Positions 1 to 64,000 of a stretch of 64,000 nucleotides of DNA are shown in pieces. Every line of letters begins with the position of its first letter. Position 1 is the first letter of the stretch. Position numbers and translations under genes: made by a program. Under the pieces are notes generated by a model. The model was not told the origin of the DNA. It made no database searches and was given only the letters and a program-made list of their open reading frames with translations. This stretch comes from Candidatus Cloacimonadales bacterium (lineage in GTDB: Bacteria > Cloacimonadota > Cloacimonadia > Cloacimonadales > JAIOQZ01): contig OY771587.1 of NCBI GenBank assembly GCA_963674825.1, forward strand, positions 2,560,001-2,624,000. Reading direction: 5' to 3'.

Positions 1-1277
1 TGATCGACTTCTCGTGGCGTGTCGTGAATAAATGCCTGGGCCGCAAGGAAGTATCCTTTTTGCTTGTAACGTTCGGTGACGCGCAGCGAAAGGAAAGGCT
101 TTACCACACTCGACTGATAGAAAGGATAAAACACCGGGAATCCTCGGCCGAAGTAGTTTGGGCCGGTATGGAACTTGCGTTTGGGGTTATCCAGCGACCA
201 TCGTTCTGCGATGGCGGGGAGTTTGTCACCCGGTAACAGCTCGAGCGATTTGGCGACCTGTTCTTTTAGCAGTGCGGTGAAATCACGCGAAGAATGCGCC
301 GTATTGTAAAAGGCTTTCCATGTGAGATACGCAGCCAGCTCTTCACGGTTGTTCATCTCCATGATTTCGTTGGTCAGCGCGTTCCCTGCTACCCAGTTAC
401 CGCCATGCCCAGTTATAACCACTCTATTGCCGTCCTGCATTCGGTTGCTTGCGATCCAGCCCGATTCCTGCGGTACGCTTCGTCCGTGGAAGCCATACTC
501 GACCAGCCGCATGATGCGCGATTCGGTGTAGGCGGGTTTTGCAGAAACGCTGTCGAAGCTGATATTGCGGTGAAGGGTCTTGGCCTTGAGAGCGAGCTGT
601 GCAGCTGTAAGCATGTCCGGTTCGTCCTCGAGTCCATAGGTGAAGGTTTCGAGTCGGATTCCTTTGCGTAGCGCGTCGGATAGCACAAGGCGTGAATCGA
701 GCCCGGCGGTAAGCGCAAGGTCGTAGCATGCATCGGGATCGTCGAGGATCGGAAGCAGGTTGTCGAATGGCGATTGGTCGGGAAGCTCATTTCGGTCGTG
801 CGACACCGCATTATCAGACCATACGTGCTTGGTAAGCTTGCGGTTCAGCCTATCGAAGCAGTACAAAACGCCGGGCATGCACTCCAGCACGCCCTGATAG
901 GCGGTACGGTCACCAACGGTTATCCCTCCTGCGAGAAGCGTGCACCAGGAGGCGTCGTTCAGGCGGAGGTCGTCTCGATGTTTCCATGGGTTGAAGAATA
1001 TCTCCAGCCTGTCCTCGAAGCGATAGAATAACGGCAACAGCCCGTAGCGATCTGTGCCGAAGTAGATGTTGTCGCCATCGTCTTTCATCACGAAATGGAA
1101 CATTCCTTCAACTTCCGAAAGCCACTGTATGGGGGGCTCTCGATGGGACAGTTCCTGGAATTTCGATGTTGCTGCGTCACCGTGATAGAGTCGGTTCCGG
1201 TGAACCAGAGTACCCTCGAAAACACAGAATGATTCGGTTACATATAGCGGTATAGCCTTTCCGCTTGAATGGATCAT
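1..1277 (-). CDS. Asparagine synthase (AsnB)-related ATP-dependent amidoligase, partial (runs off window start; absent from ORF track)
   Basis: Manual translation from ATG 1277 (RBS GGAGAGGA) is open to position 1: MIHSSGK...GTDRYGLLPLFY (cf. DRFGxKPLYY)...LALTAGLDSR (PP-loop, cf. LSGGLDS)...VITGHGGN...VFYPFY. Confidence 0.8.
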   Translation of the reverse strand, partial: MIHSSGKAIPLYVTESFCVFEGTLVHRNRLYHGDAATSKFQELSHREPPIQWLSEVEGMFHFVMKDDGDNIYFGTDRYGLLPLFYRFEDRLEIFFNPWKHRDDLRLNDASWCTLLAGGITVGDRTAYQGVLECMPGVLYCFDRLNRKLTKHVWSDNAVSHDRNELPDQSPFDNLLPILDDPDACYDLALTAGLDSRLVLSDALRKGIRLETFTYGLEDEPDMLTAAQLALKAKTLHRNISFDSVSAKPAYTESRIMRLVEYGFHGRSVPQESGWIASNRMQDGNRVVITGHGGNWVAGNALTNEIMEMNNREELAAYLTWKAFYNTAHSSRDFTALLKEQVAKSLELLPGDKLPAIAERWSLDNPKRKFHTGPNYFGRGFPVFYPFYQSSVVKPFLSLRVTERYKQKGYFLAAQAFIHDTPREVD

Positions 1278-1293
1278 ATCCTCTCCGTTACAT

Positions 1294-1320
1294 GAAAATA
1301 AGGGTGAGCGAACTCACCCC
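1294..1320 (-). terminator. Intrinsic terminator after metK
   Basis: Minus strand GGGTGAG-TTCG-CTCACCC hairpin followed by TTATTTT. Confidence 0.75.
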
Positions 1321-1370
1321 TAACGAAATTATCTGACGTAGCAACAATCAACATCCAGAAGTTGATGGTT

Positions 1371-2546
1371 CTACAGTTTACTCAGCAGTTCTTTGACCTT
1401 GTCGGTTTTTTCCCATGTGAATTGCGGAAGCTCGCGTCCGAAGTGGCCGTATACCGCCGTGAGCTGATAAATCGGCCGGCGAAGCTTGAGCTGCTCGATG
1501 ATATCTTCCGGGCTGAGCGGGAAGATCTCGCGAACCACTTTGACAAGCTGTTCATCCGATACCTTACCTGTATCAAATGTGTTGATCATGATGGATACAG
1601 GTTCTGCGACGCCGATCGCGTAAGCAAGCTGTACTTCGCATTCGTTTGCCAACTCGGCTGCGACGATGTTCTTTGCGATATAGCGTGCCGCGTAGGATGC
1701 GCTACGATCAACCTTTGTCGGGTCTTTACCGGAGAACGCACCGCCGCCGTGGCTGCCTTTGCCGCCATAAGTATCGACGATAATTTTACGTCCGGTGAGT
1801 CCCGTGTCCGCGTGCGGTCCGCCAAGCACGAATTTTCCGGTTGGGTTGATGTAGAACTTGGTGTTCTTATCGATCATTTCCGCCGGGATAATCGGCTTGA
1901 TAACGTGCTCGATCATGTCCGCCTGAATCTGATCATGCGTCGCTTCCGGGTTGTGTTGGGTCGAGATTACGACGGCTTCCACGCGATGGGGCTTTCCGTT
2001 GAGGTACTCGATACTGACCTGTGATTTTCCGTCGGGACGAAGGTATTTGATCTGCGGTGGGCAGTCTTTGCAGCCTTTGCGAACGGCTGCAAGATGCTTA
2101 ACCAGCTTGTGTGCCAGCATGATGGGCATCGGCATGAATTCAGGGGTGTCGTGGCAGGCATAGCCAAACATCATGCCCTGGTCTCCAGCGCCGATCATGT
2201 TGTGGGTAGAGGTTTTATCCACACCCATTGCGATATCGGGTGACTGTTTGTCGATCGTGGTGATGACAGCACATGTTTTATGGTCGATGCCGTAATCGGC
2301 ATTGTCATATCCAATCTTCTGGATCGTCTCGCGTACGATCTCCGGGATATGTACGTAGCAATCGGTGGAAATTTCTCCGCCGACCAGCGCCATACCGGTA
2401 GTGAGGAATGTTTCGCAGGCGACCCTTGCGTATGGGTCTTTCGCGAAGATCGCGTCAAGAACCGCGTCTGAAATCTGATCCGCCATTTTATCCGGATGCC
2501 CTTCGGTTACGGATTCAGACGTGAAAAGATGCTTTTCGTCCTTCAT
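1371..2546 (-). CDS. metK: S-adenosylmethionine synthetase
   Basis: [19 protein letters not shown] and [16 protein letters not shown] motifs; 391 aa. Confidence 0.99.
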
Positions 2547-2556
2547 GGGCTTCTCC

Positions 2557-3579
2557 TTATATGTTGCTTTTCAAGTAGTTGATATAGTTTATTGCCGTTG
2601 CGTTCGTGTCGTTCAGGATCGCCAGGTAGTAGCTGATCATGTCGCCCAGATAAATCAGGGAGAACATCTGCTCCATCAATGTTTCTCCTTCGGCATAGAA
2701 GACCATCGATGGTACCGAGTCCCGGGTGAACAGATCCTGCATGGCGCGAATTCGTTTTAAATATTTCTCATCTTCCCGCATGTCCTGCAAGAAGATAGGC
2801 AAGAGATTCTTGCGAAGTTTTTCTGATTCCCACCCTTCGATTTCATTGTGGTTCATCTCGGGTAGCGTGTGGCTGAAGGCGGGAATTTTCGCGTTTTCAT
2901 TGAGCTGACATTTCCAGCGATACGCCACTGGATTCAGCTTCGGGTTTGCCGAATAAACCACCGGGATCTTCCCATCGAGGTCCATCGCGGCCTGTTTGGC
3001 GAAATTATATTCCTGATCGACACTGGTAGCAATTGCGCCGGCTTTCTTGATCAGCATCGCGATAACACTTTTGACAGCTGCCTCCTGTGGCTCGATCAGC
3101 TTGAAAGTCTCCAGGATACGGATCGCTGAAAAGAAGAGGTACGCGATTGCGGCTCGTGGAGGGTAACCGTCCTGTACCTTGACCCACAAGTCGTTGGGAA
3201 GAAGCGCTGCCTGGAGCGAACCGCCGGTCGTAATTGCTGCGATATACGCGCCCTTTTTGCGAGCGATATCCACGCAAGAGAGGGTTTCCTCGGTGTTACC
3301 CGAATAGCTGATGGCGATCAGCAGAGTCTGATTATCGACGTAGTTGGGTTGATAATCCTTGATCACTTCGACGGGGAAAATGCTACTGAAAAGGGCGGCA
3401 ATCAGGTCGCCGGTTATAGCGGAGCCGCCCATGCCGCTTACGACGACACGGTTAATATTCTCTGGTGCCTGAAATGCTTCCGGCAACCGGATATCGGCGT
3501 TATGATACGCCTTGATCACCTGCTCGGGCAGATGAATGATGTTTTCGTACATTGAATCGTTTGTGTTGAATTTACTCAA
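2557..3579 (-). CDS. Bifunctional phosphoglucose/phosphomannose isomerase (SIS-fold PGI/PMI)
   Basis: [33 protein letters not shown] and [10 protein letters not shown] motifs. Confidence 0.92.
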
Positions 3580-4943
3580 AGTATCTTTCCTTTCTCCGCT
3601 TTGGATTTCATGAATGCCTCGATGTCAGCTCTGCGTTGCTCGAAGCCCTTCTTGCCCATCATGGCGTAGGTGGCGATCTTGCCTGCTTCCACGCCCGGCT
3701 GGTCCAGCGGATCGATATTCAAAAGCTTGCCGGCGAATACGGTCTGCACCTCGTACATGAAGATGAATTCGCCCAGATGGTACTCGTCCAGTGTGGGGAA
3801 GAGGATAGTGCAGTTTGGACGCCCAGCGTCGGTGAGTGCGATCTCGGTCGCCTGACGTTCCACGTTGAGCAGGTGGCTCAAGCTCTGGCCTCCGAGGTAG
3901 TTGACTTCATCGCGTTCGGGATAGATGCCCGGGATCTCATAGTCCCAGGTGAATTTTTCCAGTCCGAGGAAGGTGGTTACCTTGTCGTTCGGACCTTCCA
4001 CGTAGAGCTGCACCTGTGAGTGCTGATCGGTTGTCCCCAGCGCTTTGACTGGTGTTTGGCCGGTGAATACCTTGTTTCCGTTCAAATCGTTCATCTTACC
4101 GAGGCTTTCCGCCCAAAGCTGGCGATACCAGTCTGCCATGTCATAGAGCGGATTGGAGTAGGGCATCATCACGGAGATGTTCATTCCCTTCTCCATGTAG
4201 AGCACATGCAAGAGCGCGTTGAGATAGCCTGGATTCTTCAGCACATCGTCGTTTTCGCACCGCGTGCGCATGGCCTTGGCTCCGGCGAGTAACTTGTCGA
4301 TATCGATACCGACAAACGCCGACGAGACCAGTCCTACATCGGTAAGGACGGAGAATCTTCCGCCCACGTTGCCCGGAACCTCGAAGTCGCGGTATCCTTC
4401 CTTTTTGATAAGCTGTCGCAGGAAACCTTTTTCGGCATCGGTGGTGACAACCACATGTTTTTTATACTTCGGGCCGAATACATCGCGAAGCATGTTGAGC
4501 ACAATCAGGTACGTGCTCATCGTCTCAGCGGTCGTTCCGCTCTTGGTGATTACGTTGAATAGTGTACGTGGGAGCTCGACCTGATCCAGGATATCTTTCA
4601 TCATATAGGGATCGACGTTGTCCGCGATAAAGAGTTTGCGATCAAGGCCCTTCTCCGTCTTGAGGGCGGTATAGAGCGCACGGTTACCAAGCGCGGAGCC
4701 ACCGATTCCCAGCACGACCATCGTGTCGAATTCTTCGCGAACCTCATCGACGAACGCGCGGATTTTGCTGGTGTCGAAATCGGGTAGTTCATAGAAGCCA
4801 AGAACGTTGTTCTTGCGGTCTTCCAATATCTTGCGGTGCGCGTCTTCGCAACGGGCACGGCTGTTTTCTAATTCTTCCGGCTTGATTCCGGTCTGGATTT
4901 TATTGGAATATAACAGGTGGGTGTAATCAAATTTTAATGCCAT
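3576..4943 (-). CDS. pgi: Glucose-6-phosphate isomerase
   Basis: GIGGSALG, KSGTTAET, VGGRFSVL, QLWAESLGK, DQHSQVQ and DQPGVEAGK motifs. Confidence 0.96.
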   Translation of the reverse strand: MALKFDYTHLLYSNKIQTGIKPEELENSRARCEDAHRKILEDRKNNVLGFYELPDFDTSKIRAFVDEVREEFDTMVVLGIGGSALGNRALYTALKTEKGLDRKLFIADNVDPYMMKDILDQVELPRTLFNVITKSGTTAETMSTYLIVLNMLRDVFGPKYKKHVVVTTDAEKGFLRQLIKKEGYRDFEVPGNVGGRFSVLTDVGLVSSAFVGIDIDKLLAGAKAMRTRCENDDVLKNPGYLNALLHVLYMEKGMNISVMMPYSNPLYDMADWYRQLWAESLGKMNDLNGNKVFTGQTPVKALGTTDQHSQVQLYVEGPNDKVTTFLGLEKFTWDYEIPGIYPERDEVNYLGGQSLSHLLNVERQATEIALTDAGRPNCTILFPTLDEYHLGEFIFMYEVQTVFAGKLLNIDPLDQPGVEAGKIATYAMMGKKGFEQRRADIEAFMKSKAEKGKIL

Positions 4944-6657
4944 ATTTCTCCCTCCATTTCACAATAATCTTTTTAACATTTTTCGATGTGATCTGATCGA
5001 GAATATCCAGAACCAGCTCCACAAGGACACAGGAATCGATCTTGCTGATAAATTCCTTGATGGTGAGAACCGAGCCCGGATTGACGCTGAGTTCGGTGAT
5101 GCCGAGACCAAGCAGGATTGGGATGAAGTCGCGATCCGAGGCCATCTCGCCGCAGACCGATACAGGAAGGTTGTATTTCCGTGCATTCTGGACGATCAGC
5201 GTGATCAGATGCATCATGGCTGGGTGATAGGGGTTGTAGTAGTCTGTAACATTTTCGCTGGTACGGTCCACAGCCAGCGTGTATTGAATTAAATCGTTGG
5301 TTCCGATGCTGAAGAAATCGCAGTGCTGCGCGAGCGTGTCGGATATCATAGCCGCGGATGGTACTTCGATCATCACGCCCAACTTGATATCGTCGTCGAA
5401 AGGAATCTCGTTTTTACGCAGTTCGTTCATACACTCGTTGATATGTTGTTTGGCGCGCAGGAGCTCATCCAGACTGGATACCATGGGAAACATGACGCGG
5501 ATATTGCCGTAATGGCTCGCACGCAAGATTGCCTTAATCTGCGCGTGAAACATCTCCGGGTGGCGAAGCGAAAGCCGTATGCCACGACAGCCCATATTGG
5601 GATTGTCTTCATGTCGGAGGTTGATCAGATTATGGAGCTTGTCTCCTCCGATATCGACAGTGCGTACAATTACCGGTTTAGGGTTAAGCTCTTCCGCGAT
5701 CATTTTATAGATCTCGAACTGCTCATCCTCGGAAGGAAGCTCGTTATCGCTGATATACAGGAACTCGGTGCGGAATAGCCCGATACCATCGGGATTAATG
5801 CGCTTGACGTGCGCGAGTTCGTCCGGCAGCTCGATGTTGCAGCGGAGATTGACGCGGACACCATCTTTGGTTCGAGAAGGTAGATCGACCAGCTTCATCA
5901 GCTCCAGGGAACGGTGCTTTTCCTGCTCGATCATATGCTTGTATAGCTCGATCTTCTGGTCGGTTGGGGTGATGATCACTTCGCCGGAATAACCGTCGAT
6001 GATCACTTCATCACCTTGGCCCGTAATTTTACGTATGCCTTCAACGCCCACCACAGCCGGGATTCCCAGCGCTCTGGCGACAATCGAGCTGTGCGAAGTA
6101 CGGCTGCCGATTTCAGAGATGATACCGGCGATGCCCTGTTTGGCTACTTTTGTCAGCAACGACACGGGTATTTCTTCTAGAATCAAGATCGTGTCCTTGC
6201 TCAGGTTGCTCATCATGTCTTCTTCGTATCCCATCATATGTCCAAGAAGACGATTCGCGATCTCGCGGTAGTCGGAAACCCGTTCCGCGTAATACTCGTT
6301 ATCCATTTTCTCGAAGATACCAATGGCATAGGAGAAATGTTTGTGGACTGCATTTTCGAGCCCTATAAGCTCTTCCTCCAGAATGCGGACAACGTTTTTC
6401 CTCAGCTCCGGATCCTGCAGGATGAGCTTATGGGAATGGAGGATTTCCTTTTCGACATCCGAGAATGAGAATTCATTGATCAGTCGATCGATATCAGATA
6501 CTACTTTCTCAATAGATGCTTCCAGCCGTGCGATCTCTTTTTCAATTCTCTGCTTCTCGATACGTCGTTCGGGTATCGTCATCGGCCGGCTTTCTTTAAG
6601 AGCCGCTTTTCCGATAGCAATACCCTGGGAAACGCCCAGTCCTTTCAAAGTCTGCAT
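4927..6657 (-). CDS. ptsI: PTS enzyme I (PEP-protein phosphotransferase)
   Basis: GSRTSHSSIVAR (phospho-His), GLFRTEF, RTVDIGGDK and SIGTNDLIQY motifs. Confidence 0.97.
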   Translation of the reverse strand: MQTLKGLGVSQGIAIGKAALKESRPMTIPERRIEKQRIEKEIARLEASIEKVVSDIDRLINEFSFSDVEKEILHSHKLILQDPELRKNVVRILEEELIGLENAVHKHFSYAIGIFEKMDNEYYAERVSDYREIANRLLGHMMGYEEDMMSNLSKDTILILEEIPVSLLTKVAKQGIAGIISEIGSRTSHSSIVARALGIPAVVGVEGIRKITGQGDEVIIDGYSGEVIITPTDQKIELYKHMIEQEKHRSLELMKLVDLPSRTKDGVRVNLRCNIELPDELAHVKRINPDGIGLFRTEFLYISDNELPSEDEQFEIYKMIAEELNPKPVIVRTVDIGGDKLHNLINLRHEDNPNMGCRGIRLSLRHPEMFHAQIKAILRASHYGNIRVMFPMVSSLDELLRAKQHINECMNELRKNEIPFDDDIKLGVMIEVPSAAMISDTLAQHCDFFSIGTNDLIQYTLAVDRTSENVTDYYNPYHPAMMHLITLIVQNARKYNLPVSVCGEMASDRDFIPILLGLGITELSVNPGSVLTIKEFISKIDSCVLVELVLDILDQITSKNVKKIIVKWREKYGIKI

Positions 6658-6923
6658 TATTCCTCGTCGAATCTGGTCTCGAACAGGTGATCGATCTCCT
6701 GGATGAGGTATTCTTCATCCGGGCCGTGAGCCCAGAGCTTCAGCTCTGTGCCACGCGTCGCGGCGAGTGTCATGACACCCATGATGCTCTTGCCGTTGAC
6801 TTCCATGTCATCCTTGATAATCTTGAAATCCGAGCGAAACTTGTTCGCTGTCTTAACAATAAGCGTGCATGGTCTGGCATGCAAGCCCAGTTTATTTTGT
6901 ACGATCGTTGTTTTTTCTGTCAT
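6657..6923 (-). CDS. ptsH: Phosphocarrier protein HPr
   Basis: GLHARP (His15) and GKSIMGVM (Ser46); 88 aa. Confidence 0.97.
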   Translation of the reverse strand: MTEKTTIVQNKLGLHARPCTLIVKTANKFRSDFKIIKDDMEVNGKSIMGVMTLAATRGTELKLWAHGPDEEYLIQEIDHLFETRFDEE

Positions 6924-6960
6924 CCCGATACTGCTTTCGATCCTGATTTCAGGTCAATCT

Positions 6961-7908
6961 TTATTTCCTCATCGCGAGGGTTTTTTGTCTGATTTCTTCC
7001 TGGAGGCGTCTGGTGTACGCTTCCGCCGCGTCATAACCGAAGCTTTTGAGGATATGGTTCATCGCGATTACTTCGATAATCACGGAGACATTCTTTCCGG
7101 GTGATACCGGAAGATAGATCACGGGAATATTCACTCCGTGGTATCCGACATAATTGTTTTTCAAGCCGATACGCTCGTAGTCCATGCTGTCGCGCCAGGG
7201 CATCAGCTCCACCTGTACCTCGATCTGCTTGCTTTGTCGAACCACCTGAATACCGAACATACGCTCGATATCAATAATGCCAACTCCACGCACTTCCATG
7301 AACCAACCCGCGTCACGAGCAGGCGTGCCGATAATGGTGTCGTTGGAAAGCGCGATCTTGACCAGATCGTCCGCGATCAACCGGTGACCGCGTTCTACAA
7401 GGTCCAGTGCACACTCACTCTTTCCGATACCACTTGCACCGGTCAGCATCACGCCCACCCCGAAGACATCGACCAGCGTAGCATGGATGGTCTTCTTGGG
7501 CGCGAAAAACTCGTTCAGGTAGCGGTTCAGATTGTTGAACAGCTTCTCTGTTGTGAGCCGGCTGGAGAGCAGCGCGATGTTCATCTCGTTTGCCAGGTAA
7601 TCGATGTGATGCGGTACTGTGAGACCTTTGGTGACGATAATGCATGGGATGCTGTACTCGAAGATGGTTTTGATGCGCTCGTAGAGAGCGTCATCTCCGA
7701 GTGTTTGCAGGAAACTGATCTCGGTTTCACCCAACACCTGAATCCGTTTGTAGGCGAATCGGTCCAGATAGCCCGAGAGGGCCAGACCCGGACGGTTTAG
7801 CTGGGAATCGGAAATCATGTTGTTCAGCGTTTTCTTGCTGCTGATCAGGGAGAGCGCAAGGTCTTTCTTTTTTCTTTCGAAGAGCTCTTTTACGGATAAT
7901 TCAACCAT
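6961..7908 (-). CDS. hprK: HPr(Ser) kinase/phosphorylase
   Basis: NRPGLALSG, Walker A GASGIGKSE, GHRLIADD and MEVRGVGII motifs. Confidence 0.97.
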   Translation of the reverse strand: MVELSVKELFERKKKDLALSLISSKKTLNNMISDSQLNRPGLALSGYLDRFAYKRIQVLGETEISFLQTLGDDALYERIKTIFEYSIPCIIVTKGLTVPHHIDYLANEMNIALLSSRLTTEKLFNNLNRYLNEFFAPKKTIHATLVDVFGVGVMLTGASGIGKSECALDLVERGHRLIADDLVKIALSNDTIIGTPARDAGWFMEVRGVGIIDIERMFGIQVVRQSKQIEVQVELMPWRDSMDYERIGLKNNYVGYHGVNIPVIYLPVSPGKNVSVIIEVIAMNHILKSFGYDAAEAYTRRLQEEIRQKTLAMRK

Positions 7909-7927
7909 AGTTCCTCGCCAGGTGAAC

Positions 7928-7955
7928 AGGTAGCCGTCCCGAAGGACGGCTGCCT
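7928..7955 (-). terminator. Strong 12-bp hairpin (UUCG loop) after hpf; partial terminator or mRNA stabiliser
   Basis: Minus strand AGGCAGCCGTCC-TTCG-GGACGGCTACCT; U-tract is weak. Confidence 0.55.
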
Positions 7956-7977
7956 ATTTATGAAGTTGAGAACGTTG

Positions 7978-8514
7978 TTACGGCATGAGAAGTTTGAAGT
8001 ACTGCTCGTCGCGTTTGACCAGAACGTTAATCCGGTCTGTCTCAACGTTTTTGAAGATCAGGTAAGGATCTTTCATCTTTTCAATCTGATCCATCGCTTC
8101 TTCCACAGTCATGGTTTCAGCGATGATACGCTTGGTCTTGATACGCTTTCTTGGATTAGAGTCGTCGCCATAGCGTTCGATGAGATCAGCTTGAACGAAA
8201 TGCAAATCTTCCTTCAATCTTTTTTTCTGGTGATCAGTCACCTTGTCCTTCAGCTTCTTGATCTGAGTTTCCATCTTGTCGATCACGGTGTCTACTGCAA
8301 GATACATATCGTGGTCTTCGGCTTCGCTCTGTAAGCTGAAGTGGGATGCGTGAAGTGACATTTCAACGTGGTTCCGGCTTCCTTCGAGGGAGAGCGTCAG
8401 ATGTACGTTGATGATATGATCGAAGTACTTTTCCAGCTTTTCACAAGCTTCTTCAACGTGGTCACGGATCGCGTTGGTCAGATCAAAGTGGCGTGCAGTG
8501 ATTGTGATTTGCAT
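7978..8514 (-). CDS. hpf: Ribosome hibernation promoting factor, long form (HPF/RaiA)
   Basis: MQITITARHFDLTNAIRDHV, DMYLAVD; C-terminal MTVEEAMDQ...INVLVKR domain; downstream of rpoN. Confidence 0.93.
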   Translation of the reverse strand: MQITITARHFDLTNAIRDHVEEACEKLEKYFDHIINVHLTLSLEGSRNHVEMSLHASHFSLQSEAEDHDMYLAVDTVIDKMETQIKKLKDKVTDHQKKRLKEDLHFVQADLIERYGDDSNPRKRIKTKRIIAETMTVEEAMDQIEKMKDPYLIFKNVETDRINVLVKRDEQYFKLLMP

Positions 8515-8535
8515 AATGTAACCCCTTTCTTTGGT

Positions 8536-9477
8536 TTATTGGAAAGAATCGGCTAATGATGTACTGCCGTCAGACCTCCTTTCTTCTATTTTCTCAACGT
8601 TATTTTCCAATGATGTTTCAACATCCTCGAACGCTTTTTCCGCCAGGTAGCTGCTGCGCACCAGAGGCGCGGAACAGACAAGCTTGAACCCCAGCTTTTC
8701 GCCCTCGACCTGGTAGTATCCAAAGGTCTCTGGCGTAACGTATTCATGCACCTGGAAATGTCGTGGCGTAGGCATCATGTATTGCCCGATGGTCACGATA
8801 TCCACCTTGTGTTCGATTATTGTCCGTAGAAGCTCGATCACTTCTTCTCGCGTCTCGCCAAGCCCCACCATGAAACCACTTTTGGTCAGCATGTCGGGTC
8901 TGATATCTTTGACACGTCTCAGGAGGTCCAAACTGCGATGAAAATCGGCCATTGGGCGAACTTGCGGGTAGAGTCGCTCAATTGTTTCAACATTGTGGTT
9001 CAAAATATCGGGTTCGGCCTCAACGACCGTCCGCAAAGCTTCTTCATTTCCTTGAAGATCCGAGATGAGCACTTCGATGGTTATGCCACGGTTCGCTTGT
9101 AATGAGCGGATAACTTTCGCGATGTGTTCCGCGCCACCGTCCGGTAAATCATCGCGAGTAACCATGGTGATCACCACGTGCTTGAGTTTCAGGACGCGTG
9201 CCGTCTCGGCTACGTGTTCCGGCTCTTTCGGATCGGGAGCGGGAAGGTTCGAAGTGGTTTTGTCCACCGCGCAGAACGTGCAGTTGCGGGTGCAGTGATC
9301 TCCAAGGATCATGAGGGTAGCGGTTCCGCGCTCGAAGCACTCGCCGCGGTTGGGACATTTCGCGCTTTCGCAGACGGTGTTCAGCTCCAGTCTGCGTAGC
9401 ATCCGTGTAATCTCGCGGGTTTTGCGCGATCCGAGTGAATCGGCCTTAAGCCATTGTGGTTTTCGAAGTTCGTTCAT
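8536..9477 (-). CDS. lipA: Lipoyl synthase
   Basis: CESAKCPNRGEC (CX4CX5C), CTRNCTFC (radical SAM) and RSSY motifs; start re-set to MNELRKPQWLK (ATG 9477). Confidence 0.97.
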   Translation of the reverse strand: MNELRKPQWLKADSLGSRKTREITRMLRRLELNTVCESAKCPNRGECFERGTATLMILGDHCTRNCTFCAVDKTTSNLPAPDPKEPEHVAETARVLKLKHVVITMVTRDDLPDGGAEHIAKVIRSLQANRGITIEVLISDLQGNEEALRTVVEAEPDILNHNVETIERLYPQVRPMADFHRSLDLLRRVKDIRPDMLTKSGFMVGLGETREEVIELLRTIIEHKVDIVTIGQYMMPTPRHFQVHEYVTPETFGYYQVEGEKLGFKLVCSAPLVRSSYLAEKAFEDVETSLENNVEKIEERRSDGSTSLADSFQ

Positions 9478-9496
9478 CTCAAATATCTCAATCCAA

Positions 9497-10891
9497 TCAA
9501 ATCTTGTGAAGTGCCATGCCCTCCAGGTCTTCAACTGCTTCCGCAACCGCTTCAGACAGTGTCGGATGGGCATAAACGATCTCGGATGCCTGCTCGATGG
9601 CGATTCCCGCTTGAATCAGGATTCCGCCCTCGGCGATAAGCTCGGTCGCGTTCGCGCCGATGATGTGCATCCCGACAATCTTGTGGCTCCTGGCGTCGGC
9701 GATCGTCTTCACGAAACCGAACGACTGCCCGATGCTGAGCGCTTTTCCGTTTGCGCTAAACGGGAACTTGCCTACAAGAATCTCACCGTACTGCTCTTTT
9801 GCCTGTTCCTCGGTGAGTCCGGCGGAGCCGATCTCGGGATGAGTGAATGTGCAGCGTGGGATGTCTGTGTATTGAATTTCTGTATGTGATACTTCTTTAT
9901 TTTCGATGCGATTGCGTATATCCTGCACCGCACGTAATCCCTGCTTGCTTGCCACGTGTGCGAGCTGCATCTTGCCGGTCACATCGCCAATGGCGTAGAG
10001 CTTCGGCTGGTTGGTGCGCATGTTCTCGTCGATTACGACGCTACCTTTGACAGTCTCCGGCTGGCAGTCGATAAATTCGATTCCCAGGTGTGGTTTGCGT
10101 CCTACGCTGACAAGCACCTTGTCCGCGGAGAGTTCTTTTCCATCGGAAAGGGTCAGGATTGCCTTGCCGTCTTCGATGCGGCAAGCTTCCACAGCTTTTT
10201 TCAGATGCACTTTGATGCCATCTTTTTTAAATGCCATAGCCAGGCGTTTGGAAACCTCTTCGTCTTCCGTATTGACCAGCCGTGGAAGGAATTCCACGAT
10301 CTCCACTTCTATGCCGAATTGATGCATGACGGACGCGAATTCGCATCCGATCACGCCGCCGCCCACAACGATCATTCGCTTGGGAAGCTCGGTCATACTG
10401 AGGATGTGGTTGGAAGAACAAACGATCTCGCCATCGAACTTCATGAAGGGAAGCTCGACAGGTTCGGAACCGGTGGCGAGGATTACGTATTCAGCCAGGT
10501 AATCCTGATCGGCGGTTATGGTATATCCATCATCAGTCTTTCGGATTGATGTTACCGCGTGATTGATCACAGATATATTCTTCTTCTTATAAATAAACTC
10601 AATACCGCCCACGAGCTGTTCGACGACCTTCTGTTTTCGATCGGCAACACTCGAATAGTCAACAGACGGATTATCGGTACGAAGGCCGTATTCTTCCGCG
10701 TTTTTCATCTCGGAAAGAAGTTCGGCGGGTTTGACCAGCGCTTTGGTGGGGATACAGCCCCAGTTAAGGCACACACCGCCCAAACGCTCTTTTTCGAAAA
10801 CGACTACATCAATTCCATGACGTTCCAGCTTCAGCCCTGCGACGTATCCGCCGGGTCCGCCTCCAATAACTGCTACCGTTGTTTTCTTCAT
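9497..10891 (-). CDS. lpdA: Dihydrolipoamide dehydrogenase
   Basis: GGGPGGY, GGVCLNWGCIPTK redox disulfide, GGGVIG and HPTLSE motifs. Confidence 0.96.
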   Translation of the reverse strand: MKKTTVAVIGGGPGGYVAGLKLERHGIDVVVFEKERLGGVCLNWGCIPTKALVKPAELLSEMKNAEEYGLRTDNPSVDYSSVADRKQKVVEQLVGGIEFIYKKKNISVINHAVTSIRKTDDGYTITADQDYLAEYVILATGSEPVELPFMKFDGEIVCSSNHILSMTELPKRMIVVGGGVIGCEFASVMHQFGIEVEIVEFLPRLVNTEDEEVSKRLAMAFKKDGIKVHLKKAVEACRIEDGKAILTLSDGKELSADKVLVSVGRKPHLGIEFIDCQPETVKGSVVIDENMRTNQPKLYAIGDVTGKMQLAHVASKQGLRAVQDIRNRIENKEVSHTEIQYTDIPRCTFTHPEIGSAGLTEEQAKEQYGEILVGKFPFSANGKALSIGQSFGFVKTIADARSHKIVGMHIIGANATELIAEGGILIQAGIAIEQASEIVYAHPTLSEAVAEAVEDLEGMALHKI

Positions 10892-12381
10892 TACTCTTTT
10901 CTCCTCAAACGACTATTCAGAATGCCCAACCCCTCGCGGTATTTCGCGATCACGCGTCGTGATACGCTGATGCCTCGCTCCTTGAGGATATTCGCGATAT
11001 CTTGATCACTGATCGGCTTACGCTTGTCCTCATTCTCGATCATTTCGCGAATATTCCGCTCGACGAGTTGACGCGAGACGGCGTCGTAGTTCTTGTCCTT
11101 GCCGGCGGTAGATGTGAAAAAGTCTTTCAAGCACATCACGCCGAATGGCGTATCCGCATATTTGGAGCGTACGACGCGGGATATGGTCGATTCATTCACC
11201 TGGAGTTCCGCCGCGATGGTGGAGTAGGTAAGTGGTTCGAGGATTCCGGTTTCGTTGTAGAAGAATTGACGCTGATGCTGGATGATGGAGCGCATCACCC
11301 TCTCAAGGGTACGGTTGCGCATATACATCGATTTAATGAGAAACTTTGCCGAATTGATTTTGCTTCTCACGTAGTTCAGCGCGTCGCGATCCTTGCCCAT
11401 GTTTTTAATGATATCGCGATAACGGCGACTGATGATGATATTCGGCATGAAGGCGTCGTTGATGATCAATTCATATTCGTTGTCGATCTTCTTGATGATC
11501 ACATCCGGAACCATGTAGTTAGTCTCGCTGGTGACAAGGCGCAATCCCGGCTTGGGGTCGAGTACGGATATTTCTTCTTTAATTTCCAGAACCGCATCGA
11601 CTGTGATCCGGTACTTGGAAGCTATATTTTGATATCGTCTGTGGATGAGGTCGCAGAAATCTTCCTGAATGATTCCCGACAGAATTGGGTTTTCAAGCTG
11701 ATCGGGAGTAAGCTGCGCCATCAGGCATTCGGGAATGTTTCGCGCGGTTATGCCGGCCGGATCGAGGTGCAATACTATCTCGTGAATTTCGTCAGCGCGG
11801 TCGGGCTCGATGCCGTATTCGGAAGCCAGGCTGTAGATGTTGAAATCTTCTGCCAGATACCCGTGCGCGTTGGCAGTGTCGATCAAGTCGGTAGCGTAAT
11901 CGTGTTCATCTTCTGTCAGTTCGAAGTTATCGAGCTGATCGAGGTAGTCCTGTTTTTTGTCTTCCTGGATGCGGAGTGTGTTTTCATGATCGACCTCTTC
12001 AGGGCCATCACGGAAAGACATGCGCTCGTCCGTATGGTAGTCGTTCCAGGTATCCAGAATCTCACTGAGCTCTTTCGCTTCGTCGATGGTCTCTTTCAGA
12101 TCCTCGGTGTTGCTCTCCGTAACGGACTCGATATCCGTATCGGGCTCAAAATCCTGGTCGGATTCTTTCGATTCAGCGTTTTCTTTTTTCTCTGCTTCCG
12201 TTTCGTGGGACTCATCCTCTTCCTGCATTTCGAGCATCGGATTGGTAATCAATTCGTGCTTCATATGCATTTCGAGCTCGAGGATGGGCAGAGAAAGCAG
12301 GTGGAGCGACTGAAGCATTTTCGGCCTTAGCTCAAGCCGTTGCTCCTGCTTCTGTGATAGGATTTGTTGTATTCGTGCCAT
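10891..12381 (-). CDS. rpoN: RNA polymerase sigma-54 factor
   Basis: Gln/Leu-rich region I, ESTISRVVRSKY HTH and RpoN box SRRVIAKYRE; ATG 12381 (alternative TTG 12399). Confidence 0.97.
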   Translation of the reverse strand: MARIQQILSQKQEQRLELRPKMLQSLHLLSLPILELEMHMKHELITNPMLEMQEEDESHETEAEKKENAESKESDQDFEPDTDIESVTESNTEDLKETIDEAKELSEILDTWNDYHTDERMSFRDGPEEVDHENTLRIQEDKKQDYLDQLDNFELTEDEHDYATDLIDTANAHGYLAEDFNIYSLASEYGIEPDRADEIHEIVLHLDPAGITARNIPECLMAQLTPDQLENPILSGIIQEDFCDLIHRRYQNIASKYRITVDAVLEIKEEISVLDPKPGLRLVTSETNYMVPDVIIKKIDNEYELIINDAFMPNIIISRRYRDIIKNMGKDRDALNYVRSKINSAKFLIKSMYMRNRTLERVMRSIIQHQRQFFYNETGILEPLTYSTIAAELQVNESTISRVVRSKYADTPFGVMCLKDFFTSTAGKDKNYDAVSRQLVERNIREMIENEDKRKPISDQDIANILKERGISVSRRVIAKYREGLGILNSRLRRKE

Positions 12382-12391
12382 AATTACTTCA

Positions 12392-13132
12392 TTATTCAAA
12401 AATCGGATTTAAAAAACGATCTCCGAGATAAACCTCTCTTGCCCTTTCGCTGTTTACCAGCTCTTTCGATGTTCCGGATAACAAAATTTCTCCATTGAAA
12501 ATAATATAAGCTCTCTGCGTGATTTTCAAAGTATCAAGTACGTTGTGATCCGTAATCAGAATCCCAATGCCTCGATCCTGCAATTTGATGATGATATCCT
12601 GAATATCCGCAACTGCCAGCGGGTCCACGCCTGCAAAGGGTTCGTCCATCAGGATAAACGACGGATTCGTGACCAGCGAACGAGTGATCTCCAGCTTTCT
12701 TCGTTCACCGCCGGAGAGTGTGTATGCCTTCTGCTTCGCCAGCTTTGTAAGGTTCAGTTCGGCAAGGTATTCTTCGCATTTGGCACGACGTTCCTTGCGC
12801 GGCATCTTCATCGTTTCCAGGATGGCCATGATGTTCTCCTCTACCGTCAGTTTGTGGAAGATCGAGGGAGCCTGTGCCAGGTATCCGATTCCGAGTTGCG
12901 CTCGCTTGTACATCGGTTTGCGCGTAATGTCCAGGTCGTTGAAATAGATGTTTCCTGCGTTTGCTTTTGCCAATCCGAGTATGATGTAGAATGTCGTCGA
13001 TTTTCCAGCGCCGTTCGGCCCAAGAATTCCGACAACCTCTCCCTGCTCGATCTCGAGGCTGATTTCCGTCAACACCCGGCGTTTGCCGTAAAATTTAACC
13101 AACTTTTCAGCGCGAATCCTGTTTTTTTCCAT
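12392..13132 (-). CDS. lptB: LPS export ABC transporter ATPase
   Basis: GPNGAGKST, LSGGERRKLEI, DEPFAGVDP and ITDHNV motifs; lptC-lptA-lptB-rpoN synteny. Confidence 0.96.
   Translation of the reverse strand: MEKNRIRAEKLVKFYGKRRVLTEISLEIEQGEVVGILGPNGAGKSTTFYIILGLAKANAGNIYFNDLDITRKPMYKRAQLGIGYLAQAPSIFHKLTVEENIMAILETMKMPRKERRAKCEEYLAELNLTKLAKQKAYTLSGGERRKLEITRSLVTNPSFILMDEPFAGVDPLAVADIQDIIIKLQDRGIGILITDHNVLDTLKITQRAYIIFNGEILLSGTSKELVNSERAREVYLGDRFLNPIFE
12501..12529 (-). promoter_or_regulatory. Candidate sigma70 promoter for rpoN inside the 3' end of lptB
   Basis: Minus strand TTGAAA (12529-12524) - 17 nt - TATTAT (12506-12501), in a locally AT-rich patch. Confidence 0.5.
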
Positions 13133-13249
13133 TCCGTGTTTCCCATCTACATATGCATTATGAAATAACTACTGTCAACCGATATTTCACGAAAACTCGA
13201 AGTAACTGCTCGAGTCCCTTCACTTCGCCAGCTTTTTACTCAAGGGAGG

Positions 13250-14329
13250 CTACTTCTCCTCAAACCGATACGTGCCGGAGACATGCTTCTTCATCTCGAT
13301 CAATTCGATCTTGTTATCGTCGCCAAGCGTTATACGCATGATCTCGCCGATCGCCATGTTCTCGAAGTATTCCTTGTCTTGCTGGTGTTCTTGTTTGATG
13401 TGTGAGGTGATGTTCCCTTCGGCCTGGAAGCTTCGTATGCGACTTTTGTCGTCGAAGAAAAATCGCATAATATCGCTGGTGATACGGTTGTTCTTTTCCT
13501 GATTTTCACCTGCGGCGAAGAAAATGCGGCTCGAATCGATGAATGTCGCGTGATCGAGTTTATTGTCCTCGAAAAAGAGGTGAAACTCTCTCGCGAAGCC
13601 ATCGGCCGATTCGGTGTGAAACTCCGGTTTCCCTGTGAAAATCGCTTCTCCCTTCTCCGTGTAATAGATCAGGAAGTCGCTCATAGCGCGGTAGTCCTTC
13701 GATTCGGTTACCACGTCGAACATCGCCACCAGCTTCTGCTGATCGCGGTAATATTCCATCTTCTGCGAGCTGACTCGCATCGAGTCTTTTCCGGTGCGAT
13801 AGACCACCGGGTTCATGATCATGTAGCCGTAGCCGGTATTGATGTCGTAATCAATACGTCCGGCCTCTGCATGGAGACTGTCACGGGTATCCCAGGCTTT
13901 TACAAAACCGCTGGCCTGTACCTTGCCCATCTCGCGATACCAGTCCACACGATCGGCACGAACGATCTGTCGTGTATTGTCAGAGCGTTCCACCGTAAGT
14001 CGAACTCCGCCCTGGAGCTCCAGCTTGTCGTCTTTCCGATAATATACTGCCTGATCCGCCGTGAGGGTGAGGGTGTCTTCCACCACTTTCACCTTCTCGA
14101 TGAGATAGACGATCTTCTGTTCGTCCAGAATCCTGGCGCTCCGTGCGTAAAATTCAGTAGTACCGTAGAAAAAGTGGACATTTCCCTTTAATTCGCTGAC
14201 GTATTCGGTATCTTTTTTCACCGCAAGCAGCGAATCGGCGTGATCCAGCCGGTAGGGTCGCAGTTCTTCCTCGGCAAAGAGAGAAAAGGTTATCGCAACC
14301 AGCAGCAGGATCAGAAGGAGCCTATTCAT
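13250..14329 (-). CDS. lptA: LptA/OstA-like beta-jellyroll LPS transport protein (extended)
   Basis: Signal peptide MNRLLLILLLVAITFSLFA, repeated G.V/ADxxxY jellyroll strands, position between lptC and lptB. Confidence 0.75.
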   Translation of the reverse strand: MNRLLLILLLVAITFSLFAEEELRPYRLDHADSLLAVKKDTEYVSELKGNVHFFYGTTEFYARSARILDEQKIVYLIEKVKVVEDTLTLTADQAVYYRKDDKLELQGGVRLTVERSDNTRQIVRADRVDWYREMGKVQASGFVKAWDTRDSLHAEAGRIDYDINTGYGYMIMNPVVYRTGKDSMRVSSQKMEYYRDQQKLVAMFDVVTESKDYRAMSDFLIYYTEKGEAIFTGKPEFHTESADGFAREFHLFFEDNKLDHATFIDSSRIFFAAGENQEKNNRITSDIMRFFFDDKSRIRSFQAEGNITSHIKQEHQQDKEYFENMAIGEIMRITLGDDNKIELIEMKKHVSGTYRFEEK

Positions 14330-14885
14330 CGGGCAGTTCGCCTTTTTCGATCCTGCCTGAGCCGGTGACGTTGATCGAACGCAGTTCGCGGAAACTGGTG
14401 TCGGTTTGCATGTTCTGTCCATGGAAGATATTCTCGCCGCGGATGATCGTCACTTCTCCGCTGGCGAAGATAGCGTCGGTGTTACGATCCCATACCAGGT
14501 GCTCCGTCTTGAGGCTGTCGTTCTCGTCGTTTACGATGATTACATTGCCCTCTGCGGTGAGTTCGTTTTTAACGTCGTCCATGATAGCCTTTCGGCTGGT
14601 GAGTACCGAACGGAGCGCTCCGTTCTCGTCATAAGACTCAACCCGTACAGTGTCCGCATCGAGTAAGCGGCTGTTGTAAAAGCGTTGGATATGCCTGGCG
14701 TTGAGGATGTATTCGACAGTATTATTCTTCATGGAAACGATACGAACCGAATCGGATTGTTCGTCCGCAACGCCGGGTTGCGGATCGAAGGTGGCTGGTT
14801 CTTCCTGAGCACAGCCGATCAGCACGAAGCCGAAGAGGCTACTGAGCCATAAAGCGATCAAGAAGTGTCTGGACAGCTTCTTCAT
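14322..14885 (-). CDS. lptC: LPS export periplasmic protein LptC (lipoprotein-type)
   Basis: LIGC lipobox-like N-terminus, L.TE.L.WD motif, kdsC-lptC-lptA synteny. Confidence 0.8.
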   Translation of the reverse strand: MKKLSRHFLIALWLSSLFGFVLIGCAQEEPATFDPQPGVADEQSDSVRIVSMKNNTVEYILNARHIQRFYNSRLLDADTVRVESYDENGALRSVLTSRKAIMDDVKNELTAEGNVIIVNDENDSLKTEHLVWDRNTDAIFASGEVTIIRGENIFHGQNMQTDTSFRELRSINVTGSGRIEKGELPDE

Positions 14886-15366
14886 ACCGGCCTTGCTCTT
14901 TCAAAATCCATTCTATGAATTCGCGAACTGCGCCTTTTCCGCCGTCGCGAGAAGTTACGATATCTACTTTTGCCTGCACATCCGGAAACGCGTCAGCCGG
15001 AGTCGCAGAGATCGCGGCTTTGTCCAGCATAGGCATGTCGTTCCAGTCGTCGCCCATGGCGGCGACGTTGTCCCAGGTGAGTCCGAGTGAACCGATAAGT
15101 TCGTCGGCAACGCGCAGTTTGTGTCGTACCTGCTGATAGAGGTGCGTGATGCCGATGTCTGCACAGCGCTGTTCGAGCAAATCACTTCTCCTGCCTGTGA
15201 TCACAGCCACCTCGATACCGAGGTTGAGGATCATACGCAAGCCGAGGCCGTCCTTCGCGTTGAAGTTCTTGGTCTCGATCCGTTGCTCGTTATAGATGAT
15301 TCCACCGTCGGTAAGCACGCCGTCGCAATCTAAAATGATCAGTTTTATATTTTTAGGGTCTTTCAT
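14839..15366 (-). CDS. kdsC: KDO 8-phosphate phosphatase (HAD)
   Basis: LDCDGVLTDG, KDGLG, ITGR, GDDWND and GGKGAVRE motifs. Confidence 0.93.
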   Translation of the reverse strand: MKDPKNIKLIILDCDGVLTDGGIIYNEQRIETKNFNAKDGLGLRMILNLGIEVAVITGRRSDLLEQRCADIGITHLYQQVRHKLRVADELIGSLGLTWDNVAAMGDDWNDMPMLDKAAISATPADAFPDVQAKVDIVTSRDGGKGAVREFIEWILKEQGRYEEAVQTLLDRFMAQ

Positions 15367-15386
15367 TGTAAAATCCTTTGGCACCG

Positions 15387-15414
15387 ATAATGCATTGGGT
15401 TCTCAAGGCGTCAA
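15387..15414 (-). promoter_or_regulatory. Candidate sigma70 promoter of the kdsC-lpt-rpoN operon
   Basis: Minus strand TTGACG - 16 nt - CATTAT, just upstream of the AAGGA RBS and ATG 15366. Confidence 0.45.
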
Positions 15415-15643
15415 TGTTTATTTCTTTTGAAGCTCAACTTCTCTGTGTGCAGGTCTGGGTCTTGCTGATTTGCGGCGATAGTAAGGTGGATATGGGTGAA
15501 AGGGTTCGGAGTAAAACGGGAGTACTCGACTTCTGGGCGAGCTTCCTGGAAAAGCTGTCGGGACAGGGTAAAACGAAAACCGGTTGACAGAATTTCCACA
15601 CGCAACAATCTAAAACTTCAGATTATCCAACAAGGAGAAAACG

Positions 15644-15970
15644 ATGTTCCCAGGTGGAAAAAAAGGTATGAACGACCTGATGAAGCAGGCGAAGAAAATG
15701 CAACAGGACCTTATGAAGGCCCAGGAAGAGCTTGCAAACAAGGAAGTGGAAGCAACCTCTGGTGGCGGCATGGTTACTGTCGTCATGAACGGAAAATACG
15801 ACCTCAAGTCACTCAAGATATCCCCGGAAGCGGTTGATCCTGACGACGTGGAAATGCTCGAAGACCTCATCATCGCGGCGTTCCGCGAATGCGTCGATAA
15901 GATTTCCCGCAGCAGCGAAAGCGAGATGTCCAAGCTGACCGGCGGAATGAATATCCCCGGCCTGTTCTAA
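15644..15970 (+). CDS. ybaB: YbaB/EbfC nucleoid-associated protein
   Basis: MKQAKKMQ, SGGGMVTV and DVEMLEDLIIAA motifs; upstream of recR. Confidence 0.95.
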   Translation: MFPGGKKGMNDLMKQAKKMQQDLMKAQEELANKEVEATSGGGMVTVVMNGKYDLKSLKISPEAVDPDDVEMLEDLIIAAFRECVDKISRSSESEMSKLTGGMNIPGLF

Positions 15971-15974
15971 AACA

Positions 15975-16571
15975 ATGCTCGAAGAGGTTTTACAATCGCT
16001 GATCGACAGCTTGAAAAAGCTGCCAGGCATCGGAACTCGTACCGCGCAGCGGATGGCGTTGCAGATGGTCAGTGGTTCCCGAGAGAACGCGCTGGAGCTC
16101 TCCGACTGTATCCGAAGCGCTGTTGAATCGATCACCACATGCAGCCAGTGCAACATGCTTACGCCCAGCGATCCGTGCGGTTATTGTACTGATCCGAGGC
16201 GCGACGATAAGTTCCTCTGTATCGTGGAGACGGCAGCCGACGTGCTCGCCATCGAGCGTTTGCACGAGTTTCGGGGGCGCTATTTCGTTCTTGGACGCCT
16301 GCTCTCGCCGATCGAAGGCATCGGCCCGGACGAGATTCACATCCCGCAACTACTCGCGCAACTGAAGCGACTGGAGCCGGAAGAGGTCGTCCTGGCGCTG
16401 AATCCCTCCACGGAAGGAGAAGCAACCATGGAATACATCGCGACCATGCTCCGCAATCGCGGTGTTGGCGCAACCCGGCTTTCGACCGGTATTCCCTTTG
16501 GCGGAGACCTCGAATACACCAGTCCCGTAACGCTCAGCACCGCCTTCAAGCGCCGGTTCCGGATGGATTGA
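15975..16571 (+). CDS. recR: Recombination mediator RecR
   Basis: LPGIGTRTAQR HhH, C4 zinc finger and Toprim motif EGEAT. Confidence 0.97.
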   Translation: MLEEVLQSLIDSLKKLPGIGTRTAQRMALQMVSGSRENALELSDCIRSAVESITTCSQCNMLTPSDPCGYCTDPRRDDKFLCIVETAADVLAIERLHEFRGRYFVLGRLLSPIEGIGPDEIHIPQLLAQLKRLEPEEVVLALNPSTEGEATMEYIATMLRNRGVGATRLSTGIPFGGDLEYTSPVTLSTAFKRRFRMD

Positions 16572-17203
16572 TGTTCACCGGAATCGTCGAGGAAACCGGG
16601 ACGATCCAGCGGATCGAGAACAAAGGCGCGAAGCGGTTCTTCACTATCGGCTGCAAGGTCGTTAATACAGGCGTTAAGCTCGGTGACAGCATAAGCTGCG
16701 ATGGAGCCTGCCTGACGGTTATAAGGTTCGATAGTAGCTCCATTACCGTTGAAGCTATGCAGGAAACGCTGAGCAAGACCACTGCGGGTGACTGGCGTCA
16801 GGGGCGCGTCCTCAATCTTGAGCGTGCCATGATGAGCGGCGGAAGGTTTGACGGGCACATTGTTCAGGGGCACGTCGATTGTCATGTCCGGGTGCTTTCG
16901 TCCGAGACGCAGCGTGACACGCGATACCTGGAAATCATGTTGCCGTCCGAATACAGTAAGCTGGTCGTTCCGCAAGGATCCATCGCGATCAACGGTGTCA
17001 GTCTGACCATCGCGAAGCTCAATGCTTCATCCGTGACTGTCGCCTTGATCGGACATACGCTGGAGATGACCAACCTGCGACTGCTGAAGACAGGCGATTC
17101 GGTCAATGTGGAATACGACATCCTCGGCAAATACATCGCGAGATACTTTGACCGGCAGTCCACCGGTATCACAGAGGAGTGGTTGATTGAAAAAGGTTTT
17201 TAG
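16571..17203 (+). CDS. ribE: Riboflavin synthase alpha chain
   Basis: N-terminal MFTGIVEE, GACLTV, GHIVQGHVD and GVSLT motifs. Confidence 0.96.
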   Translation: MFTGIVEETGTIQRIENKGAKRFFTIGCKVVNTGVKLGDSISCDGACLTVIRFDSSSITVEAMQETLSKTTAGDWRQGRVLNLERAMMSGGRFDGHIVQGHVDCHVRVLSSETQRDTRYLEIMLPSEYSKLVVPQGSIAINGVSLTIAKLNASSVTVALIGHTLEMTNLRLLKTGDSVNVEYDILGKYIARYFDRQSTGITEEWLIEKGF

Positions 17204-18494
17204 CGCTTCGGCATCGATCATCGCGATGTTGCTATTTACGCTCCTACTGAGCAATTGCGGCAGCGATGGCTCTCCTTCCGGCGGACCGAAAGACACCGTT
17301 AAGCCAACGATCGTGAATGTCGATCCGGGTGAATACGAATCCATCGCGTCCGGCGATATCGAAATAACCTTCAGCAAGCCCATCGACCGCGCCACTGTAT
17401 TGACCGGCATTCATATCTACCCGGCAATCCTGAAGAAGAAATTCCGCTGGCCCGACGGCAATACGCTCGGTATTCGAATCTACGAAAAGCTGGAAGAGGA
17501 TACCAACTACTACATCATGTTCAGTAAAGAGATCAAAGGGATGCATGGCAACCCGCTCGATCAGGATTATCTCTACACTTTCAGCAGCGGAGAATTGCAG
17601 CGCTTGCGCTTGTCCGGCAATATCGAATACGAGAGACCGGGCGACATGGGCAGGCCAATTTCTTTTTCGCTCTTTGACGCCGATACGGTCAATGTCTATA
17701 AGACGGTCTTAACCGGCTCCAACTATGTATTGGAAAACCTCAATCCTGGTGGCTATGTCCTCGAGTCGTTCATCGATCTGTCCGGGAACAATAAATACGA
17801 CTATGGTACTGAGCCCTGGTTCCGGCAGGAGATTTCGCTCGATGGCAATATGACACTCGACTGGCAGATGGCATATGAAGACAGCCTGGCCCCGTCATTT
17901 GCCGATGTAAAAGCGCTCTCCGCGTCTCAGCTTCTGGTCAAGCTGAGCGAACCGCTTCAGGATTTTACTTCGATCCGAATCGAAGCGCAGGACTCGCTTC
18001 GTACCGAGCTTCCCATCATCGAATACAACGTTTTCGAGGACACCCTACACATCCTGACAAGCGCGCAGGATACGCTCAAATACAAGCTCGAAGCCCTTGG
18101 AATGCGTGACCTCAAGGACAACTTCAGCGAGATCGATTCCATCTTCTTCCAGGGCAAAGCAAGGCCCGATTCGACCGCTCCGCGCGTCGTTAAGACGATT
18201 CCGCGAAATGGTACTTCTATCACGACCCGCATGCCCGAGATTCAGATACGATTCTCGGAAATGATTCTGACAAAAGACATTCATCTCAGCATGCAGTGTG
18301 TTGAGACCGGTGACAAAATCGGAGTGGAGGTGGTTGAGGGTAATTCGAGCAGATACGTGGTCAAGCCGTCGCAGGAATTGACCAACTATAATACGTACAT
18401 TCTCACCATTGAGAAAATCACATCCGATCCAGCCGGAAACAGCATGGCTCAGCCCGTGGATGTTTCCATGATTCCAATTGTGAAAGAAGAGTAG
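17187..18494 (+). CDS. Ig-like (Big_5) domain lipoprotein, Bacteroidota-type
   Basis: TTG start with GAGGAG RBS; lipoprotein Cys then SPSGGPKDTVKP; two D..AP/P.V...P...I.I.FSE/K Big_5-like repeats. Confidence 0.7.
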   Translation: MKKVFSASASIIAMLLFTLLLSNCGSDGSPSGGPKDTVKPTIVNVDPGEYESIASGDIEITFSKPIDRATVLTGIHIYPAILKKKFRWPDGNTLGIRIYEKLEEDTNYYIMFSKEIKGMHGNPLDQDYLYTFSSGELQRLRLSGNIEYERPGDMGRPISFSLFDADTVNVYKTVLTGSNYVLENLNPGGYVLESFIDLSGNNKYDYGTEPWFRQEISLDGNMTLDWQMAYEDSLAPSFADVKALSASQLLVKLSEPLQDFTSIRIEAQDSLRTELPIIEYNVFEDTLHILTSAQDTLKYKLEALGMRDLKDNFSEIDSIFFQGKARPDSTAPRVVKTIPRNGTSITTRMPEIQIRFSEMILTKDIHLSMQCVETGDKIGVEVVEGNSSRYVVKPSQELTNYNTYILTIEKITSDPAGNSMAQPVDVSMIPIVKEE

Positions 18495-18756
18495 CTTTTC
18501 AACTCTCGTAGACTGGCAATTGTGCCAGAATCAACTTTTTTCTACCTTTACGTTCCCCCAACCGCATCTTTACCCTATACGCATAACCGGTTGTAAGAAA
18601 ACCTGATGGTGCAGAAGATATTGGTTGAATGCCCCTCAATTGTATAGAAGCGATTCTGAGAAAAAAATAAAAAAATTGACAGCATCCATACGAGAAAGCA
18701 GAAATTAGTATTTTGTTGTGATTCCTTAATGAACAATGCACGGATGGTGGTTCGAG

Positions 18757-21114
18757 ATGAAAAACTCTGTACTAATAACGTTGCTTATTTTATTTGTTGC
18801 ATGTCAATCGCTCATTGCGGTTCAAAAAGTACACCTCTGGCACACCATGGAGCCGAACAAACGCCCTCTGCTGGCGGAAGTCGTCGATCAATTCATGCAA
18901 GACAACCCCGATATCGAAGTTATTCTGCTATCGAAGAATGTTGAAGAGCTTCGAACCGGTTACCAGGCTGCTGCTGCCTTTACCGGCGGTGGACCGGAAC
19001 TGGTTTACGGCCCCATGGATCAGATCGGACCTTTCGAGGTCATGAAGCTCAAGAATAGCGATAAAAGCATCATCATGCCGCTGGAAGAGGTGTTCCCCGA
19101 AGAGTTTTTCGAGAAATTCACGCCCAACGGGCTGATCCGCTACAAGGGTCACCTTTACATGATTGCAGACCGCATTGGTAACCACCTTGCTTTACCTTAT
19201 AATAAAAGACTTTTCGACGAAGAAGGTATCCCCGGACCGCCTCAGACCATCGAAGAGCTGATCGAATATGGTCAGAAGCTTACAAAGGATACCGATGGTG
19301 ATGGTAACATCGATCAGTGGGGCCTCGTCTGGAACTACACAGAACCATTCTGGTACATTCCGTTCTTCGGCGGTTACGGTGGAAAGGTTTTCGATGAAAA
19401 CGGCAAACCAGAGCTGGGCTCGCAGGCTGCTGCCGACGCCTTCCGTTTGATCAAGGACATGCGCGACGAATATAAGATCATGCCGCCTGAATGCGATTAC
19501 GATATCGCGGACAATATGTTTAACCAGGGCAACGCCGGTATGATCATCAACGGCGATTGGTCGTGGCAGAAATACATGAACTCACCTGAAGTCGATTTCG
19601 GACTGGCGAAGATGCCGTATGTCCAGGCGGCAGGTCACTGGTGTAGTCCGATGGTGTCCGCAACGGGCTATTCCATCAATTCCAACACCAAGCCCGAGGT
19701 GATGGAAGCCACCAAGAAGCTCCTGGCCTGGCTTACCGGCGAGGAAGTCCAGAAGCGCTTCGCTTCCGAATTCAAGTCGATCCCGTCCATCAAGACCCTC
19801 TACAACGATCCCGAATTTACCAACGATCCCATCGTCAAGACATCCGCCGCGCAGATCGAAGCGGGACAGCTCATGCCGATTGTTCCCGAGATGCGCGCAG
19901 CCTGGGATGCGATGCGTCCAGCGCTGCAAAGCGTCGTCGGTGGAAACATGACACCCGAAGAGGCCGCCGCCTACCAGCAGAAACTCTGTGTCCAGAAAAT
20001 CAACGACATGTATGAGGTCGCCGGTGAGGGTAGCGGAAGCAGTATTACAAAGTATATCATTTATATTGTGGGTATTGCATTGGGTCTTTACCTGACGTAC
20101 CTGCTCATCTTCAAGTTCATCCTGGCACTGCTCAGGAATCCTTACACCATGGACTCGCGCAACGCCCGGTTCGCAATCCTGATCTCGATTCCCGCCGCCA
20201 TCGTGATGTTCGGCGTGGTGGTCTATCCGTTCTTCTACAACATCGTCCTCTCGTTTTCCAACATGAACATGACCAACGTCAATTCGTGGGAAGTGATCGG
20301 CGTGGAGCAGTACGGTAAGGTGTTGTGGGATTTCGATATGAGCTTCGCAGATTACCGCAGTTCGCTCGGAGATAATTCCGGCGTAGTTATTTTCGACTAC
20401 CTCAAGTATTTCTTCTCGCACCATAAATTCATCACCGTATTTATCAAGACGCTCATCTGGACGATCGTCAACGTGTTCTTCCATGTGACGCTGGGTGTGA
20501 TGCTGGCGATGCTGATGAACAGGAAGCTGCCCGGAAAATCGATTTTCCGCGTGCTGCTGATCCTGCCCTGGGCGGTTCCGCAGTACATTGTAGCACTTAC
20601 CTGGCGCGGGATGTTCATTTCGGACACAGGCGCTATTAACCTCATCCTGGGGCATCTCGGTATAGCCCCTGTAAGCTGGCTATCCGAACCGACGATGGCG
20701 TTCATGGCGGCGATCATCACCAATATCTGGCTGGGATTCCCATTCATGATGGTCATCGCGTTGGGAGGCTTACAGTCGATTCCCAAGGAGCTCTACGAAG
20801 CGGCGGAGATCGATGGCGCGTCCTCGTGGAAGCAGTTCTGGAACGTTACGGTTCCGCTGCTCAAGCCGGTGATGGTTCCCGCGATCACACTGGGTACGGT
20901 GTGGACTTTCAACAACCTCAACGTGCTGTGGTTGGTGACCAACGGCGGACAACCCGCGGATCACTCGCATATCCTGGTGACGTACGTCTATCGGGCTGCG
21001 TTCAACCTCTACCGGTACGGCTATGCAGCAGCCTTCAGCGTACTGATCTTCATTTTCCTGGCAATCTTCGGATTGACGTTCATGAATCGCAGCCAGGTCG
21101 CGGAAAAGGCATAG
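18757..21114 (+). CDS. Fused maltodextrin-type solute-binding protein (MalE-like) + ABC permease (MalF-like)
   Basis: Signal peptide, ~420-aa SBP family-1 domain (LPYNKRLF, AGMIINGDW, MPIVPEMRAAW), then TM segments with ILPWAVP, WLGFPFMM and EAA loop ELYEAAEIDGA, in one continuous ORF. Confidence 0.9.
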   Translation: MKNSVLITLLILFVACQSLIAVQKVHLWHTMEPNKRPLLAEVVDQFMQDNPDIEVILLSKNVEELRTGYQAAAAFTGGGPELVYGPMDQIGPFEVMKLKNSDKSIIMPLEEVFPEEFFEKFTPNGLIRYKGHLYMIADRIGNHLALPYNKRLFDEEGIPGPPQTIEELIEYGQKLTKDTDGDGNIDQWGLVWNYTEPFWYIPFFGGYGGKVFDENGKPELGSQAAADAFRLIKDMRDEYKIMPPECDYDIADNMFNQGNAGMIINGDWSWQKYMNSPEVDFGLAKMPYVQAAGHWCSPMVSATGYSINSNTKPEVMEATKKLLAWLTGEEVQKRFASEFKSIPSIKTLYNDPEFTNDPIVKTSAAQIEAGQLMPIVPEMRAAWDAMRPALQSVVGGNMTPEEAAAYQQKLCVQKINDMYEVAGEGSGSSITKYIIYIVGIALGLYLTYLLIFKFILALLRNPYTMDSRNARFAILISIPAAIVMFGVVVYPFFYNIVLSFSNMNMTNVNSWEVIGVEQYGKVLWDFDMSFADYRSSLGDNSGVVIFDYLKYFFSHHKFITVFIKTLIWTIVNVFFHVTLGVMLAMLMNRKLPGKSIFRVLLILPWAVPQYIVALTWRGMFISDTGAINLILGHLGIAPVSWLSEPTMAFMAAIITNIWLGFPFMMVIALGGLQSIPKELYEAAEIDGASSWKQFWNVTVPLLKPVMVPAITLGTVWTFNNLNVLWLVTNGGQPADHSHILVTYVYRAAFNLYRYGYAAAFSVLIFIFLAIFGLTFMNRSQVAEKA

Positions 21115-21124
21115 GGAGGGTCGC

Positions 21125-21961
21125 ATGAATAAGTTCAAGAAAACCATGACAGCAATAATCGTTTACGCGATCGTCCTCTTATTCGTGGTCATCGCGGTAT
21201 ATCCCGTAATGCGCATCCTGACCATCTCGCTGCGGCCGGGCGACAATCTGCTCAACCGCTCACTGGCGATTATCCCGCAGGATGCTACGTTCGATAACTA
21301 CGTTCGCTTGTTCACCGAAAAGCCATTCCTGCTCTGGATCCGCAACAGCCTGATGATCTCCATCACGGTGACGGTGATCGGCGTGGCGTTCGCCTCACTT
21401 GCTGGATACGCGTTCTCTCGGTATCGGTTCCCGGGTCGTAAGGCTGGTCTTCTAAGCCTGCTGATCACGCAGATGTTCCCGGCGACGATGCTGCTTCTGC
21501 CGCTATTTATCATGCTTTCCAAGCTGAATCTGATCAACAGCTTCCTCGGCCTGATCATCATGTACAGCGCGACGGCTCTGCCTTTCAGCATTTGGCTGAT
21601 GAAGGGCTATTACGACACGATCCCGTTCAGCCTCGAGGAATCGGCCATGGTGGATGGTGCGGGACGGTTTTACTCATTCTGGAAGATTATTATGCCGCTG
21701 GCAGCTCCAGCGCTGGTCATCACAGCGCTGTTCAGCTTCATGGCGGCTTGGAACGAATACATTGTGGCAGCACAGGTGCTGTGGTATGAGGAAATGTTCA
21801 CAATCCCATTGGGGCTCAAGAGTCTTCAGGGCAACATGACCACCGAATGGGGTATGTATGCCGCTGGTTCGCTCCTGATCAGCATCCCGGTGGTAGCGCT
21901 TTTCCTGTTCCTCAGCAGGTGGCTTGTGTCGGGTCTCACGCTTGGCAGTGTCAAGGGTTGA
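21125..21961 (+). CDS. malG: Maltodextrin ABC transporter permease, MalG-like
   Basis: GYAFSRYRFPG, QMFPATM, KGYYDTIP, EAA loop LEESAMVDGA and GLTLGSVKG motifs. Confidence 0.9.
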   Translation: MNKFKKTMTAIIVYAIVLLFVVIAVYPVMRILTISLRPGDNLLNRSLAIIPQDATFDNYVRLFTEKPFLLWIRNSLMISITVTVIGVAFASLAGYAFSRYRFPGRKAGLLSLLITQMFPATMLLLPLFIMLSKLNLINSFLGLIIMYSATALPFSIWLMKGYYDTIPFSLEESAMVDGAGRFYSFWKIIMPLAAPALVITALFSFMAAWNEYIVAAQVLWYEEMFTIPLGLKSLQGNMTTEWGMYAAGSLLISIPVVALFLFLSRWLVSGLTLGSVKG

Positions 21962-21978
21962 GATTTCATAATGTATTC

Positions 21979-22006
21979 TTGACGAAACAAATATACGTGG
22001 TATTTT
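21979..22006 (+). promoter_or_regulatory. Candidate sigma70 promoter for the outer-membrane/surface part of the glucan locus
   Basis: TTGACG - 16 nt - TATTTT with TG extended -10. Confidence 0.5.
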
Positions 22007-22131
22007 ATTAGAGGAGTCAGGAGCCATGAGAAAGTTTCTCCTGGAATCTGACGAATATCCTTTGATTGATTCGAGGGCATAACCTCGGGGTGATGTTTTT
22101 TGCATACTAAAATAACAACAGGAGGTTCATC

Positions 22132-23514
22132 ATGAGACGAATCGGTATCGTACTGATCCTTGTTTCATTTGCAATGATCTTGAATGCGGAAATTGGATGG
22201 AGTGGTAATATCTGGCCGAATTCGGCTACGTTCCACGTCCCCACGGAAGACTTAACAATTTACTACCAGATCTGGAAAGACGGAGTGACCCCGGGTGATG
22301 GCCAGGGCGAAGACCTTGAAGCCAATTTCTACTACAGGCTTTCCGGCGAATCTGAATTTGCTTCGATGGCAATGTCCTATCTTGGTGAAGTCGGCAACAA
22401 CGACGAATACAACGTCATTATCGAAGCCGGTACATTTACCACCGGCGACCAGGTCGAATTCTTCTGCGAAGGGCACGACCTTGCTGACGACACTTATTCA
22501 TATGGAACTGACCAGGCTGGTGCAGGTCCATTCACTTCCGATGCTCCGGGAACCTATATCTTCGGTTCACCGCTGCAGCAGAATGTGACGGTTACCTTCC
22601 AGGTCGATCTGACACTGGTTGGCGTACAGGGCGATGTCTCGGTTGCCGGTTCGTTTAACGACTGGTCTGCCGGTACGAATATGCTTACCGATCAGGGCGA
22701 CAACATCTATGCAGGTGAAGTTCTCTTTTTAGCTGGTACAACCCCGATGATCGAATACAAATTCGTAAACGGCGGTAGCTGGGAAGATGCAATCGGTAAT
22801 CGCACGCTTGAGATCGACGACACCAACTCCACAATGGTTCTTGATGTTGTCTATTTCAACGACGACGATCCTGCAAACTACACCACCCAGGATGTAACGG
22901 TTACCATCAACTGTGATGTTGCCGATTCTGTGAATGCTGGTGTCGATTTCACAACCCTTTCCATTTGCGGTAGCGCATCTCCGCTCGATTGGGATTTCAC
23001 CGCGAACACCAATCCTCTTACCGACCAGGGTGACAACATCTGGTCGATCGACGTGACCTTCCCGGCTGGTTCCGAGAAGAACGTCGAATTCAAGTTCGCA
23101 CGCAACAGCATGGACGTGGAAGCTCCCGCTTACACCAACCACACCATGACGATCGACGACGCGGCTGCTACCCAGACAGTCGATGTAGTGTACGGTCAGA
23201 TGACCAACGACGTTGATGGCGGAACCGTTCCCGAATTCCAGACCGTCAATCTGCGTAACTACCCCAATCCCTTCAATCCTGAGACAACCATTGCTTTCAA
23301 CCTTGAGAAAGCACAAAACGTCGAGCTCGCGATTTACAATCTGAAGGGCCAGAAAGTTCGTTCACTCTTCCAGGGCAAAGCTCCGCAGGGTGAAACTCGC
23401 ATCGTATGGCACGGCCTGGACGATAACGGCAAGTCTGTTTCCTCTGGTGTGTACCTGATGCGCATCAAAGGTGGAAGATTCACAGCTTCCGGCAAAGTCA
23501 TCCTGCTTAAATAG
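22132..23514 (+). CDS. Secreted non-catalytic alpha-glucan-binding protein: amylopullulanase-like accessory domain + two CBM20-like modules + FlgD-Ig/T9SS-like C-terminal tail
   Basis: Signal peptide; GVT..GQG...GNNDEY domain; two VT..F/I..D...G....W...LTDQGDNI...EY/FKF....WE...NR/NH repeats; NYPNPFNPETTIAFNL...SSGVYL tail. Confidence 0.65.
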   Translation: MRRIGIVLILVSFAMILNAEIGWSGNIWPNSATFHVPTEDLTIYYQIWKDGVTPGDGQGEDLEANFYYRLSGESEFASMAMSYLGEVGNNDEYNVIIEAGTFTTGDQVEFFCEGHDLADDTYSYGTDQAGAGPFTSDAPGTYIFGSPLQQNVTVTFQVDLTLVGVQGDVSVAGSFNDWSAGTNMLTDQGDNIYAGEVLFLAGTTPMIEYKFVNGGSWEDAIGNRTLEIDDTNSTMVLDVVYFNDDDPANYTTQDVTVTINCDVADSVNAGVDFTTLSICGSASPLDWDFTANTNPLTDQGDNIWSIDVTFPAGSEKNVEFKFARNSMDVEAPAYTNHTMTIDDAAATQTVDVVYGQMTNDVDGGTVPEFQTVNLRNYPNPFNPETTIAFNLEKAQNVELAIYNLKGQKVRSLFQGKAPQGETRIVWHGLDDNGKSVSSGVYLMRIKGGRFTASGKVILLK

Positions 23515-23523
23515 CCTCATTTA

Positions 23524-23565
23524 TTCTCCCTCCGTCAGAAGGCGGAGGGAGAAAATTTATTTATT
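23524..23565 (+). terminator. 13-bp intra-operon hairpin (partial terminator or stabiliser)
   Basis: TTCTCCCTCCGTC-AGAA-GGCGGAGGGAGAA followed by AATTTATTTATT. Confidence 0.6.
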
Positions 23566-23575
23566 GGACGCGTCT

Positions 23576-24673
23576 ATGAAGTGGTTTCTTACACTGACAG
23601 TTCTCGTATTTTCAATCGCACTCACCGCCGTCACTGCATCCGACCTTTCGGGACGTATCGTCATTGACGGCTATAGCGACGATTTCGCAGCAGATGAATT
23701 CATTCTGAGCGATTCCACCGGCGTACCGCTCGAGTACTACAATGACTCTCGCTGGGGCGAAAACAACGACGTACGGCAAATCAAGGTAACATGGGATCAG
23801 GATTTCCTCTACGTCGCCGTCGATGCAACCTGCTGGGATAATAACGTCATCCTCTACATCGATATCTACGACGACTATGGTATTGTAGATATGGATGACA
23901 TGAACACCTGGAATCGTCTCTTCCGTTTTTACAACCTCAATCCGGATTTCTTTCTCGCGACCTGGGACACCAACACCAACCCGCAATTCTGGGTAGTGGA
24001 TGAAGGTTACACCGACTATGCGATCGAAGGTGGAAGCGCCAGCCTCGGCTATGAGGACTACGCTACTTTCGATACAGGCGGAAGCGGTCGTGCCCTGGAA
24101 GCGAAAATCCCTTGGGCCGAGCTCTACTACAGCGAAGAACGCTCCATGCTCAATTACCCTACCATCAAATTCGTATCGGTTATTACCGGTGGCGGTGACC
24201 ACACAGCCGGTCCCGATGCTGCGCCTGATAACCAGAGCGGTATGCCCTCCGATACGCAGACCGTTGTTCTGGACAACTACGTGGAAGTTCCTGTAGATCA
24301 GAACGGCGATGGTGAGCCGGATATGGGGATTATGCCCAATCGTTACACAACGTTTTTCAAGCGTCCACCGTTTGAATCCGAGGCCCTGAAGGTAGAACGT
24401 GTCGTTTTTCATAACGGCAAAGTCTTTGCGCCAACGCGTGGAGAAGCGCTCTCATTCAGCCTGGAAAGCAACCGCGGATCGGTTTTCGATGTTGAGATTT
24501 ATAATCTTGAAGGCAAGAAAATCGGTCTGGCGCCGCTGGTCGATGAACTCGAATGGGAATGGGCCGGACGTGATGAAGACGGAGATGTGGTGCCTTTCGG
24601 AATATACATCCTGCGTTTTATCGCAGATTCTGGAGAGGTCAGTCACAAGGAGGCGGTTGTTCTGATCAAGTAA
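23576..24673 (+). CDS. Secreted protein with CBM9/DOMON-like domain and FlgD-Ig/type-B-like C-terminal tail
   Basis: Signal peptide MKWFLTLTVLVFSIALTA; IVIDG..DDF, VTWD..FLYVA, ILYID, LEAKIPW; tail VFAP...EIYNLEGK..W.GRDEDG.VVPFGIYIL. Confidence 0.6.
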   Translation: MKWFLTLTVLVFSIALTAVTASDLSGRIVIDGYSDDFAADEFILSDSTGVPLEYYNDSRWGENNDVRQIKVTWDQDFLYVAVDATCWDNNVILYIDIYDDYGIVDMDDMNTWNRLFRFYNLNPDFFLATWDTNTNPQFWVVDEGYTDYAIEGGSASLGYEDYATFDTGGSGRALEAKIPWAELYYSEERSMLNYPTIKFVSVITGGGDHTAGPDAAPDNQSGMPSDTQTVVLDNYVEVPVDQNGDGEPDMGIMPNRYTTFFKRPPFESEALKVERVVFHNGKVFAPTRGEALSFSLESNRGSVFDVEIYNLEGKKIGLAPLVDELEWEWAGRDEDGDVVPFGIYILRFIADSGEVSHKEAVVLIK

Positions 24674-24743
24674 TCGGGTTGTGAAACATCCGGTGATTGG
24701 ACAGATGACCATCAATACAAAGAGATAAGGTTTGTAAGTTTTT

Positions 24744-25628
24744 ATGAGAAAAAAGCTGATTAAATCCAGCCCTGTGCATGGGCTGTTTATGCCGTTACTG
24801 ATCATCTTGCTGTTGGTTCCGGCAATCTCCCATGCCGACTTCAAGGGCATGAACCACGGTGCCCGTGCCTATGCGCTCGGAAACGCCTATACCGCTCTCA
24901 GCGATGATCCCACCGCGCTCTTCTGGAATCCTGCCGGCCTCACAAAGGTCAAGCAATACTCATTCACCATGTCTCACCAGAATCTCTATGGAATCTCCGG
25001 ACTGAACAGCGAGATGATCGCGTTTGCGCTGCCATTCCCGTATGTTCGCACAGGATTCGCGTGGACGCAGGTCAATCTTGAGGGTGAATATTACGAAGAC
25101 GTGTTCCATCTTGGAGCTGCATCCATTTTATGGCTGGGCGAAGTCCCGGTTCGCTTCGGCGCGACGCTGAAATATTTCCGCGTAAGTGTTCCTGGCTATG
25201 CAGACGCTAAAGAAGTCGGCAATCCCGACCTCGATTTCGGTGTGCAGGTCGAGCCCGTAAAGGAGCTGACCCTCAGCGTGGTTACCCGCAATATCTTCCA
25301 GCCGGAATTCAAGCTGGTGGAAGAGGGAGAAAAGCTTGATCGACAGTACGTCGTGGGAGCCTGCTACAGTTGGCGGGAGCTCGTCAATTTCCTCGCGGAC
25401 TACAAATGGGAAGGTGACGAAAGCCAGATGAATTTTGGCTGCGAGATGTGGTTTTACGATGTCTTTGCGCCGCGTATTGGTCTGAGTGGTGAAAATCTTA
25501 CCGCCGGCTTCGGCTTGAAATCGAGCTGGTGGACCATTGACGGAGCGGTTTACCAGCACAATGAGCTGGGCAGTACCTATCGATTGACCTTCGGACTGCG
25601 GTTCGATATGGACGACTTTGAACTATAA
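24744..25628 (+). CDS. PorV/PorQ/PorP-like outer-membrane beta-barrel (UPF0164-type)
   Basis: GARAYALGNAYTALSDDPTALFWNPAGL signature; alternating beta-strands; HNELGSTYRLTFGLRF near the C-terminus. Confidence 0.8.
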   Translation: MRKKLIKSSPVHGLFMPLLIILLLVPAISHADFKGMNHGARAYALGNAYTALSDDPTALFWNPAGLTKVKQYSFTMSHQNLYGISGLNSEMIAFALPFPYVRTGFAWTQVNLEGEYYEDVFHLGAASILWLGEVPVRFGATLKYFRVSVPGYADAKEVGNPDLDFGVQVEPVKELTLSVVTRNIFQPEFKLVEEGEKLDRQYVVGACYSWRELVNFLADYKWEGDESQMNFGCEMWFYDVFAPRIGLSGENLTAGFGLKSSWWTIDGAVYQHNELGSTYRLTFGLRFDMDDFEL

Positions 25629-25638
25629 GGATTACTCA

Positions 25639-27147
25639 ATGAAAAAACGAACGATCGCATTGATTCTGATCCTGTTGGTTGCCGCATTGCTGAAGGCCGG
25701 TCCTATTAAAATGGAAGGTTACCTGGAGGGGCAGTTCGGCAGAACCTACGACTCAGATGAATACAAATGGAATATGTGGGATCCGAATTACTATATCGAA
25801 ACCCGCTTCTTTTCCAGTCCTTTGAAAAACGCCGAGATGTTCTTCAAGATCTATGCGGATAACGACAAGGGAACCGACACGTATAAAAACTCCGGACGTG
25901 CGGAAGCGTTGCTTGGCGAAGGCCATGTCCAGTACCTCTACGAGAAATACGGTTGGGGTGCAAAGAGTGTCTTGTTCACCCGTGAAAGCGGTCACTACTG
26001 GACGGACGGCTCCATGCTCGGTATCGTCAATACCGGATCGGTGAACAACGGCGGTAACGGACAGGGTGTCCGCTTCGATACGTGGTATCCGTACGGTGGA
26101 AGCTTCACCTATGTTTTCTCTGATTTCTCATCAGGTGAAGGCGACGATGTGCACCTCATGCGCTATCGTCAGAGCCTATCGGAACGCGTACGCTTTGGCG
26201 TATTCTATCAGAGGAAGAATTATTCCACTGCGCAAGAGAACGACTACAACGAAGTCGCCGCAGTTGATTTCCATGCGGGTATGGGACGCTATATCCTTAA
26301 CACCGAATTTGCATGGAGCGACGTACCTGCTGAGGAAGATGTTCAGGCGCAGAATGACGAATATTCCGGCTTCAACGATTTCTTCAAATCAAATGTCGCC
26401 GCGAAAGCCGAACTCATGGGATTCCGCATTGGAACGGCGAAGCTCGGCTACATCCTTATGAAACCGGGTGTCTGGTCATACGGCGATACGTATCGCAATT
26501 ACATGGGAGAGGATCACCGCAATGAATACGGCTACTGGCTGGATACGAAGTATCTGGTTCCAAACCGCGCTATAACCATTACGTTGAACTACTCTACATG
26601 GCGCAATCAGGTGGCGGATACTGTCTATGTTACGACGCTGCAAGATACTATGTATGTCAGCAAACCCAAGGAAGTTTACAATCCAGGAACCAACCTCTAC
26701 AGCGAGATGTATATCGAGTTTGTGAAAGGCTTCAAGGGTAAGGTTTTCTTCAACAAAAAAGACGAAGAAACCAACAACACATTGGAAAAACACTACGACC
26801 TTTTCATGGAGCTCTCTGTGGAAAACCGGCTCGCCAAGCTCCTTACCCAGTTCAAGATCAAGGACATGGGAGAGGATTCGGAGGTGCAGCTTACCGGCGT
26901 GGAGGTCAGCGTTAATCTCACCGACAAATGGAAGTTCTTCATGCGCGGCATGATTGCCACGGACGATGTGGGTTCGCGTCACAGTATCTTCGGTGAGATT
27001 CAATACCGTCTCAGTGGCAACACCGAGCTCTACCTGCAATACGGACCAAGCTGGTGGGGTCAGTACGGACTGGTCAACGACGACAGTTTTGCAACCGGTG
27101 GCGACATGCAGAAGGAAGTGAAGCTGATCCTCAAAGGATGGTTCTGA
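25639..27147 (+). CDS. Uncharacterised outer-membrane beta-barrel protein
   Basis: Signal peptide; Tyr/Phe/Gly-rich amphipathic strands; C-terminal VKLILKGWF beta-signal. Confidence 0.65.
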   Translation: MKKRTIALILILLVAALLKAGPIKMEGYLEGQFGRTYDSDEYKWNMWDPNYYIETRFFSSPLKNAEMFFKIYADNDKGTDTYKNSGRAEALLGEGHVQYLYEKYGWGAKSVLFTRESGHYWTDGSMLGIVNTGSVNNGGNGQGVRFDTWYPYGGSFTYVFSDFSSGEGDDVHLMRYRQSLSERVRFGVFYQRKNYSTAQENDYNEVAAVDFHAGMGRYILNTEFAWSDVPAEEDVQAQNDEYSGFNDFFKSNVAAKAELMGFRIGTAKLGYILMKPGVWSYGDTYRNYMGEDHRNEYGYWLDTKYLVPNRAITITLNYSTWRNQVADTVYVTTLQDTMYVSKPKEVYNPGTNLYSEMYIEFVKGFKGKVFFNKKDEETNNTLEKHYDLFMELSVENRLAKLLTQFKIKDMGEDSEVQLTGVEVSVNLTDKWKFFMRGMIATDDVGSRHSIFGEIQYRLSGNTELYLQYGPSWWGQYGLVNDDSFATGGDMQKEVKLILKGWF

Positions 27148-27206
27148 TGAATACGACAAACTATATACATGATAAATATTTGAAAAACGATGGAACAGGA
27201 GATAGA

Positions 27207-29279
27207 ATGAAAGCGCCCCAAAAGAGTCGGCTTGGTAAAGCAACACGATCACTAACGCTGGTCTTACTCATTCTTCTGGCAGCGCCATGTTTATGGCTCC
27301 ATGCCGCTGTGAAAGAGGTTGCCGGCGGTGTACAGTTCCTGTATGACGCGCCGGATGCGCAGTCCGTCTCGGTGGCGGGGTCGTTCAACGAATGGAACAC
27401 CTCGGCGTCACCGATGAGCATGAACGATGACGGTATCTGGACCGTCACCGTCAAATTGCCTCCCGGAAAGCATCAGTACAAATTTGTGGTCGATGGTAAC
27501 TGGTATTTCGATCCCGATCATAGCAACCTGATGGACGATGGCTACGGCGGATCGAATTCACTGGTGGAGATAGACGGTAAAGGTAAGATGGTCGCTGCTT
27601 CGCAGGTTGAATTCAAGCGTGACGGCATCGCCAGCATGATCAACCCGAAGGTCTTTTTCAATGGCCGTTACTATGCGAAGTACATCTTCGAGAAAGAAAA
27701 GGACGAATCGCGCTATATGCTCGACAAACCGTTGCATGTTATCGATCTCGGCCTGAAAATCCGTTTCAACGACCAGTTTGAAGGCTACACGGTGATGAAT
27801 ATAAACAACACCGATGAAGGCACCGATATGTGGAAAACGCATCTTACCTTCAAACGGACCTATCTCAAGCTTAAAACAGAATATTTCAAGCTGACCGCTT
27901 TCGATAAATACGGCTTCATCACCCTTGACGATCCACTGCACATGGTAGGTGACATCGGCCGCTATGGATATGCCTTCGGTTACGACCAGCGCGGTGTGTA
28001 TGCAAAGACGGCAGATGAATTCTTCGACAACCTCATGGGCAGTGTTCCGATCCGCTTCGAAGTGGAAGGACTCTACTCCGACGACGCAGGCGATTCCGAA
28101 AACGATACAGGTGCAGGTCGCCTGAAAACAAGCTGGCTGGTTTCGCAGCGTGAGAACAACGAAAAGACCCTCCGTCTTGGTGGTACGATGTACGGAACAA
28201 GGATCTCATCATCAACGCTTCTGCAAAAGCATGACAGCTACGGTTTCGATATTGCATACGAACACAGCATGATGGGATCGAACTGGAAAGCTCCCATGAA
28301 GTTTATGGTCGATGCTGAATATTACTCCTTCGAAAACCGTGATAACTACAAGAATTACGGTCAGGAAAACTACGAGTACATTACGGAAGAAGAAAACACC
28401 TGGATGGAAGGTAATGCCGGTTGGTTTGGCCTTCAGGTCGATTTCCCGGCAGCGCTCAAGCTGAACGCCAACGTCCAGACCAATACTGTCGAATGGACGA
28501 TCGGTACTGGTGCAAATCCGAACGGACTTGTGCCGAATCCCGAGACGACCAAAGAAGAAGTTACACGAAATCGTATCGGTTTCGGCGCAGATTTCGAAGC
28601 AGGTAATTTCACTGCCAACATCGGCATGAAATACTGGACCTACGAATTCCCTGATTCGCTCGTAAGCTGGTACGACTACTACCAGTATATGGAACGCACC
28701 GACGGTAATGGCCGCTGGTTCCAGCGCTACTCCGATGTCCCGTTCAATCGCTACACCGTGCTTGGCTACGAGGAAGCGCTCACCTGGAATCTCTCGCTGG
28801 GATACAAGTTTGATCTGCTGTTACCGATCGATATCGATTGGGATGCGAACTTCACTCACCAGGGCTTCATGCGAGAAGCGAAGTTCATCGAGAACGTGAT
28901 TGCGGTGGGTATTCATCTCACCGATCAGTGGATGATTTGGTCAAGCACACGTGTGCCGTACTACAACGATCCCTACATGGGCCTCGAAACTGATTTCGGT
29001 AACGACGAAGATGTTTGGGTAAGCAACTACTCAGAACTCGCCTATATCCTTTCGGATCAGGTGCGCATCTCCTTCGGCTGGGGCGTCAATCCGCGCGCAC
29101 TCAACGCTGTCACGGATGAGTTCTATAACGGCGGACGCGACGAATTCCTGACTGAAGCTTCCGACTACGAAGAATACACCGAAAGTGCATACCTTGGAAC
29201 CGGTGAGAAGATTCGCCAGGCCGAGCAAGCGCTCGAGAACGAAAAACGCTTCATGCTGGAAGCTACCTTGAGGTTTTAG
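27207..29279 (+). CDS. CBM48-like (AMPK-beta-type glycogen-binding) domain fused to an uncharacterised outer-membrane beta-barrel
   Basis: AGGAGA RBS, signal peptide, F.YDAPDAQSVSVAGSFNEW...HQYKFVVDGNW..DP...DDGYGGSNS, then ~550 aa of amphipathic strands ending FMLEATLRF. Confidence 0.75.
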   Translation: MKAPQKSRLGKATRSLTLVLLILLAAPCLWLHAAVKEVAGGVQFLYDAPDAQSVSVAGSFNEWNTSASPMSMNDDGIWTVTVKLPPGKHQYKFVVDGNWYFDPDHSNLMDDGYGGSNSLVEIDGKGKMVAASQVEFKRDGIASMINPKVFFNGRYYAKYIFEKEKDESRYMLDKPLHVIDLGLKIRFNDQFEGYTVMNINNTDEGTDMWKTHLTFKRTYLKLKTEYFKLTAFDKYGFITLDDPLHMVGDIGRYGYAFGYDQRGVYAKTADEFFDNLMGSVPIRFEVEGLYSDDAGDSENDTGAGRLKTSWLVSQRENNEKTLRLGGTMYGTRISSSTLLQKHDSYGFDIAYEHSMMGSNWKAPMKFMVDAEYYSFENRDNYKNYGQENYEYITEEENTWMEGNAGWFGLQVDFPAALKLNANVQTNTVEWTIGTGANPNGLVPNPETTKEEVTRNRIGFGADFEAGNFTANIGMKYWTYEFPDSLVSWYDYYQYMERTDGNGRWFQRYSDVPFNRYTVLGYEEALTWNLSLGYKFDLLLPIDIDWDANFTHQGFMREAKFIENVIAVGIHLTDQWMIWSSTRVPYYNDPYMGLETDFGNDEDVWVSNYSELAYILSDQVRISFGWGVNPRALNAVTDEFYNGGRDEFLTEASDYEEYTESAYLGTGEKIRQAEQALENEKRFMLEATLRF

Positions 29280-29288
29280 GGAGGAAGC

Positions 29289-29705
29289 ATGAAAAAAATC
29301 CTGATTCCTCTGGTCATCATCCTGCTAGTTGCGGGATGCGATCTTAACTTCATCAAGAAACGTCTTCCGCCGCCCCATAAGTCGAAAGAAGGCGTGATAT
29401 TCCAGTACGAGGCACCTTCAGCGAGAATGGTAACCCTGGCCGGCGACTTCCCGGATAACCTCTGGGGTGGAACCGCCTCCACCAGCGCACAATACGATCC
29501 CAACATCGATAAAATGTACGACGACGGTACGCACGGCGACCTCGAAGCTGGTGATGGCATCTGGACGCTTGTGAAAAAGCTCCCGCCCGGAAGATACACC
29601 TACAAATACGTGGTCGATCGTAATTCGTGGTTCACGGATCCCAACGCGCTCGATTACACAGATGATGGCTACGGCGGAAAGAATTCCGTACTGGTTATCG
29701 AATAG
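29289..29705 (+). CDS. Small lipoprotein with CBM48-like domain
   Basis: LLVAGC lipobox; FQYEAPSARMVTLAGDF...YTYKYVVD...DP.....DDGYGGKNSV; inserted MYDDGTHGDLEAGDGIW loop. Confidence 0.8.
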   Translation: MKKILIPLVIILLVAGCDLNFIKKRLPPPHKSKEGVIFQYEAPSARMVTLAGDFPDNLWGGTASTSAQYDPNIDKMYDDGTHGDLEAGDGIWTLVKKLPPGRYTYKYVVDRNSWFTDPNALDYTDDGYGGKNSVLVIE

Positions 29706-29722
29706 ATTATGAGGAACGAATT

Positions 29723-30691
29723 ATGAAATGGATTGCAAGCATATTCGCCATATTGTTGATCTTCGCCGCATGCGAAGATACGCCCACTGATAGCCCCTAT
29801 TCTCACAACGCCTCGATAGAGGGTTATGTGCAGTTTGAAGAGGCTACGACTGATACGTTGTCCGCAAACGTTGAGGTATATTTTACCACCGACAGCGATG
29901 AAACCATCAAGGTCGCCGAGACAACAACCGATCAGACCGGTTACTGGCGTGTGGATGGACTGACCGCAGATGAATATTTCATCTACTTCTATTCGGACAC
30001 CTACGGTAGCACCAACGCCACGGCTACGGCTGTAGCGAACGAGATCACCATGGTCGATACGGTCACGTTCGAGTACTCCGAACCGATCGAATTTCGCGAG
30101 ATCACTGTGGACGGCGATTCTACCGACTGGGATCAGCCCATATACGAGAACAATCATGCTTCCGACTGGGGCCCGAACAACTTCGAAAACCTCTATATGG
30201 CTCAGAACGAAACCCACCTCTTCATCTGCCTGACTGGTGAATTCTCGTCATCGGACAACGCGGTCAATATCTACCTCGATACCGACTTCGTTGCAGGAAT
30301 CGGTGTAAGGGATTTCTCTACCATCGCGGGTGGCGATCCGGGTAATCAGCTAAGAAAGAATGTCGTGGTCAATGCACCTGAGGCATTCGGTGCGGATGTG
30401 GCCCTCACCAACTGGGCGCTGCAGAATCCACTTCTGGTAAGCCTCGCCGACCCGACAGCTGTTGATTCGAATGTACTGGAGGCTGAAGTAGCCATGACGG
30501 CAAGCTGTATCGAGCTTGCGATTCCGTTTGAGCAGCTTTATGGGAGCAGTAGTGCTCCGAGCGGACAGAAAATTGCGCTGGTTGCGATCATCGGTGGTGG
30601 CGGCGACGCTTATTTCGCCGGTGACTCAATTCCGCAGCAAACGAATGTCGCCAGTTTCCAGAGCGTCATCGAAGCCATGTTATCTGAATAA
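29723..30691 (+). CDS. Lipoprotein with prealbumin/carboxypeptidase-regulatory-like domain + CBM9/DOMON-like domain
   Basis: IFAAC lipobox; TTTDQTGYW..GL; ITVDGDSTDW, IYLDTD and IELAIPFEQLY motifs. Confidence 0.6.
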   Translation: MKWIASIFAILLIFAACEDTPTDSPYSHNASIEGYVQFEEATTDTLSANVEVYFTTDSDETIKVAETTTDQTGYWRVDGLTADEYFIYFYSDTYGSTNATATAVANEITMVDTVTFEYSEPIEFREITVDGDSTDWDQPIYENNHASDWGPNNFENLYMAQNETHLFICLTGEFSSSDNAVNIYLDTDFVAGIGVRDFSTIAGGDPGNQLRKNVVVNAPEAFGADVALTNWALQNPLLVSLADPTAVDSNVLEAEVAMTASCIELAIPFEQLYGSSSAPSGQKIALVAIIGGGGDAYFAGDSIPQQTNVASFQSVIEAMLSE

Positions 30692-30712
30692 TCAAGCATT
30701 GGAGGAGAGTCC

Positions 30713-33700
30713 ATGAGGAATATATTCATCTCTGTATTGTTTGCTGTCGTGCTCGTCATAGCCGGCTGCGCCACCCTCGGTTTCGGTGATTTCGAAGGAG
30801 AGACCCGTCATGCCGATTCAGGTGCGACCGAGCAGGTGAGCGCTGGCACAACTACACTAACCTATATCAACCCGAGCGCTAATAGCGTTCACATAGCCGG
30901 TTCGTTTAACGACTGGAATTCAAGTGCCACGCCGATGAAAAAAGTCGGTGAAAAATGGCAGGCGAATCTCGATCTTGAACCGGGTGAATACATGTACAAA
31001 TTCGTGATCAACGGTGCTGACTGGATCGCTGATCCTAAAAACGACAACACCGCGGACGACGGATATGGTGGTGTGAATTCTGTGCTGACCGTTACCGGTT
31101 CGGCAAAGAAGACCGATCGCGATTTCAAACCGAAGAAGGCCGAAGCATCAGATGGAACCGTGGTTACCTATAAAGATGGTGGCGCGACATCGGTATCGAT
31201 CGCGGGTGAATTCAATAACTGGGATATGGCCGCTAACCCGATGACCAAAGACGGCGACACCTGGTCGGTAGCGCTCGATCTGGCTCCGGGAGACTATATG
31301 TACAAATTCGTGGTCAACGGCTCCGACTGGAAGGTTGATCCGAACAATCCCAATACTGCTGATGACGGTTACGGCGGACAGAATTCAGTCCTGACAGTCG
31401 GCGGAACCGCGAAAAAGGCAGCCAAGAAAGAAGCTCCCAAGCCGGTGATGACCGAAGGCGGTACTGTGGTAACCTACAAGGACGCGGGTGCTTCATCGGT
31501 ATCGATTGCTGGTGAGTTCAACAACTGGGATATGGCCGCAAACCCGATGACCAAAGACGGCGACACCTGGTCGGTAGCGCTTGATCTGGCTCCGGGCGAC
31601 TACATGTACAAATTCGTAGTCAACGGTTCCGACTGGAAGGTTGATCCGAACAATCCCAATACTGCTGATGACGGTTACGGCGGACAGAACTCAATACTGA
31701 CTGTCGGTGGAACCGCGAAAAAAGCAGCCAAGAAAGAAGCTCCCAAGCCGGTGAAGATTGAAGGCAGCACCATCATGACATACAAAGACGCAGGCGCAAC
31801 ATCGGTATCGATCGCGGGAGATTTCAATAATTGGGATATGGCTGCAACTCCGATGACCAAAGACGGCGACACCTGGAAGGTTGGGCTGGACCTGGCTCCG
31901 GGTGAATACATGTATAAATTCGTAGTTAACGGCTCCGATTGGAAAACCGATCCGAAAAATGACAACAAGGCGGATGATGGCTACGGTGGACAAAACTCGG
32001 TGCTGATAATCGGCGACGGGCAAAAAACGGGGGAGAAGAGCGTGTCAACGAAAGTAGAACCAAAGACCGCAGCGGGTGACGTACCGGTTACTTTTACTTA
32101 CCAACCGCTGATCGGTGGCAAGCACGATATCTATGTAGCCGGAGATTTCAACGAGTGGTCTCCCACGGCGAACAAGATGAAAGAAGACGCCGGTATCTAT
32201 TCGACGACCATGAACCTTCAGCAGGGTAAATACGCCTACAAATTCGTGGTCGATGGCAACTGGATTACGGACGAAAACGCTGTCGAATTCGCTGGTGACG
32301 GTTATGGCGGCCAAAACTCGATCGTCTATGCCGGTGACCCGAAAGAGCTCAACGCGCTGCGTAAGGTCAAATTCCGCTACAAACCCGGTAAGATCGTTAA
32401 AGATGTCTATCTCGCCGGTTCTTTCAATGCTTGGAACCAGAAAGAAGACCGCATGCTCGATACCGGTGACGGTACCTACGAAGTGATCCTGCTTCTCAAA
32501 CCGGACGAATACCACTACAAGTTCGTGGTTGACGGCATGGAATGGCTGCACGATCCAAACGCGCAGCGTTATGCGGACGATGGCTTTGGCGGCAAGAACT
32601 CCGTCGTGCTGGTTGATGACAGCTTCCCTATCGTGACCCTCGAGAAAGCCGATGGTCAGATGCTCATATACGGTATCTCCACAGAGCAGACCATCGAGAC
32701 AGTCAATCCGCTTTCCGAAAAGACGGTTGAGTTCAAGACAAAGGCTCATCTGAACGATGTTGAGAATGTCACCTTCTGGAAAGACGGTAAAGAGATGCCC
32801 ATGAAGCTCATCTCCGAAGACGGAAGCTTCGAATACTACAAAATTTTGATCGATACACCGAATCCGGACGAACAGTTCGATTACTGCTTTATCTACCATG
32901 ACGGTGATAAGAAATTCTACCTGCTGAACGGCGAGATCGTCGAGAAGATGGATCGCACGAAGCTGTTCCATTACCCGGTCGAAGGCTTGGAACCCTTCAT
33001 CACCCCCAACTGGGTCAAAGAAGGCGTGATCTACCAGATCTTCCCGGAACGCTTCTACAACGGAAGCAAGGCCAACGATCCCGATTTCAGCGAATGGTAC
33101 TACGATGGCATGCGCACTCCGCCGCCCAAGGGCAAGAAGCTTGCCAAAGATCAGGTCTATTACCGTCTGATCAAAGACTGGTACGACATTGCTCCGCTTA
33201 CCAGCAATCCTTACCACCCGGAAGGAAAGCCGGACTGGTGGGCGTTCTATGGTGGTGACATCGTCGGTGTCCACGAGAAGCTTGATTACCTTCAAGACCT
33301 CGGCATTACCATTATCTATTTCAACCCCATCTTCCAGGCACGTTCGAATCATAAGTACGACGCTGCCGATTACATGAAGATGGACCCGCATTTCGGAACC
33401 GAGCAACAGCTCAAGGACTTTGTTAAAGACGCGCATTCACGCGGAATTCGCATCATCCTCGACGTGGCGTTCAATCACACTGGTGACGCTTTCTGGGCTT
33501 TCCAGGAAGGCAAGAAGAACGGTCCTTCTTCGCCGTACTACACTTGGTACGAATGGAAAAAGTGGCCGATTCCCGAAGGGAACTACAACCCTGCCGATTA
33601 CTACGAATGCTGGTGGGGATTTGGCGAAATGCCGGATCTAGATTACGACCGCAGCCGCCCCAACCCTTCCGAAAACTCGATTACGGATATCAGCCAGGCA

Positions 33701-34558
33701 GAACCCAACCAGCCGGTTGTGGACTACATCCTCGGTCTGGTCGATTATTGGATCGGTGATGTGGGATTCGACGGCTTCCGTCTCGACGTTCCCAACGAAG
33801 TCCCGTTCTGGTTCTGGAAACTTTTCCGCGAACGCGTGAAAGAGGTGAAGCCTGACGCGTACCTGGTGGGCGAGATCTGGAGCAACGCGGTTGACTGGGT
33901 CAACAACGATTACTTCGATGCCGTGATGAACTACGCCTACTTCAAGGATCCGGTGCAGCGCTTCTTCAACCAGCGCAATTGCAGCGCACGCATGTTCGAT
34001 CGCGATCTCAAGCCCGGCCTGCTTACTTACCCGACGCAGGCGACCCAGGTCATGATGAACCTCATTGACAGCCACGACACCTTCCGCTACCTCGAAACAG
34101 CTGGTGGTGACGTGAACAAGCTTAAGATGGCGGCTTTCTTCCAGATGACTTACGTGGGCGCTCCGCACATCTGGTACGGCGACGAAATTGGTATGATGGG
34201 TAAGCACGATCCCGACTGCCGTCGTCCGTTTGAATGGAACTACACCGGCGACAAGGATCGCGTTGCGCTTCGTGACTTCTACAAGAAGCTCATCCAGATC
34301 AGAAAGGAAAACCCCGCGCTTTCCAAGGGTGACTACAAGACCCTGCTAACACGTGATATGGTCTATAGCTATCTGCGTGAGTACAAGGGCGAAAAGATTG
34401 TCTGCGTGATCAACAACGAGCTCGAGCCGCGCGATATCGAAGTGGACGTTCCTGTTACCGGAACTCTGACCGATCTGATGTCCGGCAAGACCTTCACCGT
34501 CAAGGGCGGAAAGCTTACGATCCACCTTGATGGACAGACCGGCGCAATATTGAAATAA
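30713..34558 (+). CDS. Lipoprotein GH13 alpha-glucan hydrolase (neopullulanase/cyclomaltodextrinase-like) with six tandem CBM48-like modules and a CBM34-like domain
   Basis: LVIAGC lipobox; six ..AG.FN.W...Y.YKFV.....DP/E....DG.GG.NS modules; P.WVK.GVIYQIFPERF; GH13 regions DVAFNH, GFRLDVPNE, EIWS, NLIDSHD; GKHDPDCRR. Confidence 0.93.
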   Translation: MRNIFISVLFAVVLVIAGCATLGFGDFEGETRHADSGATEQVSAGTTTLTYINPSANSVHIAGSFNDWNSSATPMKKVGEKWQANLDLEPGEYMYKFVINGADWIADPKNDNTADDGYGGVNSVLTVTGSAKKTDRDFKPKKAEASDGTVVTYKDGGATSVSIAGEFNNWDMAANPMTKDGDTWSVALDLAPGDYMYKFVVNGSDWKVDPNNPNTADDGYGGQNSVLTVGGTAKKAAKKEAPKPVMTEGGTVVTYKDAGASSVSIAGEFNNWDMAANPMTKDGDTWSVALDLAPGDYMYKFVVNGSDWKVDPNNPNTADDGYGGQNSILTVGGTAKKAAKKEAPKPVKIEGSTIMTYKDAGATSVSIAGDFNNWDMAATPMTKDGDTWKVGLDLAPGEYMYKFVVNGSDWKTDPKNDNKADDGYGGQNSVLIIGDGQKTGEKSVSTKVEPKTAAGDVPVTFTYQPLIGGKHDIYVAGDFNEWSPTANKMKEDAGIYSTTMNLQQGKYAYKFVVDGNWITDENAVEFAGDGYGGQNSIVYAGDPKELNALRKVKFRYKPGKIVKDVYLAGSFNAWNQKEDRMLDTGDGTYEVILLLKPDEYHYKFVVDGMEWLHDPNAQRYADDGFGGKNSVVLVDDSFPIVTLEKADGQMLIYGISTEQTIETVNPLSEKTVEFKTKAHLNDVENVTFWKDGKEMPMKLISEDGSFEYYKILIDTPNPDEQFDYCFIYHDGDKKFYLLNGEIVEKMDRTKLFHYPVEGLEPFITPNWVKEGVIYQIFPERFYNGSKANDPDFSEWYYDGMRTPPPKGKKLAKDQVYYRLIKDWYDIAPLTSNPYHPEGKPDWWAFYGGDIVGVHEKLDYLQDLGITIIYFNPIFQARSNHKYDAADYMKMDPHFGTEQQLKDFVKDAHSRGIRIILDVAFNHTGDAFWAFQEGKKNGPSSPYYTWYEWKKWPIPEGNYNPADYYECWWGFGEMPDLDYDRSRPNPSENSITDISQAEPNQPVVDYILGLVDYWIGDVGFDGFRLDVPNEVPFWFWKLFRERVKEVKPDAYLVGEIWSNAVDWVNNDYFDAVMNYAYFKDPVQRFFNQRNCSARMFDRDLKPGLLTYPTQATQVMMNLIDSHDTFRYLETAGGDVNKLKMAAFFQMTYVGAPHIWYGDEIGMMGKHDPDCRRPFEWNYTGDKDRVALRDFYKKLIQIRKENPALSKGDYKTLLTRDMVYSYLREYKGEKIVCVINNELEPRDIEVDVPVTGTLTDLMSGKTFTVKGGKLTIHLDGQTGAILK
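31154..32014 (+). repeat. Three tandem 306-bp (102-aa) intragenic repeats encoding CBM48-like modules 2-4
   Basis: GGGATATGGC recurs at 31221, 31527 and 31833; long identical stretches such as GACTGGAAGGTTGATCCGAACAATCCCAATACTGCTGATGACGGTTACGGCGGACAGAA at 31325 and 31631. Confidence 0.95.
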
Positions 34559-34579
34559 CCTGTAAACCCAGGAGGAAAT

Positions 34580-35068
34580 ATGCGAAGCCTTGAATTTGCT
34601 ATCGAGATGGAAAAAGAAGGTGAGGCGTTTTACCGCGAACTCGCGAATCAATGCGATCAGAAAAGCGGGATAAACTACATCTTCACCATGCTTGCCGATG
34701 ACGAGAGCAAACACCGCCGCGTGTTCATGTCGATCATGCAGTCAAACCCGGAGATGATGCAGGACACCAAGGTTCTGCAGGAGGCAGACAATCTCTTTAT
34801 GAAGCTGCGCTCCGAGAACCGGGCTGTCGATTGCGGCTCGGATCAAGTCGATCTCTACAAAGAGGCGCTTGACATGGAGATCAAGTCCATTGATCTATAC
34901 GAGCAAGCACTCTTGGATATGGATGACGAAAGCGGCAAAAGCCTGCTTAAACGGATTATCACAGAGGAAATGAAGCATAAGAAAATCCTGGAAAATATCA
35001 TCGAACACGTGAATCGGCCCAATGAATGGATCGAAGATGCCGAGTTCAATCAGAAAGAAGAATATTGA
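34580..35068 (+). CDS. Ferritin-like / rubrerythrin-family di-iron protein
   Basis: AIEMEKEG..FY, LADDESKH, ALDMEIKS..LY and EEMKH (duplicated E..E..H). Confidence 0.85.
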   Translation: MRSLEFAIEMEKEGEAFYRELANQCDQKSGINYIFTMLADDESKHRRVFMSIMQSNPEMMQDTKVLQEADNLFMKLRSENRAVDCGSDQVDLYKEALDMEIKSIDLYEQALLDMDDESGKSLLKRIITEEMKHKKILENIIEHVNRPNEWIEDAEFNQKEEY

Positions 35069-35104
35069 TTGAGATAAGTGCATCGATCACGTATTGAAAA
35101 TTTG

Positions 35105-35139
35105 AAGGCGAATCAGTTAATACTGGTTCGCTTTCTTTT
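35105..35139 (+). terminator. Intrinsic terminator ending the glucan locus
   Basis: AAGGCGAATCAGT-TAAT-ACTGGTTCGCTTT followed by CTTTT. Confidence 0.75.
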
Positions 35140-35270
35140 AGCCTTATGGAATATTTTGTGCACGTTTTTGTGAGTGTAAAAATTTAATATGAAGTACTAG
35201 TGTATGCTTCGTCTGGTCTAACTGATTGAAATACCGGACGAATGAAAACAAATCGAGCTTTGGAGGAACG

Positions 35271-38252
35271 ATGAAAAAGGTGGTATGCGCATTTTTATTG
35301 ATCATGATGTTCACATTGTCGTATGCTGTCGTAGGCAGTATGGTTACAACAAATCCTGAAGAGGGCCTCAAGACTTTTTACGGACAGGTTGAACCGCATC
35401 AGTTCGAGCGAATCGAGGAATTATGGGTTGATACGGAAGAAGCGGCGATATGTGGCGATATCGCAATTGGTACAACAAGCGGCGATGTTGCGGCTGGCTG
35501 GTATCTGAACGACATCCGGATGTCGATGTATCAGGACAGCTCGAATCCGGAATGGGAATTCGCATTCGACGATCCGGGCTTTGATTACCCGGTTGATATG
35601 ACTCCCGATGGCTATACGCTTCTCGGAGCAGGCAGTATGCTCTGGACGTTCAATGCCAATAGCGCGACGCCAGACTGGCAAATGGAGATCACAGGTTCGT
35701 CTATCAACAATGTCGAGATTTCAAGCGACGGTGCTTATGCATACTGTTCTGCGGGATTTTCTGATCATGTCGATATCATGAAGATTGAAGTTGATGGAAA
35801 TACCGTATGGACACTGACACTCGATGGTGGCTCCGGTACTTTGGATCTGAGTGATGACAACGGCATACTGGTATTTACCCAGTATGGTGGTTCTAACAGC
35901 TTTATGACAGTAATTGATACTGAGAGTGGCGCAGTTCTGTTTACTGACACGGAATACAACCAAAATCCGCCTGCGCTTTCTTATGATGGTTCGATAATCG
36001 TTAATGGCGACTATTCCGGCTATGTTCATGTTTATCAGCGTACTGAAGACACGTACGAAGAAATCTGGAATTTTCATGTAAACAGCGGTAACTCAGGTAG
36101 TAACTCCTGGATCGGCGGCATGGCGGTTTCTGGTGATGGAAGTACAATCGCCGTGGGAACGCTGATGTTCAACAGCGCTGGATACGATGGTGAAATCTAT
36201 GTTTTCGACACTGAAATCCCGGAACCGCTATGGATGGTCGAGGGTTGTGGTGACTATGTTTGTAGTGTTGATATCTCGTACGATGGCTCGTTAATAGCCG
36301 TCGGTGGATATGGCCCGAGTGATAACTCCGGTCCCGATTTCTATCTCTTCCGCAAGCAGAGCAGCGAACCGCTTTACACGGTCAATACTTCCGGTTCGAT
36401 CTTCAAGGTGGAGCTCGCCGACGAAGGTGGAATGTGTGCGTTCGGCGGAAAGGCTGTTCATGCTCGTGTAATGGGTAGCGGAGGTTTGCTTTATCGTTAC
36501 GATGCACAGCCCGATGGTGGCATGCTTACCGGCACGGTCAACCTCAATGGATACGATGATAACTCAAATGTGCTGGTCACGCTTGGTGGAATCGATGACT
36601 ATCAGGCTTATACTGATGTCGACGGCTACTTCGAGATCCCGTATGTCCCGGCAAATACCTACATGGTATCCGCAACCAAGACTGGTTTCGGATCGGAAAC
36701 CGATGTCGCGATCATCGAAGAAGACGGTGTTGCGAATATCGATCTTACTCTTGAGCCCAATGGCCCAGCGCCCACTGACCTGGTAGCCAGCCAGTCATTT
36801 GCGCAGTATGTGCGTCTGGACTGGACAGCACCGGAGAATCGTGAGATTCAATCTTACAATATTTATCGCAAAAACTACATGACTGCTCCGTTCGATACAG
36901 AACCTGTCGGAACGGCAGGGGGCGAGGAGACTATGTTTGAAGACAACAATGTCCTGCCGCTCCGGGAATACTACTATGTAATTACCGCAGTTATCGACGA
37001 CCTCGAAACACCTTACTCGAACGTCGTTACCGGTTGGGCCTCGACCAGCTATATCGTAGATCAGGTGGATGCGTATGTAGGTACGGTACCGACGATCGAT
37101 GGTACGATCGAAGCGGAAGAGTGGGAAGACGCGTTTGTGCTTGTATGCGGCGACTTCCTTGGAACCAACGACAACGAACCGGATCCCATGAGAGGTGTAG
37201 TGGCCTATTTCAAGGTCGATGAAGACATGACCAATCTCTACATGGCTGTGATCAACGGAAACGATACAGTGTTCGAAGATCATGATGAGGTGGGTATCTA
37301 TATCGACGACAACAACGATGGTTTGTATCCTGAGAATGGATCGGAAGACCTCTCCGAGGGTAACTTCTGGGCGGTTCATTACGCCTCCGGCGACGTGATT
37401 CGCTATCGTCCGTGCTTCAATCCCAGCGGTGTCGGCACAACGGAAGAATACACTGACTGGCAGGTTGCCATCACTGCCGATGATGAAGGCATCTACTATG
37501 AATACGCGCTGCCTATCGGCGATCAATACAACTACATTCAACCCGACCAGAACGACATGTCCGGCCTCGGTCTGTTTGTGCTGGACGATCCCAGTTCATT
37601 CAACGCCTGGTGGCCACCCGCCATGCAGAATATCTTCAAACCGGTCTATTACGGTACGATCCATTTCGGTGCTGAGAACGAAATTCCTCCTGCGGTGGAA
37701 AACCTTTCGATAACCGGTTCGGATGCCAATATCATCCTCAGTTGGGACGATACGGAAATCAACGATCTGCTCAGTTACGATGTGTACATGACACTGGATG
37801 GAAACACGAGCCTCCTCGGGAACTCTGAAGGCCTTCAGTACTACGCGCATCTCACAGAGCCCGGTCTGTACGAGTTCTATGTGATCACGGTCGATCAGGC
37901 TGGTCAGGAGTCCGATCCTTCCACTACGGTAGAATACCAGTATTCGCAAGGCTCATCAGATCCTACGGTACCGGCATTCACGGGTATCAACGCCGTGTAT
38001 CCGAATCCGTTCAATCCGACGACCAACATCGCCTTCTCGCTCAAGAGTGCGGAAAAGACCCGCATTGATGTCTTCAACATACGCGGTCAGCGTGTCACAA
38101 CACTCGTGAACGAAACCTTGACAGCCGGTAACCATATGGTTAGCTGGCAGGGTCTGGATAAGAACGAGAAGCAAGTCGGTTCCGGTGTCTATTTCATCCG
38201 GCTCGAGGCTGGCGAAACAACTCAGGTGCGCAAAGCGCTGCTGCTTAAATAA
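35271..38252 (+). CDS. Large secreted modular protein: beta-propeller + carboxypeptidase-regulatory-like + FN3 + CBM9-like + FN3 + FlgD-Ig/T9SS-like tail
   Basis: GGAGGA RBS, signal peptide; repeated (S/T).DG...(A/V) blades; TDVDGYFEI; LDWTAP..YNIYR; PTIDGTIEAEEWEDA; YPNPFNPTTNIAFSL...GSGVYF. Confidence 0.7.
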   Translation: MKKVVCAFLLIMMFTLSYAVVGSMVTTNPEEGLKTFYGQVEPHQFERIEELWVDTEEAAICGDIAIGTTSGDVAAGWYLNDIRMSMYQDSSNPEWEFAFDDPGFDYPVDMTPDGYTLLGAGSMLWTFNANSATPDWQMEITGSSINNVEISSDGAYAYCSAGFSDHVDIMKIEVDGNTVWTLTLDGGSGTLDLSDDNGILVFTQYGGSNSFMTVIDTESGAVLFTDTEYNQNPPALSYDGSIIVNGDYSGYVHVYQRTEDTYEEIWNFHVNSGNSGSNSWIGGMAVSGDGSTIAVGTLMFNSAGYDGEIYVFDTEIPEPLWMVEGCGDYVCSVDISYDGSLIAVGGYGPSDNSGPDFYLFRKQSSEPLYTVNTSGSIFKVELADEGGMCAFGGKAVHARVMGSGGLLYRYDAQPDGGMLTGTVNLNGYDDNSNVLVTLGGIDDYQAYTDVDGYFEIPYVPANTYMVSATKTGFGSETDVAIIEEDGVANIDLTLEPNGPAPTDLVASQSFAQYVRLDWTAPENREIQSYNIYRKNYMTAPFDTEPVGTAGGEETMFEDNNVLPLREYYYVITAVIDDLETPYSNVVTGWASTSYIVDQVDAYVGTVPTIDGTIEAEEWEDAFVLVCGDFLGTNDNEPDPMRGVVAYFKVDEDMTNLYMAVINGNDTVFEDHDEVGIYIDDNNDGLYPENGSEDLSEGNFWAVHYASGDVIRYRPCFNPSGVGTTEEYTDWQVAITADDEGIYYEYALPIGDQYNYIQPDQNDMSGLGLFVLDDPSSFNAWWPPAMQNIFKPVYYGTIHFGAENEIPPAVENLSITGSDANIILSWDDTEINDLLSYDVYMTLDGNTSLLGNSEGLQYYAHLTEPGLYEFYVITVDQAGQESDPSTTVEYQYSQGSSDPTVPAFTGINAVYPNPFNPTTNIAFSLKSAEKTRIDVFNIRGQRVTTLVNETLTAGNHMVSWQGLDKNEKQVGSGVYFIRLEAGETTQVRKALLLK

Positions 38253-38264
38253 CGTGGAGTGTTG

Positions 38265-38666
38265 ATGAAACGAATCAGCTGGTTTGGAGTGATTGCAATC
38301 GTGCTTGTGCTGCTGGCATGCAGCGTGAATCGCGTGGAGAAGGTCCAGTGTGTGGAGTCGTTCATGCAGACGATGCAGGCGCATCCGTTCACCGATTCGC
38401 TTCTGGTGCGGCATATCTCGCCGGAGTGGCTGGAACGGAATCAACTCGACCCCCAAGACGTCAGTGTCAATACGTACGATCCTGAGGGTTTCACTGTGCA
38501 AGCGACCGATCCCGATACGGGAGCGGTTGTCGTGATTATCTGGGGTGAAGGCCACAAATGGCAGCATCGGCTTCTCTTCAAGACAACCGACGATGGCCGG
38601 TATATCCTGCCTGAGCGCTTTGAAGACAAGAAGATTACGCCATGGATCAAAGCGACAGACATTTGA
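38265..38666 (+). CDS. Hypothetical lipoprotein
   Basis: GGAG RBS, VLLACS lipobox, co-directional and 12 nt after the previous stop. Confidence 0.65.
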   Translation: MKRISWFGVIAIVLVLLACSVNRVEKVQCVESFMQTMQAHPFTDSLLVRHISPEWLERNQLDPQDVSVNTYDPEGFTVQATDPDTGAVVVIIWGEGHKWQHRLLFKTTDDGRYILPERFEDKKITPWIKATDI

Positions 38667-38691
38667 TAATGCACAATACATGATGAATAAT

Positions 38692-38726
38692 GGAGAGACG
38701 TCGCTTGCCGGCGTCTCTCTGCTTAT
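38692..38726 (+). terminator. Hairpin, probable terminator
   Basis: GGAGAGACGTCG-CTTGC-CGGCGTCTCTCT followed by GCTTAT. Confidence 0.55.
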
Positions 38727-38738
38727 TGAACGCAGGCA

Positions 38739-39089
38739 CCTGGGTGCGCAGACATCCTCGTCTGCATCTCTTTCATGGAACACAGGCATCTGTGAATTTT
38801 ACCCGCAAATTCGAATCTCACCGATATGACGCAGAAGCGTATCGAAGCACGATACAACAATTCATGACGCATCTATCATAGCCTTGTAGCACTCGACCTC
38901 CTGTGTGTTTGCAAACAAACACGAATCCCGAGTGAAACGATAGCGAGCCATAGGAGCGCTGCTCAGAGATCAGCGCCTACAATACCTCTTCTCTCCATTG
39001 GAGCGCCAAGCCCCGCTTGGCAGTTTTCCATGAAATCAACATTCGGAAGAGTCTCACTGCGTTCGCCACTTTCGGAAGATGATTTCATG
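38739..39089. repeat. Cluster of REP-like palindromes
   Basis: GCAGAC/GTCTGC (38739-65), CACTCG..CGAGTG with inner GTGTTTG/CAAACAC (38885-934), GCGCTG/CAGCGC with GTAG head on minus strand (38951-81), GCCAAGC/GCTTGGC (38999-39021), CATGAAATCA/TGATTTCATG (39029-89). Confidence 0.55.
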
Positions 39090-39148
39090 CATATTCCCAT
39101 CATTCTACCGTGGAATACGATAGAGAAGGGAGCTATCGCGAAAAAACA

Positions 39149-39176
39149 TTGACAGCAACGCGTTGCTGAATAAATC
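39149..39176 (+). promoter_or_regulatory. Candidate sigma70 promoter with a perfect 16-bp palindrome in the spacer
   Basis: TTGACA - 16 nt - TAAATC; CAGCAACGCGTTGCTG at 39153-39168. Confidence 0.45.
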
Positions 39177-39203
39177 GTACAAAAAATATAAACGAGGTGG
39201 AAC

Positions 39204-40091
39204 TTGCTGATTCAACGTTATTTCGACTCCCGCAAGGACATTGTTGAAGAATCGCTGAGAGAATACATCACAAAACCCAAGAAAGGCTCCACAAAGCTTT
39301 ACGAGGCAATGCAATACTCGGTTTTCAACGGTGGTAAACGGTTGCGCCCCATCCTCATGATCTCGGCATACGAGATGCTGCGCGGTCGCAAGAATATCAG
39401 TACCCTCAAAACGCTACAACCATGCGCATGTGCGCTGGAAATGGTGCACACGGCATCGCTGATTCACGACGATCTTCCGAGTGTCGATGATTCTGATGAA
39501 CGCCGTGGTATGCCCTCTGTTCACAAAAAGTACGGCGAAGCCATGGCGATCCTCGCCGGCGATGCTTTGCTGACCAAGGCATTTGAAGTGCTTACCGAAA
39601 TCCGTGACAAGAAGAAAGCTCTGCGCTGTGTCAATACGCTCGCCCGTGCGGTCTCCACACGTGGAATGATCGGTGGTCAGGCTGTGGATATTCTCTCAAC
39701 TAAAAAACGCATCCGGGTCAATGTCCTCAAATATATCCATCTGAAAAAGACCGGAGCGCTCCTCCAGGCAGCGATGGACATGGCGTGTATCATGTACAAC
39801 GCGGAAGAGAACCTCACCATCACGTTGGGCAACTACGCCTTGAACCTTGGGCAGGCCTACCAGATCATCGACGATATTCTGGACGATGTTGGCGCTTTTG
39901 AAATGCTGGGTAAGGAACCCTATGAGGATCATAAGAATCGCAAGACGACCTATCCTTCCCTGATCGGCCTCGAGAAGTCAAAGAAGACGGCGGAAAAACT
40001 GCTTGACGACTCCTATCGTCTCATCAAGAGCATGAAGAATAACGACGTGCTGGTTGAATTCATCAACATGATTCGCGAGCGGTTGCCATAA
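39204..40091 (+). CDS. ispA: Short-chain trans-polyprenyl diphosphate synthase (IspA/GGPP synthase family)
   Basis: GGKRLRP, FARM HTASLIHDDLPSVDD..RRG, GGQAVD, KTG and SARM QIIDDILD. Confidence 0.9.
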   Translation: MLIQRYFDSRKDIVEESLREYITKPKKGSTKLYEAMQYSVFNGGKRLRPILMISAYEMLRGRKNISTLKTLQPCACALEMVHTASLIHDDLPSVDDSDERRGMPSVHKKYGEAMAILAGDALLTKAFEVLTEIRDKKKALRCVNTLARAVSTRGMIGGQAVDILSTKKRIRVNVLKYIHLKKTGALLQAAMDMACIMYNAEENLTITLGNYALNLGQAYQIIDDILDDVGAFEMLGKEPYEDHKNRKTTYPSLIGLEKSKKTAEKLLDDSYRLIKSMKNNDVLVEFINMIRERLP

Positions 40092-40136
40092 ACAACTATC
40101 GTGAATGTCACAGATGGTCTTACGTAAAGATCCACC

Positions 40137-40967
40137 GTGAAAGTAATAGCATATTATAAAATTATCCGCCCGTTCAACTGTCTGTTCATTGCGCTGACAG
40201 TCTTGTTCGGGCTTTTCTACAGGAATCCAGCAGTGTTTTCACTACCCTACCTGTTCGGGATCCTCGCCGCTGTGTTCATCGGGGCCGGTGGCTACGTAGT
40301 CAACGACTATTTCGACCTACCTATCGATCGAGTCAACCGCCCGGATCGTATGCTTCCATCGGGCAGAATCACGCCCAAGGCAGCATATGTCTTTGCAATT
40401 GTACTTTTTGTGCTGGGCTTGCAGAGCAGCTTCCTGACGGGATCGTTCGCGGCTGTCGGCATGGCGTTTTTCAATCTCCTTTTGCTTTTCTATTATGCCC
40501 GTCAGCTAAAGACAACATTCCTCATCGGTAATCTCAGCGTCGCCTGGGCCTCTGCATCTACCTTTATCTATGGCGGAATCGTGGCGAATAATTTGCCTAA
40601 CATATGGCTCATCGCGTCCTATGCATTTCTTTACACACTCATACGCGAGCTCCTGAAAGATCTCCAGGACATCGAAGGCGATAAGGTGATTAAGGCCTCG
40701 ACTTTCGCGATTAAAGCTGGTCATCGCACCACGATGTCGGTTATTCTGATGCTGGCATTTCTGCTGGTGGCCGTCACGTGGTATGGCTCAACGCATGCAA
40801 TGCTGACTCGGCTCCAGATCATGCTTCTGCTCATGCTCGTCCATATACCGCTGATCGTTATAAATATCCTTTTCTTCCAGAAGGGTACACCGCGAAGATA
40901 TCGCATCCTATCCCTCGGAATGAAACTGGACATGATGGTACTGCTTCTGGTAATCTGGTTCGCGTAA
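40137..40967 (+). CDS. UbiA-superfamily prenyltransferase, digeranylgeranylglyceryl-phosphate (DGGGP) synthase-like
   Basis: IIRPFN, GGYVVNDYFDLPIDRVNRPDR.LPSG, YARQLK...IGN and RELLKDLQDIEGD motifs; multi-pass membrane protein. Confidence 0.8.
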   Translation: MKVIAYYKIIRPFNCLFIALTVLFGLFYRNPAVFSLPYLFGILAAVFIGAGGYVVNDYFDLPIDRVNRPDRMLPSGRITPKAAYVFAIVLFVLGLQSSFLTGSFAAVGMAFFNLLLLFYYARQLKTTFLIGNLSVAWASASTFIYGGIVANNLPNIWLIASYAFLYTLIRELLKDLQDIEGDKVIKASTFAIKAGHRTTMSVILMLAFLLVAVTWYGSTHAMLTRLQIMLLLMLVHIPLIVINILFFQKGTPRRYRILSLGMKLDMMVLLLVIWFA

Positions 40968-41032
40968 AAAACCCTTGACCTGAGGCGGGGTTCAGAAAGC
41001 GTTACATTATACGAACATAAAGAGGTGGTCAC

Positions 41033-43711
41033 GTGAATATTCACAATCTCGATAGCATTTTCAAGCCGAATCGTATCGCCCTCCTCGGCATCGGCGCAAA
41101 TCCGCGCAGCGTGGGAGGAAAGATCCTGAGTAATCTTGTAACCGGTGGATTCCGCGGAGTAGTATATCCCGTAAATCCCGACCTCGAAGCCGTGATGGGC
41201 ATCCAGTGCTACCCGGATATCGCGTCACTGCCCAATACGCCCGAGCTGGGCATTGTCTGTTCAGCGCCCGAACTTGCTCCCGGTTATATCGATGACTGCG
41301 GGAAGGCAGGAATCTTGGGTATCATCATCGTAACTGCCGGGTTCAAGGAAGCTGGCGAGGAAGGGAAAGCGCTGGAGCAGCAAATCCGTGACATACGCGC
41401 AAAATATCCCGGTATGCGCATCATGGGACCCAATTGCCTCGGCTACATTGCGCCGGCAAACAAACTCAATGTCAGCTTTGGCGACGGAATGCCCAAGAAG
41501 GGCGACATCGCGTTCGTATCGCAATCCGGTGCGCTCTGCACCTCGATTCTGGACTGGGCGATCGAGGAGAAGATCGGATTCTCCTATTTCATCTCCATCG
41601 GCAACACCATCGACGTTGATTTCGGTGACCTGATTGACTACCTTGGCGAGGACGAAGACACCAAATTCATCATTTTATACATTGAATCGATCAGCATGGC
41701 ACGCAAGTTTATGACTGCCAGCCGTGCTTTCGCCCGAACCAAACCCATCATCGCGTACAAAGCAGGTCGCTTCCCCGAATCAGCGGAAGTCGCGGCCTCT
41801 CATACCGGCGCGATGGCAGCCGAAGACGCAATCTACAACGCCGCGTTCCGTCGTGCAGGTATCGCCCGGATTTACGACATTGGCAAGATCTTCGGTATTG
41901 CGGAGCTGCTTGGCCGGAAAAAGACACCGGAAGGAGCCCGACTTGCGATCGTTACCAACGCCGGTGGTCCCGGCGTGATGGCGACCGACGCGCTCATCGA
42001 GGCTAACGGCGAGCTGGCGAAGCTTTCGGAAGCGACCATGGAGCAGCTCAACCTGAACCTACCTCCGATGTGGTCACACGGCAACCCTGTGGATGTGCTC
42101 GGAGACGCGCGTCCCAAGCGAATTGCTAAGACGGTCTCGATCGTTCTGGACGATACGGGTGTCGATGCGGTGCTGGTGATTCTCACACCTCAATCAATGA
42201 CCAACCCATCCGGTACTGCTCGCGAGATCGGTAAACTTGCCGAAAAGGCGAAGAAGCCGATTCTGGCCGCCTGGCTGGGTGGCGCGAGCATGAAAGAGGG
42301 CATTCAGATCCTCAGCGAAGCCGGTGTCGCTACCTATACCACGCCCGAACAGGCGATCGGCGCATTCATGACGCTGGTTGCCTATGCTCGTAACTTGAAA
42401 GCACTCTACGAGACACCGCGTGATGTGCCAGTGGAGTTCAAGGTCGATCGCAAGCAGTTCCGTCAGCGATTTGATCAGGTTTTAAACGAGAATGGCCGTG
42501 TGCTGTCCGAAGAGATATCCAAATCACTCCTGGAAAGCTACGGCATCCCGACATCAAGTCCTGTACCCGCCGCAACGGCTGACGAAGCGGTGCAGATCGC
42601 GGAACAGGCAGGATACCCGGTTGTATTGAAGATATTTTCACCCGATATTACGCATAAAACAGACGTTGGTGGCGTGCTTCTGAACATTGACGGTGAAGAA
42701 GCTGTTCGCAAGGGATTTCAGACGATCACTGGAAACGCACGAGAGAAGATGCCGGATGCGCGCATCGATGGCGTAACGGTTCAGCCCATGATCAAGCGCG
42801 ACAACGCGGTCGAGATGATCCTCGGTATCAAGCAGGATCCGGTCTTTGGAACGGTACTGCTGGCCGGCATGGGTGGAATCTACGCCGAACTGTTCAAGGA
42901 TCGTGCCCTGGCGCTTCCGCCGCTTAATGAAAGCCTGGCTCGCAGAATGCTGGAGAGCCTGAAGATCATGCCGCTGCTGAAAGGTTACCGCGGTAAGCCT
43001 CCTGTAAACATGGATCAACTCGTGGAAATCCTGATCCGCATGTCCTATCTTGCGGCGGATTACCCTGAAATCGTCGAGCTGGATATCAATCCGTTACTGG
43101 TCTCGCCACAAGATGTGATTGCACTGGATGCACGAATCGTGGTCGATCCCACAAAGCGCGGTGTCGAGTCGTACGCCCATCTGGCGTTGCGTCCGTACCC
43201 CGAGGAATATGTCAGTTATGGCGAGTTGAACGACGGCACCCCGGTTACACTTCGTCCCATCAAGCCGGAAGACGAACCGATGTGGCTCGAGATGCTCGGT
43301 AGCTGTTCGAAAGAGTCGATCTACCAGCGATTCCGTTACTTCTTCTTCTGGGATTCTCACGATGTGGCTGTGCGCTACTGCTTTATCGATTACGATCGCG
43401 AGATCGCGATCGTGGCGGAAGTGGACACAGACGAAGGCAAGAAGCTGATCGGCGTGGGAAGACTGGTCGCGGATCCCGATTTCGAATCGGTCGAATACGC
43501 TGTGCTGGTTCCCGATGCATGGCAGAATAAACGGCTCGGCTCATTGCTGACCGATTTCTGCATGGAGATCACTCAGCGCTGGAATCTGAAGAAGATCGTC
43601 GCTCAGACAACGGCCGATAACCCAAGAATGATCAATGTTTTCAGAAAACGTGGCTTCACGGTAAATCCCGACCTGCATAGCTCGCTGGTCGATGTAGAAA
43701 AAGAACTCTGA
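41033..43711 (+). CDS. ADP-forming acyl-CoA synthetase (alpha+beta) fused to C-terminal GNAT (Pat/Pka-type)
   Basis: GPNCLG, SQSGA, ASHTGA, TNAGGPG, NPVDVLGDA, HKTDVGGV and ELDINPL motifs, then RPYP...LRPIKPED...IDYDRE GNAT. Confidence 0.9.
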   Translation: MNIHNLDSIFKPNRIALLGIGANPRSVGGKILSNLVTGGFRGVVYPVNPDLEAVMGIQCYPDIASLPNTPELGIVCSAPELAPGYIDDCGKAGILGIIIVTAGFKEAGEEGKALEQQIRDIRAKYPGMRIMGPNCLGYIAPANKLNVSFGDGMPKKGDIAFVSQSGALCTSILDWAIEEKIGFSYFISIGNTIDVDFGDLIDYLGEDEDTKFIILYIESISMARKFMTASRAFARTKPIIAYKAGRFPESAEVAASHTGAMAAEDAIYNAAFRRAGIARIYDIGKIFGIAELLGRKKTPEGARLAIVTNAGGPGVMATDALIEANGELAKLSEATMEQLNLNLPPMWSHGNPVDVLGDARPKRIAKTVSIVLDDTGVDAVLVILTPQSMTNPSGTAREIGKLAEKAKKPILAAWLGGASMKEGIQILSEAGVATYTTPEQAIGAFMTLVAYARNLKALYETPRDVPVEFKVDRKQFRQRFDQVLNENGRVLSEEISKSLLESYGIPTSSPVPAATADEAVQIAEQAGYPVVLKIFSPDITHKTDVGGVLLNIDGEEAVRKGFQTITGNAREKMPDARIDGVTVQPMIKRDNAVEMILGIKQDPVFGTVLLAGMGGIYAELFKDRALALPPLNESLARRMLESLKIMPLLKGYRGKPPVNMDQLVEILIRMSYLAADYPEIVELDINPLLVSPQDVIALDARIVVDPTKRGVESYAHLALRPYPEEYVSYGELNDGTPVTLRPIKPEDEPMWLEMLGSCSKESIYQRFRYFFFWDSHDVAVRYCFIDYDREIAIVAEVDTDEGKKLIGVGRLVADPDFESVEYAVLVPDAWQNKRLGSLLTDFCMEITQRWNLKKIVAQTTADNPRMINVFRKRGFTVNPDLHSSLVDVEKEL

Positions 43712-43722
43712 CAGGAGAAACA

Positions 43723-44229
43723 ATGCGCAGAATCCCCTACTTTCTCGTCTCGATCCTGATTCTGACGATTCTTTTCGGATGCTCCAGCGACTACCTGGAC
43801 TTCAAGAAGGTCAATAACCGCGAATCAGGAAAAACGCTCATCATCTCCGCGATTGTAGGTAAGGGAACCCCTTACAAGCAAGAGATTGCAAACAAGCTCG
43901 TGGAGAAACTGAAAGACCGCTTTACCATTGAGGTCATGAATCTCCGTAGTGCATCTGACCTTGAACGGAAAGAGTATGACGCGATCGTAATCATGGACTC
44001 CTGTGAGGCATGGATGTTCTTCAATTCACGAATCAAGCGCATCATGAAAGCTCTGCCGGCTGAAAAGCAAATTATTGTGGTAACGGCTGAAGATCAGGAA
44101 TTCGAATGGACCTATAATGGGCTGGATGCGATCACCGGAGCATCGACAGATGATGACTCGGACAAGATCGCAGAGCGGATTCTTGCGCAGATCGACAAGA
44201 AATTTCCGCCAAAGAGACCTCGTTACTGA
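43723..44229 (+). CDS. Hypothetical lipoprotein (flavodoxin-like alpha/beta pattern)
   Basis: AGGAG RBS, ILFGC lipobox. Confidence 0.6.
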   Translation: MRRIPYFLVSILILTILFGCSSDYLDFKKVNNRESGKTLIISAIVGKGTPYKQEIANKLVEKLKDRFTIEVMNLRSASDLERKEYDAIVIMDSCEAWMFFNSRIKRIMKALPAEKQIIVVTAEDQEFEWTYNGLDAITGASTDDDSDKIAERILAQIDKKFPPKRPRY

Positions 44230-44310
44230 TTCCAATCACGAATTTTACTTGTAAAATATCGGCGGTCATTTTTTCTGTCGCCGATGGATAAATTTATTGA
44301 GGAGATAATT

Positions 44311-45324
44311 TTGAATCGAATTATCGGAACGGTTATCCTTGCCGCCGGCAAGGGCACACGCATGAATTCTAGTCGCGCCAAGGTACTTTTCGAACTTGGC
44401 GAGAAACCGCTGATAAAACATGTTGTAGATACATCTCAGAAAGTCCAGAGCGACCGCATTGTCGTTGTGGTTGGTTATCGCAAAGACGATGTAACCGCTT
44501 CTCTAGAAGATTATGAAGGGCTTCGTTTTGTTGAACAAAAAACCCAGAATGGAACCGGCCATGCCGTCATGATGGCAAAAGACGAGTTCAATGACGCCGA
44601 GGGCGATGTATTCATCCTCTGCGGTGATGTTCCATTGCTCAAGGCCGAGACGCTTGCGAGCCTGCTCAAGCAGCATCGCGAAACCGAAGCTGCCTGCACC
44701 GTTCTGACCGCTGTGCTGGACGACCCCGCACGCTACGGAAGGATTGTTCGCGATGAGAATGGTAATGTCCACAGCATCGTTGAGTATAAGGACGCAACCG
44801 ACGAACAGCGCAAGATCTGTGAAATCAACACCGGTATCTACTGCTTCGATATCCGGCTGCTGTTCGAAGCGCTCTCCAAGGTCGGTAACACGAATCAGCA
44901 GAACGAATATTACTTGACCGACACGCTGGAGATTTTGCGTACGGAAGGGAATAAGGTCTGCTCGATGATCCTGGATGACATGATGGAATGTGCCGGTGTC
45001 AATTCGCAGAAGCAGCTCGCCGAACTCGAAGATCACTACTATGAAGAGATTCGCGATCACTGGATGACCCACGGCGTGACCATTAAAAATCCCCAGACCG
45101 TCACCATCGGCGACAATGTTCAGATCGAAAACGATGTCGAGATTGGTTCGGGAACCGTGATCAAAGGCAAGACGCTCATCGGAAGCGGATGCCGTATTGG
45201 ACCAGGATGCATCCTGCACGACGCACGCTTGGGTGCGAACTGTGTTCTGCCGGGTCTCAATGTCGTCATCAACACCTACATGAGCCCCGATACGAAGCTC
45301 GATTACAGCGAGGATTTCCGATAG
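44311..45324 (+). CDS. glmU: GlmU-like UDP-GlcNAc pyrophosphorylase, C-terminally truncated
   Basis: ILAAGKGTRM, Q..GTGHAV, GDVPLL, YGRIVR, EINTGIY and EYYLTD motifs, then only a few hexapeptide repeats; TTG 44311 with GAGGAG RBS (alternative ATG 44284). Confidence 0.85.
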   Translation: MNRIIGTVILAAGKGTRMNSSRAKVLFELGEKPLIKHVVDTSQKVQSDRIVVVVGYRKDDVTASLEDYEGLRFVEQKTQNGTGHAVMMAKDEFNDAEGDVFILCGDVPLLKAETLASLLKQHRETEAACTVLTAVLDDPARYGRIVRDENGNVHSIVEYKDATDEQRKICEINTGIYCFDIRLLFEALSKVGNTNQQNEYYLTDTLEILRTEGNKVCSMILDDMMECAGVNSQKQLAELEDHYYEEIRDHWMTHGVTIKNPQTVTIGDNVQIENDVEIGSGTVIKGKTLIGSGCRIGPGCILHDARLGANCVLPGLNVVINTYMSPDTKLDYSEDFR

Positions 45325-45325
45325 C

Positions 45326-45829
45326 ATGTCCGATATCCTTTATGCTCCCTGGCGCATTGAATACATCTTATCCGAGAAGGAGAAGCGGTGTATCTTCTGC
45401 ATCGAAAAGCCGGGTACGGACGAGTATGATCGGAAACACCTGATTCTGCATCGGGCTGAGCATTGCTTCGTAATCATGAACATGTATCCGTACAACAACG
45501 GTCACCTGATGGTTGTGCCATATCGCCATGTATCAACGATGCAAGGGCTTACGGATGAGGAGATTGCGAATCTTTTCCAGACTGTGAAGCTTGCCGAACG
45601 AATCCTGAGCGAAGGATTTCATTCGGATGGTATGAACATCGGCATGAACCTTGGTAAAGCCGCCGGAGCTGGTGTGGATGAGCATATTCATGTGCATATT
45701 TTGCCGCGCTGGTTTGGCGATAGTAATTTCATGACTACGATCGGTGGTGCGAGGGTGATTCCTGAGAGCTTTGAAACCGCGTATCATCGCTTGAAAGAAC
45801 AATTTGACAAGCTGTTGGGGGGTCAATAA
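45326..45829 (+). CDS. HIT family protein (Ap4A phosphorylase-like)
   Basis: LYAPWR, CIFC, NMYPYNNGH, NLGKAAGAG and HIHVHILPRW motifs. Confidence 0.92.
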   Translation: MSDILYAPWRIEYILSEKEKRCIFCIEKPGTDEYDRKHLILHRAEHCFVIMNMYPYNNGHLMVVPYRHVSTMQGLTDEEIANLFQTVKLAERILSEGFHSDGMNIGMNLGKAAGAGVDEHIHVHILPRWFGDSNFMTTIGGARVIPESFETAYHRLKEQFDKLLGGQ

Positions 45830-45830
45830 T

Positions 45831-46253
45831 TTGTCACCCGCAAAGAGAATTCGCATCTGGGTCGGGCTGTCGCTTCTAGTCGTGATTGCCGTGGCGATTG
45901 TTTCACTGATGGTGATACCTCCGCGCGTCAGGGCGAAAGAGGCTGCTGAAGCGGAAAAGAACCTACCGCCGATCCGTATTGAATTACTTAATGGATGCGG
46001 AATTCCTGATGTCGCTCGCAAAGTTAGAGATAACTTCATCGAGTACAACATCGATGTTATTCGTTTCGGAAATGCAAAAAAATATATCTACAATAAGTCG
46101 ATCATCGTTGTTCGCCAAGACGAAAAGGATGATCTGGAGAGGCTGAAGACTAAGACTGGAATCGATCAGGTGGTGTATGCGCTGGACGAACTCGCGGACG
46201 CACCGTTTCAGATTATCATCGGCGATGATTACGAACGATTCCTGAAGAAATAA
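45831..46253 (+). CDS. LytR C-terminal domain membrane protein
   Basis: N-terminal TM helix, IELLNGCGIPDVA, GNA and IIIGDD motifs; upstream of rsfS. Confidence 0.75.
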   Translation: MSPAKRIRIWVGLSLLVVIAVAIVSLMVIPPRVRAKEAAEAEKNLPPIRIELLNGCGIPDVARKVRDNFIEYNIDVIRFGNAKKYIYNKSIIVVRQDEKDDLERLKTKTGIDQVVYALDELADAPFQIIIGDDYERFLKK

Positions 46254-46266
46254 CAACAGGGGCTAT

Positions 46267-46632
46267 ATGGATTATTCAGCAAAAGAATTGCTTGATTTTC
46301 TCACGGAAACCATACAGGAAAAAAAAGCGGACAATATCGAACAGATCGACGTCAGTGAGAAATCGGGTTATACGGATTATCTCTTGATTTGCACCGGCAA
46401 CAGCGACCTGCATGTTCGCGCGATTGCGGACTGGCTGCTCCACGAAACAAAGGGCAAACCATACCAGCTTCTCGGTAAAGAGGGCTTCGAGAGCCTTAGT
46501 TGGGTATTGATCGATTTCGGTATGGTGATCGTCCACATATTCCGTGAAGAGACCAGAAAGTATTACGATCTTGAGGATATCTGGAGAAAGAATTCAGCAG
46601 AAATTAAAAAGATTGAGACGAACAATGATTAA
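46267..46632 (+). CDS. rsfS: Ribosome silencing factor
   Basis: EKKADNI, DYLLICTG and WVLIDFG..IVHIF...R.YYDLE..W motifs. Confidence 0.95.
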   Translation: MDYSAKELLDFLTETIQEKKADNIEQIDVSEKSGYTDYLLICTGNSDLHVRAIADWLLHETKGKPYQLLGKEGFESLSWVLIDFGMVIVHIFREETRKYYDLEDIWRKNSAEIKKIETNND

Positions 46633-48277
46633 AGAAAAAATCAGTCAGGATATACAAGCTGCGGCGGAATCACTAGGGTTGAAGATCAATCCGGAATTCA
46701 ACATGGAGATTCCGAATAATGTCGATTTCGGTGACTACTCGAGCAACGTCGCGATGGTCAGTGCCAAGCTGAACAAGGCCAAGCCGCGCGAGATGGCAGA
46801 AAAGATCGCCGAATCTCTCCAGAAAAAGCGCTATTACCGCTCGGTGGAAGTGGCAGGTCCTGGATTCATCAACTTCAAGTTGGCGAACTCCGTTTTCCAG
46901 AGCGAGCTCCAGCAGATCGTCGAAAATCCGGAAGATTTCGGAAAAGTCGATCATGGCAAGGATTCAAAGATTCTGATCGAGTTCATCAGCGCTAATCCGA
47001 CTGGACCGCTCAACATCGTGAGCGCGCGTGCCGCCGCATACGGCGATACACTTTACCGTGTGATGAAATATACCGGCTACCATCCGGTTCGCGAATATTA
47101 TAATAACGACGCCGGAAACCAGGTCGATATCCTGGCTGAATCGGTTGAGCTCCGTTACCGTGAGCTTCATGAAGAAAATATTGGGGAATTCCCCGTTGAA
47201 GCCTATCATGGCGAATATATCAAGGATATCGCTGCCAAGCTCAACGCAGTGGAAGGATCCAAGTTGCTGCACGTCTCCGAGCGTGATCGCCTTCAGAAGA
47301 TGAAGGAATTCGCGCTGCAGGAGATTCACGAGATGCAGACTAACAGTCTGGAACGCTTCGGTGTGGAATTCGACAGCTGGGTTTCGGAAAAGAACCTTCG
47401 CGCACAGGGTGTTGTGGAAGAGGTTCTCAGCTTCCTCGCGGAAGCAGGTTGTACGTTCGAGATGGATGAAGCCGTATGGTTTGCATCCAGCAAGTTTGGT
47501 GACGAAAAAGACCGCGTTTTAATGAAAAGCGACGGCAGTATCACCTACATTGTACCGGATGTCGCGTATCACCTTACCAAATACCAGCGTGGATTTGACG
47601 TGATGATCGACGTACTGGGGCCGGACCATCATGGTTACGTGCCAAGGCTGAAGGCTGCGATCAAAGCGCTCGAATATGATGAGAGCCGACTCGAAGTGGT
47701 CTTCCTGCAACAGGTCAACCTCTTCTTCGAGGGCGAACGAGTCAAGATGTCCAAGCGCGAGGGTCGCATCATTACCATGGACGACCTCATCGACGAAGTG
47801 GGCAAAGACGCGGCACGGTTTTTCTTCATCAACCGTCGCCCGAGCGCGCACTTGAATTTTGACCTTGAACTCGCCAAGAAGCAATCCAGCGAAAACCCGG
47901 TGTACTACTGCCAGTATGCTCATGCGCGTATCAGCAGCATTATCAAGAAGGCGAAGAAAGAGAAGATCACGCTTCAAAAATTCGACGTGAAAGAGCTTCG
48001 TAAACTGGATAAACCGGATGAAATCCTGATGATCAAGAAGATGCTGGAATTTTCCAATATCCTGATCGCGATTTCGGAAACCCGCGAACCGCATCGTCTA
48101 GCGGACTTCGTCACCGAACTGGCGGGTATGTTCCATAAATACTATCAGAAATATACCATTGTGAACGAGAAATCGAAGGAGCTCTCCCAGGCACGCCTTT
48201 ACCTCATTACCGCGGTGAAGAATGTTCTTCGACTGGCGCTTGATCTGATGGGAATCTCCGCTCCGGAAAAGATGTAA
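46625..48277 (+). CDS. argS: Arginine--tRNA ligase
   Basis: FGDYSSN, AGPGFINF, EFISANPTGPL, DHHGY, KMSKR and NPVYYCQYAHAR motifs; ends APEKM. Confidence 0.97.
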   Translation: MIKEKISQDIQAAAESLGLKINPEFNMEIPNNVDFGDYSSNVAMVSAKLNKAKPREMAEKIAESLQKKRYYRSVEVAGPGFINFKLANSVFQSELQQIVENPEDFGKVDHGKDSKILIEFISANPTGPLNIVSARAAAYGDTLYRVMKYTGYHPVREYYNNDAGNQVDILAESVELRYRELHEENIGEFPVEAYHGEYIKDIAAKLNAVEGSKLLHVSERDRLQKMKEFALQEIHEMQTNSLERFGVEFDSWVSEKNLRAQGVVEEVLSFLAEAGCTFEMDEAVWFASSKFGDEKDRVLMKSDGSITYIVPDVAYHLTKYQRGFDVMIDVLGPDHHGYVPRLKAAIKALEYDESRLEVVFLQQVNLFFEGERVKMSKREGRIITMDDLIDEVGKDAARFFFINRRPSAHLNFDLELAKKQSSENPVYYCQYAHARISSIIKKAKKEKITLQKFDVKELRKLDKPDEILMIKKMLEFSNILIAISETREPHRLADFVTELAGMFHKYYQKYTIVNEKSKELSQARLYLITAVKNVLRLALDLMGISAPEKM

Positions 48278-48301
48278 TCACAATGTGTTAGTATAAACTT
48301 C

Positions 48302-48331
48302 AAAAAGCTGTCGCAAGGCAGCTTTTTTTTT
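48302..48331 (+). terminator. Intrinsic terminator after argS
   Basis: AAAAAGCTGTC-GCAA-GGCAGC followed by T9. Confidence 0.9.
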
Positions 48332-48423
48332 CACGTGCCCAGAACGCTATTTCCACAATGTTTTTCGTAGCGTATGGCACCGGGCACTCAGGGATATCTG
48401 CCAAGACAGTAAAGAGGTAATCA

Positions 48424-48921
48424 ATGAAACGAATCATCGTGATGTCCGATACGCACGGCAACCAAAAGTTGCTTCGCAAACCGTTTATGCTGGAAAGCCA
48501 GTACGACATGATTATTCATCTCGGCGATAACTACGAGGATATACAGGAAAATTTCGACCTGTATGAGGACGCGATTCTGTTACGCGTCCCGGGTATTTTC
48601 CATCCGCGATACCGAGACCAATCGCTTCCGGCGATCATGCATACGGATGTCGAGGGTTGGATGATCGGCCTTGTGCATAATCTGGAAGATTATTTCAAGC
48701 AGAAAAGTCGTGGTGATATCGTGCTGCACGGCCATACACATCACAGCGAGATCCAGGATGATGGTGAAACGATTTACGCAAATCCCGGGCATCTCAAGAG
48801 CGAATTCGATCGCAATCGCGAGCCCAGCTACATGGTTATCGATCTCACACCCGAAGCTGCTCAGCTTACTGTGAAGTCGCTGCGCGGAGATGTCTTGCAG
48901 GAAGGGAGGAAAAAGCGATGA
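48424..48921 (+). CDS. Metallophosphoesterase (YfcE/YsnB family)
   Basis: MSDTHG, HLGD, HGHTH and NPG motifs. Confidence 0.85.
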   Translation: MKRIIVMSDTHGNQKLLRKPFMLESQYDMIIHLGDNYEDIQENFDLYEDAILLRVPGIFHPRYRDQSLPAIMHTDVEGWMIGLVHNLEDYFKQKSRGDIVLHGHTHHSEIQDDGETIYANPGHLKSEFDRNREPSYMVIDLTPEAAQLTVKSLRGDVLQEGRKKR

Positions 48922-49406
48922 TACCGATGGTCATAGTTGCCGCGAATCCTGAGGGCTGGCGGTCTGTGCTGGTTACGGCGATCTTTGTGATTGCCGGTGC
49001 GCTGATCATCTACCTCTTTTTCGCTCGAAGGAGATTCTCGCGTCCGGTGAACACCTACCCGTTCCGCAAACTCGCTCCCGAGCTGGCTTTCTATTCGCAT
49101 CTGGTCAATATCGAACTGGGGCACGAGCCACCGAAAATCAAGGTGCTGGAAGGCCATTTCCACCAGTTTTTACGGGATAAATACCGAATCGACAAGCGCG
49201 AGGATATCTTCCAGGGCGTTGCGGAATCGGAAGAAAACCCGCGCATAATTGAGCTTTACGGCGAGATACACAAGACCATCGAATCGCTTCAGCAAGCTCC
49301 GCCAGACGCGGTGATCAACTACACGAAGGAGCTGAAGAAGCTCATAAATCCAGCCGTTCACACCGAAACGGACAAAAACGAACAAGACGATTGCAACACA
49401 TGCTGA
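48918..49406 (+). CDS. Hypothetical single-pass membrane protein
   Basis: ATGA overlap with previous gene, GGAGG RBS, one hydrophobic helix. Confidence 0.6.
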   Translation: MIPMVIVAANPEGWRSVLVTAIFVIAGALIIYLFFARRRFSRPVNTYPFRKLAPELAFYSHLVNIELGHEPPKIKVLEGHFHQFLRDKYRIDKREDIFQGVAESEENPRIIELYGEIHKTIESLQQAPPDAVINYTKELKKLINPAVHTETDKNEQDDCNTC

Positions 49407-49448
49407 CGCTATGCGTTATTTGGTTAAAATACAGAATCAGGAGGATTC

Positions 49449-50435
49449 ATGACGATCGAGGAAATTAATCAGAACGTGATGGAGAATAGCCAGGTGCTCG
49501 ATCGGGTTTTCTCGGAAGTTCGCAAAGTCATCGTGGGTCAGGACTACATGATCCGCTGCATGATGATCGGACTTCTTGCCAACGGCCACATCCTGCTTGA
49601 GGGTGTCCCCGGCCTTGCAAAAACCCTTTCAGTAACCACGCTTGCCGGCGCGCTCGACGCCAGCTTCAAACGTATTCAGTTCACGCCCGATCTGCTTCCA
49701 GCCGACCTGGTCGGAACCATGATCTTCAATCTCAAGACCAGCGAATTCAGCCCCAAGATGGGACCCATATTCGCCAACTTCATTCTGGCGGACGAAATCA
49801 ATCGTGCTCCCGCCAAGGTGCAGTCGGCCCTTCTGGAAGCGATGCAGGAACGTCAGGTGACCATCAGCGATACCACGCACGAGCTTCCCAAGCCCTTTCT
49901 GGTGATGGCGACGCAGAATCCCATCGAACAGGAAGGAACCTTCCCGCTTCCCGAAGCACAGGTTGATCGCTTCATGCTCAAGCTGCTGGTGACTTATCCC
50001 AGCCGCGACGAAGAACGCCAGATTATGGAACGCATGGTACGTGCGGAAAAAATTCCGGTTGAGAAGGTGCTTGATCCCAAGGAAATTATCGCGCTGCGCG
50101 ACCTGGTCAAGGACATCTACATGGAAGATAAGGTGAAGGAGTACATTCTGGATCTCGTGTTTGCCACGCGTGAACCGAAGAAATTCAAGAACCTCGCCGA
50201 ACTGGAAAATCTGGTGGAATGCGGCGCTTCTCCGCGCGCGGGAATCTACCTCGCGCAGGCTGCCAAGGCACACGCCATGCTTGAACATCGCGGCTATGTG
50301 ACGCCGGACGATGTGAAGGCGATCGGCAAGGATGTTCTGCGTCATCGCATCATCCTCACATACGAAGCGGAAGCAGAGCAAATCACGCAGGAAGAAATTG
50401 TTCAAAAACTTTTCGACGAAATCGAAGTTCCTTAG
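49449..50435 (+). CDS. moxR: MoxR-family AAA+ ATPase
   Basis: LLEGVPGLAKT, RIQFTPDLLPAD, DEINRAPAKVQSALLEAMQE and ATQNPIEQEGT motifs. Confidence 0.96.
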   Translation: MTIEEINQNVMENSQVLDRVFSEVRKVIVGQDYMIRCMMIGLLANGHILLEGVPGLAKTLSVTTLAGALDASFKRIQFTPDLLPADLVGTMIFNLKTSEFSPKMGPIFANFILADEINRAPAKVQSALLEAMQERQVTISDTTHELPKPFLVMATQNPIEQEGTFPLPEAQVDRFMLKLLVTYPSRDEERQIMERMVRAEKIPVEKVLDPKEIIALRDLVKDIYMEDKVKEYILDLVFATREPKKFKNLAELENLVECGASPRAGIYLAQAAKAHAMLEHRGYVTPDDVKAIGKDVLRHRIILTYEAEAEQITQEEIVQKLFDEIEVP

Positions 50436-50447
50436 ACGTAACGGCTT

Positions 50448-51323
50448 ATGGATACATCGGAAATTTTAAAGAAGATCCGCAAGATCGAAATCTCTACTCG
50501 CAGCATGGCCAACGAGCTTTTCTCGGGTGAATACCATTCCCTGTTCAAAGGGCAGGGCCTGGAATTTTCCGAGGTGCGCGAGTATCAGGAAGGTGATAGC
50601 TATCGCCAGATAGACTGGAATGTCTCGGCACGAATGCGGAGCCCATACATCAAGAAGTTCGAAGAGACGCGCGAGCTTAACGTGATCTTTCTCGTTGATG
50701 GCAGCGCTTCAACCCTATTCGGGACCCGTGGTGCACTCAAGTCGGAGTATATCACTGAAGTAACTGCGGTTCTCTCCTTCTCCGCGCTTTCGAACAACGA
50801 CAAGGTGGGGCTTCTGCTTTTCACCGACGAGATCGAGAAGTACATTCCGCCACGCAAGGGCAAGAAGACAGCGCTTAGAATCCTGCGCGACATCCTCTAC
50901 TTCGAGCCCCAGAGCGGCGGAACCGATCTGCGTCAGGCTGCCGAGTATGTTTACAGGCTGGTCAAGAAGCACAGCATCATCTTCGTGATCTCGGATTTCC
51001 TGGCCGATGGCTATGACAACGCGCTCAAGATTCTGGCGAAGAAACACGACGTGATCGGTATCCGTGTTCTCGACCCGGCGGAAGAAGAACTTCCCGACGC
51101 CGGCCTGATCTCGGTACGCGATCCTGAAACGGGCGAGATATTCACGGTCAACAGCTCATCTACACGTGTTAGAAATCGCTACAAGCAACTTACCGAAAAG
51201 CGCGATGTCGAGCTGAAGGAGCGCTTCAAGCGGATGAAGATCGACCTGGTCGATCTGCGGACAGACAAGCCTTATGCCAAGGAGCTAATGCAGTTCTTCA
51301 AACTGCGTCAGAAACGGAAATGA
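50448..51323 (+). CDS. DUF58 (vWA-like) protein
   Basis: GQGLEFSEVREY, IDWNVSAR, DGSAS and ISDF motifs; follows moxR. Confidence 0.93.
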   Translation: MDTSEILKKIRKIEISTRSMANELFSGEYHSLFKGQGLEFSEVREYQEGDSYRQIDWNVSARMRSPYIKKFEETRELNVIFLVDGSASTLFGTRGALKSEYITEVTAVLSFSALSNNDKVGLLLFTDEIEKYIPPRKGKKTALRILRDILYFEPQSGGTDLRQAAEYVYRLVKKHSIIFVISDFLADGYDNALKILAKKHDVIGIRVLDPAEEELPDAGLISVRDPETGEIFTVNSSSTRVRNRYKQLTEKRDVELKERFKRMKIDLVDLRTDKPYAKELMQFFKLRQKRK

Positions 51324-52252
51324 CTATGCGGTTTAAATCTCTGATACTAATCATGTTAACGGCAATCACTGTGTTGGGTGCCCAGACGCTTACCCAGCAG
51401 CAGGAGATACCGGTTGAAGTCTATATCGGTACGCCGGTAAAGCTCCATATCGAAATCGCGTCCTCAGTAGGCGACAGCATTTACGCGCCTATGATCGACA
51501 CGGTCGGTGTCTTTCAAATCATCGACCGACAGCACTTCGAAGAGACCGAGGGCGAGACACAGCACACGCTGATTGATCTCACCATTGCCGCCAAAGAGCC
51601 GGGAGAACATACCTTCCCGCCGCTCGAATACACACTCGACACACGCTCGGGCCAGAAGAAGCTGCATACCGAACCTTTCGAGATCGGCGTCCGCAGTATG
51701 CTGGCTGATAGCAGCAACGTCGTCCGCGACATCTCCGATCCTCTTATGATCTATCCCGGGTTCTGGGATATCTTTCTGCCACTTTTCGCACTGGCGCTCC
51801 TAATTACCGGATTGGTATTTCTAATCCGCTATTTGAAGAAACGCCCGCAGAAGGAAGCGGCTCCCGAAAAGCCGAAAGATCGGCGACCGGCGTACATCAT
51901 TGCGCTGGAGATGCTCGAAACGCTCCGTATGCAGAAGATGCCGGATCACGGAAAATTCCTCGAATACTACTTTGAGGTGACGATGATCCTGCGTTACTTC
52001 ATCGAGCGTTATTACAGCATCAAGGCAATGGAGATGACCACGCGCGAGATCCGCGAAAATCTGGTGCTGAAAGATCATAAGGAGAAGAGCGAGATACTCT
52101 ACTTCCTCGACGGCGCTGACCGTATCAAGTATGCAAAAGGCGAAAGCTCCTACAAGGCGTGTATGGATTCGGAGAAGTGGCTGGAGGAATATCTGAAGTC
52201 GTTTGAGCACCGGACGAAACAGGCCGAGGTCCAGGAGGCGCAAGATGTTTGA
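51320..52252 (+). CDS. Bat-operon membrane protein (BatD-like Ig domain + TM)
   Basis: Signal peptide, Ig-like domain, TM helix, LR.FIE..Y...AMEMTT.EI and AD..KYAK motifs; lies between DUF58 and batA. Confidence 0.75.
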   Translation: MTMRFKSLILIMLTAITVLGAQTLTQQQEIPVEVYIGTPVKLHIEIASSVGDSIYAPMIDTVGVFQIIDRQHFEETEGETQHTLIDLTIAAKEPGEHTFPPLEYTLDTRSGQKKLHTEPFEIGVRSMLADSSNVVRDISDPLMIYPGFWDIFLPLFALALLITGLVFLIRYLKKRPQKEAAPEKPKDRRPAYIIALEMLETLRMQKMPDHGKFLEYYFEVTMILRYFIERYYSIKAMEMTTREIRENLVLKDHKEKSEILYFLDGADRIKYAKGESSYKACMDSEKWLEEYLKSFEHRTKQAEVQEAQDV

Positions 52253-53237
52253 GTTTGGAAATCCAGTCTGGTTCTGGCTTCTGCTGATTGTTCCGCTCTA
52301 CCTGGCGTATGAAATCTTCTATAAAAGCCGCAAGGTGGTTCGCATCATTCATCCGTCGGTGAAGCTCCTCAAGGAAGCTTCCGGTCACAGTAACCTGATG
52401 CGCTTTCTGTCCATCGTGCTTCGCACCATCATCATCATTCTACTGGTTACAGCGCTGGCACGGCCACGGTTCAAGAACAAACAGACCGAGATCGTGGGTC
52501 GTGGAATCGACATCATGCTTGCGATCGATGTCTCGGGTAGTATGCATGCCATCGACTTCCAACCGGAGAATCGCCTCGAGGCAGCCAAGAAGGTTGCCAG
52601 TGAATTCATCCAGAAGCGTCCGAACGACCGCATCGGTATTGTGACGTTCGCTGAGAACGCCTTCACCAAGTGTCCGCTCACGCTCGACTATCGCATCCTG
52701 AAAATGACCATGGACAACATCAAGATCGACGACAGCGCGAATGGAACTGCGATCGGTCTGGGGCTTGGCCAGGCCGTGGCAAGGCTGGAAAAGTCAGACG
52801 CGAAATCAAAGGTAGTGATCCTGATCACGGACGGCCGTAACAACACCGGCGAGATCGAACCGCTTGACGCAGCCGAACTGGCGAAGATCTACGATATCAA
52901 GGTCTATCCGATTGGCGTTGGCAGTCAGGGAGTTGTGGAATTTCCGTACAAGGATTCCTGGGGACGCACCCGTTATCAGAAGGGTCGCAGCGATGTCGAT
53001 ATGGAGACACTGGACCAGATAGCACAGATAACCGGTACCCGCAAGGCTCGCCGGGCACATAACACGAAGGAACTGGAGCAGATCGTCGAACTGATCGATA
53101 GCATGGAGAAGAGCACGGTAAAGGTCAACACGTACTACCACCACCGCGAACTCTTCGGCATTGTGCTGATTATGGCGATGGCATTCTTGATTGCGGAAGC
53201 GGCATTCCGGTTCCTCTTGAGAAAAGAGATACCATGA
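52245..53237 (+). CDS. batA: vWA-domain protein BatA
   Basis: F.NP.WFWLL, ALARP, MIDAS DVSGSM, NRLEAAK, GTAIG and ILITDG motifs. Confidence 0.88.
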   Translation: MFEFGNPVWFWLLLIVPLYLAYEIFYKSRKVVRIIHPSVKLLKEASGHSNLMRFLSIVLRTIIIILLVTALARPRFKNKQTEIVGRGIDIMLAIDVSGSMHAIDFQPENRLEAAKKVASEFIQKRPNDRIGIVTFAENAFTKCPLTLDYRILKMTMDNIKIDDSANGTAIGLGLGQAVARLEKSDAKSKVVILITDGRNNTGEIEPLDAAELAKIYDIKVYPIGVGSQGVVEFPYKDSWGRTRYQKGRSDVDMETLDQIAQITGTRKARRAHNTKELEQIVELIDSMEKSTVKVNTYYHHRELFGIVLIMAMAFLIAEAAFRFLLRKEIP

Positions 53238-53261
53238 GAAATCCAGCATTTGCCACAAAGG

Positions 53262-53335
53262 GTCTCATCCCGGGCGGTGTCTATGTCACCCTGAGCGGAG
53301 TCGAAGGGTCAGACGCGCCTCGAGGGAGGAATCTC
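53262..53335. repeat. Nested REP-like palindrome (CGTC/TGTC-type) between batA and batB
   Basis: Inner TGTCACCCTGAGCGGAGTCGAAGGGT (53284-53309), flanked by TCATCCCGGGCGGTGTCT and AGACGCGCCTCGAGGGAGGAATCTC. Confidence 0.6.
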
Positions 53336-53351
53336 ACGTCAAGGAGTTCAC

Positions 53352-54380
53352 ATGCATTGGGGTAATCCCGGACTTTTATCGCTTCTGCTTCTCATCCCGC
53401 TGTACATGGTGTTCATCTGGGTGAGTGCGAGGCTCAGAGTAAAATATTTTCAACGTTTTGCGGACAAACGGTTTTACAACTATTTTCTGCAAGAGTTTTC
53501 CAGCTTCCACTGGAATCTGAAAAATGTGATTCTGCTGGTAGCGCTATTCTTCATGATCGTTGCGGCCGCTCGTCCGCAATGGGGTAAGGAAATGACCATC
53601 ATGAAGAAAGAAGGGCTGGATATCGTGGTCTGCATCGATGTTTCCAAGAGTATGGACGCGCAGGATATTAAGCCCAGTCGCATCGACCGCGCCAAAGACC
53701 AGATCGCCCGTTTCGTGGATCAGCTCAAATCGGACCGTGTAGCGCTGGTGGCGTTTGCTGGCCGGGCGTATGTGCAATGTCCCCTGACAGATGACTATGG
53801 TGCGCTCCGCATGTATCTGGAGCTTCTCGATACCAATGCTGTGTCTGTTTATGGCACCGATATTGGAAAAGCGCTCACGACAGCGAACGAGCTGTTTGAG
53901 CAGTCGCATAAATACAAGGTGATTGTATTGATCAGCGATGGCGAAGATCTCGAAGAGAATGCGATCGACGTCGCGGAAGAGCTGGCGAAACAGGGTGTGG
54001 TGATCTACACGCTGGGTGTCGGATCGCAGCAGGGTTCGCCCATTATGCTGACGGATAAAAATGGCAATCGTGAATATGCCAAGGACGATGAAGGCAATAT
54101 CATCCAAACCAAGATGGACGTGCGCACACTGAGCCAGGTAGCACAGGTAGCGCATGGTAGATTCTACCCGGTAACGCCGCGTCAGTCTGAGATCACGGAA
54201 ATCCTGAAAGAAATTGAGCAGATGGAAAAACGAAAGTTCGATAGCAAGGAATTCGAGAAATACCAGGATCGCTACCAGTATTTCGTATTTGCGGTAATTG
54301 TGCTTCTGATCATCGAAGCGCTCATTATTGCTCGCCGGAAGGTAAAATGGGTACGCAATCCCGAGGAGGTTTCGAGATGA
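53352..54380 (+). CDS. batB: vWA-domain protein BatB
   Basis: ARPQWG, DVSKSM.AQDIKPSRI..AK, PLTDDY and LISDGED motifs. Confidence 0.88.
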   Translation: MHWGNPGLLSLLLLIPLYMVFIWVSARLRVKYFQRFADKRFYNYFLQEFSSFHWNLKNVILLVALFFMIVAAARPQWGKEMTIMKKEGLDIVVCIDVSKSMDAQDIKPSRIDRAKDQIARFVDQLKSDRVALVAFAGRAYVQCPLTDDYGALRMYLELLDTNAVSVYGTDIGKALTTANELFEQSHKYKVIVLISDGEDLEENAIDVAEELAKQGVVIYTLGVGSQQGSPIMLTDKNGNREYAKDDEGNIIQTKMDVRTLSQVAQVAHGRFYPVTPRQSEITEILKEIEQMEKRKFDSKEFEKYQDRYQYFVFAVIVLLIIEALIIARRKVKWVRNPEEVSR

Positions 54381-55126
54381 GACGCCTGACACTATTATTC
54401 GCGCTGCTTGCGACATCGCTGATGCTTTCGGCGGAAATCCTTACCTACGATAAAGTTCTGACCAACCTCAAGGGCGTTGAGGCCTATAAAGACGGCGATA
54501 TCGAGAAAGCGCAGAGCCATTTCGAGGAAAATGCGATTGACAATCCTCGCGACGGCGCACTTCATTACAATCTGGGAAACGCCTACTTTCAGAACGGAAA
54601 CATGGAGCAGGCGGAACAGGAATATTTGATGTCGCTTCGAGACGAGGATTTCAAGGATGCCTCCCGCTCGTATCAGAATCTTGGTAACATCTACTTCCAG
54701 AATCAGGAATACGAGAAAGCGTTGAACAGCTTCTGGCAGTCGGTAGTGGATAATCCGCAAAACGAAGACGCCCGTTATAATTACGAGCTGACCAAGCGCT
54801 ACATGCAACAGCAACAACAACAGCAGCAGCAACAGCAGCAGAATTCGGATCAGAACCAGGATCAGGATAAGCAGCAACAGCAACAACAGCAACAGGGCGA
54901 CAAAGAGGACGAGAAGAAAGATCAGCAGCAGCAACAACAGCAACAGCAGGATCAGGAGAAAAAAGAGCAACAGCAACAGCAACAAGCCCAAAAATCGAAA
55001 GAAGAGATGAAAAAGGAAGACGCTGAAAAATTGCTCAAAGCCTTGCTCGAGAAAGAAAAAGATGAACAAAAAAAGCAGAAGGAACAAGAGCAGGGAACAC
55101 CTCGCCAGAAGGGTAAGTATTGGTAA
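54377..55126 (+). CDS. batC: TPR protein BatC with poly-Gln linker
   Basis: HYNLGNAY, YQNLGNIY and P..EDARYNYEL motifs, Gln-rich tract, C-terminal KYW. Confidence 0.85.
   Translation: MRRLTLLFALLATSLMLSAEILTYDKVLTNLKGVEAYKDGDIEKAQSHFEENAIDNPRDGALHYNLGNAYFQNGNMEQAEQEYLMSLRDEDFKDASRSYQNLGNIYFQNQEYEKALNSFWQSVVDNPQNEDARYNYELTKRYMQQQQQQQQQQQQNSDQNQDQDKQQQQQQQQGDKEDEKKDQQQQQQQQQDQEKKEQQQQQQAQKSKEEMKKEDAEKLLKALLEKEKDEQKKQKEQEQGTPRQKGKYW
54805..54990 (+). repeat. CAG/CAA low-complexity tract encoding the poly-Gln linker of BatC
   Basis: Runs of (CAA/CAG)n visible at 54805-54990. Confidence 0.85.
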
Positions 55127-55143
55127 TAAGGGGAGATAAGCCC

Positions 55144-56919
55144 ATGAGATATATCGCGATAAGCATACTGTTAATCATGCTCGTAGCGCCACTATTTGGC
55201 GATGTCGAGCTGCGATCCTACGTTGACAGGACTAAGGTCGGATTGAGCGACACATTCACCTTCTCGGTCGAGGTCTCCACCAGCGGTGGAGAAGATGTGG
55301 GAACGCCTGAATTGCCCAAGATCGATTTTGTGGAGAATCTCGGTGTATCGACCTCGGCGTCATCATCCTACACGATGGTGAACGGGAAAATGTCGTCGAA
55401 CCGAACGAATACTTATAGCTTCACACTTCAGCCGCTCAAAAAGGGCAACTTTGTCATACCGCCCATAACCCTGACCTATAAAGGAAAAGCCTTCTCAACC
55501 AAGCCAATTGGTGTTACAATTGTCGAAGGCAGTACAAGGCCAGCACCTCAAGCAAGTTCGCCGTTCCGACAGAACAACCGGCAGGATACCAGCGATGACC
55601 AGAAGTTGGAAGACAACCTCTTCATCGAGACACAGGTCTCGCAAACCAAGGCTTACAAGGGCGAGCCGATTCGCGTTACCTACATGCTTTTTACCCGCTA
55701 CAACGTCACCAACATGAGTTTTTCGGGTGACCCCGATTACAAGGGCTTCTGGAAAGAAGATATTTTCATGGCGAACAAGGTCGGATTTGACCGCGTGACA
55801 AAGAATGGCATTTCGTATAATCGCATGAAGCTTTCCGAGATCGAGCTGGTTCCGAACGAATCCGGCACCTTGACGATCCCAGGAATCGAAATGAATATCG
55901 AGTTGCTCAAACGCTCCCGTGATTTTTTTGATTTTGACCGCACCAACAGTTATCGGATCAAGGGTCCGGACCGCAATATTCAGGTCAGCGAGCTGCCAAT
56001 GCAGGGCAGGCCGATGAGCTTCACCGGGGCAATCGGTAACTTCAAGATCCGCAGCCGTATCGACAAGAACGAGCTAAAGGTGGGGGATTCCTTCACTTAT
56101 ACCTTGAAGCTGACCGGTGACGGCAATTTCATGAAGTTCGAGATACCTAAACTTCCCGAGGTCCAGCACCTGCATTTCCTTGCGCCAGAGGTTAAATCTG
56201 ATGCCAACGGCAAGACAGCCAAGTATCCCTGTATTGCGCAGGAAGAGGGAACATTCACCATCCCGGCGATCGAATTCAGTTACTTTGATCCACGCCAGGA
56301 GAAATATATCACCGACAAGACCGAGGCTTATACACTTCACGTCTCACCCGGTGAAGGGACCCCCGGTTACATCTCCCGTACGCCCGGCGTGGCGCAGTCA
56401 GCGGTTGAGATGGAAGGTATGGACATCGATTTTATTGTTCGAGAGACGGTTTTGGAGAACTACAGGCCCTACTTCTCTCGTCCGCTTTACTGGCTGGCAT
56501 GGCTTATCGTATTCTTATTAATCCCGGCAGCCGGTTTCTATGCTCGCGAGCGGCAGAAGGCGATGGGCAACGTTGATTACATCCGTCAGCGAAAGGCGCG
56601 CTCGATCCTTCACAAGTACCTCAAACAGGCATCCAGCGAAGTTGGAAAGATCGAGTTTTACGCTTCAGCACAAACGGGCCTGTCCAATTATCTTGCGGAC
56701 AAGCTCAGGCTTCCGCGAGGCAGCACAGCGGATGCACTGCTATCAACGCTGGAGAAGCGACAACCTGAGGCTGACCTGCTGGCGAGATTGAAGGCGTTCT
56801 TCGAGCGCTGCAACCAAGCGCGGTTCATGCCGGGTGGATTTTCCACGGAGAATATACGCGATGATTTCTCAACGCTCAAATCGCTTGTCGGTGAGCTTTC
56901 TAAGATGAGGTGGAAATGA
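55144..56919 (+). CDS. batD: BatD family protein
   Basis: Signal peptide, S....NGK, G.F.IPP, F.GAIGNF and FSYFDP motifs, C-terminal TM helix. Confidence 0.88.
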   Translation: MRYIAISILLIMLVAPLFGDVELRSYVDRTKVGLSDTFTFSVEVSTSGGEDVGTPELPKIDFVENLGVSTSASSSYTMVNGKMSSNRTNTYSFTLQPLKKGNFVIPPITLTYKGKAFSTKPIGVTIVEGSTRPAPQASSPFRQNNRQDTSDDQKLEDNLFIETQVSQTKAYKGEPIRVTYMLFTRYNVTNMSFSGDPDYKGFWKEDIFMANKVGFDRVTKNGISYNRMKLSEIELVPNESGTLTIPGIEMNIELLKRSRDFFDFDRTNSYRIKGPDRNIQVSELPMQGRPMSFTGAIGNFKIRSRIDKNELKVGDSFTYTLKLTGDGNFMKFEIPKLPEVQHLHFLAPEVKSDANGKTAKYPCIAQEEGTFTIPAIEFSYFDPRQEKYITDKTEAYTLHVSPGEGTPGYISRTPGVAQSAVEMEGMDIDFIVRETVLENYRPYFSRPLYWLAWLIVFLLIPAAGFYARERQKAMGNVDYIRQRKARSILHKYLKQASSEVGKIEFYASAQTGLSNYLADKLRLPRGSTADALLSTLEKRQPEADLLARLKAFFERCNQARFMPGGFSTENIRDDFSTLKSLVGELSKMRWK

Positions 56920-57686
56920 TGAGAACCAGATACATTTTGATCGCGCTTCTGATGCTAACCTTTGCTGCTGGCATATACGCACAGACGGCCGAGAGCGTAT
57001 TCGAAGATGGTGTGAAGGCATATGAAAACGGCGATTTCCAATCTGCGCTGGAAAGCTTCTCATCGCTGGTACACAAGAAGATCGTCAACGCCGACCTATA
57101 TTACAACATCGGTAATTGCTACTACCGCCTGGATGACCTCGGTCATGCCATCCTCAATTATAAACGCGCACTGCGCATCGATCCCGGTCACGCACGAGCG
57201 CTGAATAGCCTGGAATTTACACTTACGCAGACACAGGACAAACAGCAGGATCATTCCGGTGACGAAGTATCCAGTTTTCTGACAAAAATCAACCGGATGA
57301 TCAGCCTGAACACGATCGCATTGATCATAGGAATTCTGCTTCTGGTTGTCGTGCTTTTGATCGTGGTTCTGATACTCTTCTATCGTGGACGAGAGAAGAG
57401 TGTCCCGCTGTTTTTTCTCTACATCGCGATTGTCATATTTATCATCGCGAGTATATACGGCTGGGCCCGATGGCGTCACTTCGGGGATAACGAGCAGGCT
57501 GTATTGCTTGCAGATACGGCCGTGGGATACAGTGGTCCAGGGCTGGACTACACCCGTGTTTTCACCATCCACGAAGGCCATATCTTCCAGGTCATGAAGC
57601 GTGAAGCTGAGTGGAGCCAGGTGAAGCTCGGTAACGGGCTTGGCGGCTGGATCCAGACACAGAGTTACGAGAGAGTCGTCAAGTAG
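56916..57686 (+). CDS. batE: TPR + SH3-like protein BatE
   Basis: LYYNIGNCYY, AILNYKRAL, two TM helices, C-terminal FTIHEG...W.QVKL.NG..GWI. Confidence 0.85.
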   Translation: MMRTRYILIALLMLTFAAGIYAQTAESVFEDGVKAYENGDFQSALESFSSLVHKKIVNADLYYNIGNCYYRLDDLGHAILNYKRALRIDPGHARALNSLEFTLTQTQDKQQDHSGDEVSSFLTKINRMISLNTIALIIGILLLVVVLLIVVLILFYRGREKSVPLFFLYIAIVIFIIASIYGWARWRHFGDNEQAVLLADTAVGYSGPGLDYTRVFTIHEGHIFQVMKREAEWSQVKLGNGLGGWIQTQSYERVVK

Positions 57687-57695
57687 CTGTCGGTA

Positions 57696-57822
57696 TCCGC
57701 ACGCATCTTTGTCCGATCCCCTCCGTCGCGTAAATATACTGCGCATTCGGACTATCGGACACGAGAATTAATGCGCAGAACACTACGCATCCTGCGGGGA
57801 TCGAACGAATCTACTGTGCGGA
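57696..57822. repeat. Long (~127 nt) imperfect inverted repeat / rod-like structure
   Basis: Paired blocks TCCGCAC/GTGCGGA, CGATCCCC/GGGGATCG, GCGTA/TACGC and CTGCGCATT/AATGCGCAG. Confidence 0.7.
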
Positions 57823-57937
57823 AGTGGTGTTTGGCGTGTTGTAGCTTGCCCATGGAAATTGCAATGTTTTCACCATCTGTTTTACTTGACAGTTCGTCGG
57901 TACCATCGATTTTTGCAGTAAACGAAAGAGGTGACGA

Positions 57938-59008
57938 ATGACAAAACTGCAACTTCTTCAAGAACTATGCGATACGCCCGGTATCTCCGGTTTTGAAAAA
58001 CCAGTTCGGGAGATCATGATTCGTGAATTAACAGGCGATTACAAAAAAGATCGCCTTGGTTCGATCGTGTTCGAGCGAAAAGGATCGTCGGAAGGTCCGA
58101 AGCTGCTCTTCGTAGGGCACATGGACGAAGTCGGTTTCATCGTGTTCGACATCACGGAAAGCGGCCTGATCAAGGTTCAGCCGATCGGCGGTTGGGATCC
58201 CGGAACGCTGATGTCGCAGTCGGTCGATATCATCAACAACGATGGCGAAAAAGTTTACGGGATTTTCGGATCGGTCCCCAAGCACTACATGAAGGCCGGC
58301 GAATCCGCCTCGGTGGACATGGACAGCCTTTTCATCGATATCGGCGCAGCATCGCGGGATGAAGTGCAGGAGAAGTTCAACATCAGTCGCGGCAACGCAA
58401 TCGTTCCCCACTGCGTACCCAACTATACCGAGCTTACCGATCGTTATTTCAATAAAGCATTCGACAACCGCGTTGGTATTGGCGCTGCAATCGAACTTGG
58501 GAAGGTTCTAACAGAAGTCGATCACCCCAATACGGTCTATTGTGCCGGTACGGTGCAGGAAGAGGTTGGCGTACGAGGCGCGCAAGTGATAACCAGCATC
58601 GTCAAGCCCGACATCGCGTTTATCCTGGAAGGACCTCCAGCAGACGATACGATCGGGCAGTATCTGAAATCTTCACCGCAGAGCTGTGTTGGCAAGGGCG
58701 TCCACGTGCGGCTGTACGATCCCAGCATGCTGGTGCATCAAGGCCTGGCAAACTACGTGATCGAGATTGCGAAAAAGCATAATATCCCGATCCAGCTAGC
58801 AGTTCGAAAGGGTGGAGGAACCGACGGGGCGCGGATTCATCTGGCGCATGAAGGTATCCCATCCATCGTTTTAGGTGTCCCGGTTCGTTACGCACATAGC
58901 CATATCGGTTCGATATCCATGGAAGATTACGAGAACATGATTCGCCTGATCACGGTGATCAGTCGCGAATTCGACCAAGATACATTGCATACCATACTGG
59001 ATTCCTGA
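57938..59008 (+). CDS. M42 family aminopeptidase (TET/FrvX)
   Basis: GISGFE, GHMDEVG, FIDIGA, KAFDNR, QEEVG.RGA, GGTDG and RYAHS motifs. Confidence 0.93.
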   Translation: MTKLQLLQELCDTPGISGFEKPVREIMIRELTGDYKKDRLGSIVFERKGSSEGPKLLFVGHMDEVGFIVFDITESGLIKVQPIGGWDPGTLMSQSVDIINNDGEKVYGIFGSVPKHYMKAGESASVDMDSLFIDIGAASRDEVQEKFNISRGNAIVPHCVPNYTELTDRYFNKAFDNRVGIGAAIELGKVLTEVDHPNTVYCAGTVQEEVGVRGAQVITSIVKPDIAFILEGPPADDTIGQYLKSSPQSCVGKGVHVRLYDPSMLVHQGLANYVIEIAKKHNIPIQLAVRKGGGTDGARIHLAHEGIPSIVLGVPVRYAHSHIGSISMEDYENMIRLITVISREFDQDTLHTILDS

Positions 59009-59850
59009 TGGAAACGAGGCCCGGTCCCAAACACCCCATCGGAATCTTCGATTCCGGCGTCGGTGGCCTGACGGTTTTCCGGGAGATTCGTCGTCTGTTC
59101 CCGCATGAGGATATCGTCTATTTCGGCGATACCGCACGGGTGCCTTACGGACCAAAGTCACGCGATACAGTTATAAACTATTCGATTCAGAATGCTCGCT
59201 TTCTGCTTCAGCTCGGAGCTAAGATCATTGTTGTCGCATGCAATACCGCCGCATCTGTCGCGCTACCAGCGCTTAAAGCACGGTTTGCCGTGCCCATCAT
59301 CGGTGTGATCGAGCCCGGTGCACGCATGGCTGTGGAAGCTACCCAAAACCATCGTATCGGCGTGATCGGTACAGAGGGTACAGTGCGTAGCAAGGCCTAC
59401 ATGCATGCGATCCAGCAGATCGATCCCAATCAGGAAGTACTCGGCACGGCCTGTCCGCTCTTTGTTCCGCTAGCGGAAGAAGGCTGGGAAGACCACCCGG
59501 TAACCCGCTCGGTCGCGCAGGAATATCTTCACGATTTACTGTCCCGGAATATCGATACGCTCGTGCTTGGCTGCACGCACTACCCAATCTTGAAAAAAAC
59601 CATCCAGGAGGTCGCCGGTAACTCGGTAACGCTGATCGACAGCGCCGAAGCCATCGCGCGGCACCTGAAAGAAATCCTTCCCGAACCGCAGAGCAGCGGT
59701 GAGGGCCACGATCAATTTTTTGTGAGTGACAACGAACAGAAATTTGAGCAAATCGCAAGGAAGATACTTCAGAATCATGTCAAACCACTACGAAAAGTCG
59801 GACTCGGAGAAACCTGGTTCCTGGAAAATCTGGAACCATCTTGTCAGTAA
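59008..59850 (+). CDS. murI: Glutamate racemase
   Basis: FDSGVGGL, GDTARVPYG, ACNTA and LGCTHYP motifs. Confidence 0.97.
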   Translation: METRPGPKHPIGIFDSGVGGLTVFREIRRLFPHEDIVYFGDTARVPYGPKSRDTVINYSIQNARFLLQLGAKIIVVACNTAASVALPALKARFAVPIIGVIEPGARMAVEATQNHRIGVIGTEGTVRSKAYMHAIQQIDPNQEVLGTACPLFVPLAEEGWEDHPVTRSVAQEYLHDLLSRNIDTLVLGCTHYPILKKTIQEVAGNSVTLIDSAEAIARHLKEILPEPQSSGEGHDQFFVSDNEQKFEQIARKILQNHVKPLRKVGLGETWFLENLEPSCQ

Positions 59851-59863
59851 GGGACAGGTTACA

Positions 59864-60964
59864 ATGGTCAATTACCCGGTCATAGCGTTCAAAATCGCAA
59901 ACATCATTCTTGGAATCAAGAAGAATGACGTGGTCTCGATCAGTGGCGACATCCACAATTCGCCCAGGGACGAGGCGATCGAGGATGTGCTGGCAGAGCT
60001 TCCTCTGGTTGAGGAACTGGCTCTCGCTGTGCGCAAGAAAAAGGCCTTTCCGGTAATCGATCTTTCCACCGATAACCTCAAGCGGCGCTTCCTCTCGGAA
60101 ATGCCTGAAGATATCTACGAACTTCCGCTCTCCTACTACACACGTTGGGTGGAGGCGATCGATTTCTTCATCGATATTGGTTGGCGCAACATGCCGCAGC
60201 TTTATTCCGGTATCGAAGACAAGCTGTTCGGCAAGATCAAGGAATCGACGCAGGAGATCTGGAACGTGATCAACAGCAAAGGCAAGCGCGTGCTGTTCCT
60301 CGGATTTCCAACGCATTCGCTGGCCGAGTTTTTCGATCTGGAGTACGACAAGCTTCTGGCGATGTATTTCAAGGGACTGGATTGCGATTATAACCGTATC
60401 ATCCATATATCGGAAGAGCTGAAGAATGAATTGATCAGGCTGGGTACGTTCAAGTTGGGTACGTTCGAAAACGATCAGGCGGAAGTTGCTTCGCTGGATA
60501 TAAAGCTGAACAAGAATTTTGCCGAATCAATGCCGTCACATCCATTCATGGAAAAGACGCTGGTTCTTCCGGGCGGCAAGCTCGAATTCGAGCTCGATAA
60601 AGAGATGCTGACCGGTGTTCTGGTGGCCGAATGCGGATACTACACAAAACACGTGTTCCACAACGTCCGGATCCACTTTGCCGAGGGCAAGATTTATTAC
60701 GTGGAATTCGACGCAGGCGTAAAGGGTGGAAACAAGTTCCGAAACGCCATCATGAACCGCAGCGGAAACTATCGGCTCTGTATCGGGCTGAACGAGAAGA
60801 TCACCGAGACCACCGGCTATTACTTATATGACCTTGTGATGCAAGGAAACGTGTCGATCAAGATGTTCTCGTTCCAGGGTGAGGAGATCATCCTATCTAC
60901 ACGCAAGGCGAAACTGATTACCGAAAACGAAGAACATTTGCTTCGAGATATAATTTACGGATAA
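59864..60964 (+). CDS. Hypothetical protein, degenerate M29 (AmpT/AmpS) aminopeptidase-like
   Basis: L.IKKND.V.I.G, LVEEL, FPT...A, LPGG, F..GKI and L.IGLN follow the M29 pattern, but the metal ligands appear substituted; start ATG 59864. Confidence 0.5.
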   Translation: MVNYPVIAFKIANIILGIKKNDVVSISGDIHNSPRDEAIEDVLAELPLVEELALAVRKKKAFPVIDLSTDNLKRRFLSEMPEDIYELPLSYYTRWVEAIDFFIDIGWRNMPQLYSGIEDKLFGKIKESTQEIWNVINSKGKRVLFLGFPTHSLAEFFDLEYDKLLAMYFKGLDCDYNRIIHISEELKNELIRLGTFKLGTFENDQAEVASLDIKLNKNFAESMPSHPFMEKTLVLPGGKLEFELDKEMLTGVLVAECGYYTKHVFHNVRIHFAEGKIYYVEFDAGVKGGNKFRNAIMNRSGNYRLCIGLNEKITETTGYYLYDLVMQGNVSIKMFSFQGEEIILSTRKAKLITENEEHLLRDIIYG

Positions 60965-60988
60965 TATTATAAACTAAGGGGATGGGAA

Positions 60989-62605
60989 ATGGCTAAGTAT
61001 ATTTTTGTGATCGGCGGAGTGGTGTCTTCGCTGGGTAAGGGAATCGCGTCAGCGACGATCGGGCTGCTGCTCAAACGAATGGGCTATAAAATCGGTATGA
61101 TCAAACTCGATCCGTATCTGAATGTCGATCCGGGTACGATGAGCCCGTTCCAGCACGGCGAGGTTTTCGTAACCGACGACGGTGCAGAAACGGACCTCGA
61201 CCTCGGTCACTACGAACGCTTCATCGACAAGAACCTCACCAGGGCTTCAAACATGACCGCTGGAAGGATCTACGAAAGCGTGATCGATAAAGAACGCAAG
61301 GGCGTTTTTCTGGGTAAAACGGTCCAGGTGATCCCGCACGTAACCAACGAAATTATCCTCAACATTCGCAAGCAGGAAGCTGAAAACGATATCATCATCG
61401 TAGAGATCGGCGGAACCGTGGGCGATATCGAGAGCCTTCCGTTCCTGGAAGCAGTTCGTCAGATTCGTCTCGATGTGGGGCCACGTAACAGCCTGTTCGC
61501 ATTCCTCACCTATGTCCCGTATGTCCGCGCAGCCGGTGAACTCAAGACCAAACCAACGCAGCACAGCGTTTATAAACTGCGAGAAATCGGTATTCAGCCC
61601 GATGTGTTGCTTTGCCGCTCCGAAGAGAGCTTCAACGACGAGATCAAGTCTAAGATCGCGCTTTTTACCAACGTGCCCAAGACCCACGTGATCAACGCGA
61701 TCGACGTGGATCACATCTATCGCGTACCAGTCGTCTATTGTGAAGCCGGCTTGCCCAGTATCATCTGCCAGAGTTTGGATATCAAAGAGAAGTCGATCGA
61801 TCTGGGCGATTGGGATCAATTCTTGAAGAATCTTACCGAATCGGATCAGGAAGTGACAATCGCGATTTGCGGTAAATACGTCGAGCATCAGGACGCCTAC
61901 AAGAGCGTCGAGCAATCGCTGATTCACGCGGCGGCATTCCATCGCGTGAAGCCTAAATTCTGCTGGGTCGATACCGAAAAGGCCAACCACAATGACGAGA
62001 TGCAGAAAATGCTGAGTAATGTGGATGGAATCCTTGTTCCGGGTGGATTCGGCGTGCGTGGAATCGACGGCAAAATCGCGGTGGCGAGGTATGCTCGTGA
62101 AAATAACATCCCTTATTTCGGCATCTGCCTCGGTATGCAGGTGGCGGTGATCGAATTTGCCAAGAACGTCTGCGGCCTCAACGGCGCATATAGCGTGGAA
62201 TTCGACGAGACCTGCGAGCATCCGGTCATCTCCATGATGGAAGACCAGAAATACATGGAGTTGGTTGGCGGAACCATGCGTCTTGGCGCGTACGACTGTC
62301 TACTCAAGCCCGATACGTTGGCACATGGTATCTATCGTCAGGACCTCATCTCCGAACGCCATCGCCATCGCTACGAATTCAACAACGACTACCGTGAAAC
62401 CATCAACGAACACGGTATGAAAATAACCGGAACCACGCGCGAAAACCTGCTGGTCGAGATCGTGGAGATTCCGGAACATCCATTCTATATCGGCGTGCAG
62501 TTCCACCCGGAATTCAAGTCCCGTCCGAATCGCCCGCAGCCGATTTTCAGAGACTTTGTCGGCGCGGCGCTGAAGTACAGAATAGAAAAAGAGAACCGGA
62601 AGTAA
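60989..62605 (+). CDS. pyrG: CTP synthase
   Basis: GGVVSSLGKG, DPYLNVDPGTMSP, GICLGMQ, ERHRHRYE and QFHPEF motifs. Confidence 0.99.
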   Translation: MAKYIFVIGGVVSSLGKGIASATIGLLLKRMGYKIGMIKLDPYLNVDPGTMSPFQHGEVFVTDDGAETDLDLGHYERFIDKNLTRASNMTAGRIYESVIDKERKGVFLGKTVQVIPHVTNEIILNIRKQEAENDIIIVEIGGTVGDIESLPFLEAVRQIRLDVGPRNSLFAFLTYVPYVRAAGELKTKPTQHSVYKLREIGIQPDVLLCRSEESFNDEIKSKIALFTNVPKTHVINAIDVDHIYRVPVVYCEAGLPSIICQSLDIKEKSIDLGDWDQFLKNLTESDQEVTIAICGKYVEHQDAYKSVEQSLIHAAAFHRVKPKFCWVDTEKANHNDEMQKMLSNVDGILVPGGFGVRGIDGKIAVARYARENNIPYFGICLGMQVAVIEFAKNVCGLNGAYSVEFDETCEHPVISMMEDQKYMELVGGTMRLGAYDCLLKPDTLAHGIYRQDLISERHRHRYEFNNDYRETINEHGMKITGTTRENLLVEIVEIPEHPFYIGVQFHPEFKSRPNRPQPIFRDFVGAALKYRIEKENRK

Positions 62606-62606
62606 T

Positions 62607-63824
62607 ATGGGAGGAGGCATGACGATTGCTGCAATCAGTGACTGGCTGAACATCTCGATGCAAAGTGCGAGACTGGCAGCGGCTGCCGGCGTGCTGATCC
62701 TCTGCTGGGTTTTATATCTGATCGCGCGGCACATCCTTCTCAAGATCATCGATAAAGTGGTCGAGAAGACCAAGACTTATTGGGACGACGTACTGCGCAA
62801 ACACAAGGTTTTCCGGCGTATGGTGCTGGTAGTCCCGGTGCTGACGCTGTGGTTCTTTGTAGGGCTTTTCCCTGGCGCGCAAGCATTCATTCAAAAGCTC
62901 TGCATCTCGCTGATTGTCATGATCGGCGTGAGCGCTTTCAACGGAGTGTTGAGTAGCATCGAAGAGATTTACGGTGAATTGCCGGTATCTCGCGAAAGGC
63001 CCATCAAAGGTTTCATCCAGATCATCAAGCTGATCCTGATCATCTTTAGCCTGTTTGTGATCGTAGGCGTGCTCATCGATCGTTCGCCTATCTATCTCTT
63101 GAGTGGACTCGGCGCTATGACCGCCATCCTTCTGCTCATATTCAAAGACACTATTCTCTCGTTTGTCGCCAGTGTGCGAATCTCTACCAATGGCCTTATC
63201 AAGATCGGTGACTGGATCAGCTATCCACAGCACGATGCCGACGGCGAAGTGATCGACCTTGCACTGCATTCCATCCGCATCCGCAACTGGGACAAGACCA
63301 TCACCACGATTCCCATGCACAAGCTTCTGGAAGAATCGTTCAAGAACTGGCAGGGGATGGTCGAAACCGGCGGAAGGCGCATCAAGCGTTCGCTTTCTAT
63401 CGATATGAACAGCGTGCGATTTCTTGATGACGAGCTCTTGGAAAAGCTCTCCAAAATTCGTCTGCTGGAAAGCTATGTTAAAGAGAAGCAAGCGGAAATC
63501 GAGGCGTTCAACCGGGAGCTGGAGAAAGAAGGAAAGATTGGCAGCAGCCGCAGAATGACCAATTTCGGCACGTTCCGTGCCTATATTGCGGCGTATCTCA
63601 GAAGCTTGCCCACCATCCGAAAGGATATGACGTTCCTTATTCGCCATCTCGATCCTACGCCCAAGGGTATTCCGCTCGAGGTATACGTCTTCACCGCAAC
63701 CACCGAATGGGGTGCGTACGAGGCAATCCAGGCCGATATTTTCGATCACCTTCTGGCGATCATCTCCGAATTCGACCTGCGCGTATTCCAGGAGCCTTCC
63801 GGCTGGGATTGGCGAGAGAAATAG
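62607..63824 (+). CDS. Small-conductance mechanosensitive channel (YbdG/MscM-like)
   Basis: GLGAMTAILLLIFKDTILSFVAS, GDWI, NWDKTITTIP and FKNWQGM...GGRRIKRS motifs (alternative start 62619). Confidence 0.92.
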   Translation: MGGGMTIAAISDWLNISMQSARLAAAAGVLILCWVLYLIARHILLKIIDKVVEKTKTYWDDVLRKHKVFRRMVLVVPVLTLWFFVGLFPGAQAFIQKLCISLIVMIGVSAFNGVLSSIEEIYGELPVSRERPIKGFIQIIKLILIIFSLFVIVGVLIDRSPIYLLSGLGAMTAILLLIFKDTILSFVASVRISTNGLIKIGDWISYPQHDADGEVIDLALHSIRIRNWDKTITTIPMHKLLEESFKNWQGMVETGGRRIKRSLSIDMNSVRFLDDELLEKLSKIRLLESYVKEKQAEIEAFNRELEKEGKIGSSRRMTNFGTFRAYIAAYLRSLPTIRKDMTFLIRHLDPTPKGIPLEVYVFTATTEWGAYEAIQADIFDHLLAIISEFDLRVFQEPSGWDWREK

Positions 63825-63857
63825 TAAGCTCGATTCAGGCTAACAATTGGTTTTATG

Positions 63858-63887
63858 GGGCAGGTCGTATGGCTTGCCCTTTACTTC
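63858..63887 (+). terminator. Hairpin between convergent genes
   Basis: GGGCAGGTC-GTAT-GGCTTGCCC followed by TTTACTT. Confidence 0.55.
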
Positions 63888-64000
63888 AACACCTCAATCT
63901 TCGGCTCCACATCCTCGAACTGTGGCAATACCGTGCCGATATTCGCGTAGGCATAGAATGGATCGCACACTACATAGCTACTACCATCGTAATCGACCTT
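63881..64000 (-). CDS. 3' end of a hypothetical protein entering from the right edge (partial)
   Basis: Open frame KVDYDGSSYVVCDPFYAYANIGTVLPQFEDVEPKIEVLK* ending TAA at 63881; Y.VCDP.Y..A.IG resembles a Bacteroidota-conserved hypothetical family. Confidence 0.55.
   Translation of the reverse strand, partial: KVDYDGSSYVVCDPFYAYANIGTVLPQFEDVEPKIEVLK

Follow-up and report, generated by a model that had tools for sequence, protein, structure and literature searches.

A candidate alpha-glucan uptake locus with two outer-membrane barrels of unrecognised family in a Cloacimonadales bacterium

Bacteria of the phylum Cloacimonadota are credited with the use of starch, yet of 202 genomes of this phylum only 6 yield a SusD match, which left open how starch crosses their outer membrane. 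The question is raised by a locus in a 64,000-nucleotide stretch of a Candidatus Cloacimonadales genome (contig OY771587.1, hereafter the window), in which genes for a maltose-type importer and a GH13 enzyme accompany two unfamiliar outer-membrane barrels. The preliminary description, made from the letters of the window, had recognised no TonB-dependent receptor, SusD or LamB here, and family searches agree, since none of these families was matched within the locus. The 99.6% complete host genome also contains no match to SusD (PF07980; control positive in B. thetaiotaomicron) or to LamB (PF02264; control positive in E. coli). Four host genes match the TonB receptor family (PF00593), barrels A and B not being among them, and no recognisable alpha-glucan gene adjoins any of the four. 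We propose, at a probability of about 0.7, that the locus encodes candidate TonB-independent alpha-glucan channels that supply a periplasmic neopullulanase and the MalEFGK importer, along with binders that the T9SS displays outside the cell. Judged from sequence and models, the outer-membrane module appears to be new, and its proposed substrates are glycogen, starch and pullulan.

Eleven co-directional open reading frames span 18757-35068 (Table 1). They had been described as ten tightly spaced genes with a single terminator, of which the shared direction stands and the uniform tightness does not, as a 170-bp gap follows malG. This gap contains a promoter-like site, both hexamers of which are kept in three of three close relatives while the remainder of the gap diverges, so that the locus probably has a second, predicted promoter. 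The promoter-like hexamer upstream of malEF is likewise kept in the close relatives L001-L003. A single terminator is too simple a picture because a 13-bp hairpin follows g3, and a hairpin lies at the matching position in the same three relatives. The hairpin at the end of the locus folds well and is absent from the terminator-scan list. No Rfam match was found within 17000-40000, and a comparison of 11 sequences preceding malEF revealed no conspicuous operator motif in common.

Table 1. Features of the locus, in window coordinates (all on the + strand)
Feature	Coordinates	Description	Basis or remark
Promoter-like site 5' of malEF	18676..18704	-35 hexamer at 18676	consensus match only
g1	18757..21114	MalE-MalF fusion, 785 aa	SBP_bac_1 + BPD_transp_1
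g2	21125..21961	MalG permease, 278 aa	Pfam/NCBIfam-type family matches
Internal promoter-like site after malG	21979..22006		promoter scan
g3	22132..23514	T9SS type A cargo, two CBM20/X25-like modules, 460 aa	accessory
Hairpin 3' of g3	23524..23553	13-bp hairpin; partial terminator or stabiliser	terminator scan
g4	23576..24673	cargo, DOMON/CBM9-like domain + divergent T9SS tail, 365 aa	core
g5	24744..25628	PorV/PorP-like shuttle barrel, 294 aa	core; start may be 24789
g6	25639..27147	barrel A, 502 aa, ~24 strands, no N-terminal plug	model pLDDT 90
g7	27207..29279	barrel B, 690 aa, N-terminal CBM48 + ~22 strands	
g8	29289..29705	CBM48 lipoprotein, 138 aa, conserved N-terminal tether	core
g9	29723..30691	lipoprotein, Ig-like + DOMON/CBM9-like domain, 322 aa	accessory
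g10	30713..34558	GH13 neopullulanase-like lipoprotein, six CBM48, 1281 aa	
g11	34580..35068	rubrerythrin/ferritin-like, passenger	family search
Terminator-like hairpin	35104..35139	short T run	14-bp stem in fold

Conservation separates the core of this arrangement from its accessory parts. The synteny survey comprised 79 GTDB loci around barrel A, 31 of them with full flanks, in which related genomes are not independent; some metagenome loci duplicate GTDB loci. The locus is co-conserved across phyla, so that two of the three outcomes by which the preliminary description would have been refuted, homology of the barrels to TonB-dependent receptors or LamB and a lack of co-conservation, did not arise. 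Its core consists of five genes, namely the DOMON/CBM9-like T9SS cargo, the PorV-like shuttle, A, the CBM48-bearing barrel B and the CBM48 lipoprotein. The shuttle lies upstream of A at all 65 GTDB loci with enough flank, barrel B follows A at 52 of 55, and a lipoprotein of the g8 type comes after B at 51 of 55. Among the 202 Cloacimonadota genomes, 24 carry barrel A; a second phylum has it in 67 of 181. The link to alpha-glucans suggested by the domains is borne out by the neighbourhood, with a GH13 near A at 31/31 full-flank loci, malE, malF or malG genes at 25/31, and GH77, phosphorylase, amylo-1,6-glucosidase and MalK among the neighbours. By sequence, function is kept while parts are exchanged, as where the GH13 gives way to a CBM48-GH57 protein, or the CBM48 of B to two CBM20. 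The ferritin-like gene, correctly assigned in the preliminary description and listed there after the GH13, occurs at 1 of 79 loci and is a passenger.

The importer is the most conventional part of the locus, and the assignments of a MalE-MalF fusion and of MalG both stand. MalF and MalE are the top NCBIfam matches of g1, both below cut-off, and its best PDB match is 6ffl (E 1.4e-101; chain of 388 aa), which, by its length, we take to be the Bdellovibrio protein. The fusion does not define the system, as had been proposed, since the genes are fused at 11 and separate at 12 of the 31 full-flank loci, and the same fusion is already known from Bdellovibrio, according to PMC6906923. Among the loci compared it is restricted to Cloacimonadota and to Marinimicrobia-titled copies. 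The MalK-type ATPase is encoded elsewhere in the host genome and inside the locus in other lineages. An orthologue of MalG (at least 74%) is present in 22 of the 24 Cloacimonadota genomes with barrel A, out of 23 genomes that have this orthologue. The GH13 is of no use for a test of this kind, being too widespread (related enzymes in 141 of 202 Cloacimonadota genomes), and its presence in many genomes, mostly without barrel A, counts against our reading.

Barrels A and B had been regarded as outer-membrane barrels of unrecognised family, and they remain so; neither sequence is matched significantly in Pfam, NCBIfam or the PDB. Their strand counts were read from the secondary-structure strings of the models. 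That of A is a barrel from residue 24, where the first strand starts, to residue 501, which leaves no room for a plug or a TonB box. The two appear from their profiles to be remote paralogues (B against A: 95%, E 3e-8, 398 columns), a relationship that required wide alignments, narrow ones giving 13.7% only. Many charged residues in the strands of A are near-invariant, as are W149 and Y358, and by strand alternation these would face the lumen. The barrels may carry maltodextrins. The nearest named look-alike of A is DUF6029 (Atlas 0.96; E 1.8e-4 in its own genome), with no DUF6029 match in A or in 67 relatives. Two apparent fusions, of B with g8 (L116) and of A with B (L151), proved to be wrong-frame reading frames in high-GC DNA. 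A search by titles and abstract openings, mostly outside subscription journals and with PMC8542988 as the sole supplement, returned no literature on these barrels.

On the outer face, two cargo proteins with secretion tails had been proposed, and this holds for g3, whose tail exceeds the cut-off of the T9SS type A profile, and less so for g4, whose tail is a weak match (E 0.042). The orthologues of g4 also match weakly, neither type exceeding its cut-off. At almost all loci the cargo gene lies directly upstream of the PorV/PorP-like barrel, here g5, which is nearer to PorV_fam (E 3e-16, below cut-off) than to PorP. A SprA (TIGR04189) above cut-off is encoded in the host genome (2043-aa frame) and in three of five other genomes. 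The g3 gene varies from locus to locus, and it accounts for both of the expected CBM20-like modules. The expected pair of CBM9-like modules corresponds to a common domain of g4 and g9 of weak similarity (22% over 179 aa, E 7e-4); the Atlas look-alikes of the g4 domain, Glucodextran_C (0.91) and CBM9_1 (0.88), are a lead only. In other lineages g4-type proteins reach 1000-2100 aa and carry Glucodextran_C, some with CHU_C tails, and the position of g9 is taken at other loci by a CBM48/X25 lipoprotein.

The hydrolase and the CBM48 modules had also been placed on the surface, and here the evidence points the other way. The giant GH13 itself is well assigned, its top PDB matches being alpha-amylase II/neopullulanase (E about 1e-110) and its catalytic Asp-Glu-Asp intact (D1025, E1054, D1122), and the eight D-G-x-G-G-x-N-S signatures are all present, one in g7, one in g8 and six in g10. 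In the second phylum, however, the GH13 orthologues read by eye have plain signal peptides, with neither lipobox nor secretion tail, which indicates the periplasm, and in B the CBM48 comes ahead of the first strand, at the periplasmic face. GH13 and CBM48 modules are thus probably periplasmic, as a predicted location, and the lipoprotein g10 could face outward in the host genome. In g8 the Cys, Arg9 and Pro13 are invariant across 67 rows.

Taken together, these features suggest an order of events. T9SS would export g3 and g4, and g4, held at the surface by its own shuttle g5 in a manner resembling type B cargo with PorP-like barrels, would bind the polymer; enzymes that are secreted but encoded outside the locus, for instance a GH57-like T9SS protein, may cut it. 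A and B, probably together, would then pass dextrins without TonB. Topology and signal peptides suggest that the CBM48s of B, g8 and g10 would catch these in the periplasm, which would keep the free concentration low, while the GH13 trims them. By homology, MalE-MalF and MalG, with the MalK encoded elsewhere, would import the maltooligosaccharides. A more elaborate version, which would amount to a third type of glycan importer at the outer membrane, in which A and B form one complex with the shuttle-held binder outside as a stand-in for SusD and a CBM48 ratchet inside that draws long or branched dextrins into the periplasm and needs no TonB energy, and in which a second, unrelated barrel family works alike elsewhere in Cloacimonadota, is put forward tentatively and is rather less probable than its negation.

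The fold of A invites a different reading, namely an usher-like export or assembly channel that delivers the GH13 or the CBM lipoproteins to the cell surface, small sugars then passing through general porins. In fold searches A scores highest against the protein exporters PapC and FimD (Z 16.5-18.4, rmsd 4.3-7.6), about 24 strands are also found in the chaperone-usher translocon, g8 is a small beta-sandwich, and cores without a nearby importer exist. However, identity is about 10%, and unrelated channels with 18 strands come close in Z (up to 16.0), so that the values mostly reflect barrel size. A has no usher family match, and its model has neither an usher plug nor N- or C-terminal periplasmic (chaperone-binding) domains; the genome already has SprA, and the GH13 orthologues of the second phylum have no lipid anchor. 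We therefore consider an exporter unlikely. The barrels might instead be a closed, non-conducting Wzi-like scaffold or sensor, which anchors a surface complex or attaches the cell to glycogen particles. Long inter-strand segments in the models of both barrels could fill the lumen, and around five divergent cores, which also count against the channel reading, neither malEFG nor a GH13 lies within ~9 kb, with sugar permeases of 30-36% only in four of these five genomes and one genome without any GH13 match. Yet a CBM on the periplasmic side of B is easiest to understand if the substrate reaches that side, A and the MalG orthologue co-occur tightly, and the loci read include no recognisable regulator gene, so that this too seems improbable.

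Energised uptake, with the CBM48 of B, or g8 in trans for A, as a plug moved by a TonB or T9SS motor, would suit the layout of B, which with 22 strands and an N-terminal domain resembles a TonB receptor, and a 24-strand barrel wide enough to need a stopper; but no plug or TonB receptor family was matched, B gives Foldseek TM-scores of only 0.23-0.38 against TonB receptors, the one to three CBMs that B carries across loci are hard to fit as a plug, and no tonB or exbBD was recognised in the loci read, all of which makes it very unlikely. Equally little credence is given to export or remodelling of a cell-made alpha-glucan (capsule or surface glycogen) with MalEFG recycling fragments, for which phosphorylase, GH77 or GH57 branching enzyme genes adjoining some loci and AlgE-type exporters in the fold lists could speak, as the barrel-A loci read contain neither a recognisable glycosyltransferase nor a recognisable inner-membrane exporter and are dominated by surface binders, hydrolases and the importer.

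The proposed TonB-independent channels can be set against known systems. LamB is a trimer of 18-strand barrels, and the enterobacterial system includes the periplasmic amylase MalS, to which the GH13 of the locus may be likened. In Klebsiella, CymA is a TonB-independent cyclodextrin channel for bulky dextrins; its presumed chain 4d5b is much smaller (312 aa) and gives a generic fold match only (Z 12.2, rmsd 6.1). LamB with MalEFGK, and the Bacteroides Sus, both described in PMC13543919, serve as reference systems. As proposed here, entry in the LamB system is passive and is followed by MalEFGK import, and MalEFG are linked, the MalK-type ATPase lying elsewhere in our host. In contrast, our locus has two paralogous barrels and no LamB family match, and features absent from the LamB system are a CBM48 fused to a barrel and T9SS-displayed binders. 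LamB is absent among the best 50 fold matches of A, although some likeness of fold may exist, and B matches 1mpr (Z 12.7, rmsd 6.9, 299 aligned) as one among many barrels. Predicted surface binders, a SusA-like and probably periplasmic neopullulanase and one locus per glycan are shared with SusABCDEFG as described in the same paper, whereas the plugged TonB receptor and SusD are missing, the binders are T9SS cargo and an ABC importer is linked. A cargo gene directly upstream of its shuttle is also the arrangement of T9SS type B cargo with PorP/SprF in PMC9143113 and PMC12618676, from which our pair differs in its weak g4 tail and in being tied to two large barrels.

If this reading is true, a CBM-fused barrel and a shuttle-held glycan binder would widen the known range of sugar uptake and of T9SS uses beyond Bacteroidota. 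The locus supplies candidate channels for Cloacimonadota from a family without a curated model, one that more than a third of the second-phylum genomes possess. SusD was found in one of the 24 Cloacimonadota genomes with barrel A and in none of the 10 others. Fibrobacteraceae, Latescibacterota and Gemmatimonas labels were rejected as extra phyla, as the genomes checked share the phylum list of a Krumholzibacteriia-titled genome; archaeal- and Patescibacteria-titled matches are probably misbinned, and a Verrucomicrobia-titled match is the sole strong one in 151 genomes. For barrel C no kinship with A or B emerged, its 33.7% lying mostly over the N-terminus and another comparison giving 1.4% and 3.8%. 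Among barrel-A-negative genomes, five of the six examined have another unfamiliar barrel within the mal locus, as expected if such loci need a channel.

Eleven open reading frames, all in the same direction, occupy positions 18757-35068. Pfam and NCBIfam assign the first two to a MalE-MalF fusion and MalG. In the same searches g3 is a T9SS cargo protein with a pair of CBM20/X25-like modules and g5 a PorV-like barrel; of two further barrels (g6 and g7, hereafter barrels A and B), the second begins with CBM48. The lipoprotein g8 likewise has CBM48, g10 combines GH13 with six CBM48, and g11 is a rubrerythrin. The D-G-x-G-G-x-N-S signature of the CBM48 modules was counted eight times, as the preliminary description had it. 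The locus probably forms two transcription units, since a promoter-like site 3' of malG is conserved in 3/3 close relatives and a hairpin lies directly 3' of g3. In the gap 3' of malG, a unit of ~47 bp occurs three times in one relative's locus (L003:6180-6400) and once in another (L002:6280-6450), and is absent from the window. Positions 35271-38252, 3' of the locus, encode a T9SS cargo protein that contains beta-propeller and fn3 domains and showed no sign of being a conserved part.

Co-conservation in other genomes, set beforehand as a check, was found. Among 79 GTDB loci, taken from the best 80 of 81 barrel A matches and counted where flanks sufficed, a PorV-like gene lies 5' of barrel A in 65/65, a CBM-bearing barrel B lies 3' in 52/55, and g8 is present in 51/55; with 9 kb on each side, GH13 occurs in 31/31 and malE/F/G in 25/31. 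In the metagenome set (80 loci, the best 80 of 142 matches, some duplicating GTDB loci), the PorV-like gene is found in 48/51, barrel B in 37/39, g8 in 36/39 and an alpha-glucan marker in 16/18. One locus scored as a barrel B miss, L151, does have B, with two CBM20 in place of CBM48. GH13 is swapped for CBM48-GH57 in several loci, and further neighbours include GH77, phosphorylase, amylo-1,6-glucosidase, MalK and a large Glucodextran_C cargo. The proposed fused importer holds for the window but is not general, as malE and malF are separate in 12 of the 31 GTDB loci with 9 kb on each side versus 11 with a fusion, and the ferritin-like gene drops out as a member, rubrerythrin having been found once among the loci.

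The barrel domains of A and B have no significant match in Pfam or NCBIfam, the sole hit of A being DUF5095 (E 0.005); nor have 67 distant barrel A relatives inside the barrel, and a wide barrel A profile found nothing in the PDB. The model of A (pLDDT 90) has 24 long strands, counted from predicted secondary structure; strand 1 begins at residue 24, and A is therefore without plug or TonB box. Its top fold matches, PapC/FimD (Z 16.5-18.4, rmsd 4.3-7.6, ~10% identity), exceed the scores of unrelated channels only slightly. Barrel B (pLDDT 86) is modelled as CBM48 followed by 22 strands, likewise from predicted secondary structure, with generic fold matches (best Z 14.5, rmsd 5.2, 258 aligned; LamB Z 12.7). 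Profile comparison makes the two barrels distant paralogues (95%, E 3e-8, 398 columns; 97% over 160 columns in another comparison), and the wide A profile recovers B second in its own genome (E 8e-8), above a DUF6029 protein (E 2e-4). The strands of A hold many invariant charged residues and the aromatic W149 and Y358; B conserves fewer. Two distant barrel A relatives, P0197 and P0211, bear an additional N-terminal domain; that of P0211, a protein named Elusimicrobiota, is CsgG-like. In one relative's locus an additional 538-aa barrel-like gene (L148:7241-8857) separates barrel B from the CBM48 lipoprotein.

The hydrolase and the CBM48 binders had been placed at the cell surface, and both placements probably need revision. 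The GH13, closest to alpha-amylase II/neopullulanase, carries a lipobox and keeps its catalytic residues intact; because its orthologues in the phylum of a Krumholzibacteriia-titled genome start with plain signal peptides and lack a tail (read by eye), it is most likely periplasmic, like SusA of the Sus system. In even-stranded barrels the region before strand 1 is on the periplasmic side, and the CBM of barrel B stands N-terminal to strand 1. The lipoprotein g8 has a short conserved tether, which may dock on a partner. A route to the surface exists only for the cargo proteins g3 and g4. Type B T9SS cargo remain bound to PorP-like barrels, according to the parts of PMC9143113 and PMC12618676 covered, and the locus cargo gene adjoining its own shuttle resembles such pairs. 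In several loci a secreted protein of ~1150 aa is encoded 3' of the GH13, with an orthologue elsewhere in the own genome. Its core has no Pfam match and weakly matches a 4-alpha-glucanotransferase (E 0.012), which we take to be GH57; it is a candidate divergent GH57 and may cut alpha-glucan extracellularly.

We consider it likely, at about 70%, that A and B are TonB-independent alpha-glucan channels feeding a periplasmic neopullulanase and MalEFGK, with T9SS-displayed binders outside. The own genome, a single contig (99.57% complete) whose nearest barrel relatives sit in Cloacimonadales-titled records, encodes SprA, several PorV-family genes and, outside the locus, a MalK-type ATPase, and gives at least 150 matches to T9SS tails. 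SusD and LamB have no match in it, and its four TonB receptors adjoin no recognisable alpha-glucan genes; with barrels that have neither plug nor family match, the claimed absence of a recognisable TonB receptor, SusD and LamB from the locus stands. Judged from sequence, the system belongs to neither the LamB nor the Sus family and would work like a porin plus ABC importer. Three further proteins of the own genome are probable members of its alpha-glucan set (see table). Against this reading, mal and GH13 genes are missing from the ~9 kb around five divergent cores (L175-L179), which retain A, B, shuttle and CBM lipoprotein, and in four cases recognisable cargo; searches of their genomes yielded only distant permeases, and in one of them no GH13 match. 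L090, with A and no nearby B, also counts against it. Four of the five cores lie near a ~910-aa gene resembling pyruvate phosphate dikinase (by eye), and L179 has two CBM lipoproteins.

A natural comparison is offered by 12 Cloacimonadota genomes without barrel A, which have a second MalG type. Six were inspected: in five the mal locus carries a different putative barrel of ~600 aa (barrel C) among GH13 and Glucodextran_C genes, and in the sixth the contig stops after malG. Barrel C, with 35 relatives found, is barrel-like with a C-terminal Phe; it has no match in Pfam or NCBIfam, and comparison with barrel A demonstrated no relationship.

Coordinates of barrel C genes, the ~1150-aa secreted protein and further own-genome proteins (L, loci of relatives; G000, own genome)
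Feature	Coordinates	Context
Barrel C	L083:11951-13753	mal/GH13/Glucodextran_C locus
Barrel C	L084:7885-9687	mal/GH13/Glucodextran_C locus
Barrel C	L082:7000-8790	mal/GH13/Glucodextran_C locus
Barrel C	L085:11777-13699	mal/GH13/Glucodextran_C locus
Barrel C	L087:5373-7181	mal/GH13/Glucodextran_C locus
~1150-aa protein	L010:17860-21447	X25 modules + T9SS tail or dockerin
~1150-aa protein	L017:17033-20431	X25 modules + T9SS tail or dockerin
~1150-aa protein	G000:C1:2137329-2140904	X25 modules + T9SS tail or dockerin
Pullulanase	G000:C1:2806336-2809329	unlinked; signal peptide
g3-like T9SS protein	G000:C1:3830565-3833891	X25 modules
CBM20 protein	G000:C1:2705806-2709396	

The outer-membrane module of the locus appears undescribed in the literature searched. 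In the portions covered, PMC13543919 describes the Sus and maltoporin-MalEFGK routes, with no mention of Cloacimon- or CBM48; PMC12590816 lists GH13 and CBM48 for Cloacimonadota, barrels A and B not being among the entries; PMC8542988 annotates mal permease genes on the contig of one relative's locus (L028) and infers starch use, the terms porin and CBM48 being absent from the supplement text searched; and PMC11285876 states that T9SS may exist in Cloacimonadota. The MalE-MalF fusion is already known, being documented in Bdellovibrio in the part of PMC6906923 covered.

Barrel A occurs in 24/202 Cloacimonadota genomes (0/87 in the largest family), and 22 of the 23 with MalG at ≥74% identity also carry it. 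SusD is found in 6/202, one of which has A, and in 0/10 other barrel-bearing genomes. The phylum of the Krumholzibacteriia-titled genome has barrel A matches in 74/181 (67 at E < 1e-100). In that of a Marinimicrobia-titled genome, only the seed matches full-length among 251 sampled; the Marinimicrobia-titled copies nest within Cloacimonadota copies (quick tree, 67 rows), which suggests transfer. Single leads for barrel A came from Eisenbacteria and Elusimicrobiota.
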